Shown here: one piece after another, positions 1-64,000 of the stretch | Numbering within the stretch: position 1 is the stretch's first letter | Layout: each line of letters starts with the position of its first letter | Origin: Chloroflexota bacterium | GTDB lineage: Bacteria > Chloroflexota > UBA11872 > VXOZ01 | DNA: 64,000 nt | NCBI GenBank assembly: GCA_964291655.2 | Contig: OZ219802.1 | Location: forward strand, 1,824,001-1,888,000 | Direction: 5' to 3' | The notes under the pieces: generated by a model | Seen by the model: only the letters and a program-made list of their open reading frames with translations | What the model was told of the DNA's origin: nothing | Databases searched by the model: none | Made by a program: the position numbers and the translations under genes

Positions 1-498
1 CCACACGAGATCGTCTGCCTGGGCTTGAGCTACGTGCCGCAGGCAGACAACACGTTCTTGAGCCTCACGGTGCAGGAAAACCTGGCAATGGGCGCGTTCC
101 TACGCTCCGACGGCTACGCGAAACAAACGGAGATGGTCTATGAGCTCTTTCCTGATCTCAAGGAACGCCGCCAGGCCAAAGTCTCGTCACTGAGCGGCGG
201 CCAGCGGCAAATGGTGGCGATGGCCCGCGCGCTGATGCTCGATCCACGGCTGCTGCTGCTCGACGAACCCACGGCGGGCCTCGCGCCGGTATTTGTAGAG
301 ACGGTGTTCGCGCAGATTGCGCACGTTAACGCACAGGGCATTGCGGTGCTAATGGTGGAACAGAACGCGCGCATGGCGTTGGAACATACGCAGCGGGGCT
401 ACGTGCTGGCGAGCGGAGAGAACCGCTTCACCGACGCCAGCAGCGCGCTGCTGGCGAATGAGGAAGTTGCGCGGCTCTATCTGGGAGGAGACATTTGA
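1..498 (+). CDS. livF: Branched-chain amino acid ABC transporter ATP-binding protein (5'-truncated by window edge)
   Basis: LSGGQRQM signature, [13 protein letters not shown] Walker B/D-loop, VEQN switch, C-terminal YLGG; upstream of livH/livM. Confidence 0.92.
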
Positions 499-682
499 TT
501 AGCTCAGTCATTCAGGTGAGAGCCGGGTTTCAACGGCATAAGGTTGCGCGCGGCAGCTTGTTCTCAGACCTTGCTTACTCCCATCTCAACCCTTCATTAG
601 CAAAGAGACGTCTGTATTGCTCTGCTGGGCAGGTGGAAGTGAGTTGGATGGCGAGTTTTTCCCCTCACCCCGGCCCTCTCCC

Positions 683-970
683 TGTACAGACCGGGGACAT
701 AGGTAACAGTTGTTCGGGGACATGGGTTACACATTTTACTGATTGACACCTACGAGAGCATTGGGTTGGTCCGGGTTTGATAAGAGACTGGCGACACAGT
801 GCACTCACTTTCAGCCTGTCAGCTTGTGCCAGAGAAACAAACTGTGTGCATAAGGATATTGAGCGGATCTAACTTTCAAGGCAAGGACATCGCATACTAC
901 GAAAATCCCCTCGTTCTATGGTGTAACCTATGTGCCCGAACATGTGTAACCCATGTACCCGGTCTATACA
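683..970. mobile_element. 288-bp non-autonomous IS481-derived MITE, copy 1
   Basis: TGTACAGACCGGGGACAT...GGTCTATACA ends match the IS481 at 49481-50745; flanked by CTCCC duplication inside a CCCTCTCCC/GGGAGAGGG hairpin; second copy at 54043-54330. Confidence 0.88.
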
Positions 971-1254
971 CTCCCCAGGGAGAGGGAGTCATTTAGGCCC
1001 GGACGTCTTCAGAGAGAGGGAGGGTCTTGCCGTCCCGGCCGTCGCCAGAGAGATAGAGGATCTTGCCATCCCAGTCCTCTTCCCAGGGAGAGGGAGTCAT
1101 TTGGGCCCGGAAGTCTTCAGATAGAGGGAGTATCTTGCCGCCTTTCGTCCGGGGGAATGCAGCAGACCGAACGTCCGCGCATGCCTCGCGGAACGTTACG
1201 GAGGTCGCAGGCAAGGGGGAAGGAGTACCGCAAGGGTCTCCGAGGTGGAGCGGC

Positions 1255-2172
1255 ATGATTGCACTGGTCGTGGACGGCATCATTCTCGGCAGCATCCTCT
1301 CCCTGGGCGCGGTGAGCCTTACCTTGGTGTATGGCATCGTGCGCTTTGCCAACTTCGCCCACGGCGACTTGATGGCCGTAGGCGCGTACGTGGCGTTCTT
1401 CCTCGTGAACACGGTCTTCGCGATGCTGGGTCTGCCGAATGTTACGTTTGGGCCGCTCTCGTTCGGCTTGCCGATGCTGCTTGCACTTCCGATCGCAATG
1501 CTCGTTACAGCGGCTGTTGCCGTGATTGTCGATCGGCTGGTTTTTCGTCCCATGCGGCGGCGGCGCTACGCTACGGTGATGTTCGTTATCGGTTCCTTAG
1601 CGGTCGCCTTTGCCATACGCGCCTTGCTCTTCATCATCTGGGGGCCGGAGTTTCACTTCTTTACGCAAGCCTTGCGGCCGGCCATGCAACTGCCATTCGA
1701 AGTCCGCGTAAAGCCCGATCAAGTTTTCATTCTGTTTGCCTGCCTCTCCATGGTTGTGGGTCTGTATCTCTTCTTGCAGCGCTCGAAGATCGGCCAGGCG
1801 CTCCGCGCCACGGCGGATAACCCGGATTTGGCGCGCATCAGCGGCATCAATACCGAGCACATGATGGTCTGGACCTGGGCTATCGGGGCGGCTATGGCGG
1901 CGACCGCGGGCATTCTGCTCGGCATCGACTCGCAATTGCGCCCGGAGATGGGATGGAATTTGCTGCTGCCGCTCTTTGCCGCAGCCATTCTCGGCGGCAT
2001 CGGCAACCCGTACGGCGCGTTGGTCGGCGGTATGATAATAGGGATCGTGCAGCAGGTGTCGACGGCATTCATCTTGCCCACGTATAAGCCCGCCGTGGCG
2101 TTTGTGATTCTGATATTGGTGCTGCTTATTCGCCCGCGGGGGTTATTCGGTAGCGAGGAACGGGGATTTTAA
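1255..2172 (+). CDS. livH: Branched-chain amino acid ABC transporter permease
   Basis: GIVRFANFAHG motif, LRATADNPDLARISGIN loop, ILGGIGN; start placed at ATG 1255 after GGAG. Confidence 0.92.
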   Translation: MIALVVDGIILGSILSLGAVSLTLVYGIVRFANFAHGDLMAVGAYVAFFLVNTVFAMLGLPNVTFGPLSFGLPMLLALPIAMLVTAAVAVIVDRLVFRPMRRRRYATVMFVIGSLAVAFAIRALLFIIWGPEFHFFTQALRPAMQLPFEVRVKPDQVFILFACLSMVVGLYLFLQRSKIGQALRATADNPDLARISGINTEHMMVWTWAIGAAMAATAGILLGIDSQLRPEMGWNLLLPLFAAAILGGIGNPYGALVGGMIIGIVQQVSTAFILPTYKPAVAFVILILVLLIRPRGLFGSEERGF

Positions 2173-2280
2173 AGGTAGTTGGCGGGTAGCGCAGGTCTAC
2201 AACCTGCGTCTGCATCGATCGTACTTTCGCCGCAACTTGAAGTCGAAATCGCTGAGTACAAGGAGAGCACAAGAAGCAGC

Positions 2281-3270
2281 ATGGCACTCGAGGCAATCCT
2301 GAGTTCCGGCATACTGAATTATCTGGTCGGTTTCCTCATCGTCGCCGGCATCTACGCGCTGTTCACGCTCGGCCTGAACGTGCACTTCGGCGACACCGGT
2401 CTCATCAACTTCGGTGTCGCCGGGTTCTTTGCCATTGGCGCCTACACAGCGGCGTTGGTCACAAAGCCGCTGCCCACAGGTGAACTTGCCCGCTACACCC
2501 AGCAGGCGCTCGGCCTCAACCAGCCGTTTCTCGTGGGAGTCATTGCCGCTGCCGTCGTCTGCGGCATCGTGGCTGTGCTCATAGGGATACCGACTCTCCG
2601 GCTCCGCGAGGACTACCTGGCAATTGCTACCATCGGCATCGCCGAGAGCATCCGGCTGGTTTTTAACAATGAGCAGTGGTTGGCCAATGGTTCGAAAGGA
2701 CTGGTGGGCATCCCGCGACCGCTCTACGACCTGGTGCCGTCCGCGTACTACAACTACATCTATCTCGGCATCGTTGTGCTCGTGGTCGCGTTCGTCGCCA
2801 TACTGCTGGAGCGGATGATCCGCTCACCGTGGGGACGCGTGCTGCGGGCAATCCGGGAAGATGAGGTGGTGGCTGCCGCCTATGGAAAGAACGTGTTCGG
2901 CTTCAAGCTGCAAGCCTTGGTGCTCGGCGCGATGGTAATGGGCGTGGGCGGCGCGCTTTACGCCCACAACGCCGGCACCATCAGTCCCGGCGTGTTTGAG
3001 CCGGTTTTCGGCACGTTCATCGTTTGGGTAATGCTCATACTGGGAGGCAGCGGCAACACGAAAGGCGTCATCCTCGGCGCTTTCGTCTTCTGGGCCATCT
3101 GGGCGGGAACGCAGTTTGCTACCGACGCGCTCGTACCGCCCGCCTTGAACGCGCGCGCCCCGCACTTCCGCTTTCTCCTCATGGAAACGCTGCTCGTGCT
3201 GATGCTGCTCTTCCGTCCCAAAGGCATCCTGGGGGAGGAACGCTTCGTGTCTACTCTGCGGCCGCACTGA
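2281..3270 (+). CDS. livM: Branched-chain amino acid ABC transporter permease
   Basis: GDTGLINFG, LRLREDYLAIATIG, GRVLRAIREDE motifs; start uncertain because the upstream extension runs through a repeat. Confidence 0.9.
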   Translation: MALEAILSSGILNYLVGFLIVAGIYALFTLGLNVHFGDTGLINFGVAGFFAIGAYTAALVTKPLPTGELARYTQQALGLNQPFLVGVIAAAVVCGIVAVLIGIPTLRLREDYLAIATIGIAESIRLVFNNEQWLANGSKGLVGIPRPLYDLVPSAYYNYIYLGIVVLVVAFVAILLERMIRSPWGRVLRAIREDEVVAAAYGKNVFGFKLQALVLGAMVMGVGGALYAHNAGTISPGVFEPVFGTFIVWVMLILGGSGNTKGVILGAFVFWAIWAGTQFATDALVPPALNARAPHFRFLLMETLLVLMLLFRPKGILGEERFVSTLRPH

Positions 3271-3409
3271 CCCAAGTAATCCTATTCCCTCGGTTGTTTG
3301 AGAACAGGATTGCTGCCGATTCTCGTCCGTTCATACTTCGACAAGCTCAGTACGAACGGAGGCGCAGATTAGAGCCACCATATGGAGATAACCCGCAACG
3401 AAGTGTGTG

Positions 3410-4333
3410 CTACGGCGGCGTGCAGCCGGGGCCGCCGCGAATGTTGAGGGTAACTTCGGCATTCTGTTCGGCTGGAAAGCCGGGCAATGGATTCTGGCTG
3501 GCCACCGTGCCGCATTCCCCTGAGTCGTTGGTTAGGGTGATGCCGAGCTTACCGCGAAAACCGCTCGCATTGAGGTCTTCCTGCGCAATGGCAAATTGTT
3601 TGTTGCGTACATCCGGTACGGACACACGGTCAGTCCCTTTGCTCACCGTGAGACGCACGATACTGCCCGGCTCTACTTGCGTGCCACTAACTGGCTCTTG
3701 AGCCAGCACCATACCCGCCGGGACGGTAAAGCTGCCCTGCTCTATTTCCTCGACCGTCACACCCAGCAGTTGCAGTTGCTCGCGAGCGTTCTCTACCGTA
3801 ATGCCCACCACTTCCGGCATTGTCGGATTCTCGGGTCCCTTGCTGATCCTGACCGTAACGATGAAGCCCTCATCTACCTCGGCATTCGCCGCCGGGGATT
3901 GGCTCACAACACGACCGGGAGCGACAGTTTCGTCGAATACTTCCTCTGTCTCGGCGGCTAACCCGTACTGCTCCAGCAAAGCAACCGCCCGCTCCTCAGA
4001 AAGCTGGATGAGATTCGGCACGGCAGTGCGCGGTGTGGGAGAAGGCTGCGCGATTTGGCCTCGCGACGGCGTAGGCACGGTATTGGGTGTCGGGCGTATG
4101 GGTGCCCTGGGCTCGCTGGTGGCGGAAGGCGAGAGAATGGGAACATCGTCAAGCAGCGTTCCCAGGTCCGGCACCAGGCGGAAACCGAGCCACAGCGCGA
4201 TGATCGCCGCGATGAATATGAGCGGGATACCCCAGCGGGATGCCGGTTCCGGCGACCGCCTGTCCGGCCTCTCAGGTCTTCTCGATCCCCCCGATCCAAG
4301 CAATCTCACACTCCTCGCTTTGCCTTGGCGCAA
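3410..4333 (-). CDS. Membrane-anchored PASTA-domain protein (3 PASTA repeats, no kinase domain)
   Basis: One TM helix, Pro-rich linker, repeats VPNLIQL..VVSQSP, MPEVVG..VLAQEP, VPDVRN..VASQNP. Confidence 0.85.
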   Translation of the reverse strand: MRQGKARSVRLLGSGGSRRPERPDRRSPEPASRWGIPLIFIAAIIALWLGFRLVPDLGTLLDDVPILSPSATSEPRAPIRPTPNTVPTPSRGQIAQPSPTPRTAVPNLIQLSEERAVALLEQYGLAAETEEVFDETVAPGRVVSQSPAANAEVDEGFIVTVRISKGPENPTMPEVVGITVENAREQLQLLGVTVEEIEQGSFTVPAGMVLAQEPVSGTQVEPGSIVRLTVSKGTDRVSVPDVRNKQFAIAQEDLNASGFRGKLGITLTNDSGECGTVASQNPLPGFPAEQNAEVTLNIRGGPGCTPP

Positions 4334-4599
4334 TACTGCTTCCGCTATTTATTCTCAATACCGCTCAAACTGGAAAACTCTGTCTCTGAATCATGCCAAG
4401 ACCTGCGCCAGGCCGCCCATCTATCGATCCTGCGACAAGCCTGTGCTGAGCGCTTCGGCAAGCTCAGGACAGGCAGCCTCAGAGCTTGCCACGTCCTCGA
4501 TACAAATTTATCGACACGATAAAGCGTATCGACACGATACGGGGACGTACAAATGCCACCTCGCATGTACGGAAGAATCTCTGCGGGGAGCTCCGCCGC

Positions 4600-7500
4600 T
4601 CAACCCACGGGCGAGAGCATCTGGTCGCGCAACTCTTCCAGGTGGAGTGACAGCACCTGCGATACGCCTTCCTCCGACATGCTCACACCGAAGAGCGCAT
4701 CCGCCATCTCCATAGTGCCACGATTGTGGGTAATGACCAAGAACTGAGTCTCTCGCCCGTACTCGCGGAGCAAGCGGCAGAAGCGGCCGATGTTCGTTTC
4801 ATCCAACATCGCGTCCGCTTCGTCGAGCAGGCAGAGCGGCGTGGCACGGGCACTGAGCAAAGCAAACAGCAACGCCAAAGCCACGAGCGCCCGTTCACCG
4901 CCGGAAAGGAGAGAGAGCGCCTGCCGCCGCTTACCCGGAAGTCGCACTGTAATCTCGATACCGGTCTGGTCCGGGTTTTGGGGATCGGTCAGCGTCAAGT
5001 CGGCGTCACCGCCGTCGAACAGCACTTTCACCATTGCGCGGAATTCCTCCGCGACGCGCTGGAATGTCGCCGTAAAGTCCTGGCGAATAGTGCGGCGGAG
5101 TTGTCGTTTTACCTCGTCCAGGTCTTCCCCGGCGGCTTCCAGATCGGCAATCTGCTCGCGGAGAAACGTCGCACGCTCTGCCAGCAGAGAGAATTCCTCC
5201 ACGGCAAGCGGGTTGACGGGACCGATCCGCCGCAAGCGATTCCGCAGCGAGGTCACGCTGCTTTGCAGTTCTTCCAAGGGCTCGGCTGCAGGCTTGGGTA
5301 CCGGCTCTACTTCGGGCTCGTCGCTCAGCCAACGCACCACCGTATCTTCGCGGCGCTGCTGTATGCCCGCCAGCACCTGCTCAGCGCGACTGTGGTCCAC
5401 GGTGCGCGCGGTCCGCTGATTCTCCAGTTCGGCCTTGGCCCGGACCAGCGCGCCGTGCCGCACGCCTAGTTGCTCCAGGGCGGCGCGCTGCTTCTTTCTC
5501 TGTGTATCGGCTTCTTCAAGTTGGACCGCAGTCTGCTGGGAAGTCTCAGCGGTTGACACCACTTCCGTCTGAAGCGCGCGGAGCGCCTCTTCTCGCTCCA
5601 AGCGCGTGGCCGCGAGCGTGCTGCGCTCGCGCAGGAGACCCTGTTGCTCCGCACGCAATTGGGCAATGGCGCGGGTCAGATGCTCTTTCCGCTGCTGCTG
5701 TACGGCAAGCTGAGTCTGCAAAGAATTCACCGTGGCACGCTGTGTCTCTACTTCCTGTTGCTGCGCATTGCCTATGCGCTCTCTCTCGCCGATCTCGCGC
5801 GTTAGACGCTCCTTGGCGGCGACGGCCAACGGCGCTTCGCGCTCTCGCGACGCGATGGCGTCTTCAAGCTCGTCCTGTTGCGCACGCGTCTCCCGCTCCA
5901 CCTGCTCCCACCACGCGCACTGCCGCGCCAATTCATCGTATTCGTGGGTGTGCCGCTGTAACGCGGCGTTGGCAGTTCGCGCCCCGTCAGCACGCTGCGC
6001 ATGCGCCTTGGCTGCCGCGCGTTCTTCTCCGCGCAGTTGTTCTTGCCGGGCACGCAGCGCGGACTCTTTCTCTTCCAATTCTTCACATTGACGACGCACC
6101 TCTGCCAAGCGCGCGGAAAGCGTGCGATACTGCGCTTGCTGCTGCCCGCGCTGCACCGACGCCTGCGCATAGCGGTAGACGCCGTTACTGTAGACCACGC
6201 CGTCTACGCTTACGATCAGAGGCCAGGGGTGCCGGGCGGCGAAAGTGGGAATGGCGGCAATGTCCTTGACCACGAGAATTGCTGCAAGCAATGGCTCAAG
6301 AGCAGCGCTCTCGGGAGGTAGCGCTATGAGATCGGCGGCGCACCCAATGACGCCGGGATGATTGGGAACTGAGCGTGCTTCCGAGTGCAGAAGTTCAACC
6401 GCCAGCACGGTTGCGTTCGCGGCAGCCACGCTCACCAGGTGTTCGACGAGTTTCTCCGCATCTCGAACACTCTCGGCGAAATACGCCTCGCTCGGCAATG
6501 CGGCTTCGATAGCGGTAGCGATGTCTGCGGGCAGTCCCGTCTCTGCAATTGGCGGCAATAGCGTCACGCCAACCTTGGCCGCTATTGCGGCAGGCTTCGA
6601 ATCTTCGTCTGCCGCGGCACCTGCCAGGATAGCGCGTAAGGCTTCTGTGCGGCCTTCCAAGTCAGCGCGATGGCGGAGGGGACGTTGTCGCTCCTTCTCA
6701 AGTCGATGCAGTTCCTGCTCCACCGACGCCAGCGCGGATTCGGCTTTCTCTTTCGCGGCAAGCCGGACAGCTTCCTCGGCCTGAAGTGTGTCCGCCTGTT
6801 TCTGCAGCGTTGCCAGGGACGCGGCACGGTCGCGCTGCTGCTTGCGCACGTGTTGCAATTGTTCCGCCGCTTCGGCAGAGCGGGTCAATACCGCTTCGCG
6901 TTGGCGTTTCCCGTCGTTGATCGCAGCAGTGAGGCTGCTGAGCCGGGTGGTAACGGCAACCCCTTCCTGCCGAAGTTGCTGCAGGGCGCTCTCCGCCTCC
7001 TGACGCGCTTCTTCTTTGCGCGCAATGCCACCCCGCACCGCATGCCACTCACCTTGAAGTGCGGTGAGCGCCTCAGTTGCCTCGGCTAAGACCGCTTCCT
7101 GCTCCGGCAGTCGCGCAATTGCGGCCTCATGCCGGGCGACCAGATCCGTTTCCCGGGACTCGGCTTCCTCCGCGCTCCTGCGTAGATGGGTCTGCCGCTC
7201 CTGCTGTACTGCCTGCCGCCGGGCAAGCTCATTCAAGCGGCTGCGCAGGCCTCCGACGCGCGCTTCCAAGCGGTGCATGCCCTGCTGGTGCTCCTGCATG
7301 GCCTGCTCCAATTGCTTGCGTTCAAGGTCCTGGCCCGTGATCCGGGTATCTAGCGTGGTGAGGACCGCCTGAATCCGTTCAAGGTCTTGGGTTGCCGCTT
7401 GTTCTTCCGCGACAAGCTGCGCCAGTTGCGCCGCGTACCAGGCGTGCAGCGCTTGGGCGAGTTCCTGCTGGAGCACCTCCGCTCTCTGGGCCTCCTTCGC

Positions 7501-8118
7501 TTGGGTTTCCAGGACGGCAAGGCGCGGCTCCAGTTCGAGAAGTATGTCGCGCACCCGGTTCATGTTGTCGTGTACACGGAGGATCTTGTTTTCCGCCTCG
7601 TGCTCCTGCATGTAGAGTGAGCGTACACCGGCGGCTTCCTCCAGCAAGACGCGGCGGTCCTCCGGCCGCTGCGCCAGCACTTGATCGACCAGCCCCTGCC
7701 CAATCATCATGCCTTGCCCAATACCGGCGTCCGCGAGCAGTTGCTGAATATCACGCAGACGCACGCGATTGCCATTGAGGAGGTATTCATTCTCACCGGA
7801 GCGGTACGCCCGCCGGGAAATGCTGATTTCGGCGAGTTCCAGGGGGAACGTGCCGTCCTCGTTATCGAAGGTGAGCGTAACCTCGGTCATGCTGCCCTGC
7901 GCACGCCGGGGCGTGCCCGCAAAGACGACGTCTTCGCTCTTGCGCCCCCGTAAGGCCAGCATGCTCTGCTCGCCCAGCGCCCAACGGATCGCGTCTGCGA
8001 GGTTGCTCTTGCCGCTGCCGTTCGGGCCGACTATGGCGGTAATCCCCTGCGGGAAGGCCAGCCTGGTCCTGGTAGGAAACGTCTTGAAGCCGTGAATTTC
8101 AAGCTGTGTAAGGTACAT
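4600..8118 (-). CDS. smc: Chromosome segregation protein SMC
   Basis: GPNGSGKSN Walker A, long coiled coils, LSGGE signature, LLDEADAMLD; follows rnc. Confidence 0.97.
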   Translation of the reverse strand: MYLTQLEIHGFKTFPTRTRLAFPQGITAIVGPNGSGKSNLADAIRWALGEQSMLALRGRKSEDVVFAGTPRRAQGSMTEVTLTFDNEDGTFPLELAEISISRRAYRSGENEYLLNGNRVRLRDIQQLLADAGIGQGMMIGQGLVDQVLAQRPEDRRVLLEEAAGVRSLYMQEHEAENKILRVHDNMNRVRDILLELEPRLAVLETQAKEAQRAEVLQQELAQALHAWYAAQLAQLVAEEQAATQDLERIQAVLTTLDTRITGQDLERKQLEQAMQEHQQGMHRLEARVGGLRSRLNELARRQAVQQERQTHLRRSAEEAESRETDLVARHEAAIARLPEQEAVLAEATEALTALQGEWHAVRGGIARKEEARQEAESALQQLRQEGVAVTTRLSSLTAAINDGKRQREAVLTRSAEAAEQLQHVRKQQRDRAASLATLQKQADTLQAEEAVRLAAKEKAESALASVEQELHRLEKERQRPLRHRADLEGRTEALRAILAGAAADEDSKPAAIAAKVGVTLLPPIAETGLPADIATAIEAALPSEAYFAESVRDAEKLVEHLVSVAAANATVLAVELLHSEARSVPNHPGVIGCAADLIALPPESAALEPLLAAILVVKDIAAIPTFAARHPWPLIVSVDGVVYSNGVYRYAQASVQRGQQQAQYRTLSARLAEVRRQCEELEEKESALRARQEQLRGEERAAAKAHAQRADGARTANAALQRHTHEYDELARQCAWWEQVERETRAQQDELEDAIASREREAPLAVAAKERLTREIGERERIGNAQQQEVETQRATVNSLQTQLAVQQQRKEHLTRAIAQLRAEQQGLLRERSTLAATRLEREEALRALQTEVVSTAETSQQTAVQLEEADTQRKKQRAALEQLGVRHGALVRAKAELENQRTARTVDHSRAEQVLAGIQQRREDTVVRWLSDEPEVEPVPKPAAEPLEELQSSVTSLRNRLRRIGPVNPLAVEEFSLLAERATFLREQIADLEAAGEDLDEVKRQLRRTIRQDFTATFQRVAEEFRAMVKVLFDGGDADLTLTDPQNPDQTGIEITVRLPGKRRQALSLLSGGERALVALALLFALLSARATPLCLLDEADAMLDETNIGRFCRLLREYGRETQFLVITHNRGTMEMADALFGVSMSEEGVSQVLSLHLEELRDQMLSPVG

Positions 8119-8123
8119 AGGAA

Positions 8124-8867
8124 CTATGTGGGTGAGGTGTAATATGCCGGCAGCGGGTCTTCAGTTTCGATCTGCTCCAATGCTCGTGCCGCAGCAACTT
8201 GCTCGGCCTTCTGGGTGCTGGAACCTTCGCCGGTGGCGAGCAAGGTCTTCTCCTGGTAGACGCCGACAATGAAGTGCCGCGCATGATCGGCGCCACTGGC
8301 CTCTAGCACGCGATACGTTGGCGTAATGTTGCACTCTGCTTGCAGGTGCTCCTGGAGTTGCGACTTGGCATTGAGATCGCCCGCGGTACTCAGAATGTGT
8401 TCGATTGCCGCTTCGAGTTGCGGGGTCAAGAAGGCGGTCACGTGCTCGATTGAAGTCTCGAGCAGGAGTGCGCCGATGACTGCTTCGAAACTGCCTGCCA
8501 AGATTGAGTCACGTTCGCGGCCGCGATTGGCTTCCTCGCCCTTGCCAAGACGGAGCACGGGGCCGAGGCAGGCGTCTTCCGCAAACACGCTCAACTGCTC
8601 TTTGCGTACGAGCGCCGCCCGCAAGCGCGATAAATCCCCCTCGGTCCTGGTGGGAAAGCGTCGATAGAGAAACTCGGCGGTTACGGCATCGATAACGGCA
8701 TCGCCGAGAAACTCGAGACGTTCGTTGCTCTCAAGGCTTGAGAGACCGTGCTCGTGCGCATACGACCGATGGGTGAGTGCTTGCGTGAGGAGAGACACAG
8801 CCGATTCAGGTATGCCGAGGGTCTCGCGAAGTTTCGTGAATTCAGCCAAATCTCGGGCAGTCGGCAC
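8124..8867 (-). CDS. rnc: Ribonuclease III
   Basis: NERLEFLGDAV signature and C-terminal dsRBD. Confidence 0.97.
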   Translation of the reverse strand: MPTARDLAEFTKLRETLGIPESAVSLLTQALTHRSYAHEHGLSSLESNERLEFLGDAVIDAVTAEFLYRRFPTRTEGDLSRLRAALVRKEQLSVFAEDACLGPVLRLGKGEEANRGRERDSILAGSFEAVIGALLLETSIEHVTAFLTPQLEAAIEHILSTAGDLNAKSQLQEHLQAECNITPTYRVLEASGADHARHFIVGVYQEKTLLATGEGSSTQKAEQVAAARALEQIETEDPLPAYYTSPT

Positions 8868-9055
8868 GATCTAATCCATTCACGTTTATGTGGGCGCTCA
8901 TGTTCGTGTAAGACATGGCCGGCCTCTTAGGCGGTCAAATTCCAGTAGCGCAGGTTTGTAACCTGCGGCCAACGGTGTCTTGGGGCAAGTCTTGCGCTTG
9001 ACTTACTTTGCTCGAAACATTGCCGCTAGGTCTTGCGTTACGCCAAATCCGGCCT

Positions 9056-9079
9056 GCGGGGGACAAGCCCCCGCGCTAC
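9056..9079. repeat. GTAG-type REP-like palindrome GTAGCGCGGGGGCTTGTCCCCCGC (representative copy)
   Basis: Intergenic copies also near 10921, 11895, 16831, 24688, 31608, 31971, 38691, 42050, 45395, 51790-52003, 56503, 58948. Confidence 0.85.
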
Positions 9080-9389
9080 TCCTGAATTACAGTGCTTGGC
9101 GTGGGATTCGCATATGCAGCAATCAAGGCCAGTGCGGCTAAACAGTGGAGTTTTGGCTGGATTGGCGCCGTATCCCCCTCACTCCGACCTTCTCCCCAGG
9201 GAGAGGGAGTGGCAAACTTCCCTCAGGATCTAGTTTCGCAATTGTCTCTGCATGGGAGTATTCTCATCCCTGCCCTCTCTCTGGAAAAGTGACTCTGCTC
9301 GCCCGTCGGGCCGGGTTGCGCGACAGTCTCCGTGGGAGCAATTGCCTCTTCGTTCGCAGCCAAACCGGTTCGTTAGCCTTGTGCCGTGC

Positions 9390-10160
9390 CTAGATCAGCG
9401 AACGGGACTGGCACCCGTCGACGGGGATGCACGTGCCGTTCACCCAACTCGCCCGGGGTGAGGCGAGAAAAGCGACCACGTTGCCTACTTCTTCCGTTGT
9501 CCCAAAACGTCCGCCCGGAATTTCGCGTTCGACAAAGTCGGCCATGCCGTCCGGGTCATCGTGCACGCGCCGGTCCCAGCTACCGCCGGGAAAACGGACC
9601 GAGCCGGGCGCGACACTATTCACCCGGATACTTTGGGGCGCAAGTTCGCGGGCAAGACTGGCGGCAAGACCGATCGCCGCCGCTTTCGTGCTGACGTATA
9701 CTGCCGAGCCGCCAAGCTCGCGGCCCCAGATCGACGATACAAATATTACGGAACCACCGCCTGCCGCCGCCAGATGGGGAATGGCAGCGCGGGTCATCCG
9801 CACGCCTGAGAGCAGATTCAAGCCGATGACTTCCTCCCATTCCTCGTCGCTCTGTTGCGGAAACGGCGTGCGGTTGTTGCCACCCACGTTGTTCACGAGT
9901 ACGTTGAGTTGCCCATAGGCTTCTATAGCAGCGCCGACAACGTGCGCCGCGGAATCCGGTTCCGTAACATCACGTGCAATGGTGAGCACCTCAGCGCCGC
10001 TATCACGCAACTCGGCAGCGGTCTCTGCGAGAGTCTCACTGCCGCGGGCGCAGATGGCCAGCTTACAGCCCTCTTGCGCGAGCGCCGCTGCGATGCCTTT
10101 GCCAATGCCGCGACTGGCGCCGGTGACGAGGGCAACGTGTCCGGCAAGTGCGAGGTTCAT
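9390..10160 (-). CDS. SDR family oxidoreductase (FabG-like)
   Basis: TGASRGIG, NNVG, YVSTK catalytic motif, IPVDG. Confidence 0.9.
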   Translation of the reverse strand: MNLALAGHVALVTGASRGIGKGIAAALAQEGCKLAICARGSETLAETAAELRDSGAEVLTIARDVTEPDSAAHVVGAAIEAYGQLNVLVNNVGGNNRTPFPQQSDEEWEEVIGLNLLSGVRMTRAAIPHLAAAGGGSVIFVSSIWGRELGGSAVYVSTKAAAIGLAASLARELAPQSIRVNSVAPGSVRFPGGSWDRRVHDDPDGMADFVEREIPGGRFGTTEEVGNVVAFLASPRASWVNGTCIPVDGCQSRSLI

Positions 10161-10177
10161 CTACCCGGTACGGAGCG

Positions 10178-10417
10178 CTAGCCGGAGGTCTGCTGATTGA
10201 TGAACGCTACGGCGTCTTTGATGCTGCGGATCTCCTGGGCCTGTTCATCCGAAATCTGGATGCCGTATTCGTCTTCCAGCGCCATGATAAGCTCGACCAG
10301 GTCGAGGGAATCCGCTTCCAGGTCTTCCTGGAAACGGGTCTCTTCCGAAATCTCGCCGATTTCCGCGCCGAGTTTATCCGCTACTACCGCTTTCACCTGC
10401 TCCAGTGTATCGCTCAT
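10178..10417 (-). CDS. acpP: Acyl carrier protein
   Basis: DLEADSLDLVELIMALE phosphopantetheine motif, 79 aa acidic protein. Confidence 0.97.
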   Translation of the reverse strand: MSDTLEQVKAVVADKLGAEIGEISEETRFQEDLEADSLDLVELIMALEDEYGIQISDEQAQEIRSIKDAVAFINQQTSG

Positions 10418-10863
10418 TACTTACTCCTCTAGGCTGTGCGAAACGACACTGCAAATCAATAAACTAGTGGGCTGCACTTCTGCCAAGATTGCTCTTGCCA
10501 CGGAGGGAGTGGCTACACTTCTCGTTCTCATCTCTCGGCGCCGGGGGCCGGCAATCGCCGCATGCGACATCGAATTACACTAGTTTCACATGGAAAGAAA
10601 CGGAACCGGAATCAATCGCTTGCACCTAGCTTACGCGGGTAGTTCCCGCTGTTCGCTTTGCCAAGCCACATCCCGTGCCCATCGGCGCCCTGGCACCCGA
10701 ATCCACTATCGTCCTGCGTCTTTCAATAGAACCCCGGAATGTACAGCGCAGCCGCACATTGCCATCAAGAAACTGAAACCAGCACTTCTATAAAGTATAT
10801 AACCACTGCTATGCGTTAAGAAAGTGTGAACGCGTGCGCTCCAGGACCTTTTCGTAGTTAATC

Positions 10864-10890
10864 CGTCATTCCCGCGAAAGCGGGAATCCA
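10864..10890. repeat. CGTC-type palindrome CGTCATTCCCGCGAAAGCGGGAATCCA (representative copy)
   Basis: Related copies near 41558, 42003-42134, 43521, 51751-52064, 57916-57985, 63941. Confidence 0.82.
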
Positions 10891-11136
10891 TCCGCCCATA
10901 CCGCATGCGCACCGTCAGCAGCGGGGGACAAGCCCCCGCGCTACGCTAATGTCTATTTTCATAGCAATGACGAGTGGCCCTGAATCATGAACACAATGAC
11001 TTTGAAAAGACCCTGCGTGCGTTCGCGTTGATTGACGGACGATTGGGCAACTCTCGCCAGGCTATGCTCGTCTAACTATTGGAATTCGCCTGTCATCTGC
11101 GAAAGTCACCAAGCCCGTCTATACGCAGCGTGCGTT

Positions 11137-11733
11137 CTACTTCCTGGCGCCGGGCAAGGATAGACCCAAACGCGTGCCGCCGTATACCAGACCGACGGCG
11201 ACGATTGCCTTGGCAATGTCGATCAAGACAAACGGCTCCACACCATTGCGGTACGCGAGCATCCACGGGCTCGCTTCGTCTCTCACCAAGAAGTACCACT
11301 GCGATAGATGGTACCAGCCGAGAACATAGATGACGGCGATTCCTGCCAGTGCCGCTATGATAGACCAACGCTGCCCCAGCCAAAGCGCCAGTATCCCGAC
11401 AAGCGGAGCGGCAACGAGAAAGCCCCAAATGTATCCGCCGGTAGGCCCCAGCAGCCAAGCGATGCCGGAACCGCCGCCGGAAAAGACCGGCAAGCCGATA
11501 ATGCCGGCGGCAATATACTCGGACAGGGCGAGGAACGATTGTCGCGGGGTGAGGCTCAGACCGATGAGCAAGACCACCAAGACCTGTAGCGTAATGGGCA
11601 CCGGCGTAAACCACAGGTGGAACTCCGCCCGCGCCGCAACGGCTACCAGCGCCGCCGCAAACGTCGCCAAGGCGACCGCCATGAGCGCACTACGCGCAGT
11701 CTCGCCGGACAATATCGTCTCTCGTGCCGTCAT
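11137..11733 (-). CDS. bioY: Biotin transporter BioY
   Basis: PVPITLQ, GLPVFSGG, GPTGGYIWGF motifs; adjacent to accB. Confidence 0.93.
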   Translation of the reverse strand: MTARETILSGETARSALMAVALATFAAALVAVAARAEFHLWFTPVPITLQVLVVLLIGLSLTPRQSFLALSEYIAAGIIGLPVFSGGGSGIAWLLGPTGGYIWGFLVAAPLVGILALWLGQRWSIIAALAGIAVIYVLGWYHLSQWYFLVRDEASPWMLAYRNGVEPFVLIDIAKAIVAVGLVYGGTRLGLSLPGARK

Positions 11734-11995
11734 CCTCTCATCTCCTTCATTGCAGATTGACCACGTTCTCCGGGCACACCAATGACGATATGCCAACTCG
11801 TCTTCCTGCTGTCCCTCTTGCTCCAACTAAACGAATTCTCAAATTCAATGTATGGTGGGAACTCACTTTGGAGGCTCTGTATTCTTCCTTGGGAGCGGGG
11901 GACAAGCCCCCGCGCTACAAATTGCCAAAACTCCAAGCAATGGACAGGCACTACGCTATGCCTGGTCCAATTCCCACCGGAGACAAGCTCCCGCT

Positions 11996-12472
11996 CTACG
12001 AACCGTCCGCACCTGCACCTTCCGTATCTAACGCGATGAGGTCTTGTCCGCTCTCCACCATGTCGCCGGACTCTACGAGTAACGCCGTCACGTGGCCGGT
12101 CTCTTCCGCGTGTATCTCGTTGAAGACTTTCATTGCTTCAATAATGGCAACCACCTGACCGCTCTCAACGCGGTCGCCTATTTGCACAAAAGGATCGGCT
12201 TCAGGGCTTGACCGGTCGTAATAAATGCCATTCAGTGGCGCCTGAACAGCGGTCCGCAGTGCCGGTTCCTTGCTGGGTGCGCGTGACTCTGCCACCGGGG
12301 CCTGGGAGACGACGCCGGGTCGGCGGCGCAGAAGTACTGCCGTTTCGCCGAAGCGAATCTCTACCTCACTAATTGCTGTGCCCTGCAGGGCGAGAATGAG
12401 TTCGTGCACATCATCCAACCATGCGGCGCTCTCGTCGTCTTTCGTAGCGTCAGACTGCTGCGGCGATTCCAC
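11996..12472 (-). CDS. accB: Acetyl-CoA carboxylase biotin carboxyl carrier protein
   Basis: EAMKVFNEI biotinylation motif. Confidence 0.95.
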   Translation of the reverse strand: MESPQQSDATKDDESAAWLDDVHELILALQGTAISEVEIRFGETAVLLRRRPGVVSQAPVAESRAPSKEPALRTAVQAPLNGIYYDRSSPEADPFVQIGDRVESGQVVAIIEAMKVFNEIHAEETGHVTALLVESGDMVESGQDLIALDTEGAGADGS

Positions 12473-12484
12473 CGTTCTTAACCC

Positions 12485-13729
12485 CTAGGTTTCGTAACGA
12501 GTAAAGATGAGGCTGGCGTTGTGACCGCCAAAGCCAAAGCTATTGTTCATAGCCGCGTGGACTTCCGCCCGGCGCGCGCTCTGGGGCACATAGTCCAGAT
12601 CGCAATCGGGATCGGGTTGTTCATAGTTGATCGTGGGCGGGATCAGGTTATCTTCAATTGCTTTCAAACAAAAGACAGATTCCACGCCGCCCGCGCCGCC
12701 GAGCAGATGGCCGGTCATGGACTTGGTGGAACTCACGGCGAGGGTTCCGGCGTGCTCGCCAAACGTCGCCTTGATTGCCTGGGTCTCCGCCCGGTCGTTG
12801 AGCGGCGTGGAGGTGCCGTGGGCATTGATGTATTGTACGTCTTCCGGCTTGAGCCGCGCTTGCTCCAGCGCGCTCCGCATGGCGCGGGCAGCGCCTTCGC
12901 CGTCTTCCGGCGGGGCGGTGATGTGGCTGGCGTCCGCAGTTGCGCCGTAGCCTGCGACCTCACCGTAGATGCGCGCGCCGCGCTCCAACGCGTGCGCCAG
13001 GCTTTCCAGCACGAGGACTCCCGCGCCTTCGCCAACTACGAAGCCATCGCGCTGCTTCTCAAAAGGGCGTGAGGCAGCCGCCGGAGCATCATTTCGTGTG
13101 GAAAGCGCGCGCATGGCGGCAAAACCGGCAATCGTCATAGGGGTCACTGCGGCCTCGCTGCTGCCGCAAAACATCACGTCAGCGTCGCCGCGCCGGATGG
13201 CTGCCGCGCCCTCGCCCACGGCATGCGCGCCGGTGGCGCAGGCCGAGACAACCGCCAGATTCGGCCCGCGTAAGCCAAACCGGATAGAAATCGCTCCTGC
13301 AGCCGTATCAGTGAGCAACATGGGAATGAGAAACGGGCTTAAGCGGCTGGGCCCCCGCGCGGCCATCACCGCGAATTGCGACTCCAGCGACTCTATCCCG
13401 CCAATGCCGGAGCCGACAAAGACACCGATCCGGTCGGCATTCTGCGCGGTAATTGCAAGAGCCGAGTCGTCCATGGCCTGTTGGCCTGCCGCCACCGCGT
13501 ACTGGGTGAAGCGGTCCATCCGCCGCACCTCGCGCGCATCCACATACTGCCGCGCGTCGAACTCCTTGACCTCACCGGCAATCTGGGCCGCGAAGTCGTC
13601 AGGATCGAAGCGGCTGATGCGCACTATCCCTGAAGTACCTGCGCACACAGCGTCCCACGAGTCCGCGACGGTATTCCCCACTGGGGTTACCGTGCCCATG
13701 CCGGTGACGACAACACGTATTCGCGCCAT
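12485..13729 (-). CDS. fabF: 3-oxoacyl-ACP synthase II
   Basis: SACATG active Cys, NAHGTST, STKSMTGHLLG, NSFGFGGHN. Confidence 0.97.
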   Translation of the reverse strand: MARIRVVVTGMGTVTPVGNTVADSWDAVCAGTSGIVRISRFDPDDFAAQIAGEVKEFDARQYVDAREVRRMDRFTQYAVAAGQQAMDDSALAITAQNADRIGVFVGSGIGGIESLESQFAVMAARGPSRLSPFLIPMLLTDTAAGAISIRFGLRGPNLAVVSACATGAHAVGEGAAAIRRGDADVMFCGSSEAAVTPMTIAGFAAMRALSTRNDAPAAASRPFEKQRDGFVVGEGAGVLVLESLAHALERGARIYGEVAGYGATADASHITAPPEDGEGAARAMRSALEQARLKPEDVQYINAHGTSTPLNDRAETQAIKATFGEHAGTLAVSSTKSMTGHLLGGAGGVESVFCLKAIEDNLIPPTINYEQPDPDCDLDYVPQSARRAEVHAAMNNSFGFGGHNASLIFTRYET

Positions 13730-13842
13730 TTCCGCAATCCTCGTTGTGAAACGTCACTACGAATGCAGGGACGGGTTTGGCAGAGTCTTTGAGAGCCGGC
13801 TCTTTGTGGTCCCTACGAAGCGGCATACCAGCCCGTCATTCC

Positions 13843-14095
13843 TGTAAGTGTTGACTAATTCGTTGACAGAATCTTCTATTCACTGGAAAGCATCGACCGT
13901 GCATGTCATTCCGAGCGCAGCGAGGAATCTAGGGTTCACGTCGAGCGTGTTTGTTAGGATCAGCATCTTAGATTCCGCGCTCAGAGCGACACTGCGCTGC
14001 GCTTCGTTCGGAATGACATGTGTGTGGGGCATGCAGGGCGAATAGTCTTCACGTTCCTAACATCAAATCTGTCAACGAATTACCTGACATTTGCA
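13843..14095. mobile_element. 253-bp TG...CA MITE inserted in a CGTC-type repeat, copy 1
   Basis: Imperfect TIRs containing TAATTCGTTGACAGA/TCTGTCAACGAATTA; ATTCC duplication at 13838-13842 and 14096-14100. Confidence 0.8.
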
Positions 14096-14486
14096 ATTCC
14101 CGCGAAAGCACGCCCCCGCACGGGGGCGCGGAATCCATCCCCTCCGCACTAGTGCACACTGCCTGGAGGGGGACAATCCCTCCCGCTGCATATCAGATTC
14201 TTCCCCGTGTTTCGCACGGGGCCGCTGCCCGCTCGGAATGACTTGAAACGTCAACATTGCTTCTTCTATGGAAAGCGAGACACCGTGCGCCCCGTAGATG
14301 AGACTACACTACAAAGTTGGCGAATTCAACGCGGCGCGTCCCGTCCACCCTTCGACAGGCTCAGGGCGAACGGGAGACTTGGCCGCAAGCTCAGGGTGGA
14401 CGGTGCGCACTGTCAAGAGACAAGATGGACGAAATGCGCAGAGGGTCAACATTCTTCGCTTGCGACACTTCTGTCGGCGGGCCAGT

Positions 14487-15605
14487 TCACGCGCCTAGGA
14501 AACGGCTCGCCAGCCACGGCGCCAGATCGAGCTCGGTCTTGCCTTCCATGATCCACTTGGCGTTGTACTCGCCGAGGGCCACGGAGAACTTGAAGCCACG
14601 GCCGCTCCACCCACAATCGAGGAACAGGTTTTCGTAGCCGGCAATGTAGCCCAAGAGGGGTTTTAGGTCGGGCGTGTCATCATAGCAGGTCTGATACGCG
14701 CCCTGAAAACGGCCGCGCTTCATCTTGGGCAGCCGCCGCTCGATCACTTCCGTCGTCCAATCCACCATCCATTGCGGCGGCACGGCGTTGGTGGGGTCCG
14801 GTTCAATCTTGACCAGCGGATCGCGCCGGTCGCACAAGACGCGAAAGTGCTTATTGTGCCAGGGAATAATGGCAAGGTCCACGCTGAACACCGGCGGCCG
14901 GTCGTAGAAGTCGGGCGGCTGGCGGTAGAACGACACACCGACTTGCGAGGGTTGAATGGGCAGGCGCAAGCCGGCGGAGCGCGCCACTTTGTGGCTCCAC
15001 GGCCCGCAGGCGAGCACGACTTTGCCCGGCACGATTGAGCCGCCGGGCGTTTCCAGCCGCTCGATGCGCCCGTGCTTGGCGTGGATGTGGGTCACCGGCG
15101 TGAATTCGCGAATTTCCGCGCCGTACGCCCGCGCGCCCGCCACGAACGACTGCATGGTGCGGTAGGCGTCCACGTTGCCCGTCTCGCCATAGAGGAGCGC
15201 CGCGCCCGCCCCCTCCACGTTGGCTTCCGGGTAGAAGTCCTTGGCTTCGTCGAGCGTGAGTGCGCGGGCCGCGGAGCCGTTCTTTCTCGCCCTCGCGGCA
15301 GCGCTTTCGGCTGATTCCATCGAGTCGAAGAGATTCAAGATGCCATATTTAAAAAAACCGCAGTCGCCGCCAATGACGTCGGCAAAGTTGTCGTAAATAT
15401 CGCGGGCGCGTACTGCCAGCTTGGCGATGGTATCGGTCATTTCGGCCTGCTGCCCGCACATGGCGCCGGACATGGAACTTGTGCCGGAGCCAATCGTCTT
15501 CCGTTCGCAGAGCACCACCTTGCCCGCGCCGGCTTTCGCGAGATGATACGTGATCGTGGTGCCGACGATCCCACCGCCAATTACAACGACATCTGCGGTT
15601 TCCAT
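14487..15605 (-). CDS. FAD-dependent oxidoreductase (DAO/sarcosine oxidase-like)
   Basis: IGGGIVG Rossmann motif, TPDLKPLLG, GWSGRGFKFS. Confidence 0.88.
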   Translation of the reverse strand: METADVVVIGGGIVGTTITYHLAKAGAGKVVLCERKTIGSGTSSMSGAMCGQQAEMTDTIAKLAVRARDIYDNFADVIGGDCGFFKYGILNLFDSMESAESAAARARKNGSAARALTLDEAKDFYPEANVEGAGAALLYGETGNVDAYRTMQSFVAGARAYGAEIREFTPVTHIHAKHGRIERLETPGGSIVPGKVVLACGPWSHKVARSAGLRLPIQPSQVGVSFYRQPPDFYDRPPVFSVDLAIIPWHNKHFRVLCDRRDPLVKIEPDPTNAVPPQWMVDWTTEVIERRLPKMKRGRFQGAYQTCYDDTPDLKPLLGYIAGYENLFLDCGWSGRGFKFSVALGEYNAKWIMEGKTELDLAPWLASRFLGA

Positions 15606-15800
15606 AGAGTCTCCACTCTCTCCTCGTACTCAGCAGGATAACGCCTGCTTAGTTTGGTGCGAAGTATTGCCACTATTCTAGACGCAACGCGGTCGAGCCG
15701 TACACTATTTGGCCTTGGGGCGTTTGTCGTGGGGAAGTGCCGCTGTACGCGTGAATCGGATTGCGGTGGATGTGCCGGACTGCGTACCGTGCTTGGATTC

Positions 15801-16709
15801 TCAGTTGTTTAGGTGGTCCGCTATTTCGCGGTTGGTCGTCGCCCAGCAGCCGCCGGGTTTGTCCAACGCGTGGCGTAACACGGCATCTACCATGTCGCAA
15901 TGCGGGTCGCGCGCGGCGATATCCGACGGATGGCAGCACAGGCTGAAGATCTGCTTGTGCTCGTGGGCGTGGTCCACGCCGGCCTTGATGAGATCGATGA
16001 ATTCCCAGCGGTCCAGGTCCATGTGCCGGAAGGCCCAGATGGACGTAATACCCATCAGCGGGATCTCCAGCAGGCCGTTAAGATAGCGGTACGGTTGCAG
16101 CTTGTTGAGACTGGTGCCAAATGCCGCTTCCAGCTCCGCCGTGGGGTGGTGCCGCACAGTGTTGTCTACGGGATAGTGGTAATTGGCCGAGGCAAAGCGG
16201 AAGCCCTCGTCCCGCAGCACGTCTTGCACGTCCGGCACGTCGTCGAGCCCGCCGTCGAACCCGCCCGGCGTGCGGAAGCCCTGGGGCCTTTCACCCAGCT
16301 TGGCTTCAATTGCGTCACTTGTCTGCCGGATTTCCTGCCGGATGACTTCCAGTGGCGTGAGGCCCTCGGCGCGCCAGGGGGCGTTGGCATAGACCTCCTG
16401 CAAACCATCAATCGTCTTGGCCTTTACATTCACATGGGTGTAGGTGTGGTTGTCGATGGCATGCCCGTCGTCGACGAGCTGCTTCAAGTAGTCGATGTCC
16501 GGGTCTTCCAACGCGCTGCCTACCAGGAAGAACTGCAACTTGACCCCGTAGCTCTTCGCTATCTCGCTCATCCTGCGCAAATAGAGCTTGGTGCCCTCGT
16601 CTATTTCACCTTTGCGATGGTTCCACCGGGAGGTCCAATAAGGGAAATTGGGCGTCATTTCGATGTCGAACGTGAGGCTGAGGGAGAATTCGGCGCCGTT
16701 TGGGAACAT
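15801..16709 (-). CDS. Polysaccharide deacetylase family protein
   Basis: LTFDIE, NHTYTH, GFRTPGG NodB-like motifs; paralog of next gene. Confidence 0.82.
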   Translation of the reverse strand: MFPNGAEFSLSLTFDIEMTPNFPYWTSRWNHRKGEIDEGTKLYLRRMSEIAKSYGVKLQFFLVGSALEDPDIDYLKQLVDDGHAIDNHTYTHVNVKAKTIDGLQEVYANAPWRAEGLTPLEVIRQEIRQTSDAIEAKLGERPQGFRTPGGFDGGLDDVPDVQDVLRDEGFRFASANYHYPVDNTVRHHPTAELEAAFGTSLNKLQPYRYLNGLLEIPLMGITSIWAFRHMDLDRWEFIDLIKAGVDHAHEHKQIFSLCCHPSDIAARDPHCDMVDAVLRHALDKPGGCWATTNREIADHLNN

Positions 16710-16949
16710 GTGTGCGTCCTTTTGTCTTGCTATGCTCGAGCGGATTGATCTTCCGAGATTTTCGCGTCGCTGTCCATCATGCGTAGCTGCGAATGTTGCC
16801 CATAACGAATTTAAGACATGCCGCCCAAGAGCGGGGGACAAGCCCCCGCGCTACAGCCGGTCTAAGAGTGTGGGTAATGCCTCCGCGCTACGGTCGGCCA
16901 ACGACACATGAGCTTGTTCCGTACGCGCAGGTGTGTTGAGCCCAAGTAC

Positions 16950-17858
16950 TTAGTTCAGTGTGTGGGCAACCATCTCCTGGTTCGTCGTGACCCAGCAGCC
17001 GCCGGATTTTTCCATAGCGTAGCGCAATACGATGTCGAGCATGTCGCAGTGCGGATCGCGCACGGCGAGCACCGGCGGATGGAAGCAGAGGCTCAGTACC
17101 TGACGGTTAGCGTGGGCGTGGTCGATGCCGCGCTTGAGCACGTCGATGAATTCCCAGCGGTCGATATCCAGCACGCGAAACGCCCAGATGTCCGTGATGC
17201 CCGCCAGAGGCAGTTCCGGCAGCCCGTTGGGGTAGCGGGAGGGCTGGAGCGCGTCGATGCTTGCCTCCATCGCCTGATTGAGGACTTCCGCAGCAGGACG
17301 CTTCTTCTCCGTATCGACCGGGAAATAGTACCGGGCCGAGGCATACTGCATGCCCGCGTCGCTGAGAACTTTCTGCACGGCGGGCACGTCGTCCAGACCG
17401 TTGTTGAACCCGCCGGGCGTGCGGAAGCCGGTGGGGGCGACGCCGAGTTTCTCGGTGATGGCCGTGGAGGTTTGCCGCACTTCGCGCTCAATACACTCCA
17501 GAGCATTGAGGCCGGCGGCCCGCCACGGCGCATTAGCGTACACGGGCTGGAGCTGCGGAATGTCCTGAGCTTTCACGGAGACGTGGTTATACGTGTGGTT
17601 GTCCACGGCATGACCTTCGGCCGTCATGCGCTTCAGGTAGTCGATATCCGGGTCTTCCAGCGCCTTGCCCACGAGGAAGAACTGAAACTTCACCCCGTAC
17701 TTGTCCGCGACGTCCAGCATCTTGCCCATATAGAGCTTGCTGTCCTCGTCGATGGCGCCCTTGCGATGGTCCCAGACTGACGTCCAGTACGGGAAATTGC
17801 TGCACATTTCGATATCAAACGTCAGGCTTAGGCCGAAATCCGCTCCATTTGGGTACAT
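16950..17858 (-). CDS. Polysaccharide deacetylase family protein
   Basis: LTFDIE, NHTYNH, GFRTPGG motifs. Confidence 0.82.
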   Translation of the reverse strand: MYPNGADFGLSLTFDIEMCSNFPYWTSVWDHRKGAIDEDSKLYMGKMLDVADKYGVKFQFFLVGKALEDPDIDYLKRMTAEGHAVDNHTYNHVSVKAQDIPQLQPVYANAPWRAAGLNALECIEREVRQTSTAITEKLGVAPTGFRTPGGFNNGLDDVPAVQKVLSDAGMQYASARYYFPVDTEKKRPAAEVLNQAMEASIDALQPSRYPNGLPELPLAGITDIWAFRVLDIDRWEFIDVLKRGIDHAHANRQVLSLCFHPPVLAVRDPHCDMLDIVLRYAMEKSGGCWVTTNQEMVAHTLN

Positions 17859-18095
17859 CCATCTTCTCCTATGCTACGTGGAAATGCGCCCGGTGAATGC
17901 GGTGACTCAATGCTCTCACGCATTTCTTGCCGCCGCCCCGGTAACCGTTAGTGCGCTTGGGGAGGCAGTAATGCAGAAGGCCAGCAAGGAGCTTTATCAT
18001 GGGAGCCTTCGCGGCGAGAACAGCCTTAGTATGCTCCAGCAGAGCTTTCTACGGCAAATAGCGCTGCGCCCGTCTGTAGCAGCGAATAAGGGAAG

Positions 18096-18356
18096 CTACC
18101 GCGACTCAAGGATGAACTTGATCGCCGTGCGCTCGCCATTCTCCACCGTCACCTCGATGAAGGCTGGAATGCAAATGAGGTCGATTCCGCTGGGCGCCAA
18201 GTAGCCTCGCGCAATCACAATGGACTTGACGGCCTGATTTACTGCTCCCGCGCCAATCGCCTGGACCTCGGCCCGTCCGGATTCGCGAACCACGCCTGCA
18301 ATTGCGCCGGCCACAGCCGTCGGCTTGGACTGTGAAGCTACCTTCAGAATCTCCAT
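18096..18356 (-). CDS. spoVS: Stage V sporulation protein S family protein
   Basis: MEILKVASQSKPTAVAGAIAG...QAIGAGAVNQAVK; usual position downstream of rny. Confidence 0.95.
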   Translation of the reverse strand: MEILKVASQSKPTAVAGAIAGVVRESGRAEVQAIGAGAVNQAVKSIVIARGYLAPSGIDLICIPAFIEVTVENGERTAIKFILESR

Positions 18357-18541
18357 TTGCTCCCCCTCCAGCTCCGATGTTGAGTGCAACGTTAGTCGCT
18401 CAGGTGGGCCAGAGCACGTATTCCTTGAAAACGCCTATACTTTTCTCGCTCGCCTCATGTGCCTCTCTTGCAAGATCTTATGCCGCCGGCGCCAGGCTGC
18501 GCTGCCGTCCGTCCACGGTAGCGTACGCCCAAAATCCTACG

Positions 18542-20071
18542 TTACTTCGCATATCCCACCACCCGTGTTTCGCGAATCAACGTGACTTTCACCTGGCCTG
18601 GGTAATCAAGCGTCTCTTCGATCTGCTTGCAGATGTCGCGCGACAGCCGTACCGCGCCTAATTCGTCAATCTCGTCGGGACGCACCATAATCCGCACTTC
18701 CCGCCCAGCCTGGATTGCGTATGATTTCTCCACACCTGAGAAGGAATTCGCCACGGCTTCAAGCGCCCGCAGGCGCTGCATGTACCGCTCGATCGAATCG
18801 CGCCGCGCGCCGGGCCGCGAAGCAGAAATGGCATCCGCCGCCGATACGACAAATGCTTCTACAGTGCGTGGCTCCTCATCGTTGTGGTGGGCGGCAATGG
18901 CATGGATGATCTTGGGCGACTGATTGTAGCGGCGCGCCATTTCCGCTCCCACCAGCGCATGGGGACCTTCCATATCGGCGTCAACCGCCTTCCCCACGTC
19001 GTGGAGCAGGCCCGCGCGCCGAGCGACATTTACGTCGGCGCCGATTTCCGCCGCCATGCTGGCTGCCAATTGCGCCACTTCAACGCTGTGGGCCAGCACG
19101 TTCTGGCCGTAACTAGAGCGGTAGCGCAGCCGCCCGATGAGGCGAATCAATTCGGCCGGCAGGCCGCGCACCTGCGCCAAGTCGGCTGCCTGCTCGCCTT
19201 CCTCCCAAATTGTATCCTCGATTTCCTTGTCGGCCTTGCCCACCATCTCTTCGATGCGCGCGGGGTGAATGCGCCCATCTTGGATGAGCCGGGTCAGAGC
19301 CAGACGCGCGACTTCCCGCCGGACGGGATCGTGCGCAGACAGTACCACCGCTTCGGGCGTGTCGTCAATGATGAGGTCCACGCCGGTGAGGAGTTCCAAG
19401 GCACGGATGTTACGCCCCTCGCGACCGATGATGCGGCCCTTCATCTCCTCATTGGGCAAGGTAACGACCGAGACCGTCGTTTCGACGGTATGGTCGGCGG
19501 CCAGCCGCTGGATTGCTGTCGCAATCACACGGCGCGCGCTGCGTTCTGAATCCTCACGCGCCGAGGCTTCCAATTGCTTGATCATACGGGTGCACTCTTC
19601 GCGCACCTCTTCTTCGATGCTCTTCGTCAGCACCTCTTTCGCTTCGTCGGCCGTCATCTGGGCGATGCGCTCAAGTTCGCTGATCTGTTTCTGACGCAGC
19701 CCGATTACTGCGTCCCGATCGCGCTCCACCCGTTTCTCAAACTCGCCGACCTTTCTCTCGCGTCGCTCAGCCTGCGTTGTGCGCTGATCTAGCGTTTCTT
19801 CGCGCTGTTGCAGACGGCGCTCGGTGCGGGTAAGGTCCCCGCGCCAACGCCCAATCTCATCTTCCGCTTTGGTCTTAAGCCTGAGCGCTTCATCCTTAGC
19901 TTCTACTTCCAGTCGTTTGCGTGTGGTCTCTGCATCCTCCAAAAGCCTCTGTGCTTCAGCCGCCGCCGCTTGGGTATTGCGATGTTGGATCAATCGTTGT
20001 GTCCAAAAACCGACTACAAAAGCTCCAGGGATTAGGACAAGCAGAGGCACGACAAGCATCCATTGCTCCAT
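18542..20071 (-). CDS. rny: Ribonuclease Y
   Basis: N-terminal TM, coiled coil, KH motif GRIIGREGRN, HD motif LLHDVGK. Confidence 0.97.
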   Translation of the reverse strand: MEQWMLVVPLLVLIPGAFVVGFWTQRLIQHRNTQAAAAEAQRLLEDAETTRKRLEVEAKDEALRLKTKAEDEIGRWRGDLTRTERRLQQREETLDQRTTQAERRERKVGEFEKRVERDRDAVIGLRQKQISELERIAQMTADEAKEVLTKSIEEEVREECTRMIKQLEASAREDSERSARRVIATAIQRLAADHTVETTVSVVTLPNEEMKGRIIGREGRNIRALELLTGVDLIIDDTPEAVVLSAHDPVRREVARLALTRLIQDGRIHPARIEEMVGKADKEIEDTIWEEGEQAADLAQVRGLPAELIRLIGRLRYRSSYGQNVLAHSVEVAQLAASMAAEIGADVNVARRAGLLHDVGKAVDADMEGPHALVGAEMARRYNQSPKIIHAIAAHHNDEEPRTVEAFVVSAADAISASRPGARRDSIERYMQRLRALEAVANSFSGVEKSYAIQAGREVRIMVRPDEIDELGAVRLSRDICKQIEETLDYPGQVKVTLIRETRVVGYAK

Positions 20072-20197
20072 GCCCTTTGCCTACCTCTCCGCGATTCCAT
20101 GCAAGAAAGCGAAACATTTCTAACACCATACGTGGCAATCAAGCCTTTATTTTGGGCAAGGCGTTCACCGCTAGTGCGAACAAATTTACCCACCCTA

Positions 20198-20226
20198 ACG
20201 GTACTAAGTTGCCGTTCCGCTGTCAA
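20198..20226 (-). promoter_or_regulatory. Predicted sigma70 promoter of rny
   Basis: Minus strand TTGACA-17 nt-TACCGT. Confidence 0.6.
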
Positions 20227-20298
20227 CGCACTTGCAACTCTTTGCCCAACGGTGGTTCTTGCGATAGGCAGGCTGAGCACGGCCTTGGCAGAAATGAA

Positions 20299-20330
20299 AG
20301 ACTGGGCGGGTTGTACAACCCGCCCAGTCT
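20299..20330 (-). terminator. Hairpin terminator after solute-binding gene
   Basis: AGACTGGGCGGGTTG-TA-CAACCCGCCCAGTCT stem followed by TTT on minus strand; paralogous hairpin near 21945-21974. Confidence 0.65.
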
Positions 20331-20364
20331 CATTTGCTTTGCTACGCAGCAAAGGAAAGAGCCG

Positions 20365-21747
20365 CTATCCGCCCTGGTCGGCCAGAACGCCGTTAAGCAA
20401 CTCAACGGCCTGCGGGAACGCCTCCTGCACGGTGAGTTCCTGATTGTTCAGGGCATCCCATACCGGCTTGGTGGCTTCGTTACCTGCGGACGTGTGGATC
20501 CACGGGTACGGGCCGGAATTGTCGGCAATCTTCTCCAGATCCGCCAGCACCGGACGCTCTTCCACCCGCGCCAGCCAGGCTTCGCTCTGGTAGAACTCCT
20601 TGCGACCGGCATTCCGGGAGAGAATACCAGCGAAGTATTTCTCCAGGGTGGCCTCGCTGTTGACCCAGCTCATCCAGCTCCACGCCAATTCGGGGTCTGG
20701 CGAGACGCTGAAGAGGCACCACTGGTTCGTCCAGGTGACGCTACCGGGGGTCTCTCCGCTGGGGCCCTTGGGGAAGGGAGCAAAGTCGAATTCCAACTCT
20801 GCGTTGCGGCCGAAGATGTACCCTACACTCCAGGAACCTTGGGCGTCAATGACAATCTGCTCGTTGTCGAACGTCGCACCTTCCGGCTTGGGGCCGAACT
20901 TGTGCTTCAGGCGCAGGTCTTCCTTGAACTGGCCCGCGGCAATGCCTTCGGGGGAGTCAAAGGCCGCTGCTGAATTATCAGCCTTGTAGAGCGTGGCGCC
21001 ATTGGGATAGACCCAACGCGCTATACCATAGATGCTAAAGCCGTCGGCATCATAGCCCAAGCGCGTGATATTGTCGCCATCAACCTCGTGAATCTTCGTC
21101 GAATATTCCACGAACTGGTCCCAATCCCAATTCCAGGTAACTTCCCGAGAGGAGTCGAGGCCGGCGTCCGTCAATAGACGGGTGTTGAGCCCAACCACGG
21201 TGGTGGAGGGGCCGTCATACGGAATGCCGTACGTCTGGCCGTTGTGCATGTTGAAGAAGCGGCCGGAGTCCACGAACTTGTCGGGCGCCGTGTCCGGATC
21301 TTTGGCCTGAAACGGGTCGAGCGGCTGCAGGAAGTCTTTCAGCAACCAGTTGAGAATGAAAGCTACCGAGACCTGCGAGGAGTCTACCTGCTCGCCGGCA
21401 GCAATCATCGTGGTCACATGGTCCTGCAAGCCGATGGTGCCTTGTACGTGGACCGACTCGACGGTCACGCCGGGATTCAGTTCCGCAAAGTCAGCCTTGA
21501 TGCCGTCGAAGTACTCCTGAATTGTCGGCGCGCCACCGGGCCGCCACCAGTCCGTGTGCACGACCTTGCGCGCTTCGGGCGCCTTTGCGGCCGTCTCAGC
21601 CTTGGGGGCCTCTTCCTTGGCCTCCATCTCGCCTTCGCCCTCCATGGCGGCGGGCGCCGCGCCGCAGGCTGCCAGCAATACGCCGCCGCCTACCACGCCA
21701 CTCCAGCCGAGGAGAGAGCGTCGATTAAATCGTCCTGTGCTTCTCAT
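20365..21747 (-). CDS. Extracellular solute-binding lipoprotein (sugar ABC type, Tat signal)
   Basis: NRRSLL twin-arginine, LAAC lipobox, YGIPYD motif. Confidence 0.85.
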   Translation of the reverse strand: MRSTGRFNRRSLLGWSGVVGGGVLLAACGAAPAAMEGEGEMEAKEEAPKAETAAKAPEARKVVHTDWWRPGGAPTIQEYFDGIKADFAELNPGVTVESVHVQGTIGLQDHVTTMIAAGEQVDSSQVSVAFILNWLLKDFLQPLDPFQAKDPDTAPDKFVDSGRFFNMHNGQTYGIPYDGPSTTVVGLNTRLLTDAGLDSSREVTWNWDWDQFVEYSTKIHEVDGDNITRLGYDADGFSIYGIARWVYPNGATLYKADNSAAAFDSPEGIAAGQFKEDLRLKHKFGPKPEGATFDNEQIVIDAQGSWSVGYIFGRNAELEFDFAPFPKGPSGETPGSVTWTNQWCLFSVSPDPELAWSWMSWVNSEATLEKYFAGILSRNAGRKEFYQSEAWLARVEERPVLADLEKIADNSGPYPWIHTSAGNEATKPVWDALNNQELTVQEAFPQAVELLNGVLADQGG

Positions 21748-21822
21748 GGTATGAAAACCTCCTGAGCACTACCTACCTACCTACTCTCGGCATGCTCACC
21801 ATAGAGCAAAGCCGTTGCCCTA

Positions 21823-21851
21823 ACGGTACTAAGCCGCCTATTTGCTGTCAA
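21823..21851 (-). promoter_or_regulatory. Predicted sigma70 promoter, paralog of the rny promoter
   Basis: Minus strand TTGACA-17 nt-TACCGT, sharing flanking sequence with 20198-20226. Confidence 0.55.
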
Positions 21852-22010
21852 CAAGCTGACAATACTCTGCTTTGCGATGGGTCTTAACATGAAGCACCAC
21901 TCTCCCCTTCGAGAGCATGTAGGGCGCGGTCGTAGCAAAAGAAAACTGGGCGGGTTTTGCAACCCGCCCAGTCTTTATCGCTGTACTAAAGAGCAGAGGA
22001 ATGAGCTTGC

Positions 22011-23393
22011 TTAGGTGCCCAACTCCTCCAAAACGCCATTGAGCAGCCCCGCGGCCTGCGGGAAGGCCTCTTGCACGGTGAGTTCCTGGCTATTCAGGGC
22101 ATCCCACACCGGCTTGGTGGCTTCGTTGCCTGCGGCTGTGTGGAGCCACGGGTACGGGCCGGAATTGTCGGCGATTATCTCCAGGTCCTTCAGCATCGGC
22201 CGTTCGGCCACGATCTTCTGCCACGGCTCGCTCTGGTAGAACTCCTTGCGGCCGGCTTGGCGGGAAAGGATGCCGGCGAAGTACTTCTCCAGGGTGGCTT
22301 CGCTGTTCACCCAGCTCATCCAACTCCATGCCAATTCGGGGTCTGGCGAGGTGTTGAAAAGGCACCATTGGTTCGTCCAGGTCATGCTGCCAGGGGTCTC
22401 GCCGTCGGGACCCTTGGGGAAGGGCGCAAAGTCAAACTCCAGGTTTTCATTGTTGCCGAAGATGTACCCGACAGCCCAAGAACCCTGTTGGGAAAGGACG
22501 ATTTGCTCGTTGACGAAGGTCGCTCCTTCAGGCGTGGGGCCAAACTTGTGCTTCAGTTGCAAGTCTTCCTTGAACTGTCCCGCGGCAATGCCCGATGGGG
22601 AATCGAAGGCCGCTGCCGAATTGTCCTCCGTATACAGGGTAGCGCCGTTGGGGTAGAGCCACCGCGCGATGCCAGACAGGCTGAAGCCGCTGGTGCCATA
22701 GCCCAAGCGCGTGATATTCTCGCCCGACACTTCGTGCACCTTCTGCGCATATTCCAGGAACTGGTCCCACTCCCAATTCCAGGTTATTTCGCGATCGACA
22801 TCGAGGCCGGCGTCCGTCAATATGCGCGTGTTAAGCCCCATCACAACGGTTGCGGGGCCGTCGTACGGGATGCCATAGGTCATGCCGTTGTGCTGGTTGA
22901 AGAAACGGCCGGAGTCCACGAACTTGTCCGGCGCTGATTCGGGGTCTTTGGCCTGAAACGGGTCGAGCGGCTGCAGAAAGTCTTTCAGTAGCCAGTCAAG
23001 GATGAACGCCACCGAGACCTGTGAAGTGTCAACCTGCTCGCCGGCAGCGATCATCACGGTAACGTGTTCTCGTAACCCTCCCGTGCCTTGCACGTGGACC
23101 GAATCGACGGTCACGCCGGGATTGAGCTCCATGAAGTCGCCCTTGATGCCGTCGAAGTACTCTTGAATGGTGGGCGCGCCACCGGGCCGCCACCAGTCAG
23201 TGTGCACGATGAGACGGGGCTCCATCTCTTTCGTGTCTTCCATCTCGGCCTTGGGGGCCTCTTCCTTGGCCTCCATCTCGCCATCGCCGTCCATGGCGGG
23301 CGCCGCGCCGCAGGCTGCCAGCAATGCGCCGCCGCCTACCACGCCACTCCAGCCGAGGAGAGATCGTCGACTTAGTCTTCCAATGCTTCTCAT
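22011..23393 (-). CDS. Extracellular solute-binding lipoprotein, tandem paralog
   Basis: SRRSLL, LAAC; same length (460 aa) and highly similar to 20365-21747. Confidence 0.85.
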   Translation of the reverse strand: MRSIGRLSRRSLLGWSGVVGGGALLAACGAAPAMDGDGEMEAKEEAPKAEMEDTKEMEPRLIVHTDWWRPGGAPTIQEYFDGIKGDFMELNPGVTVDSVHVQGTGGLREHVTVMIAAGEQVDTSQVSVAFILDWLLKDFLQPLDPFQAKDPESAPDKFVDSGRFFNQHNGMTYGIPYDGPATVVMGLNTRILTDAGLDVDREITWNWEWDQFLEYAQKVHEVSGENITRLGYGTSGFSLSGIARWLYPNGATLYTEDNSAAAFDSPSGIAAGQFKEDLQLKHKFGPTPEGATFVNEQIVLSQQGSWAVGYIFGNNENLEFDFAPFPKGPDGETPGSMTWTNQWCLFNTSPDPELAWSWMSWVNSEATLEKYFAGILSRQAGRKEFYQSEPWQKIVAERPMLKDLEIIADNSGPYPWLHTAAGNEATKPVWDALNSQELTVQEAFPQAAGLLNGVLEELGT

Positions 23394-23657
23394 TATATGA
23401 GAACCTCCTGAGCGCTACCTACTAACCCACTTTCGAACATGCTCAAAATAAAACAAGAACACCTACCCTGTCAAGTACCATTGTGCCAACGTGCTCGAAT
23501 CGGTGTGATTGTCTGCTATTTCGGCAATCTAGTGCTTGAGCGTTCTGCCTTCAAGAGTCAGGGTATAGGTTATCAACGCTCAGCCTAGAGCCGCTCTCAA
23601 CCCAAGTTAAAGACCAAGACCGAGGAACCCAGCTCAAGACGCCAAACCTGCGGAGTC

Positions 23658-24662
23658 CTACCACTCAAAAACCACCCCCAGCCAATCTGCGCCGCCGCGC
23701 GCGATCATGTCGTAGGTTTCCGGGGCTTGTTCCGGCATCATGCGGTGGGTAATGAGATGGTCTACCTTCAGCGCCTGCCGCGCGAGCAAGTCCAGTATCT
23801 CCGCGCGGTTGCGCTCTTGCGTCCACGGGTAGTAAGCATGGGCAATCATGGGCGAACGCGGCTGGAGCACGCCGATGATGCTGAGCTCTTTCGTCTGCAA
23901 TGGATCGAAGAGCGGTATCTCCACGATGCGCGGGATACTGCCCACGAGGAGAATCTTGCCGCTCTGAGCGGCCATATCCATGAGCATGCGCATGGCGGTG
24001 CCGCTGCGGGTGGCGTCAAAGCCGTACGTCGCGCCCGCGCCGCCGGTAACCTCCATTACGCGCTGCACGACGTCTTCGTCGGCTCCGTTGACCAAAACCG
24101 GGGTACCGCTTTGCGCTCCCATCTCTAATCGAACGGGAAAGACGTCAATGCCGATCACAGGATGCACGCCGTTCAGACGCAGAAGCTGGCAGAGGAGCTG
24201 TCCGACGACACCTTGGCCCACCACGGCGGCAGTCTGCCCTAACTTGGGCTCCGCTTTGCGGATGCCGTGCATGGCGACCGCGCCCAGGGTCGTAAACGTG
24301 GCGTCAGCCGGGTCGACACCATCGGGTACCCGCAGCAATGTCTGCGGCGCGCCGGTGCGGCCGGTGGCGCGGTTAACGACGTGATGGGAAGCATGCCGAC
24401 CGTTGCTCAGCACACGGTCACCCTCGCTAAAATCCCCAACCTCATCGCCTACGCGCTCCACCACGCCGACGTTGGAGTAGCCCGGGTACTTGGGGAAGGA
24501 CTGGCGCTCCATATCACCGCGAAGATTCGTCAATTCGGTGCCTGCGCTAATCAGGCTGACCTCGGTGCGCACCAGCACGTCGTGTGGCCCAAGCGGCGGC
24601 ACCGTTACTGCTTCAATCGTTACCTTATTCTGTTCGGGAAAAACTATCTGGGTTGCTTGCAT
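23658..24662 (-). CDS. MDR/zinc-binding-type alcohol dehydrogenase family protein
   Basis: SLISAGTE, PGYSNVG, GQGVVG motifs. Confidence 0.82.
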   Translation of the reverse strand: MQATQIVFPEQNKVTIEAVTVPPLGPHDVLVRTEVSLISAGTELTNLRGDMERQSFPKYPGYSNVGVVERVGDEVGDFSEGDRVLSNGRHASHHVVNRATGRTGAPQTLLRVPDGVDPADATFTTLGAVAMHGIRKAEPKLGQTAAVVGQGVVGQLLCQLLRLNGVHPVIGIDVFPVRLEMGAQSGTPVLVNGADEDVVQRVMEVTGGAGATYGFDATRSGTAMRMLMDMAAQSGKILLVGSIPRIVEIPLFDPLQTKELSIIGVLQPRSPMIAHAYYPWTQERNRAEILDLLARQALKVDHLITHRMMPEQAPETYDMIARGGADWLGVVFEW

Positions 24663-24824
24663 GCCTATCACTCCTCTTCTGCATTCAGCGGGGGACAAGC
24701 CCCCGCGCTACTACATTCGTTCCCGCTTTGCGCAGTCATTTGCACTGTGCGCAGAAAAACCCATAATAGGACGTAGTCTTGACCGCTGACAGGTCCAATT
24801 GTACGGGAAAGGACGCAAACTGGA

Positions 24825-25850
24825 ATGTTAGGTGTTGGCATTATTGGGTGCGGCGGCATTAGCAACGGCCACGCGCGGGGTTGGAACGCCAATAGCGATC
24901 GCGCCAAGGTGGTGGCGGTGGCGGACGTAGTGGAAGCTGCCGCGCAGACGCGCGCGGCGCAAGTGGGCGGCGCGCGGGTCTACACGGACTACCGCGAACT
25001 CCTGCAAAATCCCAATGTAGACGCGGTGGACATCTGTCTGCCGCATCACGTGCATAGAGACGCCGCAGTGGCGGCGGCGGAAGCCAAGAAACACGTCCTC
25101 ATCGAGAAGCCGCTCTGCTTGACGATGGACGAAGCCAAGGAGATTGAAGCGGCCGTTGAGGCGAGCGGCATCACGCTCATGTGCGCCCACAACCAGGTCT
25201 TCACGGAATCCGTGCAGGAGATCAAGCCCCGCATCGACGACGGCCTCGTAGGCGACGTCTACTGGATTCACTCCGCCGACTGCTTTCTAAGCCGGCCCTA
25301 CATCAGAACGGGCTCGGCCGCGCTATCGTCGCATGGTCCGGGCACGTGGCGCTCCAAACGCGAACTCATGGGCGGCGGCGAGCTCATCGATACCGGCTAC
25401 CATCCGACCTACCGCCTGCTCTATCTGGCGGGCTCGAGAGCGATGACCGTCAGCGCATTGCTGACCAATCACCGCCTGCCGCAGCTCGACGGCGAAGACA
25501 CGGCGCAGGTGCTGGTGACCTTCGAGAATGGTTCCACCGGCCAGGTCCTCAGCTCGTGGGCCATGAATCTGCCGTCGGGCTATTCGATCCACGTGGTGGG
25601 CGACCGGGGCACGATCTCGGCAGGGTCGGGCCGCATTGAGATGATGCTGAACGGCATGGACCGGCCCGCGGTAAAGGAACTCCAAGTTCCCGACACGTTT
25701 GCCCGGGAGATCGAACACTTTATCGGTTGCCTCGAAAACGGCGAGACGCCGGTGCAGAGCCTGGCAGACGGAATCGCCACGCTGCGCCTGATCCGGGGAG
25801 CGTACCTATCAGTAGAGGAACAGCGGATCGTGTCGCTCGATACGGTCTAG
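24825..25850 (+). CDS. Gfo/Idh/MocA family oxidoreductase
   Basis: IIGCGGIS, HVLIEKP, GGGELIDTGYH. Confidence 0.9.
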   Translation: MLGVGIIGCGGISNGHARGWNANSDRAKVVAVADVVEAAAQTRAAQVGGARVYTDYRELLQNPNVDAVDICLPHHVHRDAAVAAAEAKKHVLIEKPLCLTMDEAKEIEAAVEASGITLMCAHNQVFTESVQEIKPRIDDGLVGDVYWIHSADCFLSRPYIRTGSAALSSHGPGTWRSKRELMGGGELIDTGYHPTYRLLYLAGSRAMTVSALLTNHRLPQLDGEDTAQVLVTFENGSTGQVLSSWAMNLPSGYSIHVVGDRGTISAGSGRIEMMLNGMDRPAVKELQVPDTFAREIEHFIGCLENGETPVQSLADGIATLRLIRGAYLSVEEQRIVSLDTV

Positions 25851-26072
25851 CCTACTCCCAAAAACTGGAAATCGCTGCGGAGCGCCGGCAAGCGTTCCGG
25901 AGAACATCCTAAACCGTCGCATGCCCCACGAACCTTCAACAAGACGGGCAGTTTGCCCGTCTTGCGCATTTGCGGCTCTACGTTCCCAATGCAGTTGCTG
26001 GTGAAGTCTGCCGCCGTAGGCCGGTACGTTATTGCCGGCCACCGCTCGCAAGGCGGTGACGATAGGGCCGGC

Positions 26073-27464
26073 CTAAACAGCGCGCACGAAACTGAGATCT
26101 TTGACCACATCGAGAATCGCAGAGAAGATTGGTGATGGGTAGATGCCCAATCCGCAACAGAGCAGGGCAACGAGCACGGCCATAATTGAGCCGGAACGCG
26201 AGAAGGGGCTGATCCTGCCGGGTATCTGAACCGGCTGGAGGCAGGCGCGGAGCGCCCGCGCATACGCGAGCATCAGCAGTCCGCTCCCCGCGAGGAGTGT
26301 GAAAAGAAACCATTCACCCTGTTGCGAAGCGGCTTGAAAGACAAGCCAGCGACCGGGAAAGCTGGCAAAGCCCGGCACACCGACAATGGAAAAGCTGCCC
26401 ACGATGAACGCAAGGGTAAGCAAGGGAGCGCGGGACGTCAGCCCGGCCAACTGCGCAAAGGAAGCGCCGCCGAGACGCTCCTCGATCACGCCGACAAGAA
26501 TGGCGAGCAAGAAGAGCGCCGCCGCCATTGCCAGCGCCTGATAGAGAATGCCCGTAACCGCCAATGCCGAGCGAGAGGCAACCCCTATGATGATAAAGCC
26601 GCTCGCGCTCACCGTGGAATAGCCCAGGAGTCCGCGCAGGTCATTGGTGCTGAATGCCAGAAGCGCCCCAAGCAGGACCGTGGCTAGTCCGCCCAAGGCG
26701 GCCACGGCGTTCAACTGCGCGTCGTTGGAAAGCCACGGAAACGTGGCCATCACCGAAACCAAGAATGTCGTCGTTGCGGTATGCAGAATTGCGGCGATCA
26801 AGATGAACCCCATCACCGGCGCGCGATACGCTACGTCCGGTAGCCAAAAGTAGAGCGGCGCGGCGGCCAGCAGAGTGCCGAAGCCCACGGCAAGCACGGC
26901 GGCAATGGCGCGTACACTGAGTTCCGTCTCGGGACTCACGCGATATTGGTCTACCAACAGGAGGCCCAGCACAATCAGCGCGCCCCCAATCGTCATCATG
27001 AGCGCATAGCGAATCACGGTAACGCCTATGCGTTGCGTCGGCACTGTGCCCAAGATGCCCATGGCCGCCACAACGTGCGCTAACTGCAGCAAAGCCGCGG
27101 CAACGACGTAGCGCGTATAGATCATTGCCGCGGCAATCAGGACTGCCGCCAAGACGCACGTGGTTGCGGGAAAGAACTCTCCTTGGCTGCGTATTAAGTG
27201 AAACACCAGAGTGAGTGCAAGTAGCCCAGTGATTGCAAGCAATGGCAAACGGGCCCTGGCGTCAAGCTGTATCGTGAAAGTCAGAATAGAGCTGCCGGAA
27301 TCGGTGTCCAAGACCATTGCCAGCAAGAATGTAACGACGAGCGCGCTAAGGGCAACCAGCCCTGAAAACGCCGTCCAGCGCCGAAAGAGAATGGCTAGCC
27401 CCGCCGCGCCAATAGGGACGATGAGCAAGTGCAATGGTGTTGTTAGCACGCTATCTGCTAGCAT
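26073..27464 (-). CDS. Proton-conducting membrane transporter-like subunit (NuoN/MrpD/HyfF-like)
   Basis: Polytopic; PLYFWLPD, LLGYSTVSASG, GVPGFASFPGRW motifs. Confidence 0.75.
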   Translation of the reverse strand: MLADSVLTTPLHLLIVPIGAAGLAILFRRWTAFSGLVALSALVVTFLLAMVLDTDSGSSILTFTIQLDARARLPLLAITGLLALTLVFHLIRSQGEFFPATTCVLAAVLIAAAMIYTRYVVAAALLQLAHVVAAMGILGTVPTQRIGVTVIRYALMMTIGGALIVLGLLLVDQYRVSPETELSVRAIAAVLAVGFGTLLAAAPLYFWLPDVAYRAPVMGFILIAAILHTATTTFLVSVMATFPWLSNDAQLNAVAALGGLATVLLGALLAFSTNDLRGLLGYSTVSASGFIIIGVASRSALAVTGILYQALAMAAALFLLAILVGVIEERLGGASFAQLAGLTSRAPLLTLAFIVGSFSIVGVPGFASFPGRWLVFQAASQQGEWFLFTLLAGSGLLMLAYARALRACLQPVQIPGRISPFSRSGSIMAVLVALLCCGLGIYPSPIFSAILDVVKDLSFVRAV

Positions 27465-28044
27465 CCCGCTCCAATACGCCCTCGAACTCGATGATCTGCA
27501 CCAGAGTTGCCAAGAAGCCTACCCCGACCAGCACCAAGCCTTGCACCGTTAACAATGCCATGCCTTGTTCACCGAGGAACAAGCAGATCGTAAAGTCCAG
27601 TCCATTGACGACGAGCAACACTCCCATGCTCATACCAAAGATGCTGGTACGCAGCACCACCGCAAAGAAACCAAGCAGGAGCACGGCTGCCGCAGCCATA
27701 GCGGCAATTTGGGGGATTAACGCCGGAATGCGCTCAGCCAGCAGATACGCTGCCAGAATGCCGAGGGCGGCGACGCCTATCAGCGTGGGAGTCTCAAATA
27801 TGGACTGGTTTTGCAGTGGTCGCTCCCGCTCCACCCACAAAGCTGCGGCAAGCATGGTGGCGACAGTGAGACCAATGATGATGCGCGTGACACCTACAAC
27901 CGTCCCTGTGTAGGCCATGAGCAGAAGAGAGGTGCCGAGAAATGTGGCGACAAGTCCAACGTAAACCGCGAGCCACTGGCGCACCGCCAATACCGTACAG
28001 GCACCGGCAAGGAGAATTGCGAGCGTGTAGTGTTCCCAGCTCAC
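27451..28044 (-). CDS. Polytopic membrane protein (HyfE-like position)
   Basis: Hydrophobic; GTG start overlaps upstream TGA (GTGA); lies between two antiporter-like genes. Confidence 0.6.
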   Translation of the reverse strand: MSWEHYTLAILLAGACTVLAVRQWLAVYVGLVATFLGTSLLLMAYTGTVVGVTRIIIGLTVATMLAAALWVERERPLQNQSIFETPTLIGVAALGILAAYLLAERIPALIPQIAAMAAAAVLLLGFFAVVLRTSIFGMSMGVLLVVNGLDFTICLFLGEQGMALLTVQGLVLVGVGFLATLVQIIEFEGVLERDASR

Positions 28045-29915
28045 GAGGCAATCCCTTGCGTTTCCAGAAGCAGGACGAGAAGCCCGAATATGGCGAGCAT
28101 TGCGATTGCAATGTAATAGCGCCGCTCCGCCGCGGCGGAGGTTCTGCCGAGAAACGCCAAGCAACGTCCCAAGAGCAGAAGCAGGCCGTTAGGCGGCACG
28201 AGAAGGCGGTCCGCAGCGCCGCCGATTGTCCGGGTTATGGATGCCAGTTGCCGCCGATCCCGAGGATGCATGCGCCGCAAGAGCACTACGGCAATCACAC
28301 CGACGCCGCCTACCAGTGCCGTAGAGAGCGTGCTCGGCACCAAATGCGCAGCCCAAGAGAACGTCGCCTGATCCGACATAGTGGCGTGGCTTATCGTCGT
28401 GACCGCCGGCCAGACAAGTACGGGAAACTGCCACTGCAGTACTGCCATGACAGTTCCCCCTGCGACAAGAAGCCACACGAGACTTCCCTGGCCGAGCAAG
28501 ACTTCCGCTCTGCGCACCGAGGTGAGTGGTGGATTGACAAAGAGGCGCTGCATCCAGCGCCCAAAGGTAACGATAACTGTGATACCAAAGAGGACTATAA
28601 GAGCCTGCAGGGGAATTGCCCAGGTCTCTCTATCAATTGCCAAGTAGAGGAATGAACGCGAAGCGGCGCTCAAGGGGAGAACCACTCCTGCGAGCGCTGC
28701 AATGCCGATAACTACGGCGGCTGCCGGCAACGCCCAAATGGCGCGCTGACTCTGGCGGTGTATCGCCAAGAGCGACGGCCCCGCCGCCGCGACCAGCGCC
28801 ATGCCGATGCCCCCACTGAAGACGATCAGCGCCGCCGCGGCGATGGCCTGGTAGGTGCCTACGGCGACCGCCACGGCGATGAGGCCGGCGTGGCCGATCC
28901 AATTAACGGCGAGCAGAGAGGCGAGCCTGCCTAATGCGAGCATTGCGGCAATCGATAGCGCCAAGCTCAGACCGCCGACAATGAGCAACGGATTCGCCCA
29001 CGGAAGGAACGGCTCCGGACCGGAGAGCACGAGAAACCGCGCGACTACGTACATGGTTCCTAGCAGCATGATACCCGCCACATTCGCGTAAATTGGCGCG
29101 AGATGACTGCGCAGGGAGGCCGCCCAACCGTGAAAGGGAGGCCAACTTGCTCGAGCGGCCACGGAGGCCAATACGAGACCCACGACCAATGCATCGAAGG
29201 CGCCGGAAGGAATGTCGCCGTAGAGATATTGGTCGCTCCGGCGAGAAATGATAAGAATTGCCGCAAGCAGACCGTAACCGGAAAAGTGGCTCACCATGAG
29301 CAAGCGCACCGCCGCCGCACTTACCTGCGGGCGTTCTTCCCGGGGTAATACGGCCAGGAAGTAACTGGTCAAGCCCAGCGCTTCCCAAAACACGTAGAGA
29401 AAGAGCAGGTTCTCGGAGAGCACCAAGCCCCCGTAGGCGCAGAGCGTGAGAAGGATGCAAGCGTAAGCTCTACCCATTTGATCTCGCGGGAGATGCGCCG
29501 CCGGAAGAATCCAAAGAAAGCAGAGCAATATCGCTGCGCCAAGCCAGAGAAAGAGCAGGCTTACGGAGTCGAGCCGAAAGGCCAGCACGATTGCATTATT
29601 GAGGAGCGAGAGCCAGGGTCCGACTTCGACTTCCCACGGCGCTTCGGCGCCAAGCGCCGCGTAGACGCTGATCTGCACGAGGAGCCCGGCAATGGCAACC
29701 GTGGCAACAATGGGATATACCTCAATCCATGTGTTGGAGAGACGGAGCGCAACCACGAGCGGTCTCAGCCAACGCCACCGTAGCAAGCGTTGCTGCAGCC
29801 ACGTGCTTCCCCGCACGACATAGTCGGCGCCGATGAATAGCAAGCTGAGGCCGAGGAACACCGCCGCCGGCCCAAACAGCCAGGGGTGCGGCACACTAAA
29901 GAAGAGATTCTGCAC
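28041..29915 (-). CDS. Proton-conducting membrane transporter-like subunit (NuoL/MrpA/HyfB-like)
   Basis: FRLDSVS, LYVFWEAL, PPFHGW motifs, many TM helices. Confidence 0.78.
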   Translation of the reverse strand: MQNLFFSVPHPWLFGPAAVFLGLSLLFIGADYVVRGSTWLQQRLLRWRWLRPLVVALRLSNTWIEVYPIVATVAIAGLLVQISVYAALGAEAPWEVEVGPWLSLLNNAIVLAFRLDSVSLLFLWLGAAILLCFLWILPAAHLPRDQMGRAYACILLTLCAYGGLVLSENLLFLYVFWEALGLTSYFLAVLPREERPQVSAAAVRLLMVSHFSGYGLLAAILIISRRSDQYLYGDIPSGAFDALVVGLVLASVAARASWPPFHGWAASLRSHLAPIYANVAGIMLLGTMYVVARFLVLSGPEPFLPWANPLLIVGGLSLALSIAAMLALGRLASLLAVNWIGHAGLIAVAVAVGTYQAIAAAALIVFSGGIGMALVAAAGPSLLAIHRQSQRAIWALPAAAVVIGIAALAGVVLPLSAASRSFLYLAIDRETWAIPLQALIVLFGITVIVTFGRWMQRLFVNPPLTSVRRAEVLLGQGSLVWLLVAGGTVMAVLQWQFPVLVWPAVTTISHATMSDQATFSWAAHLVPSTLSTALVGGVGVIAVVLLRRMHPRDRRQLASITRTIGGAADRLLVPPNGLLLLLGRCLAFLGRTSAAAERRYYIAIAMLAIFGLLVLLLETQGIAS

Positions 29916-30079
29916 GGCCTCTGCGCTTTCGATCTGCAGTGAGGAGGCTGCTCCCTACCCATGCAGCAAGGATTCGCCGACTGTCTGCTCTCAATTGTAC
30001 TGCGGGCCCTAGGCCGCGCGCCCCTGGCGCGCGGAGTCTTCCTATAGCTCTCTCAGAAATAGGTAGCAAAGCAAGGGTA

Positions 30080-31543
30080 TCAGACGCGAAAATACTCTTG
30101 CCAGCGGCGCGTCACCAGTTCCTCGATCTCCGGACTCATCACGATGTCTTCCGGCCACTCGCGGGTAAAGCCCTCTTCCGCAGTCTTGCGGGTGGCATCC
30201 ACGCCCAACTTTCCGCCATAGTTCGGCAGCGGCGCCGCGTGGTCGAGCGAATCCACTGGCCCTTCTACAATCACCGTATCCCGCTTCCAATCGACGTTGT
30301 TCCCCATGCGGAAGAGCACTTCGGACGTATCCTGCACGTCAATGTCGTCATCTACCACCACAATGAGCTTGACGCACATCATCTGATGCAGGCTCCAGAG
30401 CGCGTACATCGTCTTGCGGGCGTGACCGGGAAAGCGCTTCTTAATGGAAACGAAGACGATATTGTGAAAGACGCCTTCGTCCGGCAGGGCAATGTCATGG
30501 ACCTCCGGGACCATCATCTTGATGAGCGGCAGGAAGATGCGCTCGGTGGCTTTGCCCATGTAGAGGTCTTCCATCGGCGGGCGGCCTACGATGATGGTGA
30601 CGTACATCGGGTCGCGCCGGTGCGTAATGGCCGTAATGTGAAAGACAGGGTACTGGTCCGCTATCGAGTAATAGCCCGTGTGGTCGCCAAATGGACCCTC
30701 AGTCGCGTATTCGCCGGGTTCCACGTAGCCCTCGAGCACAATCTCGCTATTGGCGGGCACCATCACGTCCACGGTCTTGCCCTTGACGAGTTGCACCGGC
30801 CCGCCGCGCAAGAATCCGGCAAAGAGAAACTCATCGATGCCTTGCGGCAGCGGCGCGGTGCCGGAATACACCGCCGCCGGTTCCGCGCCGAGCGCCACCG
30901 CCAGTTGCAGCCGTTCCTTCTTTTCCACGCTGTCGTCGTAGTGCTCGCGCCCGCCTTTGTGCCGCTGCCAGTGCATGGCTGTGGTGTTCTTGCTGAGCAC
31001 CTGCATGCGGTAGCAGCCCACGTTGCGCTTGCCGGTATTCGGATCATAGCTGCACACGAGCGGCAGGGTGATATATTTCCCCGCATCCAGCGGCCAGCAT
31101 TTGATGATCGGCAGCATGCCCAGGTCCACCTCGTCGCCGGTCAGCACGACCTCCTGGCAGGGCGCAGAATTCACTACCTTCGGCGCAATGCGCGACAATT
31201 TGAACAGTTCGCCGCCGGCCTGCAATTTGGCGGCGAGTCCTTCCGGCGGGCCGCCCAGCGCGATGCCCAGGAGGTTCTCCAGCTTCTGCGGCAGCTCTTC
31301 CCACGAATCAGACCCGAGCGCCCACGCCGTGCGTTGCTCCGAGCCAAAGGTGTTGATGAGCAGCGGGATGTCCGAGCCCTGTACGTTCTCGAAGAGCAGC
31401 GCGGGCCCTCCCGCTTTGGTGACGCGGTCGGTTATCTCCGTAATCTCTAGCTCGGGGTCTACCGGCGCCGTAATGCGCTGTAACTCCCCTTTGCCTTCAA
31501 GGAACGCGACGTATTCGCGGAGGTCTTTGAACGTGGGTGGCAT
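30080..31543 (-). CDS. ubiD: UbiD-family decarboxylase (menaquinone futalosine-pathway MqnL-like)
   Basis: EGPFGDHTGYY, VDSLDHA, GKLGVDAT motifs. Confidence 0.88.
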   Translation of the reverse strand: MPPTFKDLREYVAFLEGKGELQRITAPVDPELEITEITDRVTKAGGPALLFENVQGSDIPLLINTFGSEQRTAWALGSDSWEELPQKLENLLGIALGGPPEGLAAKLQAGGELFKLSRIAPKVVNSAPCQEVVLTGDEVDLGMLPIIKCWPLDAGKYITLPLVCSYDPNTGKRNVGCYRMQVLSKNTTAMHWQRHKGGREHYDDSVEKKERLQLAVALGAEPAAVYSGTAPLPQGIDEFLFAGFLRGGPVQLVKGKTVDVMVPANSEIVLEGYVEPGEYATEGPFGDHTGYYSIADQYPVFHITAITHRRDPMYVTIIVGRPPMEDLYMGKATERIFLPLIKMMVPEVHDIALPDEGVFHNIVFVSIKKRFPGHARKTMYALWSLHQMMCVKLIVVVDDDIDVQDTSEVLFRMGNNVDWKRDTVIVEGPVDSLDHAAPLPNYGGKLGVDATRKTAEEGFTREWPEDIVMSPEIEELVTRRWQEYFRV

Positions 31544-31661
31544 CTGAGGTGTGCATTCCTCCTAAAATGTTTCGCGCCAAGCCTGACTCGTGCTCCGACA
31601 CGGGGAGGCGGGGGACAAGCCTCCGCGCTACTCCCCTGGGAGCCGCCAGTTCCGTCATTCC

Positions 31662-31914
31662 TGTATGTGTTGAGCAATTCGCTGACAGAAGCTTCTACTC
31701 ACTGGACTGTGTCGAATGTACATGTCATTCCGAGCGCAGCGAGGAATCTAGGGTCCATGCTTCACACAGTACACTGGCTTCAGCACTCTAGATTCCGCGC
31801 TAAGAGCGACACTTGGCTTCGCTCCGTTCGGAATGACATGTATGCAGGCAAGCGCAGAGTTTTGCTCCCGTAATTCTTCTATCAAATCTGTCAACGAATT
31901 ACCTGACTCTTACA
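31662..31914. mobile_element. 253-bp TGT...ACA MITE in CGTC-type repeat, copy 2
   Basis: Same TIRs and length as 13843-14095; ATTCC duplication at 31657-31661 and 31915-31919. Confidence 0.82.
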
Positions 31915-32119
31915 ATTCCGGCGAAAGCCGGAATCCATCTTTTCTTCGTTCCATACGCCCCCAACCCACTGCGGGGGACAAGCCCCCGCGCTACGGTTAA
32001 TCCGTACGAAATCCGGCGCGGGTTGCGGCACTACGCTATCGGATCGCAGGTTACAAACCTGCGCTACCAGACCGCAAGTTGCGGAACTACGCTTCCGAAT
32101 CGCAGGTTTCAAACCTGCG

Positions 32120-32794
32120 CTACTGGGTTTCCATCTCTTGCCGGGCTTGCATAATGGCCGCCCGCATCGCTCGCGTCGCTGCCGTTACACGTTCGAATTC
32201 ACCGTCCAAACGCTGCCAATCCAGCAGTCCCGCACCGACGCCGAGCGCCAAGGCGCCGCTCTTGATGTATGTTCCGGCGTTCTCGAAAGTGATCCCACCG
32301 GTCGGCAGTAAAGGAATCTGACCAAAGGGGCCTTGCAGGTCCCTGAAGAACTGCGGTCCGACAATATTGGCGGGAAATACTTTTACGATGTCCGCGCCTG
32401 CCCGCAGAGCGGTGAACACCTCCGTGGGCGTGAATGCGCCGGGTACCACCATGCAGTCGTGCTCGTTGGCAAATGCCACGATCGCGGTATCAAGGTGCGG
32501 CGAGACGAAGAACTCCGCTCCGGCGGCCAGTGCTTGCTCGGCCTCCGCTACGGAGAGCACCGTACCTGCGCCAATCGCCATCTGCTCGCCCAGGCTCGCG
32601 TGCAATTCGGCGATCATGTCCAGCGCGTGGGGCGTATTGAGCGTGATTTCCATCACGTTCACGTCCGCTGCCAGCAGCGCCTCGCCAATGTGCACCGCCC
32701 ACTCAGGAGGCACGCCCCGGATGATCATGACCATTCCGGCTGCCTCGGTGCGCGCTACCTGCGCCTGCGCGCGGGTGCGCTGGAGTGTCTGCAT
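32120..32794 (-). CDS. eda: KDPG/KHG aldolase family protein
   Basis: EITLNTP, IGAGTV, PGAFTPTE, VKVFPA, PTGGI. Confidence 0.9.
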   Translation of the reverse strand: MQTLQRTRAQAQVARTEAAGMVMIIRGVPPEWAVHIGEALLAADVNVMEITLNTPHALDMIAELHASLGEQMAIGAGTVLSVAEAEQALAAGAEFFVSPHLDTAIVAFANEHDCMVVPGAFTPTEVFTALRAGADIVKVFPANIVGPQFFRDLQGPFGQIPLLPTGGITFENAGTYIKSGALALGVGAGLLDWQRLDGEFERVTAATRAMRAAIMQARQEMETQ

Positions 32795-33067
32795 AGTGCT
32801 GCCCTACTTGGGGTTCTTGCGTGCCGCCTCGGCGGTCTTCCGCCGCTTGTTGCTTCCTACTACTATAAACTACTCGCGGTCACTTTATGTGCTGTGCCGT
32901 GGGCTTGGTCTGTTATGTTTGCATGCTTCTCCGGTCGAGACCTTTGTGCAACTTTGCGAGACAGTTTGATGTTGGCCGAGCCGGTATTTGTCCCCTTACC
33001 CCAGCCCTCTCCCCCAGGAGACCTTTGCAAAACCCCACTTTCAAGCAGGGGCACTCCCTCTCCTGGG

Positions 33068-34711
33068 GAGGGTGTCTCAAAAATAGATCTACTGGATATA
33101 TACTGGTGTGAAGAGAAGCAAGGTGAGGTTGTGGGATAGTTTGTAGAGAGGTAGTGACGATGCCGTTGAGACCGTTTAGTCGTGAACAGGCCTGGCTGTT
33201 GCCGCCGACGCTGGACGAACTGATCCCGGACGACCATCCTGTCAGGTTTGCGGCAGCGTTCGTGGACAGCCTCGATGCTGCGGCCTGGGAGGCGATGGAG
33301 ATTGACCTGCAAGGCGATCCGCGTGGCGCCGGGGCCTACCATCCGCGCGCGCTGCTGGGCGTATGGGTCTACGGCTTCATGACCGGCGTGCGCTCGAGCC
33401 GCAAGCTGGAGGCAGCCTGCCGGGATCAGGTACCGTACCTGTGGCTGGTGGGGATGCAGCAGCCGGACCACAACACGCTGTGGCGCTTCTACAAGGCGCA
33501 CCGCGACCGGATGCGGACGCTGCTCAAGCGCACGGTGCGCACGGCGGTGCGAGCCGGCCTGGTGGAGTTGGCAATCCAGGCGGTGGACGGCACCAGGATC
33601 GCGGCCAACGCCGGGACGCGGCATACCCACGACGCGCAGGGGCTGCAGCGGCTGTTGTCCCGCACCGAGCAAGCGATCGCGGACCTGGAGGCGCAGAACG
33701 CCACGGGGGGCGACGCGCCGCCAGCGACTTTGCCGCAGGAACTTGCCGATGCCCAGGCCCTGCGGCGGCGGGTGGACGACGCGCTCGCCCGCGTCGCGGC
33801 TGAGGACGGGCCGCGCTACACGAACCTGACTGATGCGGACGCGGCCCTGCTCAAGACTGGCATGGGTGGCTTCATCACCGGCTACAACGCCCAGGCGCTG
33901 GTCTCCCCTCTTGCGTCCCCGGACGAGGGCGCAGGGGGGAGGTTGATCACAGCCGTGGACGTGAGCGCCAGTGCCGACGACCATCCCCACCTGGCGCCGC
34001 TGATCGAGGCGGCGCAGGAGAACATCGACGCCGCGCGGGACGTGGTGACCGTTGCGGACGCCGGCTACCATTCGGGGGCCAACCTCGCCACGTGCCACGC
34101 CGGCGGCCACACGGTATTGATGCCCACGACCCACGAGCGCAGACGCCGCAACCCCTACCATAAAGACCACTTCACCTACCGTCCAGAGACCGACACCTAC
34201 CTGTGTCCCCAGCAAAAGGTGCTCACCTACACGCACCGCTTGACCCACAGCAACGGCTACCGGGTCAAGCGGTACCAAGCCAACGGCCGGGACTGCAGAA
34301 CCTGTCCGGCCTTCGGCGTCTGCACCTCCTCCCAGAGGGGCCGCTCCATAAAGATCAGCGCCTACGAGCCAATACTGCAACGGCACAGGCAGTTGATGGC
34401 CACCGCGCCTGCCAAGCAGGTGTACCGCCGCCGGAGTACCATCGTCGAGCCGGTCTTTGGCCTGCTCAAGGAGTGGCACAGTGCCAGGCGCTTCCTGCTC
34501 AGAGGCCGCAGCCACGTGACGTCCGAATGGCACCTGCTGGCCACCGCGTTCAATCTCAAGAGCCTCCACGCCCTGTGGCGGTCTGGGTGTAGTCCAGCGT
34601 CGCCCCGGGGACGAGTCTCTCACTGGCACCGTCTTGTTCATACCACCCGCCATCTGTCTGTCCTTCTCACCCCATTCACCGTGCCCCGCACCAAAATATT
34701 GAGACAGCCTC
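33068..34711 (+). mobile_element. IS1182-family insertion sequence, copy A (1644 bp)
   Basis: IRs GAGGGTGTCTCAA / TTGAGACAGCCTC; TGGG duplication; three near-identical copies in window. Confidence 0.92.
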
Positions 34712-34839
34712 TGGGGGAGAGGGTTGGGGTGAGGGGGTCTCTTGTTACAATGGCCCTTTACGCTGGGCAGTGTCAAGACGTATCAGGGCAGATTCGGTGT
34801 GCACATGGAGAGACTTCAGGAAATTCACCCTCACCCTAG
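33154..34839 (+). CDS. IS1182-family transposase
   Basis: SSRKLE, PDHNTLWRF, AVDGTRI, ADAGY, VEPVFG motifs. Confidence 0.93.
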   Translation: MTMPLRPFSREQAWLLPPTLDELIPDDHPVRFAAAFVDSLDAAAWEAMEIDLQGDPRGAGAYHPRALLGVWVYGFMTGVRSSRKLEAACRDQVPYLWLVGMQQPDHNTLWRFYKAHRDRMRTLLKRTVRTAVRAGLVELAIQAVDGTRIAANAGTRHTHDAQGLQRLLSRTEQAIADLEAQNATGGDAPPATLPQELADAQALRRRVDDALARVAAEDGPRYTNLTDADAALLKTGMGGFITGYNAQALVSPLASPDEGAGGRLITAVDVSASADDHPHLAPLIEAAQENIDAARDVVTVADAGYHSGANLATCHAGGHTVLMPTTHERRRRNPYHKDHFTYRPETDTYLCPQQKVLTYTHRLTHSNGYRVKRYQANGRDCRTCPAFGVCTSSQRGRSIKISAYEPILQRHRQLMATAPAKQVYRRRSTIVEPVFGLLKEWHSARRFLLRGRSHVTSEWHLLATAFNLKSLHALWRSGCSPASPRGRVSHWHRLVHTTRHLSVLLTPFTVPRTKILRQPLGERVGVRGSLVTMALYAGQCQDVSGQIRCAHGETSGNSPSP

Positions 34840-35100
34840 CCCTCTCCCGTCGAGGGAGAGGGAACGTTCTCGCTTCCGCTTGGGTTTCGCAAAGGTCTCC
34901 CCAGGGAGAGGGAGTGGCTTTGGTCTGGTGGAAGCTATGCAAAGTGAAGGAGGTTTTTGCCTGGAGGCCCGATTTTAGCAAAGTTCTTCCAAGGAAGAGA
35001 CTATGAGTTTCGCGCTCTGTCCGCGTTTTTCCAGGGCCTTCCCAGTGTGATGGGGCTAGTCGCTTGACCTGGCCAGGTTATGCTAAGGTCTGCAAGCGGT

Positions 35101-35787
35101 CTACGGCGCGGCGCCGCAGGCTTCCAGGTGGCGGCGGAGGATCTTTTCCGCACGCTGGCGGATAGCGCGCACGGCTTGCGGGCTCACACCCATGCGCGCG
35201 GCGATATCCACCACGCGGCGGTCCTGCCAGTAGATGGCGTAGAGCACGGTTTTCTGCTTCGGCGTGAGCGCCTGCAGGGCTATTTCGAGCTCGGCGTGGA
35301 TGGCCGGTTCCGCCGTGGGCTTGCCTTTGCGCAAGCACTGCTCGGCGAGGTAGGCCGTAATCTCATCGCTGAGCGACTGGTTATGGGCGGGATCCGGCGG
35401 CGCGATGCGCCGGGAGGTGCGGCCGAAGTTGTGCACGCGCCACTTGAGCATGGTGCACATGTAGGCTTCGAAGTTGCCGTTGCGCCGGTAGTCGTACTCG
35501 TAGAGCAGCTCCAGAAAGAGGCGCTGCACCTCCTGGCGGGCGTCTTCAGCTTCCGAAGGCCGGAAGCTCCGCTTCAGACGCCGTATCTGGCGCTCCATGG
35601 GCAGGCGCAAGCGGTCCATGAGCAGCATCTGGGCGGTGGTGTTGCCCTGCTTTGCCGCTTGCACCGTGACGAACAGTTCGTCAGGCAGATTTTGCCCGCG
35701 GCGCGGCTGCGCGGGCGTGGGCTCTTTCGCCACAGGCGCCGCTTTTGCCAACGGCGTCGCATTCACTAAGGGCATTGTCGCTGCCAT
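35101..35787 (-). CDS. Sigma-70 family RNA polymerase sigma factor (regions 2 and 4)
   Basis: EDARQEVQRLFLE..YDYRRNGNFEAY region 2; LTPKQKTVL..DIAARMGVSPQAV HTH. Confidence 0.82.
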   Translation of the reverse strand: MAATMPLVNATPLAKAAPVAKEPTPAQPRRGQNLPDELFVTVQAAKQGNTTAQMLLMDRLRLPMERQIRRLKRSFRPSEAEDARQEVQRLFLELLYEYDYRRNGNFEAYMCTMLKWRVHNFGRTSRRIAPPDPAHNQSLSDEITAYLAEQCLRKGKPTAEPAIHAELEIALQALTPKQKTVLYAIYWQDRRVVDIAARMGVSPQAVRAIRQRAEKILRRHLEACGAAP

Positions 35788-36043
35788 TGCTCTTTCCTCT
35801 CCTTCGTTAGCTGGAACGGTTTCTGGTATGTAACGTAGGGTCGTATTGCGTAGGATCGTTTGGTGCAGGGGCGCTGTAGGGGCGCTTCGCGAAGCGCCCC
35901 TACAGCGCCCCTACGGCGTCGGACGTTCATCCACATGTTGGGGATTTTCCCGTTCGTCCTTCGGTCCTTCGACAAGCTCAGGACGAACGGTACGTACCAT
36001 GCGCTCGGGATCCCTTGCTGTCGGCTCATGCTTACGGCTCCCC

Positions 36044-36670
36044 TCATGCGAACACGCGGATCACGCCCACCACCTTGCCGAGAATGGTGATGTTGTCGCC
36101 GGGGAGCGTCGGGTAGTACGGGTTGGCGGGCACGAGGAAGACCTGTCCGCCGTCGCGCTGGAGGTGCTTCAGCGTGGCGGTGCCGTCCTCGCGCAAGGCC
36201 GCCACCATCTCGCCGTTCTCCGCGGCGGGCTGGGGGCGAAGGAGCACGTGGTCGCCGTCGCAGACGCAGGCATCCACCATGCTGTCACCCTGCACGCGCA
36301 GCGCGTAGACGTCCGGGTGACGGGCGAAGACGCTATCCACGGTGAGCCAGTCTTCCACGGCCTCCACCGCTTCCACGCCGGTACCGGCGGCAATCGTGCC
36401 GCGCACCGGCACGCGCGCCACGCCCAAGCCCTCCAGCATCTGGACCTGGGGCGTCAGCTCGTAGCTGCCCCAGGCCGTGCGGCGCAGGTAGCCCTTGGTC
36501 TCCAAGCGCTTCAGGTGGTGGTGCGCCGCCGCCGGTGCGCGCGCGCCGATGCAGCGGGCAATCTCTTCCAAGGTGGGCCAGCGTCCCTCCTGCTGTATGC
36601 GCGTGACAAACGTCAGCACCTGCCGCTGCTTGCCGGTTAGTGGCTTACCCGTCGTATGCGTTTCCTTCAT
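36044..36670 (-). CDS. lexA: LexA-family transcriptional repressor
   Basis: LTGKQRQVL/PTLEEIA wHTH, IAAG cleavage site, GDSM Ser and TLK Lys dyad; may be a paralog rather than the main SOS regulator. Confidence 0.85.
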   Translation of the reverse strand: MKETHTTGKPLTGKQRQVLTFVTRIQQEGRWPTLEEIARCIGARAPAAAHHHLKRLETKGYLRRTAWGSYELTPQVQMLEGLGVARVPVRGTIAAGTGVEAVEAVEDWLTVDSVFARHPDVYALRVQGDSMVDACVCDGDHVLLRPQPAAENGEMVAALREDGTATLKHLQRDGGQVFLVPANPYYPTLPGDNITILGKVVGVIRVFA

Positions 36671-36882
36671 GTGCACCTTCCTCTCTGTCGCCAACTATCG
36701 CTAACGAATGAATCTGTCATCGGGTGTCTCCGGTGTGGGAAACCTTTACACAACTCAAGCCGGTAAGTGAGAAGATCCCCTCACCCTAACCCTCTCCCCC
36801 AGGAGAGGGAACCGGAGCCGCTCCATGTTTGCTCGGTTCCGTACTCTGCACTCTCTCCTGGGAGAGAGGAAACCGGAGCGGC

Positions 36883-38481
36883 TCAATGTTTGCTTGGTTC
36901 CGTACTCTGCTCCCTCTCCTGGGGAGGCTGTCTCAATATTTTGGTGCGGGGCACGGTGAATGGGGTGAGAAGGACAGACAGATGGCGGGTGGTATGAACA
37001 AGACGGTGCCAGTGAGAGACTCGTCCCCGGGGCGACGCTGGACTACACCCAGACCGCCACAGGGCGTGGAGGCTCTTGAGATTGAACGCGGTGGCCAGCA
37101 GGTGCCATTCGGACGTCACGTGGCTGCGGCCTCTGAGCAGGAAGCGCCTGGCACTGTGCCACTCCTTGAGCAGGCCAAAGACCGGCTCGACGATGGTACT
37201 CCGGCGGCGGTACACCTGCTTGGCAGGCGCGGTGGCCATCAACTGCCTGTGCCGTTGCAGTATTGGCTCGTAGGCGCTGATCTTTATGGAGCGGCCCCTC
37301 TGGGAGGAGGTGCAGACGCCGAAGGCCGGACAGGTTCTGCAGTCCCGGCCGTTGGCTTGGTACCGCTTGACCCGGTAGCCGTTGCTGTGGGTCAAGCGGT
37401 GCGTGTAGGTGAGCACCTTTTGCTGGGGACACAGGTAGGTGTCGGTCTCTGGACGGTAGGTGAAGTGGTCTTTATGGTAGGGGTTGCGGCGTCTGCGCTC
37501 GTGGGTCGTGGGCATCAATACCGTGTGGCCGCCGGCGTGGCACGTGGCGAGGTTGGCCCCCGAATGGTAGCCGGCGTCCGCAACGGTCACCACGTCCCGC
37601 GCGGCGTCGATGTTCTCCTGCGCCGCCTCGATCAGCGGCGCCAGGTGGGGATGGTCGTCGGCACTGGCGCTCACGTCCACGGCTGTGATCAACCTCCCCC
37701 CTGCGCCCTCGTCCGGGGACGCAAGAGGGGAGACCAGCGCCTGGGCGTTGTAGCCGGTGATGAAGCCACCCATGCCAGTCTTGAGCAGGGCCGCGTCCGC
37801 ATCAGTCAGGTTCGTGTAGCGCGGCCCGTCCTCAGCCGCGACGCGGGCGAGCGCGTCGTCCACCCGCCGCCGCAGGGCCTGGGCATCGGCAAGTTCCTGC
37901 GGCAAAGTCGCTGGCGGCGCGTCGCCCCCCGTGGCGTTCTGCGCCTCCAGGTCCGCGATCGCTTGCTCGGTGCGGGACAACAGCCGCTGCAGCCCCTGCG
38001 CGTCGTGGGTATGCCGCGTCCCGGCGTTGGCCGCGATCCTGGTGCCGTCCACCGCCTGGATTGCCAACTCCACCAGGCCGGCTCGCACCGCCGTGCGCAC
38101 CGTGCGCTTGAGCAGCGTCCGCATCCGGTCGCGGTGCGCCTTGTAGAAGCGCCACAGCGTGTTGTGGTCCGGCTGCTGCATCCCCACCAGCCACAGGTAC
38201 GGTACCTGATCCCGGCAGGCTGCCTCCAGCTTGCGGCTCGAGCGCACGCCGGTCATGAAGCCGTAGACCCATACGCCCAGCAGCGCGCGCGGATGGTAGG
38301 CCCCGGCGCCACGCGGATCGCCTTGCAGGTCAATCTCCATCGCCTCCCAGGCCGCAGCATCGAGGCTGTCCACGAACGCTGCCGCAAACCTGACAGGATG
38401 GTCGTCCGGGATCAGTTCGTCCAGCGTCGGCGGCAACAGCCAGGCCTGTTCACGACTAAACGGTCTCAACGGCATCGTCAC
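36883..38481 (-). CDS. IS1182-family transposase
   Basis: Identical to copy A apart from the C-terminal tail. Confidence 0.93.
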   Translation of the reverse strand: MTMPLRPFSREQAWLLPPTLDELIPDDHPVRFAAAFVDSLDAAAWEAMEIDLQGDPRGAGAYHPRALLGVWVYGFMTGVRSSRKLEAACRDQVPYLWLVGMQQPDHNTLWRFYKAHRDRMRTLLKRTVRTAVRAGLVELAIQAVDGTRIAANAGTRHTHDAQGLQRLLSRTEQAIADLEAQNATGGDAPPATLPQELADAQALRRRVDDALARVAAEDGPRYTNLTDADAALLKTGMGGFITGYNAQALVSPLASPDEGAGGRLITAVDVSASADDHPHLAPLIEAAQENIDAARDVVTVADAGYHSGANLATCHAGGHTVLMPTTHERRRRNPYHKDHFTYRPETDTYLCPQQKVLTYTHRLTHSNGYRVKRYQANGRDCRTCPAFGVCTSSQRGRSIKISAYEPILQRHRQLMATAPAKQVYRRRSTIVEPVFGLLKEWHSARRFLLRGRSHVTSEWHLLATAFNLKSLHALWRSGCSPASPRGRVSHWHRLVHTTRHLSVLLTPFTVPRTKILRQPPQEREQSTEPSKH

Positions 38482-38567
38482 TACCTCTCTACAAACTATC
38501 CCACCACCTCACCTTGCTTCTCTTCACACCAGTATATATCCAGTAGATCTATTTTTGAGACACCCTC
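36924..38567 (-). mobile_element. IS1182-family insertion sequence, copy B
   Basis: Same IRs, 1644 bp, sits in the loop of a CCCTCTCC/GGAGAGGG hairpin. Confidence 0.92.
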
Positions 38568-39305
38568 TTGGGGAGAGGGCTGGGGTGAGGGCGAATCTTC
38601 ACCGTTCCAGCCCAATTCCGCGTGCTCGTTAGAGTTGCGCAAAGCTCTCCTGAGGGAAAGAGGGTTTTCCTTGCTGCCACAAGGCAAGCCGTAGCGCGGG
38701 GGACAAACCCTCCGCTGCCCCGTGCTCCGACACGGGACAGGCTTGGAGTCAAGGGTAAACACCGTCTTGGCCTAGTCATCGGCAACGGCCACATCATCAT
38801 AAGGTTCCTCTCTGTCGCGCCGCTGCAGCCTGTTCCCCCAGCACAACACCTACCAGTCCTCCCCTGTTCTCGTGCACTGTGGTTCCCTCGACACCACCGT
38901 TCACCCTTCGACAGGCCTGTACTGAGCTTGTCGAAGTGCTCAGGGCGAACGGTGAGCCACGCCATCGGCACCTGCCAGACCTCCCGTGTTCGCGTCCCCT
39001 GCACGGCGTTTTTCCCAGTATAGTAAATACTTTGTAAAATTACAACCCCTTTTACCCCTTAATTTTTACATTATTTTTGAATATAACTCTATGCAGCCCC
39101 AAAATCACGGGAAACACACTTCCCACTGCCGTCTACCCACTCCCGAAACGCCTGGCAAAGCACGCGCTCCGCGGCGATGTATGCACGCCACACCCTGAGC
39201 GCGCGGCTCTATGGAGAGGAAAAGAGCACGGCCGGGGGTACACAGAAAACCGCACTTTCAACCAAAGCACACGTGCCTTGCCATGACGCAAAGGAAAACA
39301 CCCAG

Positions 39306-39671
39306 GTGACCCAAAACCAGAAGCACGCCAAGAGCCTCTACGCCGATCTCCTCACCGAGCAGGAACTGGCAGCGCTGGAGCGCACCGCCGACAATCCCCT
39401 GCTCCAGGACGAGATTGGCCTGCTGCGCATGCTCATCCGCCGCATCGCAGCCCAGTTGCTCACCGCCGAAGACGATGAACGCGCGCCGGCGGACAAGATC
39501 AAGGCGGTCAAAGACCTGACGGACATCCTCCTCAACGCCCTGAAGGCGCGCCACCAGCTCTCGCCCCGAGCGGAAGACAACCTGACTGAGGCGATGCGTC
39601 AGGTGGTTGCCGAGATCGAATCGCTGGAACGACAGGAAGAGAAAGCGCAGGAACACCACCATGCTGAATGA
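39306..39671 (+). CDS. Putative terminase small subunit-like protein
   Basis: NQKHAKSLY..LQDEIGLLRMLI helical protein upstream of TerL; GTG start chosen. Confidence 0.55.
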   Translation: MTQNQKHAKSLYADLLTEQELAALERTADNPLLQDEIGLLRMLIRRIAAQLLTAEDDERAPADKIKAVKDLTDILLNALKARHQLSPRAEDNLTEAMRQVVAEIESLERQEEKAQEHHHAE

Positions 39672-39903
39672 AACACCGACACAGACGCCCAGGCAGCACG
39701 ACGCGCACTTCCACAAACTGGCAGACGATCTGGACCGGCACGGCTGCGCTTTCGGCCAGGTGACGCGCGAGTTGGCTGAGAACACGCGGGAGGACTATGC
39801 CCGGCTGGAAGCCAAGATCAACATCATCCTGATCGGCATCTTTGCTTCGCCGTTTGCCGCGGCTTTTCTCAACGGCATCCTCCGCAGCGTGCCGGGCCAG
39901 TAG
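39661..39903 (+). CDS. Small coiled-coil plus C-terminal TM protein (holin/XhlA-like topology)
   Basis: YARLEAKINIILIGIFASPFAAAFLNGIL; start overlaps previous gene. Confidence 0.5.
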   Translation: MLNETPTQTPRQHDAHFHKLADDLDRHGCAFGQVTRELAENTREDYARLEAKINIILIGIFASPFAAAFLNGILRSVPGQ

Positions 39904-39919
39904 AGGCGCACATTCTTAT

Positions 39920-41476
39920 ATGAAGACGAACGTTCAAGCAAAGCAGCGTGAGTGCCGCGAGAGCGGCACATTCGGCCTATCCGAGCCATCTCGCGGAGAA
40001 GAACCGGACTCGCTTGCCCGTACCTTCTTCCGCTACACCCTCAGCGACATTGCCTATTTTTCCCGTGTGCTCGTGGGGCGGCCTTTGCGGTCCTACCAGT
40101 TGGCGGTGGCACGGGCGGTGCTTGCGAGTGTGCGGCAACGTGAAGGGGCAATCTTCACCGTAGAGATGGCGCGGCAGATGGGGAAGAACGAGCTATCCGC
40201 TCATCTGGAAGCCTACCTGTTGTATCGCCATCAACAGCGCGGCGGCACTATCGTCAAATGCGCGCCCACGCTCAGCCCCCAGACCCTTGTCTCCCGCCTG
40301 CGCCTTGAATCCGTGCTGGACCGTCCCTGGCTGGCGCCCTATTGGCAGCGCGCCCACGGCTACATGGTCGCGGTCGGCAAGGCGCGGGTGATGTTCCTCT
40401 CAGCCCACGAGCAGTCCAATGTCGTCGGCGCGACTGCCGATCTGCTGCTGGAAGTCGACGAAGCTCAGGACGTGGACGAGGAGAAATTCGCCAAAGAATT
40501 CCTGCCCATGGCGACGGCGCAGAATGCCACCATCGTGCTCTACGGCACGCCCTGGACGCAAGACACGCTCCTCGCCAAGTACAAGGCGCTGAACCTCGCG
40601 CATGAAGAAAACACCGGCGAGCGGCGGCACTTCTCGTTTCCGTGGCAGGTGGGCGCGCGGGAAAATCCGCGCTACGGCGCGGCGGTTAAGGCGCAGATTC
40701 GCCAGCGCGGGGAGGACGACCTGGTCATCCGCACCCAGTACTGCCTGGAGGAAGTGGACGACGCCACGGGCTTTTTCACCCCGCCGCTGCAGGCGGCCCT
40801 GCAAGGCACGCACGCGCGACAGCAGCAACCGCAGGCGGATGCGCATTACGTGGCAGCCGTGGACGTGGCCGGCGAGGATGCTGTTGGGGCAAATCAACAA
40901 GGCCGTCAGTCGCGGCGCGACAGCACGGTGGTCTTGATCGGCGAGCGAATCTGGCGGCACGACCCGGTGTTGGGGTTCGCCCTGCCCGCGGTCAACGTGG
41001 TGAATGCCTACCAGTGGACCGGCCTGCCCACCACCGAGCAGTACGCCCGCCTCGTGCGCTTGCTCGGTGAAGAGTGGCGGGTGCAACGGGCAATGACTGA
41101 CGCCACCGGCATCGGAGATGCACTGGCGCGTTTCTTGCAAGCGCGGCTGGGTGAGGACCGCATCGAGCCGTTTACGTTTACGGCGCAATCTAAGAGCGCC
41201 TTGGGCTACGACCTGCGCACCCTCGCCGGCAGCGGACGCCTGCAACTCTGGGCGGATGACGGCTCGGCGGAATACCGGGAGTGCTGGCATCAGGTGCGAC
41301 GCTGCCAATTGGCGCTGCATCCCGGCAACCGGATTGGATTCCATGTACCCGCCGGTCAGGGGCACGACGACTACGTGTCGGCCTTGGCACTGCTCACGCG
41401 CACGGTTGAGGCCGGCGCGCCACCTGCCGTATCGGTCGCGCTGCCGCCGGAAGAGAGGGAGACGGAGGGGTATTGA
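39920..41476 (+). CDS. Phage terminase large subunit
   Basis: ARQMGKNE Walker A, LLEVDEAQD Walker B, YGTP motif, RNase H-like AVDVAG / DATGIG / HDDYV. Confidence 0.88.
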   Translation: MKTNVQAKQRECRESGTFGLSEPSRGEEPDSLARTFFRYTLSDIAYFSRVLVGRPLRSYQLAVARAVLASVRQREGAIFTVEMARQMGKNELSAHLEAYLLYRHQQRGGTIVKCAPTLSPQTLVSRLRLESVLDRPWLAPYWQRAHGYMVAVGKARVMFLSAHEQSNVVGATADLLLEVDEAQDVDEEKFAKEFLPMATAQNATIVLYGTPWTQDTLLAKYKALNLAHEENTGERRHFSFPWQVGARENPRYGAAVKAQIRQRGEDDLVIRTQYCLEEVDDATGFFTPPLQAALQGTHARQQQPQADAHYVAAVDVAGEDAVGANQQGRQSRRDSTVVLIGERIWRHDPVLGFALPAVNVVNAYQWTGLPTTEQYARLVRLLGEEWRVQRAMTDATGIGDALARFLQARLGEDRIEPFTFTAQSKSALGYDLRTLAGSGRLQLWADDGSAEYRECWHQVRRCQLALHPGNRIGFHVPAGQGHDDYVSALALLTRTVEAGAPPAVSVALPPEERETEGY

Positions 41477-41509
41477 TGTGGGATTTGGGTCCTGTCCCAA
41501 TCAACCACG

Positions 41510-41935
41510 GCAGATTGGCGACCCCCGGGCGCAGGTTGCAAACCTGCGCTACCGGTCCGTCACTCCGGCGAAAGCCGGAGTCCAGTCAGAGGCGGGACGG
41601 AAGGATCGTAGCGCGGAGGCATGCCTCCCGCTTGGAGACCGGGGACGCAGGTTGCAAACCTGCGCTACCGGTCCGTCACTCCGGCGAAAGCCGGAGTCCA
41701 GGGGGGAGGCGGGACGGAAGGATCGTAGCGCGGGGGCATGCCTCCCGCTTGGCGACCGGGGACGCAGGTTGCAAACCTGCGCTACCGGTCCGTCACTCCG
41801 GCGAAAGCCGGAGTCCAGGGGGAGGCGGGGTGGAAGGATCGTAGCGCGGGGGCATGCCTCCCGCTTGGCGACCCCGGACGCAGGTTGCAGACCAGCGCTA
41901 CCGGTTCGTCACTCCGGCGAAAGCCGGAGTCCAGA
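41510..41935. repeat. Tandem BIME-like array, ~116-bp period, ~3.5 units
   Basis: GCAGGTTGCA anchors at 41531, 41647, 41764, 41880; each unit combines three palindrome types. Confidence 0.88.
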
Positions 41936-42213
41936 GGGACGGCCGACGTGAAGCGATAACGCTTGTTCCTTGAATGAGAGGCACTGTTGAAGCAGAGAAG
42001 ATGGATTCCGGCTTGCGCCGGAATGACGGAACTGGCGGCTCCTCGGGGAGTAGCGCGGGGGCTTGTCCCCCGCAGTGGGTCGGGGGTGTGTAGAACGAAG
42101 AAAAGATGGATTCCGGCTTTCGCCGGAATGACGGGCAAGAGCGACTTTCGTAAGTAGACAGAATTCGTACGTGAATCGAATTTGTACATGAATCGAAATA
42201 GAAAGCGAGCACG

Positions 42214-43452
42214 ATGGCAGTACCAGCAACACAGTGGTGGCAGCGCGTGGGCGAACGCCTCTTTGGCGACGTGATCCAGGCACGAGTGCAGGAAGCGGTG
42301 GCGGCGGAAGACATCGGCTACCGGCAGGCAGCCGGCGGCGCCGAGTCTCGAGACGATCCGCTCTGGGATCACCAAAGGCTGCTGCGTGAAGTTTACGAAG
42401 CCTATATCACGAACCCCTTGGCGTATACCGTCATCGACGTGCAGGCAAACTTCGTGCTGGGCGGCGGCGTGCGCATCGCCTGCACGAGCGCGGCGGTGCA
42501 GGAGGTCGTGGACGCTTTTTGGCAGCACCCCGACAACAGTATGGACACGCGCATCTACAGTCTCTACACCGAGCTGGCGCTTTACGGCGAGCAGTTCGTG
42601 CGGGTGTTCACGGACCCGCTCTCAGGCGAGATGCGCCTGCGCCAGCTTGACCCGCTCCTCATCGATCAGATCGAGACCGCGCCGGAAGACATCGAGCAGG
42701 TGGTGCGCTACCGCGTGCGGGGCGTGGGCCAGGACCCAGGCTACTGGGTGGCGGCGGGTGAGATGGAGCACTTCACCATCAACCGCGTGTCGAATGCCCT
42801 ACGGGGACGCAGCGACCTGGCGCCGCTCTTGCCGTGGCTCAAGCGCTACCGCGACTGGCTCGTCGACCGCGCCCGCATCAACCGCCTGAAAGGCAGCTTC
42901 ATCTACGACGTAACCGTGCGGGGCGCGACGCGAAACGACCTGCTCGCTAAGATGGCCGCCTACGCCCAGCCGCCCGCGCCCGGTTCGGTGGTCTTTCACA
43001 ACGAAGCGGAGACGTGGCAGCCGGTGCAGCCATCCATTGGCGCGGACGACGTGGCCGCGGACGGGCGCGCGCTGAAGCTCATGATCGCGGCCGGCGCGGG
43101 CTTGCCTGAGCACTATCTCGCTGAAGGCGGGCACGTGAACCGGGCAACCGCGGCGGAGATGGGTCTGCCGACCCTGCGGCGCTTCCAACGCCGCCAGGAG
43201 CTGTTCGGCCGCTACCTGCGTCGTCTTGTTACGCGAGCAATTCAGTCGAAGCAGGACGCCGGCGCATTGGGGACAGACGTCGATACGGCATTCCGTGTGG
43301 TTTTCCAGGAAGTCCAGCCGGACGTTGCCCACGTGGCGGGGCCGCACGCGGAATCTTTTGCGCGCTCGCTCCAGCTTGCCCAAGCCGAGGGCTGGCTGGA
43401 AACGGATGACGCCGCGCGTCTCTTCCGCCGTTTTCTCGCTGCGGGGGAGTAA
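42214..43452 (+). CDS. Phage portal protein
   Basis: Downstream of TerL; NPLAYTVID, ELALYGEQFV, RGRSDLAPLLPWL, AGLPEHYL..NRATA portal-like motifs. Confidence 0.8.
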   Translation: MAVPATQWWQRVGERLFGDVIQARVQEAVAAEDIGYRQAAGGAESRDDPLWDHQRLLREVYEAYITNPLAYTVIDVQANFVLGGGVRIACTSAAVQEVVDAFWQHPDNSMDTRIYSLYTELALYGEQFVRVFTDPLSGEMRLRQLDPLLIDQIETAPEDIEQVVRYRVRGVGQDPGYWVAAGEMEHFTINRVSNALRGRSDLAPLLPWLKRYRDWLVDRARINRLKGSFIYDVTVRGATRNDLLAKMAAYAQPPAPGSVVFHNEAETWQPVQPSIGADDVAADGRALKLMIAAGAGLPEHYLAEGGHVNRATAAEMGLPTLRRFQRRQELFGRYLRRLVTRAIQSKQDAGALGTDVDTAFRVVFQEVQPDVAHVAGPHAESFARSLQLAQAEGWLETDDAARLFRRFLAAGE

Positions 43453-43846
43453 AAGGATGCGGGAGCGGCCTACCGAACTTAAGTTTGGCAGCTTACTGCT
43501 CGATTTAAGGGAATCTTATCCGTCACTCCCGCGAAAGCGGGAGTCCATCGGGTCTGCACGGATGGATTGCCGCTCCGTTTCGAATGCGTGGCAACGTTCC
43601 CGGGCAATTGATGTGCCAGGCAGCCGCGGACGCAGGTTGCAAACCTGCGCTACCGGTCCGTCACTCCGGCGAATGCCGGAGTCCAGGGAGGCTGGGTGGA
43701 TGGATTCCTACATTTGCGAAAATGGCGAATCGCAAGAAGATCCCATAGCGTCACAGTCGTGCAAAGTGGACAGGACCGTACCGCAGAGAATCCCCCTCAC
43801 CCCGGCCCTTTCCCTCGAGGGAGAAGGTGGTTCCGAGCGGATTCAG

Positions 43847-44428
43847 TCACTCCGGTTCGTAGTCCAGCATCTCGCTAAGCTGCTCTTTGGTCATGCCCGC
43901 GGCGCGGAGCAGGACCAGGACGACTTCAGGCTTGAGGGCTTCGGACTGGGAGAGCGGCGCGCCGGTTGCTTCGCCGACACGCGGGTGGATTATTGCCACA
44001 TCGGCAACGCCCACCACCGGGACGTTCTCGCCCTCGACAAGATCGGCGGCGATCCAGGCCGGGAGCAGCCTGCCAAGCTGTGCCAGCGCTTTCTCCACCG
44101 TCTTGCCGTGGGCCACACGGTCGTGAAGGGGAATTGCTACGACACTGACCCGCTGCTCGCCCTGCCAGGAAACGGCCGGCAGGCGGTACGTGGCATCGCC
44201 GATGCCAACGGTCACGGTGTGCAATTCAAGGGTATCGGCGGGCGGGTCTTCCTGCGAGAGGAACATCTCCGCAGCCAACGTGAGATCGGCCACGACGGCA
44301 TCAACCGTATCGCCTTGCACCACGCAGCCCGGGAGCGTGGGCAGTTCCGCCCAATAGCCGCCCGCCTGGGAAGGCGCGACAACGACGGTGAGCGACGCAG
44401 TAGGTGAAGGAGGTCTGTGAAGGTTCAT
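43847..44428 (-). CDS. HicB-like protein with degenerate HicA-like C-terminus
   Basis: GGYWAELPTLPGCVVQGDT HicB motif; TGGTACAAT -10 box 7 nt before ATG 44428 suggests a leaderless start. Confidence 0.65.
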   Translation of the reverse strand: MNLHRPPSPTASLTVVVAPSQAGGYWAELPTLPGCVVQGDTVDAVVADLTLAAEMFLSQEDPPADTLELHTVTVGIGDATYRLPAVSWQGEQRVSVVAIPLHDRVAHGKTVEKALAQLGRLLPAWIAADLVEGENVPVVGVADVAIIHPRVGEATGAPLSQSEALKPEVVLVLLRAAGMTKEQLSEMLDYEPE

Positions 44429-44569
44429 GCTGACCATTGTACCAATTGGCAGGATCACGGCCACGGACGAGAGCAGAGTTGTGATCTCTTCCCTCATTGA
44501 CAATCGCGTGCAAACGGGAATCCGTCTTCGTCGCCCGCCACGGCCAGGAAGAGGAACAACGCCAAGTTC

Positions 44570-45420
44570 GGAGCGGGGGACAGGCCCCCGCACTAGGGGG
44601 AATGGGTTTCCGCCAGGTCGGCGGATGCAGGTTGCAATCCTGCGCTACCGATCGTGTCGGTGCGTCATTCCCGCGAAAGGCTTGCCCGATACGAGATACG
44701 GGAGTGGAAATTTCTTCCGTTGTTCCCGCGAAAGCACGCCACCGAGCGGGGTCGTGGAAGTCATCCTCGTTGCTTCCCAGCTACTCTCCCGGAGTGGGGG
44801 ACAATCCCCCACGCTACGGGGAATGGTGCACCGCCAGGTCGGCGGACGCAGGTTACAAACCTGCGCTACCGATCGTGCCGGTCCGTCGTTCCCGCGAAAG
44901 GCTTGCCCGATACGAGATACGGGTGGGGGATTTGCTTCCGTTATTCCCGCGAAAGCACGCCGCCGAGCGGGGTCGTGGAATTCATCTTCGTTGCTTCCCG
45001 GCTACTCTCCCGGAGCAGGGGACAATCCCCCACGCTACGGGGAATGGGGCACCGCCAGGTCGGCGGACGCAGGTTACAAACCTGCGCTACCGATCGTGCC
45101 GGTCCGTCATTCCCGCGAATGCACGCCACCGAGCGGGGTCGTGGAATTCATCTTCGTTGCTTCCCGGCTACTCTCCCGGAGCGGGGGACAAGCCCCCATG
45201 CTACGGGGAATGGGGCACCGCCAGGTCGGCGGACGCAGGTTACAAACCTGCGCTACCGATCATGCCGGTCCGTCATTCTCGCGAAAGGCTTGCCCGATAC
45301 GAGATACGGGAGTGGAAATTTCTTCCGTTATTCCCGCGAAAGCTCGCCCCCTGCGGGGGCGCGGAATCCATCTTGCCGTGTGCAGCGGCTCGGAGCGGGG
45401 GACAAGCCCCCGCGCTACGA
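44570..45420. repeat. Tandem mosaic array of REP-like palindromes
   Basis: Repeated CGCCAGGTCGGCGGACGCAGGTTACAAACCTGCGCTACCGATC..TTCCCGCGAA..GGGGACAA.CCCC units. Confidence 0.85.
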
Positions 45421-45493
45421 GGATTTGCAGCCGCCACTTAGAGGGACTGGCATCCGGCACAGGCCGGCAGGCAAAAGGCCCCCCTCTCCCTGG

Positions 45494-47137
45494 GAGGGTG
45501 TCTCAAAAATAGATCTACTGGATATATACTGGTGTGAAGAGAAGCAAGGTGAGGTGGTGGGATAGTTTGTAGAGAGGTAGTGACGATGCCGTTGAGACCG
45601 TTTAGTCGTGAACAGGCCTGGCTGTTGCCGCCGACGCTGGACGAACTGATCCCGGACGACCATCCTGTCAGGTTTGCGGCAGCGTTCGTGGACAGCCTCG
45701 ATGCTGCGGCCTGGGAGGCGATGGAGATTGACCTGCAAGGCGATCCGCGTGGCGCCGGGGCCTACCATCCGCGCGCGCTGCTGGGCGTATGGGTCTACGG
45801 CTTCATGACCGGCGTGCGCTCGAGCCGCAAGCTGGAGGCAGCCTGCCGGGATCAGGTACCGTACCTGTGGCTGGTGGGGATGCAGCAGCCGGACCACAAC
45901 ACGCTGTGGCGCTTCTACAAGGCGCACCGCGACCGGATGCGGACGCTGCTCAAGCGCACGGTGCGCACGGCGGTGCGAGCCGGCCTGGTGGAGTTGGCAA
46001 TCCAGGCGGTGGACGGCACCAGGATCGCGGCCAACGCCGGGACGCGGCATACCCACGACGCGCAGGGGCTGCAGCGGCTGTTGTCCCGCACCGAGCAAGC
46101 GATCGCGGACCTGGAGGCGCAGAACGCCACGGGGGGCGACGCGCCGCCAGCGACTTTGCCGCAGGAACTTGCCGATGCCCAGGCCCTGCGGCGGCGGGTG
46201 GACGACGCGCTCGCCCGCGTCGCGGCTGAGGACGGGCCGCGCTACACGAACCTGACTGATGCGGACGCGGCCCTGCTCAAGACTGGCATGGGTGGCTTCA
46301 TCACCGGCTACAACGCCCAGGCGCTGGTCTCCCCTCTTGCGTCCCCGGACGAGGGCGCAGGGGGGAGGTTGATCACAGCCGTGGACGTGAGCGCCAGTGC
46401 CGACGACCATCCCCACCTGGCGCCGCTGATCGAGGCGGCGCAGGAGAACATCGACGCCGCGCGGGACGTGGTGACCGTTGCGGACGCCGGCTACCATTCG
46501 GGGGCCAACCTCGCCACGTGCCACGCCGGCGGCCACACGGTATTGATGCCCACGACCCACGAGCGCAGACGCCGCAACCCCTACCATAAAGACCACTTCA
46601 CCTACCGTCCAGAGACCGACACCTACCTGTGTCCCCAGCAAAAGGTGCTCACCTACACGCACCGCTTGACCCACAGCAACGGCTACCGGGTCAAGCGGTA
46701 CCAAGCCAACGGCCGGGACTGCAGAACCTGTCCGGCCTTCGGCGTCTGCACCTCCTCCCAGAGGGGCCGCTCCATAAAGATCAGCGCCTACGAGCCAATA
46801 CTGCAACGGCACAGGCAGTTGATGGCCACCGCGCCTGCCAAGCAGGTGTACCGCCGCCGGAGTACCATCGTCGAGCCGGTCTTTGGCCTGCTCAAGGAGT
46901 GGCACAGTGCCAGGCGCTTCCTGCTCAGAGGCCGCAGCCACGTGACGTCCGAATGGCACCTGCTGGCCACCGCGTTCAATCTCAAGAGCCTCCACGCCCT
47001 GTGGCGGTCTGGGTGTAGTCCAGCGTCGCCCCGGGGACGAGTCTCTCACTGGCACCGTCTTGTTCATACCACCCGCCATCTGTCTGTCCTTCTCACCCCA
47101 TTCACCGTGCCCCGCACCAAAATATTGAGACAGCCTC
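45494..47137 (+). mobile_element. IS1182-family insertion sequence, copy C
   Basis: Same IRs, 1644 bp, in hairpin loop. Confidence 0.92.
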
Positions 47138-47187
47138 CGGGGGAGAGGGTCGGGGTGAGGGGAAGCGACCCAGACAAAGCCGAATGA
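45580..47187 (+). CDS. IS1182-family transposase
   Basis: Identical to copies A and B apart from the C-terminal tail. Confidence 0.93.
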   Translation: MTMPLRPFSREQAWLLPPTLDELIPDDHPVRFAAAFVDSLDAAAWEAMEIDLQGDPRGAGAYHPRALLGVWVYGFMTGVRSSRKLEAACRDQVPYLWLVGMQQPDHNTLWRFYKAHRDRMRTLLKRTVRTAVRAGLVELAIQAVDGTRIAANAGTRHTHDAQGLQRLLSRTEQAIADLEAQNATGGDAPPATLPQELADAQALRRRVDDALARVAAEDGPRYTNLTDADAALLKTGMGGFITGYNAQALVSPLASPDEGAGGRLITAVDVSASADDHPHLAPLIEAAQENIDAARDVVTVADAGYHSGANLATCHAGGHTVLMPTTHERRRRNPYHKDHFTYRPETDTYLCPQQKVLTYTHRLTHSNGYRVKRYQANGRDCRTCPAFGVCTSSQRGRSIKISAYEPILQRHRQLMATAPAKQVYRRRSTIVEPVFGLLKEWHSARRFLLRGRSHVTSEWHLLATAFNLKSLHALWRSGCSPASPRGRVSHWHRLVHTTRHLSVLLTPFTVPRTKILRQPPGERVGVRGSDPDKAE

Positions 47188-47239
47188 CACCAGGTACGCA
47201 GGTCTAAGAAATAGCTCTCATTGAAAGGAGCAAGATGCA

Positions 47240-49234
47240 TTGAATCAAGAGAACCTCACGCTGCTCGTGCCGTTGCAGGAAGCGCAGCTCGATGCGCCGC
47301 GGCGGGACATAGCCGTGACCGTCCTAAAGGAGGGGCTATCGCGAAACGGCCGCTATTTCACGCCTCAAGCGCTGCAGGATGTGGCAGCGCAACTCGACGG
47401 CCTAAAGGCCTTCGCCGACCACCCCGCGCCTACATCCGATAGCATCGGCAAGCCACGGAGCATACGCGACGTGGTGGGATTCTATCGCGAGCCCCGGCTG
47501 GAGGGCGACCGCGTACGGGCCACCCTCCACATATTCGCCAGTGCCGATTGGCTCTGGAGTCTGGTGCAAGAAGCCGTGGAACTGGGTCGCCCCGACGTTT
47601 TGGGACTCTCAATCGACTCGCTGGCGGCGGTGCGCACCCAGCAGCAGAACGGCAAGCGCAGGCAGGTCGTGGAGAATATCCCGGCGCTGCGCTCTTGTGA
47701 CGTGGTCACCCGGGCAGCGGCCGGCGGCGCGTTCGAGCGCATTTTGGCAGAGCAGGAGATTTTCGACACAAGCAAGGGAGAGAAAATGCAGGAAGACGAA
47801 CGGAACAGTTCAGCAACTGACACCCCCATCTCCGGGACAAGCCCGGCGCATTCACCCCATATAGAGGAGGTTTCTATGGGAGACACAACCGCAACAACCA
47901 TCGATTCGCGTCTCGCCGAGGCCGAGGCCAAGCTCGCGTGCATGACCGCGCTGCACGAGCGCCTTGATAGCGCGGCCCTGCCCGCCACGATCAAGGGCAA
48001 GCTACGCCGCCGCTTCGAGGGTCAAACCTTTACCACCGAGGTGCTGGAGCAAGCCATTCAGGACGAGGTCGACACCGTGCGCGCACTGACGGGTTCGGCA
48101 CACGTTGTGCACGGCGTGGGCACGGAGAAAGCGCGCCTCAGCGTGGGCGGCACCGGCGCGGGCCGGGGACTTGCCGCCGCCGAGGCGGGCTTGGCCCGGC
48201 TCCTGGGAGTAAGGGACATCAGTTCCGACGAGCCGGTACCCGCGTGGTCCAGCATCCGGGAGGCGTACGTGCAGATTACGGGCGACGCCGAGGTGCGGGG
48301 CGCCATGAACCCGGAGCTCTCGCTGGTGCGCGAGGCCAACGAGGTCACTACAAGCGTGCTCAACCACGCCCTCGCCAACGCCATTACGAAGCGTCTCGTC
48401 CAGGACTACGGTGCGCAGCCGCAGGACTGGCGGAAGTTCTGCGTGATCCGCAATATCCGCGATTACAAGCCCCAGTACCGGGTGCTCTTGCACGACTTTG
48501 GCGCGCTCGACTCCGTCGATGAGAATGCTGCCTACACGAACCTTGCCTGGGACGACACGCGGGAGACGTATACGCCCGCCAAGCGCGGCAATCTGGTGGT
48601 GGTCACCCGCGAGGCGATCCTGAACGACGACCTGGAAGCCGTCCGGCGCATCCCCACCAAGCTGGCGATTGCGGCCGCCACCACCATCAATGAGTTTGTG
48701 TACGGCCTCCTTACCGACAATCCGCAGCTTGCCGACAACACGACGGTTTTCGATAAAGAGAGCCAGACCTCCCACAAGAACCGCGGCACCGCCGCGCTGG
48801 CGGCCTCGGCGCTGCAAGCCGCCATCACGCAGATGATGAAGCAAACCAACAGCGCGGGCAAGCGGCTGGGCCTCAAGCCGCGGTACCTCCTGCTGCCGCC
48901 GGACCTCTACTGGACGGCAGTAACCATCCTCAACAGCACGCTGCTGCCCGGCACGCAGAACAATGACGCCAATCCGCTGCAGGGCATGCTGGAGCCCATC
49001 GTGGTGCCGCAGTTCAGCGATGCCAAGGACTACTATCTGATGGCCGATCCGGCCCAGATCGAGTGCCTGGAGGTGGGCTTCATCAACGGCCAGGAGACGC
49101 CGGAGTTGCTGGTGCAGGATAACCCGACGGCGGGATCGGTCTTCACCAACGACGCCATCAGCTACAAGGTGCGCTGGGAGTTCGGCGGCGGCTGGCTGGA
49201 CTACCGGGGCGCGTATTGGGCGGAGGTGGCGTAG
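47240..49234 (+). CDS. Fused prohead protease-scaffold-major capsid protein (Mu gpT-like C-terminus)
   Basis: N-term SRNGRYF/FADHP/LGLSID/DVVTRAAAGG protease-like; C-term VTREAILNDDL, LGLKPRYLLLPP, YKVRWEFGGGWLDYRG capsid-like; AAAGGAG RBS. Confidence 0.85.
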   Translation: MNQENLTLLVPLQEAQLDAPRRDIAVTVLKEGLSRNGRYFTPQALQDVAAQLDGLKAFADHPAPTSDSIGKPRSIRDVVGFYREPRLEGDRVRATLHIFASADWLWSLVQEAVELGRPDVLGLSIDSLAAVRTQQQNGKRRQVVENIPALRSCDVVTRAAAGGAFERILAEQEIFDTSKGEKMQEDERNSSATDTPISGTSPAHSPHIEEVSMGDTTATTIDSRLAEAEAKLACMTALHERLDSAALPATIKGKLRRRFEGQTFTTEVLEQAIQDEVDTVRALTGSAHVVHGVGTEKARLSVGGTGAGRGLAAAEAGLARLLGVRDISSDEPVPAWSSIREAYVQITGDAEVRGAMNPELSLVREANEVTTSVLNHALANAITKRLVQDYGAQPQDWRKFCVIRNIRDYKPQYRVLLHDFGALDSVDENAAYTNLAWDDTRETYTPAKRGNLVVVTREAILNDDLEAVRRIPTKLAIAAATTINEFVYGLLTDNPQLADNTTVFDKESQTSHKNRGTAALAASALQAAITQMMKQTNSAGKRLGLKPRYLLLPPDLYWTAVTILNSTLLPGTQNNDANPLQGMLEPIVVPQFSDAKDYYLMADPAQIECLEVGFINGQETPELLVQDNPTAGSVFTNDAISYKVRWEFGGGWLDYRGAYWAEVA

Positions 49235-49480
49235 GGTGTTTGCGCGCCAGGAGGCGATTTGAGGGCTGGATCGACGCCAGTTTCCCCTCACACCGGCCCT
49301 CTTCCCAGGGAAAGAGAGTCTTTTGCGCCCGTCGGCCTGGGTTGTGCGGAGGCCTCCCTAGGGAGAGGGAGGCCTCTTTCGGCTGGCGTTCCAGGACGAG
49401 TTGAGGTCTCCCCAGGGAGAGGGAGCAGAAAGCGAAACCGAGTGAATGTGAAGCCGCTCCGGTTCCCTCTCCTGGGGGAG

Positions 49481-59083: not shown

Positions 59084-60220
59084 CTATGCCTGCTTCAGTC
59101 CTGAATGGGACAGCAGCCCGCCTAAGGCACTCAGGAACGTGCGCACGTTATCCGGTTGCGCCACGTAGCCCATCAGGCCGACGCGCCAGATCTGGCCCAT
59201 CAGTGGGCCTAAGCCGCCGGCAATCTCGATGCCGTGCTCGGCCAAGAGGGCTTTGCGCACATCCAGGTCTTCAACGCCGTCGGGGATTCTGACGGTCGTC
59301 AGCATTGGCAGGCGGTGGCCTGCTGCCGCGACCAGCGAGAGGCCCATGCCTTCCAAGCCGGCCTTCAGCGCGTCGCCGCTCTGCTGATGGCGCGCAAAGC
59401 GGTTTTCGATGCCTTCCTCGTCCATCAGGTCGAGAGCAGCTTTCAGGCCGTAGACCAGCGTACTGGAGCATGTGTGGTGATAGAAGCCCTGCGCCGACCA
59501 GTACTGGTGCAGCGCCTCGACATCGTGGTACCACGTCGGCAGCGCCGCACTGCGCTCGGCCAGGCGCTCGCGGGCGCGGGCGCTGAACGTCAGCGGCGCG
59601 AGGCCCGAAATTGTGCCGACGCACTTCTGGCTGGCGCTATAGGCGGCGTCCACACCCCACGCATCTACCTGGACCGGCAGGCCGCCCAGCGTGGTTACCG
59701 CGTCCATGAGCACCAGTGCACCGTGCGCGTGGGCGGCATCCGCGATCTCCTGAATTGGCTGGCGGACGCCCGTCGACGTTTCGCCATGCACGATGCCGAC
59801 CACCTTGACCGCAGGGTGTGCTTGCAGAGCGTTCTTCACGTCGGCAGCGTCAATGGGCTCCCCCCACGGCGCGGTGACCTCCACTACCTCCGCGCCGAAG
59901 CGCTTGGCGAAGTCGGCCATGCGCGTGCCGAAGAAGCCGTTCACGCCCACGAGCATGGTATCGCCCGGCTCGATGAGATTTGCCAGGCACGACTCCATGC
60001 CGGAGAAACCGGTACCGGTGACAGCGAGTGTGAGTTCGTTCTCCGTGCCGAAGAGCCGCCGCAACTGCCCCGCCGTCTCCACGAGAAGCTCTTGGAATAC
60101 CGGATCGAGGTGTCCCAGCACCGGCTGTTGCAGCGCCGCCATGATCTGCGGATGCACGTTGGCCGGTCCCGGACCGAGCAGCCGCCGCTGTGGGAGGGTT
60201 CTTTGCGCCATGTTTGTCAT
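59084..60220 (-). CDS. Alanine-glyoxylate / serine-pyruvate aminotransferase (class V)
   Basis: LLGPGP, HGETSTG, SASQK PLP lysine, WRVGLMG. Confidence 0.92.
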   Translation of the reverse strand: MTNMAQRTLPQRRLLGPGPANVHPQIMAALQQPVLGHLDPVFQELLVETAGQLRRLFGTENELTLAVTGTGFSGMESCLANLIEPGDTMLVGVNGFFGTRMADFAKRFGAEVVEVTAPWGEPIDAADVKNALQAHPAVKVVGIVHGETSTGVRQPIQEIADAAHAHGALVLMDAVTTLGGLPVQVDAWGVDAAYSASQKCVGTISGLAPLTFSARARERLAERSAALPTWYHDVEALHQYWSAQGFYHHTCSSTLVYGLKAALDLMDEEGIENRFARHQQSGDALKAGLEGMGLSLVAAAGHRLPMLTTVRIPDGVEDLDVRKALLAEHGIEIAGGLGPLMGQIWRVGLMGYVAQPDNVRTFLSALGGLLSHSGLKQA

Positions 60221-60391
60221 TGAGTTTCGTCCTTCCGCTTATTCAGACTGAGGCTGATTGCGATGGTCTGCACCTTTGCTATAGTATCCTAAATCCCTCT
60301 CTCTGCTCCTGGGGAATTACGGGCGAACTATCCTGAAATGCCCCAAAGCGGCGCAACCCCATTGAGCTCCCCTTACGCCTCTCCCTGCAAG

Positions 60392-60575
60392 GAGACCTTT
60401 GCGAAACCTAAGGGGAAACGAGAGCGTTCCCTCTCCCTCGACGGGAGAGGGCTAGGGTGAGGGTGAATCTCCTGAAATCTCTCCATATGCACACCGATTC
60501 TGCCCTGATACGTATTGACACTGCACAGCGTAAAGGGCCATTGTCACAAAAGACCCCCTCACCCCAACCCTCTCC
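60392..60575 (-). mobile_element. Partial copy of the GAGACCTTTGC MITE
   Basis: Reverse complement closely matches 34716-34899; other end absent. Confidence 0.72.
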
Positions 60576-60579
60576 TGGG

Positions 60580-60792
60580 GAGGCCGTCTCATAATTCCGC
60601 TACAGAGCACGGTAGGTAAAATGAGGAACGCAGCCAAGTGGCGGATTGTATTGACAGAGTGGTATAAGTGATGGAACCGTAGCTTGAAAGCTTGATGCGA
60701 TGCCCAGAAAGCAACTAAAGTCTATCTCAAGACCTCGCTTAGCCTCTCTGCACGGCAGTGTACCTCGGAATAGGCAATTATGAGACAGCCTC
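60580..60792. mobile_element. 213-bp MITE with IS1182-like TIRs
   Basis: GAGGCCGTCTCATAATT ... AATTATGAGACAGCCTC, in hairpin loop, no transposase. Confidence 0.78.
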
Positions 60793-60923
60793 CTTGGGAG
60801 AGGGTCGGGCCGAGGGGATCCTCACTGCTCTCAATTCCACACTCCCAGGCGGCGATTACTCCATCTCCCAGGCAGCGATTACTCGCCCTTCCCAGGCTCC
60901 GAATACCCCCTCTCCTTGGGGAG

Positions 60924-62188
60924 TGTATAGACCGGGTACATGGGTTACACATGTTCGGGCACATAGGTTACACCTTAAGGCATGGAGATTCTTACAGATG
61001 GAGGAGCGCCATGCCTTGGAAGGAGAGTACGGTTGTGTCTGAACGCAAGGAGTTCATTGCACTGGCACTGATGGAAGGGGCCAACATCAGCGAGCTGTGT
61101 CGCCGTCTGGAGATCAGTCGCAAGACGGCGTACAAGACGCTGGAGCGGTATGCGAAAGCTGGCGAAGACGGTTTGCACGACCGGTCGCGGCGGCCGCACA
61201 CGTGTCCGCACCGCACGCGCCCGGCGCTGGAGGAACGCATCATCGCGCTGCGTCTGGCGCATCCTACGAAGGGCGCCCATGTGCTGCGCAGAATGCTGCA
61301 GGACCAGGGGCATACCGACGTGCCGGCCAAGAGCACCATCAATGCCATTCTCAAACGCCATGGGCTCATCGATCCAGCCCAGAGCGCCAAGCACACGCCC
61401 CATGTGCGCTTCGAACGACCCCAGCCCAACGAGCTGTGGCAGATGGACTTCAAGGGACATTTCGTCATGCAGCAGAACCGCTGTCATCCTCTCACCCTCC
61501 TAGACGATCACTCCCGCTTCAACCTCGGGTTACAGGCCTGTGCCAACGAGCGGGGAGAGACGGTCCAAGACCGCCTCACCGCTGTCTTTCGCCGCTACGG
61601 CTTGCCCCAGGCCATGCTCATGGACAACGGCTCTCCCTGGGGTAACGACAGTGCCCAGCCCTTCACGCCCCTCACCGTCTGGCTCATGCAGCTGGGCATC
61701 AACGTCCTGCACAGCCGACCCTACCATCCCCAGACACTCGGCAAGCTGGAACGCTTCCACCGCTCCCTCAAGAGCGAACTGCTGGCAGGGACCACCTTTA
61801 CCGACCTGGACCATTGCCAGCGCGCCTTTGACACCTGGCGCCACTTCTACAACTTGGAACGCCCACACCATGCCCTCGATCTCGACACTCCCATTACCAG
61901 ATACACGCCTAGTCCTCGCCCTTTCCCAGAGACCTTGCCTGCCCTCGCCTACGCTCCCGACGACCGCGTACGCAGCGTCGATGTCTCCGGCCGCATCTCC
62001 TTCCAAGGCAGACGGCTCCGTGTGGGCAGGGCCTTCACGCACAAGCAAGTCGCCCTGCGACCCACCCGAACGGACGGTGTCTGGGACGTGTACTTCTCGA
62101 TCCAAAGAGTAAAAACCATAGACCTCAGAGCACAAAATGTGTAACCTATCTACCCGAACATCTGTTACCTATGTCCCCGGTCTGTACA
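60924..62188 (+). mobile_element. IS481-family insertion sequence, copy 2 (1265 bp)
   Basis: TGT...ACA ends, GGGGAG duplication. Confidence 0.92.
61011..62144 (+). CDS. IS481-family transposase
   Basis: As copy 1; GGAGGAG RBS before ATG 61011. Confidence 0.93.
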   Translation: MPWKESTVVSERKEFIALALMEGANISELCRRLEISRKTAYKTLERYAKAGEDGLHDRSRRPHTCPHRTRPALEERIIALRLAHPTKGAHVLRRMLQDQGHTDVPAKSTINAILKRHGLIDPAQSAKHTPHVRFERPQPNELWQMDFKGHFVMQQNRCHPLTLLDDHSRFNLGLQACANERGETVQDRLTAVFRRYGLPQAMLMDNGSPWGNDSAQPFTPLTVWLMQLGINVLHSRPYHPQTLGKLERFHRSLKSELLAGTTFTDLDHCQRAFDTWRHFYNLERPHHALDLDTPITRYTPSPRPFPETLPALAYAPDDRVRSVDVSGRISFQGRRLRVGRAFTHKQVALRPTRTDGVWDVYFSIQRVKTIDLRAQNV

Positions 62189-62223
62189 GGGGAGAGGGCC
62201 GGGGTGAGGGGATCCTGTCCCTA

Positions 62224-62988
62224 TTATTCTCCCTTGAAGACCGGTTCCCGCTTCTCAACGAAGGCCTGCAGCCCCTCTGCGGCGTCTGCCGAGCCGCGCA
62301 CACGTTCGAACAAGAGGCTCGCCAGATTTACACGCTCTTCCAAACCCAGGTTTTGGCCCCGGACGGATGCTTCCTTCATGCCGCGGGTTGCCAGCGGAGC
62401 GTTCTGCGCGATGGTTTGCGCATACTCGTCGGCCGTTGCTGCGAGCGCATCCAGCGGCACGACCTTGTTGACGAGGTGCAGCCGGTGCGCCTCCTCCGCG
62501 CTGATGAATGCGCCGGTGAGCAAGAACTCCAGCGCATAATTCAGCGGGATACGATTGGCGAGCATGGAGGGGCCGCTGATAGAGCTAATGCCGCGTTTGG
62601 CTTGCGGCCAGCCAAACTGGGCGGTGTCGGCGGCGATTCTGATGTCGGACGCCAGCGCGATGCCGCCGCCTTGCGCCAGGCAAAAGCCGTTGATCGCGGC
62701 GATGATGGGTTTCCAGATGCGTGTCTGCATCACATAGAGGTCCTCGATTGACGTTCCCGGCGCCTCGTCGCCGGACGGTCCTCCCATCTCCTCCAGGTCA
62801 TGCCCCACGGAGAACGCCCGGCCCGTGCCGGTGATTACTGCCACCCAGGCATCCCCCCGCGACGCGAAGTCGGCGAATACCCGAAATAGCTCCTCCCGCA
62901 TGGCGCGGTTGATGGCGTTGAGCTTATCCGGCCGGTTCAATGTGATCTTGGCGACTTTGTCGTTGACGTTGTAATCGATGAACGACAT
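62224..62988 (-). CDS. Enoyl-CoA hydratase/isomerase family protein
   Basis: LNRPDKLNAI, AFSVGHDL, KPIIAAINGFCLAQG, EKREPVFKG. Confidence 0.92.
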   Translation of the reverse strand: MSFIDYNVNDKVAKITLNRPDKLNAINRAMREELFRVFADFASRGDAWVAVITGTGRAFSVGHDLEEMGGPSGDEAPGTSIEDLYVMQTRIWKPIIAAINGFCLAQGGGIALASDIRIAADTAQFGWPQAKRGISSISGPSMLANRIPLNYALEFLLTGAFISAEEAHRLHLVNKVVPLDALAATADEYAQTIAQNAPLATRGMKEASVRGQNLGLEERVNLASLLFERVRGSADAAEGLQAFVEKREPVFKGE

Positions 62989-63122
62989 GGTTAGTCCTTT
63001 GCTGTGGATAAAGTGTGCGGCCTGTCTACTGTGGCTCCGGTGACTTTTGTGTAGGCTCGAGCAACCTTGGCATTGGGCGAGGACGACATGCAGTGAGCGC
63101 TCGCCACATGGCAAGCGCCGTG

Positions 63123-63398
63123 CTATGTCCGCTCTGCCCCAACGAGCGGCACGATGTCAGTGACATCCGCAGAGATTCGCGCCACGTCCAGGTCGTACAT
63201 CCGCTGGAGATTTAGCCAGAAGTCAGGCGTCATGCTCAGCGCCTTGCCGATGCGCAGGGCAGTATCCGCCGTAATGGTGCGCCGTCCATGCACAATTTGA
63301 TTAATGCGTACGGGAGACACACCAATCGTCTTGGCCAAGCGATACTGGCTAATGCCAAGCTCATCGAGCATCTCTGCCAAGTGTTCTCCAGGATGCAT
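63123..63398 (-). CDS. higA: HigA family antitoxin (orphan)
   Basis: MHPGEHLAEML, RTITADTALRIG..PDFWLNLQ. Confidence 0.88.
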   Translation of the reverse strand: MHPGEHLAEMLDELGISQYRLAKTIGVSPVRINQIVHGRRTITADTALRIGKALSMTPDFWLNLQRMYDLDVARISADVTDIVPLVGAERT

Positions 63399-63465
63399 CG
63401 GGGCGTCAATTGAAATTGTCAGTTCCTCTCCTTGACGATAGTTCGTGATCCCAATAATAGCTTCA

Positions 63466-63999
63466 TCAGTTCCGCAGTGGTTTGCCGGTCTTGAGGATGT
63501 GGGCGATGCGGTCTTGGGTCTTGGGTTCGCCGCAGAGGCTGACGAAGGCTTCACGCTCCAGGTCGATGAAGTGCTCCTCAGTTGCCAGCGTGCCCGCAGA
63601 GGCGTCGCCGCCGGTAAGGATGCAGGCGAGCTTCCGTGCAATAGCCAGGTCGTGGTCGCTGGCTTTGCCTGCGCGCGCGAGTTCTTCGATCGGCGCAAGC
63701 AATGCGTCGCGTTCGTCTACGCCGAGTGCGGGAAGTATAACGGGTTCAGCACGTGAAGAGTCACCTGCTTCAGACAGCGCCAGCGCTTCCCCTTTGGCAC
63801 GATAGAGCAGGTGATCGGGATTTGCTTCGATCACGTCGCTTGCACGGAGGTAGCCGATGGCTGCGGCGTCCGGCGCGTGCTGTGAGACTTTCGCGAGGCG
63901 GATGGTAGCGAATGTTCGCTGCACCGCCTGGGCCGGATAGGATGGACTCCCGCTTTCGCGGGAATCCATCCTATCTTCATCCCCTTCCGCCAGCATGCG
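63466..63999 (-). CDS. 3-hydroxyacyl-CoA dehydrogenase/enoyl-CoA hydratase (FadN-like), C-terminal part, truncated by window edge
   Basis: C-terminus LEREAFVSLCGEPKTQDRIAHILKTGKPLRN. Confidence 0.85.
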   Translation of the reverse strand, partial: RMLAEGDEDRMDSRESGSPSYPAQAVQRTFATIRLAKVSQHAPDAAAIGYLRASDVIEANPDHLLYRAKGEALALSEAGDSSRAEPVILPALGVDERDALLAPIEELARAGKASDHDLAIARKLACILTGGDASAGTLATEEHFIDLEREAFVSLCGEPKTQDRIAHILKTGKPLRN

Positions 64000-64000
64000 C

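Follow-up and report, generated by a model that had tools for sequence, protein, structure and literature searches.

Insertions of IS1182- and IS481-type elements at a boxC-like hairpin repeat in a Chloroflexota genome

The boxC repeat has long been known in Escherichia coli, and we know of no role assigned to it. Its pattern was defined from proteobacterial genomes, and no link to transposons was stated (Holder et al. 2015, PMC4666352). A triplex was observed in vitro with E. coli sequences only; none was stable in vivo, and a duplex formed when the complementary strand was present. Motif no. 3 of that study lies 40 bp from the end of ISEc19 in E. coli K-12 (PMC4666352). Insertion sequences that target extragenic repeats are already known. 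Tobes and Pareja (2006, PMC1525189) described REP-targeting by IS1397, ISKpn1, IS621, ISPsy8, ISPa11, ISPpu9/10, ISRm19, and ISRm22, which belong to the families IS3, IS110, IS4, IS256, and IS5. Two families use the REPs of S. meliloti, and mismatched duplications are known for ISRm22. IS481 is not mentioned in the main text of that paper, and IS1182 is outside its five families. IS1272, a member of the IS1182 family, targets hairpins without a sequence consensus (PMC4923244, PMC5678879). In the literature searched, no earlier report was found of boxC as a transposon target or of IS481 as a repeat targeter. As far as these searches reach, IS481 is thus added to the repeat-targeting families.

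The locus described here is a 64-kb stretch of Chloroflexota DNA, called the window. It contains a repeat composed of a C-rich arm, a loop, a G-rich arm, a 3-nt linker, and a third G-rich mirror tract, typically with a 4-nt loop and an 8-bp stem. The resemblance to boxC proposed in an earlier note on this DNA was confirmed, as the repeat has nearly the same sequence and the same architecture as the motif of Holder et al. (2015). A relaxed boxC/TM(ECO) pattern fits all eight reconstructed targets tested. The strict published pattern, with 9-nt stems and a first loop of 3-6 nt, misses all eight because of their shorter stems or loops and is matched by two intact copies (34828 and 60429), both MITE-borne. 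Judged by sequence, the repeat is best filed as a boxC-like variant of boxC/TM(ECO). An Rfam scan of the window gave no match at the gathering score. The 17 non-coding boxC hairpins occupy 342 of 15,835 non-coding bp (2.2%) in the window. The repeat copies and the mobile elements are as follows.

662 to 986, plus strand: boxC split by a 288-bp IS481-ended MITE (683-970); 5-bp duplication CTCCC where the long-arm stem meets the loop
9176 to 9207, plus strand: empty boxC, slightly degenerate
13843 to 14095, no strand assigned: TGT..ACA-type MITE in a GTCATTCC..GGAATC hairpin, a counter-example; duplication ATTCC
31662 to 31914, no strand assigned: second copy of this MITE in a GTCATTCC..GGAATC repeat; duplication ATTCC
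32993 to 34912, plus strand: boxC split by a GAGACC-ended MITE (33018-34899); duplication CCCAG; two boxC hairpins inside
33068 to 34711, plus strand: IS1182 copy 1, in the loop of the first internal boxC of the GAGACC MITE; duplication TGGG, equal to the loop
34828 to 34862, plus strand: empty boxC inside the GAGACC MITE, matching the strict TM pattern
36778 to 36923, plus strand: tandem boxC array; full empty copy at 36778-36809, degenerate copy at 36851-36868, broken copy from 36912
36924 to 38567, minus strand: IS1182 copy 2, each end 4 nt away from an arm; mismatched flanks CCAA/CCCA
43794 to 43827, plus strand: empty boxC, degenerate
45494 to 47137, plus strand: IS1182 copy 3; mismatched flanks CTGG/CGGG; gene order on both sides kept in locus L025
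49285 to 49316, plus strand: empty boxC, degenerate, absent from the list in the earlier note
49481 to 50745, minus strand: IS481 copy in boxC; duplication GGGAG
53030 to 53258, no strand assigned: third TGT..ACA-type MITE, between two GTCATTC-type arms; mismatched flanks
54043 to 54330, plus strand: second 288-bp IS481-ended MITE, in boxC; duplication GGGGA/GGGCA with one mismatch
60392 to 60579, minus strand: partial second GAGACC MITE, one end kept and the other lost; internal empty boxC at 60429-60463, long arm at 60556-60575
60580 to 60792, plus strand: 213-bp MITE with IS1182 ends, lying between long arms that come from two separate boxC copies; duplication absent
60924 to 62188, plus strand: IS481 copy in boxC; duplication GGGGAG

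Nine elements had been reported at the loop of one repeat, and on rechecking both their coordinates and their geometry hold: three IS1182 copies, two IS481 copies, two IS481 MITEs, one IS1182 MITE, and one GAGACC MITE. With all nine at boxC, the probability by chance is about 1e-15 given the repeat's share of non-coding DNA. Compared to the 59 other hairpin repeats of the window it is about 1e-6, a post hoc figure for named families only in which some events are nested. The repeat is broken at the same position by all three IS1182 copies and both IS481 copies, which corresponds to the type 1 association of REP-targeting elements.

The IS1182 transposase has DUF772 and DDE domains and scores 364.8 bits against NF033551 (NCBIfam cut-off 270). 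The three copies have terminal inverted repeats, are 1644 bp each, and differ by one SNP; plasmid relatives are only about 30% identical. The claim that IS1182 ends abut the 4-nt loop was borne out, as all eight IS1182-type ends lie 4 nt from a CCCTCTCC arm. A true target duplication (TGGG) is present in one of the four IS1182-type elements, or one of three if only full copies are counted. The 213-bp MITE is flanked by TGGG/CTTG and has a long arm at either end. Of the two internal hairpins of the GAGACC MITE, one is empty in both copies of that MITE; the other takes in IS1182 copy 1 and the left end of the 213-bp MITE. An exchange of flanks among the window copies was considered and rejected, since swapping the flanks fails to restore duplications. 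Gene order is kept across copy 3 and across the mismatched copy of L025 itself, so that long-range exchange is unlikely there.

Related IS1182 loci in other genomes provide a broader view. Five of the 79 fetched loci (L062, L075, L076, L078, L085) were excluded for short flanks or undefined ends. A boxC arm is abutted at 30 of 32 loci of close relatives in 10 Chloroflexota genomes (with arms on both sides in 24 cases and on one side in 6) and at none of 42 classified loci of distant relatives in 15 genomes; 24 of these 42 abut GTAG-type REPs, the label of L091 being doubtful. The boxC-using IS1182s form one clade with that of the window (support 96/89), and sister transposases with other preferred repeats are 53-65% identical. 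According to a loose-pattern count, boxC is scarce in most of the distant genomes, so preference and availability are partly confounded; the GTAG availability count, also made with a loose pattern, is indicative only. The loop is duplicated at 12 of the 28 IS1182 sites flanked by boxC on both sides. The other 16 are without duplication, placing their original targets beyond reconstruction.

The window IS481 transposase scores 290.2 bits against NF033577 (NCBIfam cut-off 224), and the 1265-bp copies have the TGT..ACA ends and 5-6-bp duplications of this family. As had been claimed, stem sequence is duplicated (CTCCC, GGGAG, GGGGAG, GGGGA/GGGCA), at the stem-loop junction and every time on the long-arm side. 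Relatives of the IS481 MITE in loci L031 and L032 are also located in boxC. In E. coli, an IS481 element splits the boxC between ycjD and fabI with the duplication GCACCT, and the intact empty allele is found in strain W3110. The left end of ISEc19 (yagA) adjoins a broken boxC and its right end is truncated; in a 60-row spread, no record had the flank of this site without the element. Relatives of ISRm20 duplicate the loop CTCGT of a different palindrome. IS481 relatives lie in boxC at one of three E. coli chromosomal sites, at none of five distinct enterobacterial plasmid sites, and at none of nine alpha-, beta-, and gamma-proteobacterial loci. In a quick tree (13 rows, midpoint root), the window IS481 groups with an IS481 from Dehalococcoidia and not with ISEc19. 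The use of boxC may hence have been gained twice, or lost between them. The IS481 sites outside the window that support boxC use are a handful only, and this was counted against hairpin-tip targeting.

An end of the GAGACC MITE matches GAGACCTTTGCAAAA, the left end of ISNm1106, the identity of the alignment file being inferred from its order. ISNm1106 belongs to the IS5 family and is reported beside Neisseria repeats. No transposase with GAGACC ends was detected in the window or the fetched loci, so an IS5 (IS1106-like) origin is a lead only. The earlier note had missed a family of TGT..ACA-type MITEs, which lies in another repeat, GTCATTCC..GGAATC; searches for an autonomous partner of the 253-bp MITE or of a GCTGAC-ended MITE gave none. 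Since the TGT..ACA-type family sits in GTCATTCC hairpins and GAGACC ends occur in several hairpin types, the idea of a single landing site was abandoned. Convergence of several unrelated families stands for IS1182 and IS481, in the window and in other genomes. It is shown for two lineages and no more, because IS5 and IS1182 are related (DDE_Tnp_1-type) and the family of the GAGACC MITE is deduced from its ends alone.

The insertions are probably best explained by hairpin-tip targeting combined with a lineage-specific repeat preference. DDE transposases of both lineages, and the MITEs moved by them, would recognize an inverted repeat at its tip, probably while it is extruded as a hairpin or cruciform. 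IS1182 would make a 4-5-bp staggered cut centered on the loop, resulting in loop duplication, and the cuts of IS481 would fall in the loop and in the final 4-5 bases of the C-rich stem. Each lineage would prefer one repeat: boxC for the window lineages, GTAG REPs for sister IS1182s, a rhizobial palindrome for ISRm20, and GTCATTCC for the 253-bp MITE. In favor of this model, the window contains, at 56.4-57.1 kb, unused GTAG REPs whose sequence is the same as that hit by a sister IS1182. Preference for an abundant repeat could therefore bring unrelated families together on boxC. Mismatched flanks may stem from later deletions or recombinations between neighboring hairpins, and GAGACC MITEs, as carriers of boxC copies, may seed new targets.

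It is considered unlikely that a transposase dimer simply recognizes the CCCTCTCC/GGAGAGGG arms as normal double-stranded DNA, with no need for a hairpin. One repeat is strongly preferred per lineage while other stable hairpins nearby are empty. Besides, the fourth terminal base became G, matching the arm, at the same point as the move to boxC (GAGG left end in 30 of 32 close and 0 of 42 distant relatives), although this is one evolutionary event. Against such reading, the cut keeps to within 1 nt of the axis, although the spacer between the 8-bp arms ranges from 3 to 8 nt. At 11 of 15 boxC sites and 10 of 17 GTAG sites, no more than 1 nt separates the duplication center from a strong hairpin axis, compared to 14 of 3000 random positions. 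Related transposases also insert at the tips of hairpins unrelated in sequence. Counting against the hairpin-tip model, none of 11 duplicated sites in the class "other" lies on a strong axis; some lineages seemingly do without a hairpin.

That a feature specific to boxC attracts the transposases, i.e., an intrastrand triplex, a stalled fork or nick, or a bound host protein, appears more doubtful still. The third tract occurs at every one of the nine occupied sites in the window, four or more end types come together at boxC, and the IS481 cut lies on the third-tract side in L032 and in all four elements of the window. In vitro the motif adopts a triplex, and it is a marker of unstable loci (PMC4666352). 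However, the E. coli IS481 cut on the opposite side, IS1182 occurs in boxC hairpins without a third tract (L016, L017), and the relation of third tract to occupancy (9/15 versus 0/4, hand counts) has a p of 0.09. The triplex footprint was not seen in vivo (PMC4666352), and no homologue of YcjD/DUF559 was found in the window or the 79 fetched loci.

It is very improbable that the two halves of the hairpin are parts of the elements that travel with them, or are footprints left behind. This reading draws on a close relative, OZ242329, in which boxC is missing from all three orthologous occupied window spacers covered, and which has boxC with IS1182 at a place where the window has none; boxC copies inside GAGACC MITEs would fit as well. 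Nevertheless, near-identical copies have different flanks and unrelated elements a common one, the long arm lies on either side whatever the orientation of the element, the duplications fall within the hairpin, and E. coli W3110 has an intact allele. The arms are thus the target, as the earlier note had assumed. The absence from the relative's spacers means that boxC is not a stable host feature, and the word "host" was too strong. Among the empty copies listed as host sites, those near 9175, 36777, and 43792 were retained, and those at 34828 and 60429 are GAGACC MITE cargo. Finally, random insertion with purifying selection sparing only insertions in dispensable DNA deserves next to no credence: it would also leave annotated genes untouched by the nine elements, as is the case, but none of the nine lies in the other 98% of the non-coding DNA or in the 59 other hairpins, and the insertion positions are fixed to the nucleotide.

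Overall, the interpretation of the earlier note is partly supported. Safe-harbor targeting, i.e., a lower fitness cost of transposition, is a candidate reason for the preference, and any benefit to host or element would be putative. A wider reading is put forward tentatively and is rather unlikely to hold as a whole: boxC/TM may serve unrelated DDE transposases as a common docking structure, perhaps via a triplex or stalled-fork state, partly spread by MITEs, with IS1182 and IS481 lineages retuning to the hairpin repeat of their host. If true, IS targeting and IS-driven deletions between copies would explain part of the instability of boxC loci. In E. coli itself, boxC gains a testable role through IS481 and the known empty site at ycjD-fabI. 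Sister IS1182 transposases with differing repeats offer a route to the determinant of target choice by domain swaps, which bears on integration tools that avoid genes.

In comparison with known systems, the window repeat resembles boxC/PIT/TM(ECO) in being intergenic and variable between related genomes. It differs in its Chloroflexota genome and in being a transposon target, and its folding into a triplex would be putative. The window IS481 has about 50% transposase identity to the ISEc19 (yagA)/ISRm20 group, with which it has in common TGT..ACA ends with internal repeats and 5-6-bp duplications, often at hairpins. IS1272 removes the stem-loop without creating a duplication and shows no preference for a given sequence (PMC5678879, PMC4923244), whereas the window IS1182 lineage duplicates the loop, a pathway (c) only drawn by Wan et al., and prefers one repeat family. 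Stem-loop replacement of the IS1272 type was rejected: neither arm is lost, 12 sites show a duplicated loop, and the insertions favor a single repeat. The lineage also provides naturally occurring cases of insertion with loop duplication. As with REP-targeting ISs, a palindromic extragenic repeat is broken at a fixed position. The differences are boxC as the repeat, IS1182 and IS481 as the families, and the nested, target-carrying MITEs.

Transposon insertion into a single hairpin repeat, boxC, unites nine elements of unrelated families in the window, which has a G+C content of 61% and carries a phage-like cluster of head and tail genes besides housekeeping genes. The elements were delimited by self-comparison and end mapping, and the family assignments of the IS1182 and IS481 copies exceeded the NCBIfam cut-offs.

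Elements at boxC in the window (one SNP distinguishes the three IS1182 copies)
33068-34711, IS1182
36924-38567, IS1182
45494-47137, IS1182
49481-50745, IS481
60924-62188, IS481
683-970, 288-bp MITE with IS481 ends
54043-54330, 288-bp MITE with IS481 ends
60580-60792, 213-bp MITE with IS1182 ends
33018-34899, GAGACC-ended MITE

End mapping placed all nine at boxC, as the earlier note had claimed. Its view of a single landing repeat holds for these elements but not for another MITE family, with TGT..ACA-type ends, which sits in GTCATTCC..GGAATC hairpins and shows a 5-bp duplication in three of its five elements.

MITEs with TGT..ACA-type ends (L021 and L025 are fetched loci with relatives of window elements)
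13843-14095, window
31662-31914, window
53030-53258, window
19302-19575, L021
17647-17887, L025

For the chance estimate, eight elements were first taken out of the window and hairpins were counted in non-coding DNA only. As the earlier note had proposed, the repeat's share of intergenic DNA was determined: the non-coding DNA has 15,835 bases, 342 of which fall in its 17 boxC hairpins. The chance of finding 9/9 elements there is about 1e-15 by this share and about 1e-6 against 59 other hairpin repeats, the latter figure being post hoc and including nested events and named families only.

The insertion points are precise. All eight IS1182-type ends lie 4 nt from a CCCTCTCC arm, in agreement with the claim that they abut the 4-nt loop. 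The four IS481-type elements duplicate 5, 5, 6 and 5 bases where stem and loop meet, on the side of the long arm, whichever way the element points; the fourth duplication has one mismatch. The GAGACC MITE duplicated CCCAG, and a matching duplication is found in only one of the four IS1182-type elements. The boxC copies at 34828 and 60429, previously regarded as empty, proved to lie inside GAGACC MITE copies, of which the window holds two (34678-34911 matches 60613-60378 at 88%). The first IS1182 copy is inserted in the other internal hairpin of this MITE, not in the one at 34828. Single degenerate GAGACC-like ends beside boxC-like arms at 38649 (minus strand), 49399 and 53980 probably remain from older insertions. 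The two IS481 copies show 14 differences, all of them within 79 bp (element positions 312-390), and this cluster suggests that recombination brought in a patch of a third IS481 variant. The IS1182 transposase frames (33160-34839, 45586-47187 and 36883-38481) have no stop inside the element, so the C-terminus differs per copy and is supplied by the flank. Such frames also occur in OZ242272 (9/9 loci) and three other genomes.

Relatives of IS1182 were collected by scanning GTDB once with a 26-protein alignment. The best 80 of 525 gave 79 loci, almost all from Chloroflexota, with a top transposase identity of 90%; five were left out for short flanks or undefined ends. Copies from one genome are not independent of each other. 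Among these best 80 of 525, the close loci (identity of at least 65%; n=32, 10 genomes) are flanked by a boxC arm on both sides in 24 cases, on one side in six and on neither in two, while none of the 42 distant loci (15 genomes) has one, 24 abutting GTAG-type REPs and 18 other sequence. The boxC users form one clade that includes the window (11 rows, support 96/89; genome-level tree, four genomes being without usable protein). Termini are GAGG, complementary to the arm CCTC, in the boxC-preferring clade (L014-L045) and GAGC or GAGT in L046-L092, a contrast that amounts to a single evolutionary event.

Target choice in the distant genomes may reflect availability, since boxC is scarce in most of them by loose pattern counts. 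The converse is a cleaner control: a GTAG REP identical to the one that a sister IS1182 uses in 6/6 loci is present in the window and stays unoccupied. Among IS1182 sites with a surviving duplication, the duplication centre lies at most 1 nt from a strong hairpin axis at 11/15 boxC, 10/17 GTAG and 0/11 other sites, against 14 of 3000 random positions. As the spacer between the arms varies from 3 to 8 nt, this centring speaks for the hairpin tip being recognised rather than for a cut at a fixed distance. The third tract is missing at occupied boxC sites in the IS1182 loci L016 and L017 and is therefore unnecessary for IS1182. Counting against the simple picture, 16 of 28 boxC sites flanked on both sides lack a duplication. 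Two long arms are joined at four of these 16 and at none of the 12 duplicated sites, and gene order is unbroken across the third window copy and the L025 copy. We infer local deletion or recombination between adjacent hairpins at such sites; one-base flank mismatches may be sequencing or assembly errors.

For IS481, a MITE relative in locus L032 lies inside boxC and duplicates 5 bp on the side of the long arm, another in L031 lies inside boxC with mismatched flanks, and a full-length IS481 in L077 (70%) abuts a boxC-like variant. In E. coli, boxC was present at two of the three distinct chromosomal sites examined and absent at the third. It was also absent at 5/5 enterobacterial plasmid sites, several of the non-boxC sites being loose C-rich/G-rich hairpins. 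ISEc19 has boxC at one end only. In AP042570, an 85%-identical IS481 occupies boxC between ycjD and fabI, cut on the short-arm side with the duplication GCACCT, and W3110 retains this boxC intact and unoccupied. At three ISRm20-like loci the duplicated bases are the loop of a rhizobial palindrome, and six other proteobacterial relatives lie outside boxC. The window IS481 and ISEc19 do not group together in a quick tree. Targeting of boxC by transposons is real and reproducible across genomes and two phyla.

Of 70 matches to the GAGACC-type pattern, 20 adjoin boxC, four a looser boxC and 10 GTCATTCC hairpins; the remaining 36 adjoin other sequence, and a part of these 36 are chance matches. The GAGACC end probably equals that of ISNm1106, an IS5 member. 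A fourth type of end, GCTGAC.., adjoins boxC or its looser form in 10/14 matches; small elements of this type sit at boxC-like loops with duplications of 7-9 bp.

Small elements with GCTGAC(A/G)GGGGTAGG-type ends in fetched loci
17206-17496, L042
L044
L045
6291-7378, L081
18076-18284, L086

Its sequence identifies the window repeat as the boxC/PIT/TM intrastrand triplex motif (PMC4666352). The likeness noted earlier extends to the relaxed pattern, which all eight rebuilt targets fit with a shorter stem or loop; the strict published pattern is matched by two MITE-borne copies only. The repeat turns over fast. It was described as a host repeat and is present in the window, but L025, from the Chloroflexota MAG OZ242329, has none in three orthologous spacers, whose window counterparts are occupied at 45.5, 49.5 and 54.0 kb, and carries boxC with IS1182 where the window has GTAG REPs only. 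GTAG-type and GTCATTCC-type hairpins are mixed in tandem arrays, with units of 95-221 bp, at 41500-42200, 44490-45420, 51740-52065 and 56360-57200. DUF559 genes may be linked with boxC. The DUF559 nuclease-like gene ycjD adjoins the E. coli boxC hit by IS481 (L093 2075-2440, L103 2622-2975), which makes YcjD a candidate boxC-associated enzyme; the Chloroflexota loci hold no homologue.

The phage-like cluster (35101-57654) encodes a sigma factor, a LexA-like repressor, terminase, portal, a HicB-like protein, a protease-capsid fusion, an adaptor and tail-like proteins, and its spacers are packed with host repeats. Ten of its genes are 75-91% identical, in the same order, in L025 (1-11900), with synteny across the terminase-to-tail part, which makes a Chloroflexota genome the most likely origin of the window. 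The cluster may be a prophage that has been domesticated, or a gene transfer agent.

In the best-supported model, DDE transposases would target the hairpin tip, each lineage preferring one repeat, which would bring unrelated families together at boxC. We further infer that the hairpin may be extruded, that the triplex may take part and that targeting may carry a fitness benefit. According to PMC4666352, the triplex forms in vitro, leaves no footprint in vivo, lies at loci that vary more, and has no transposon association. Motif no. 3 of that paper (MG1655 282,101-282,136) is 40 bp away from ISEc19/yagA, measured to its left end; this end itself abuts a second, broken boxC. A literature search with thin coverage of subscription journals found no report of boxC as an IS target or of IS481 as a repeat targeter, although ISfinder or Siguier et al. 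2015 may note either; the available portions of PMC2267715, PMC3733652 and 10.1101/2024.03.21.586147 added nothing on these points. Several IS families are already established as repeat-targeting (PMC1525189). For IS1272, of the IS1182 family, PMC5678879 and PMC4923244 establish hairpin targeting with deletion of the target, and draw loop duplication as an alternative path.
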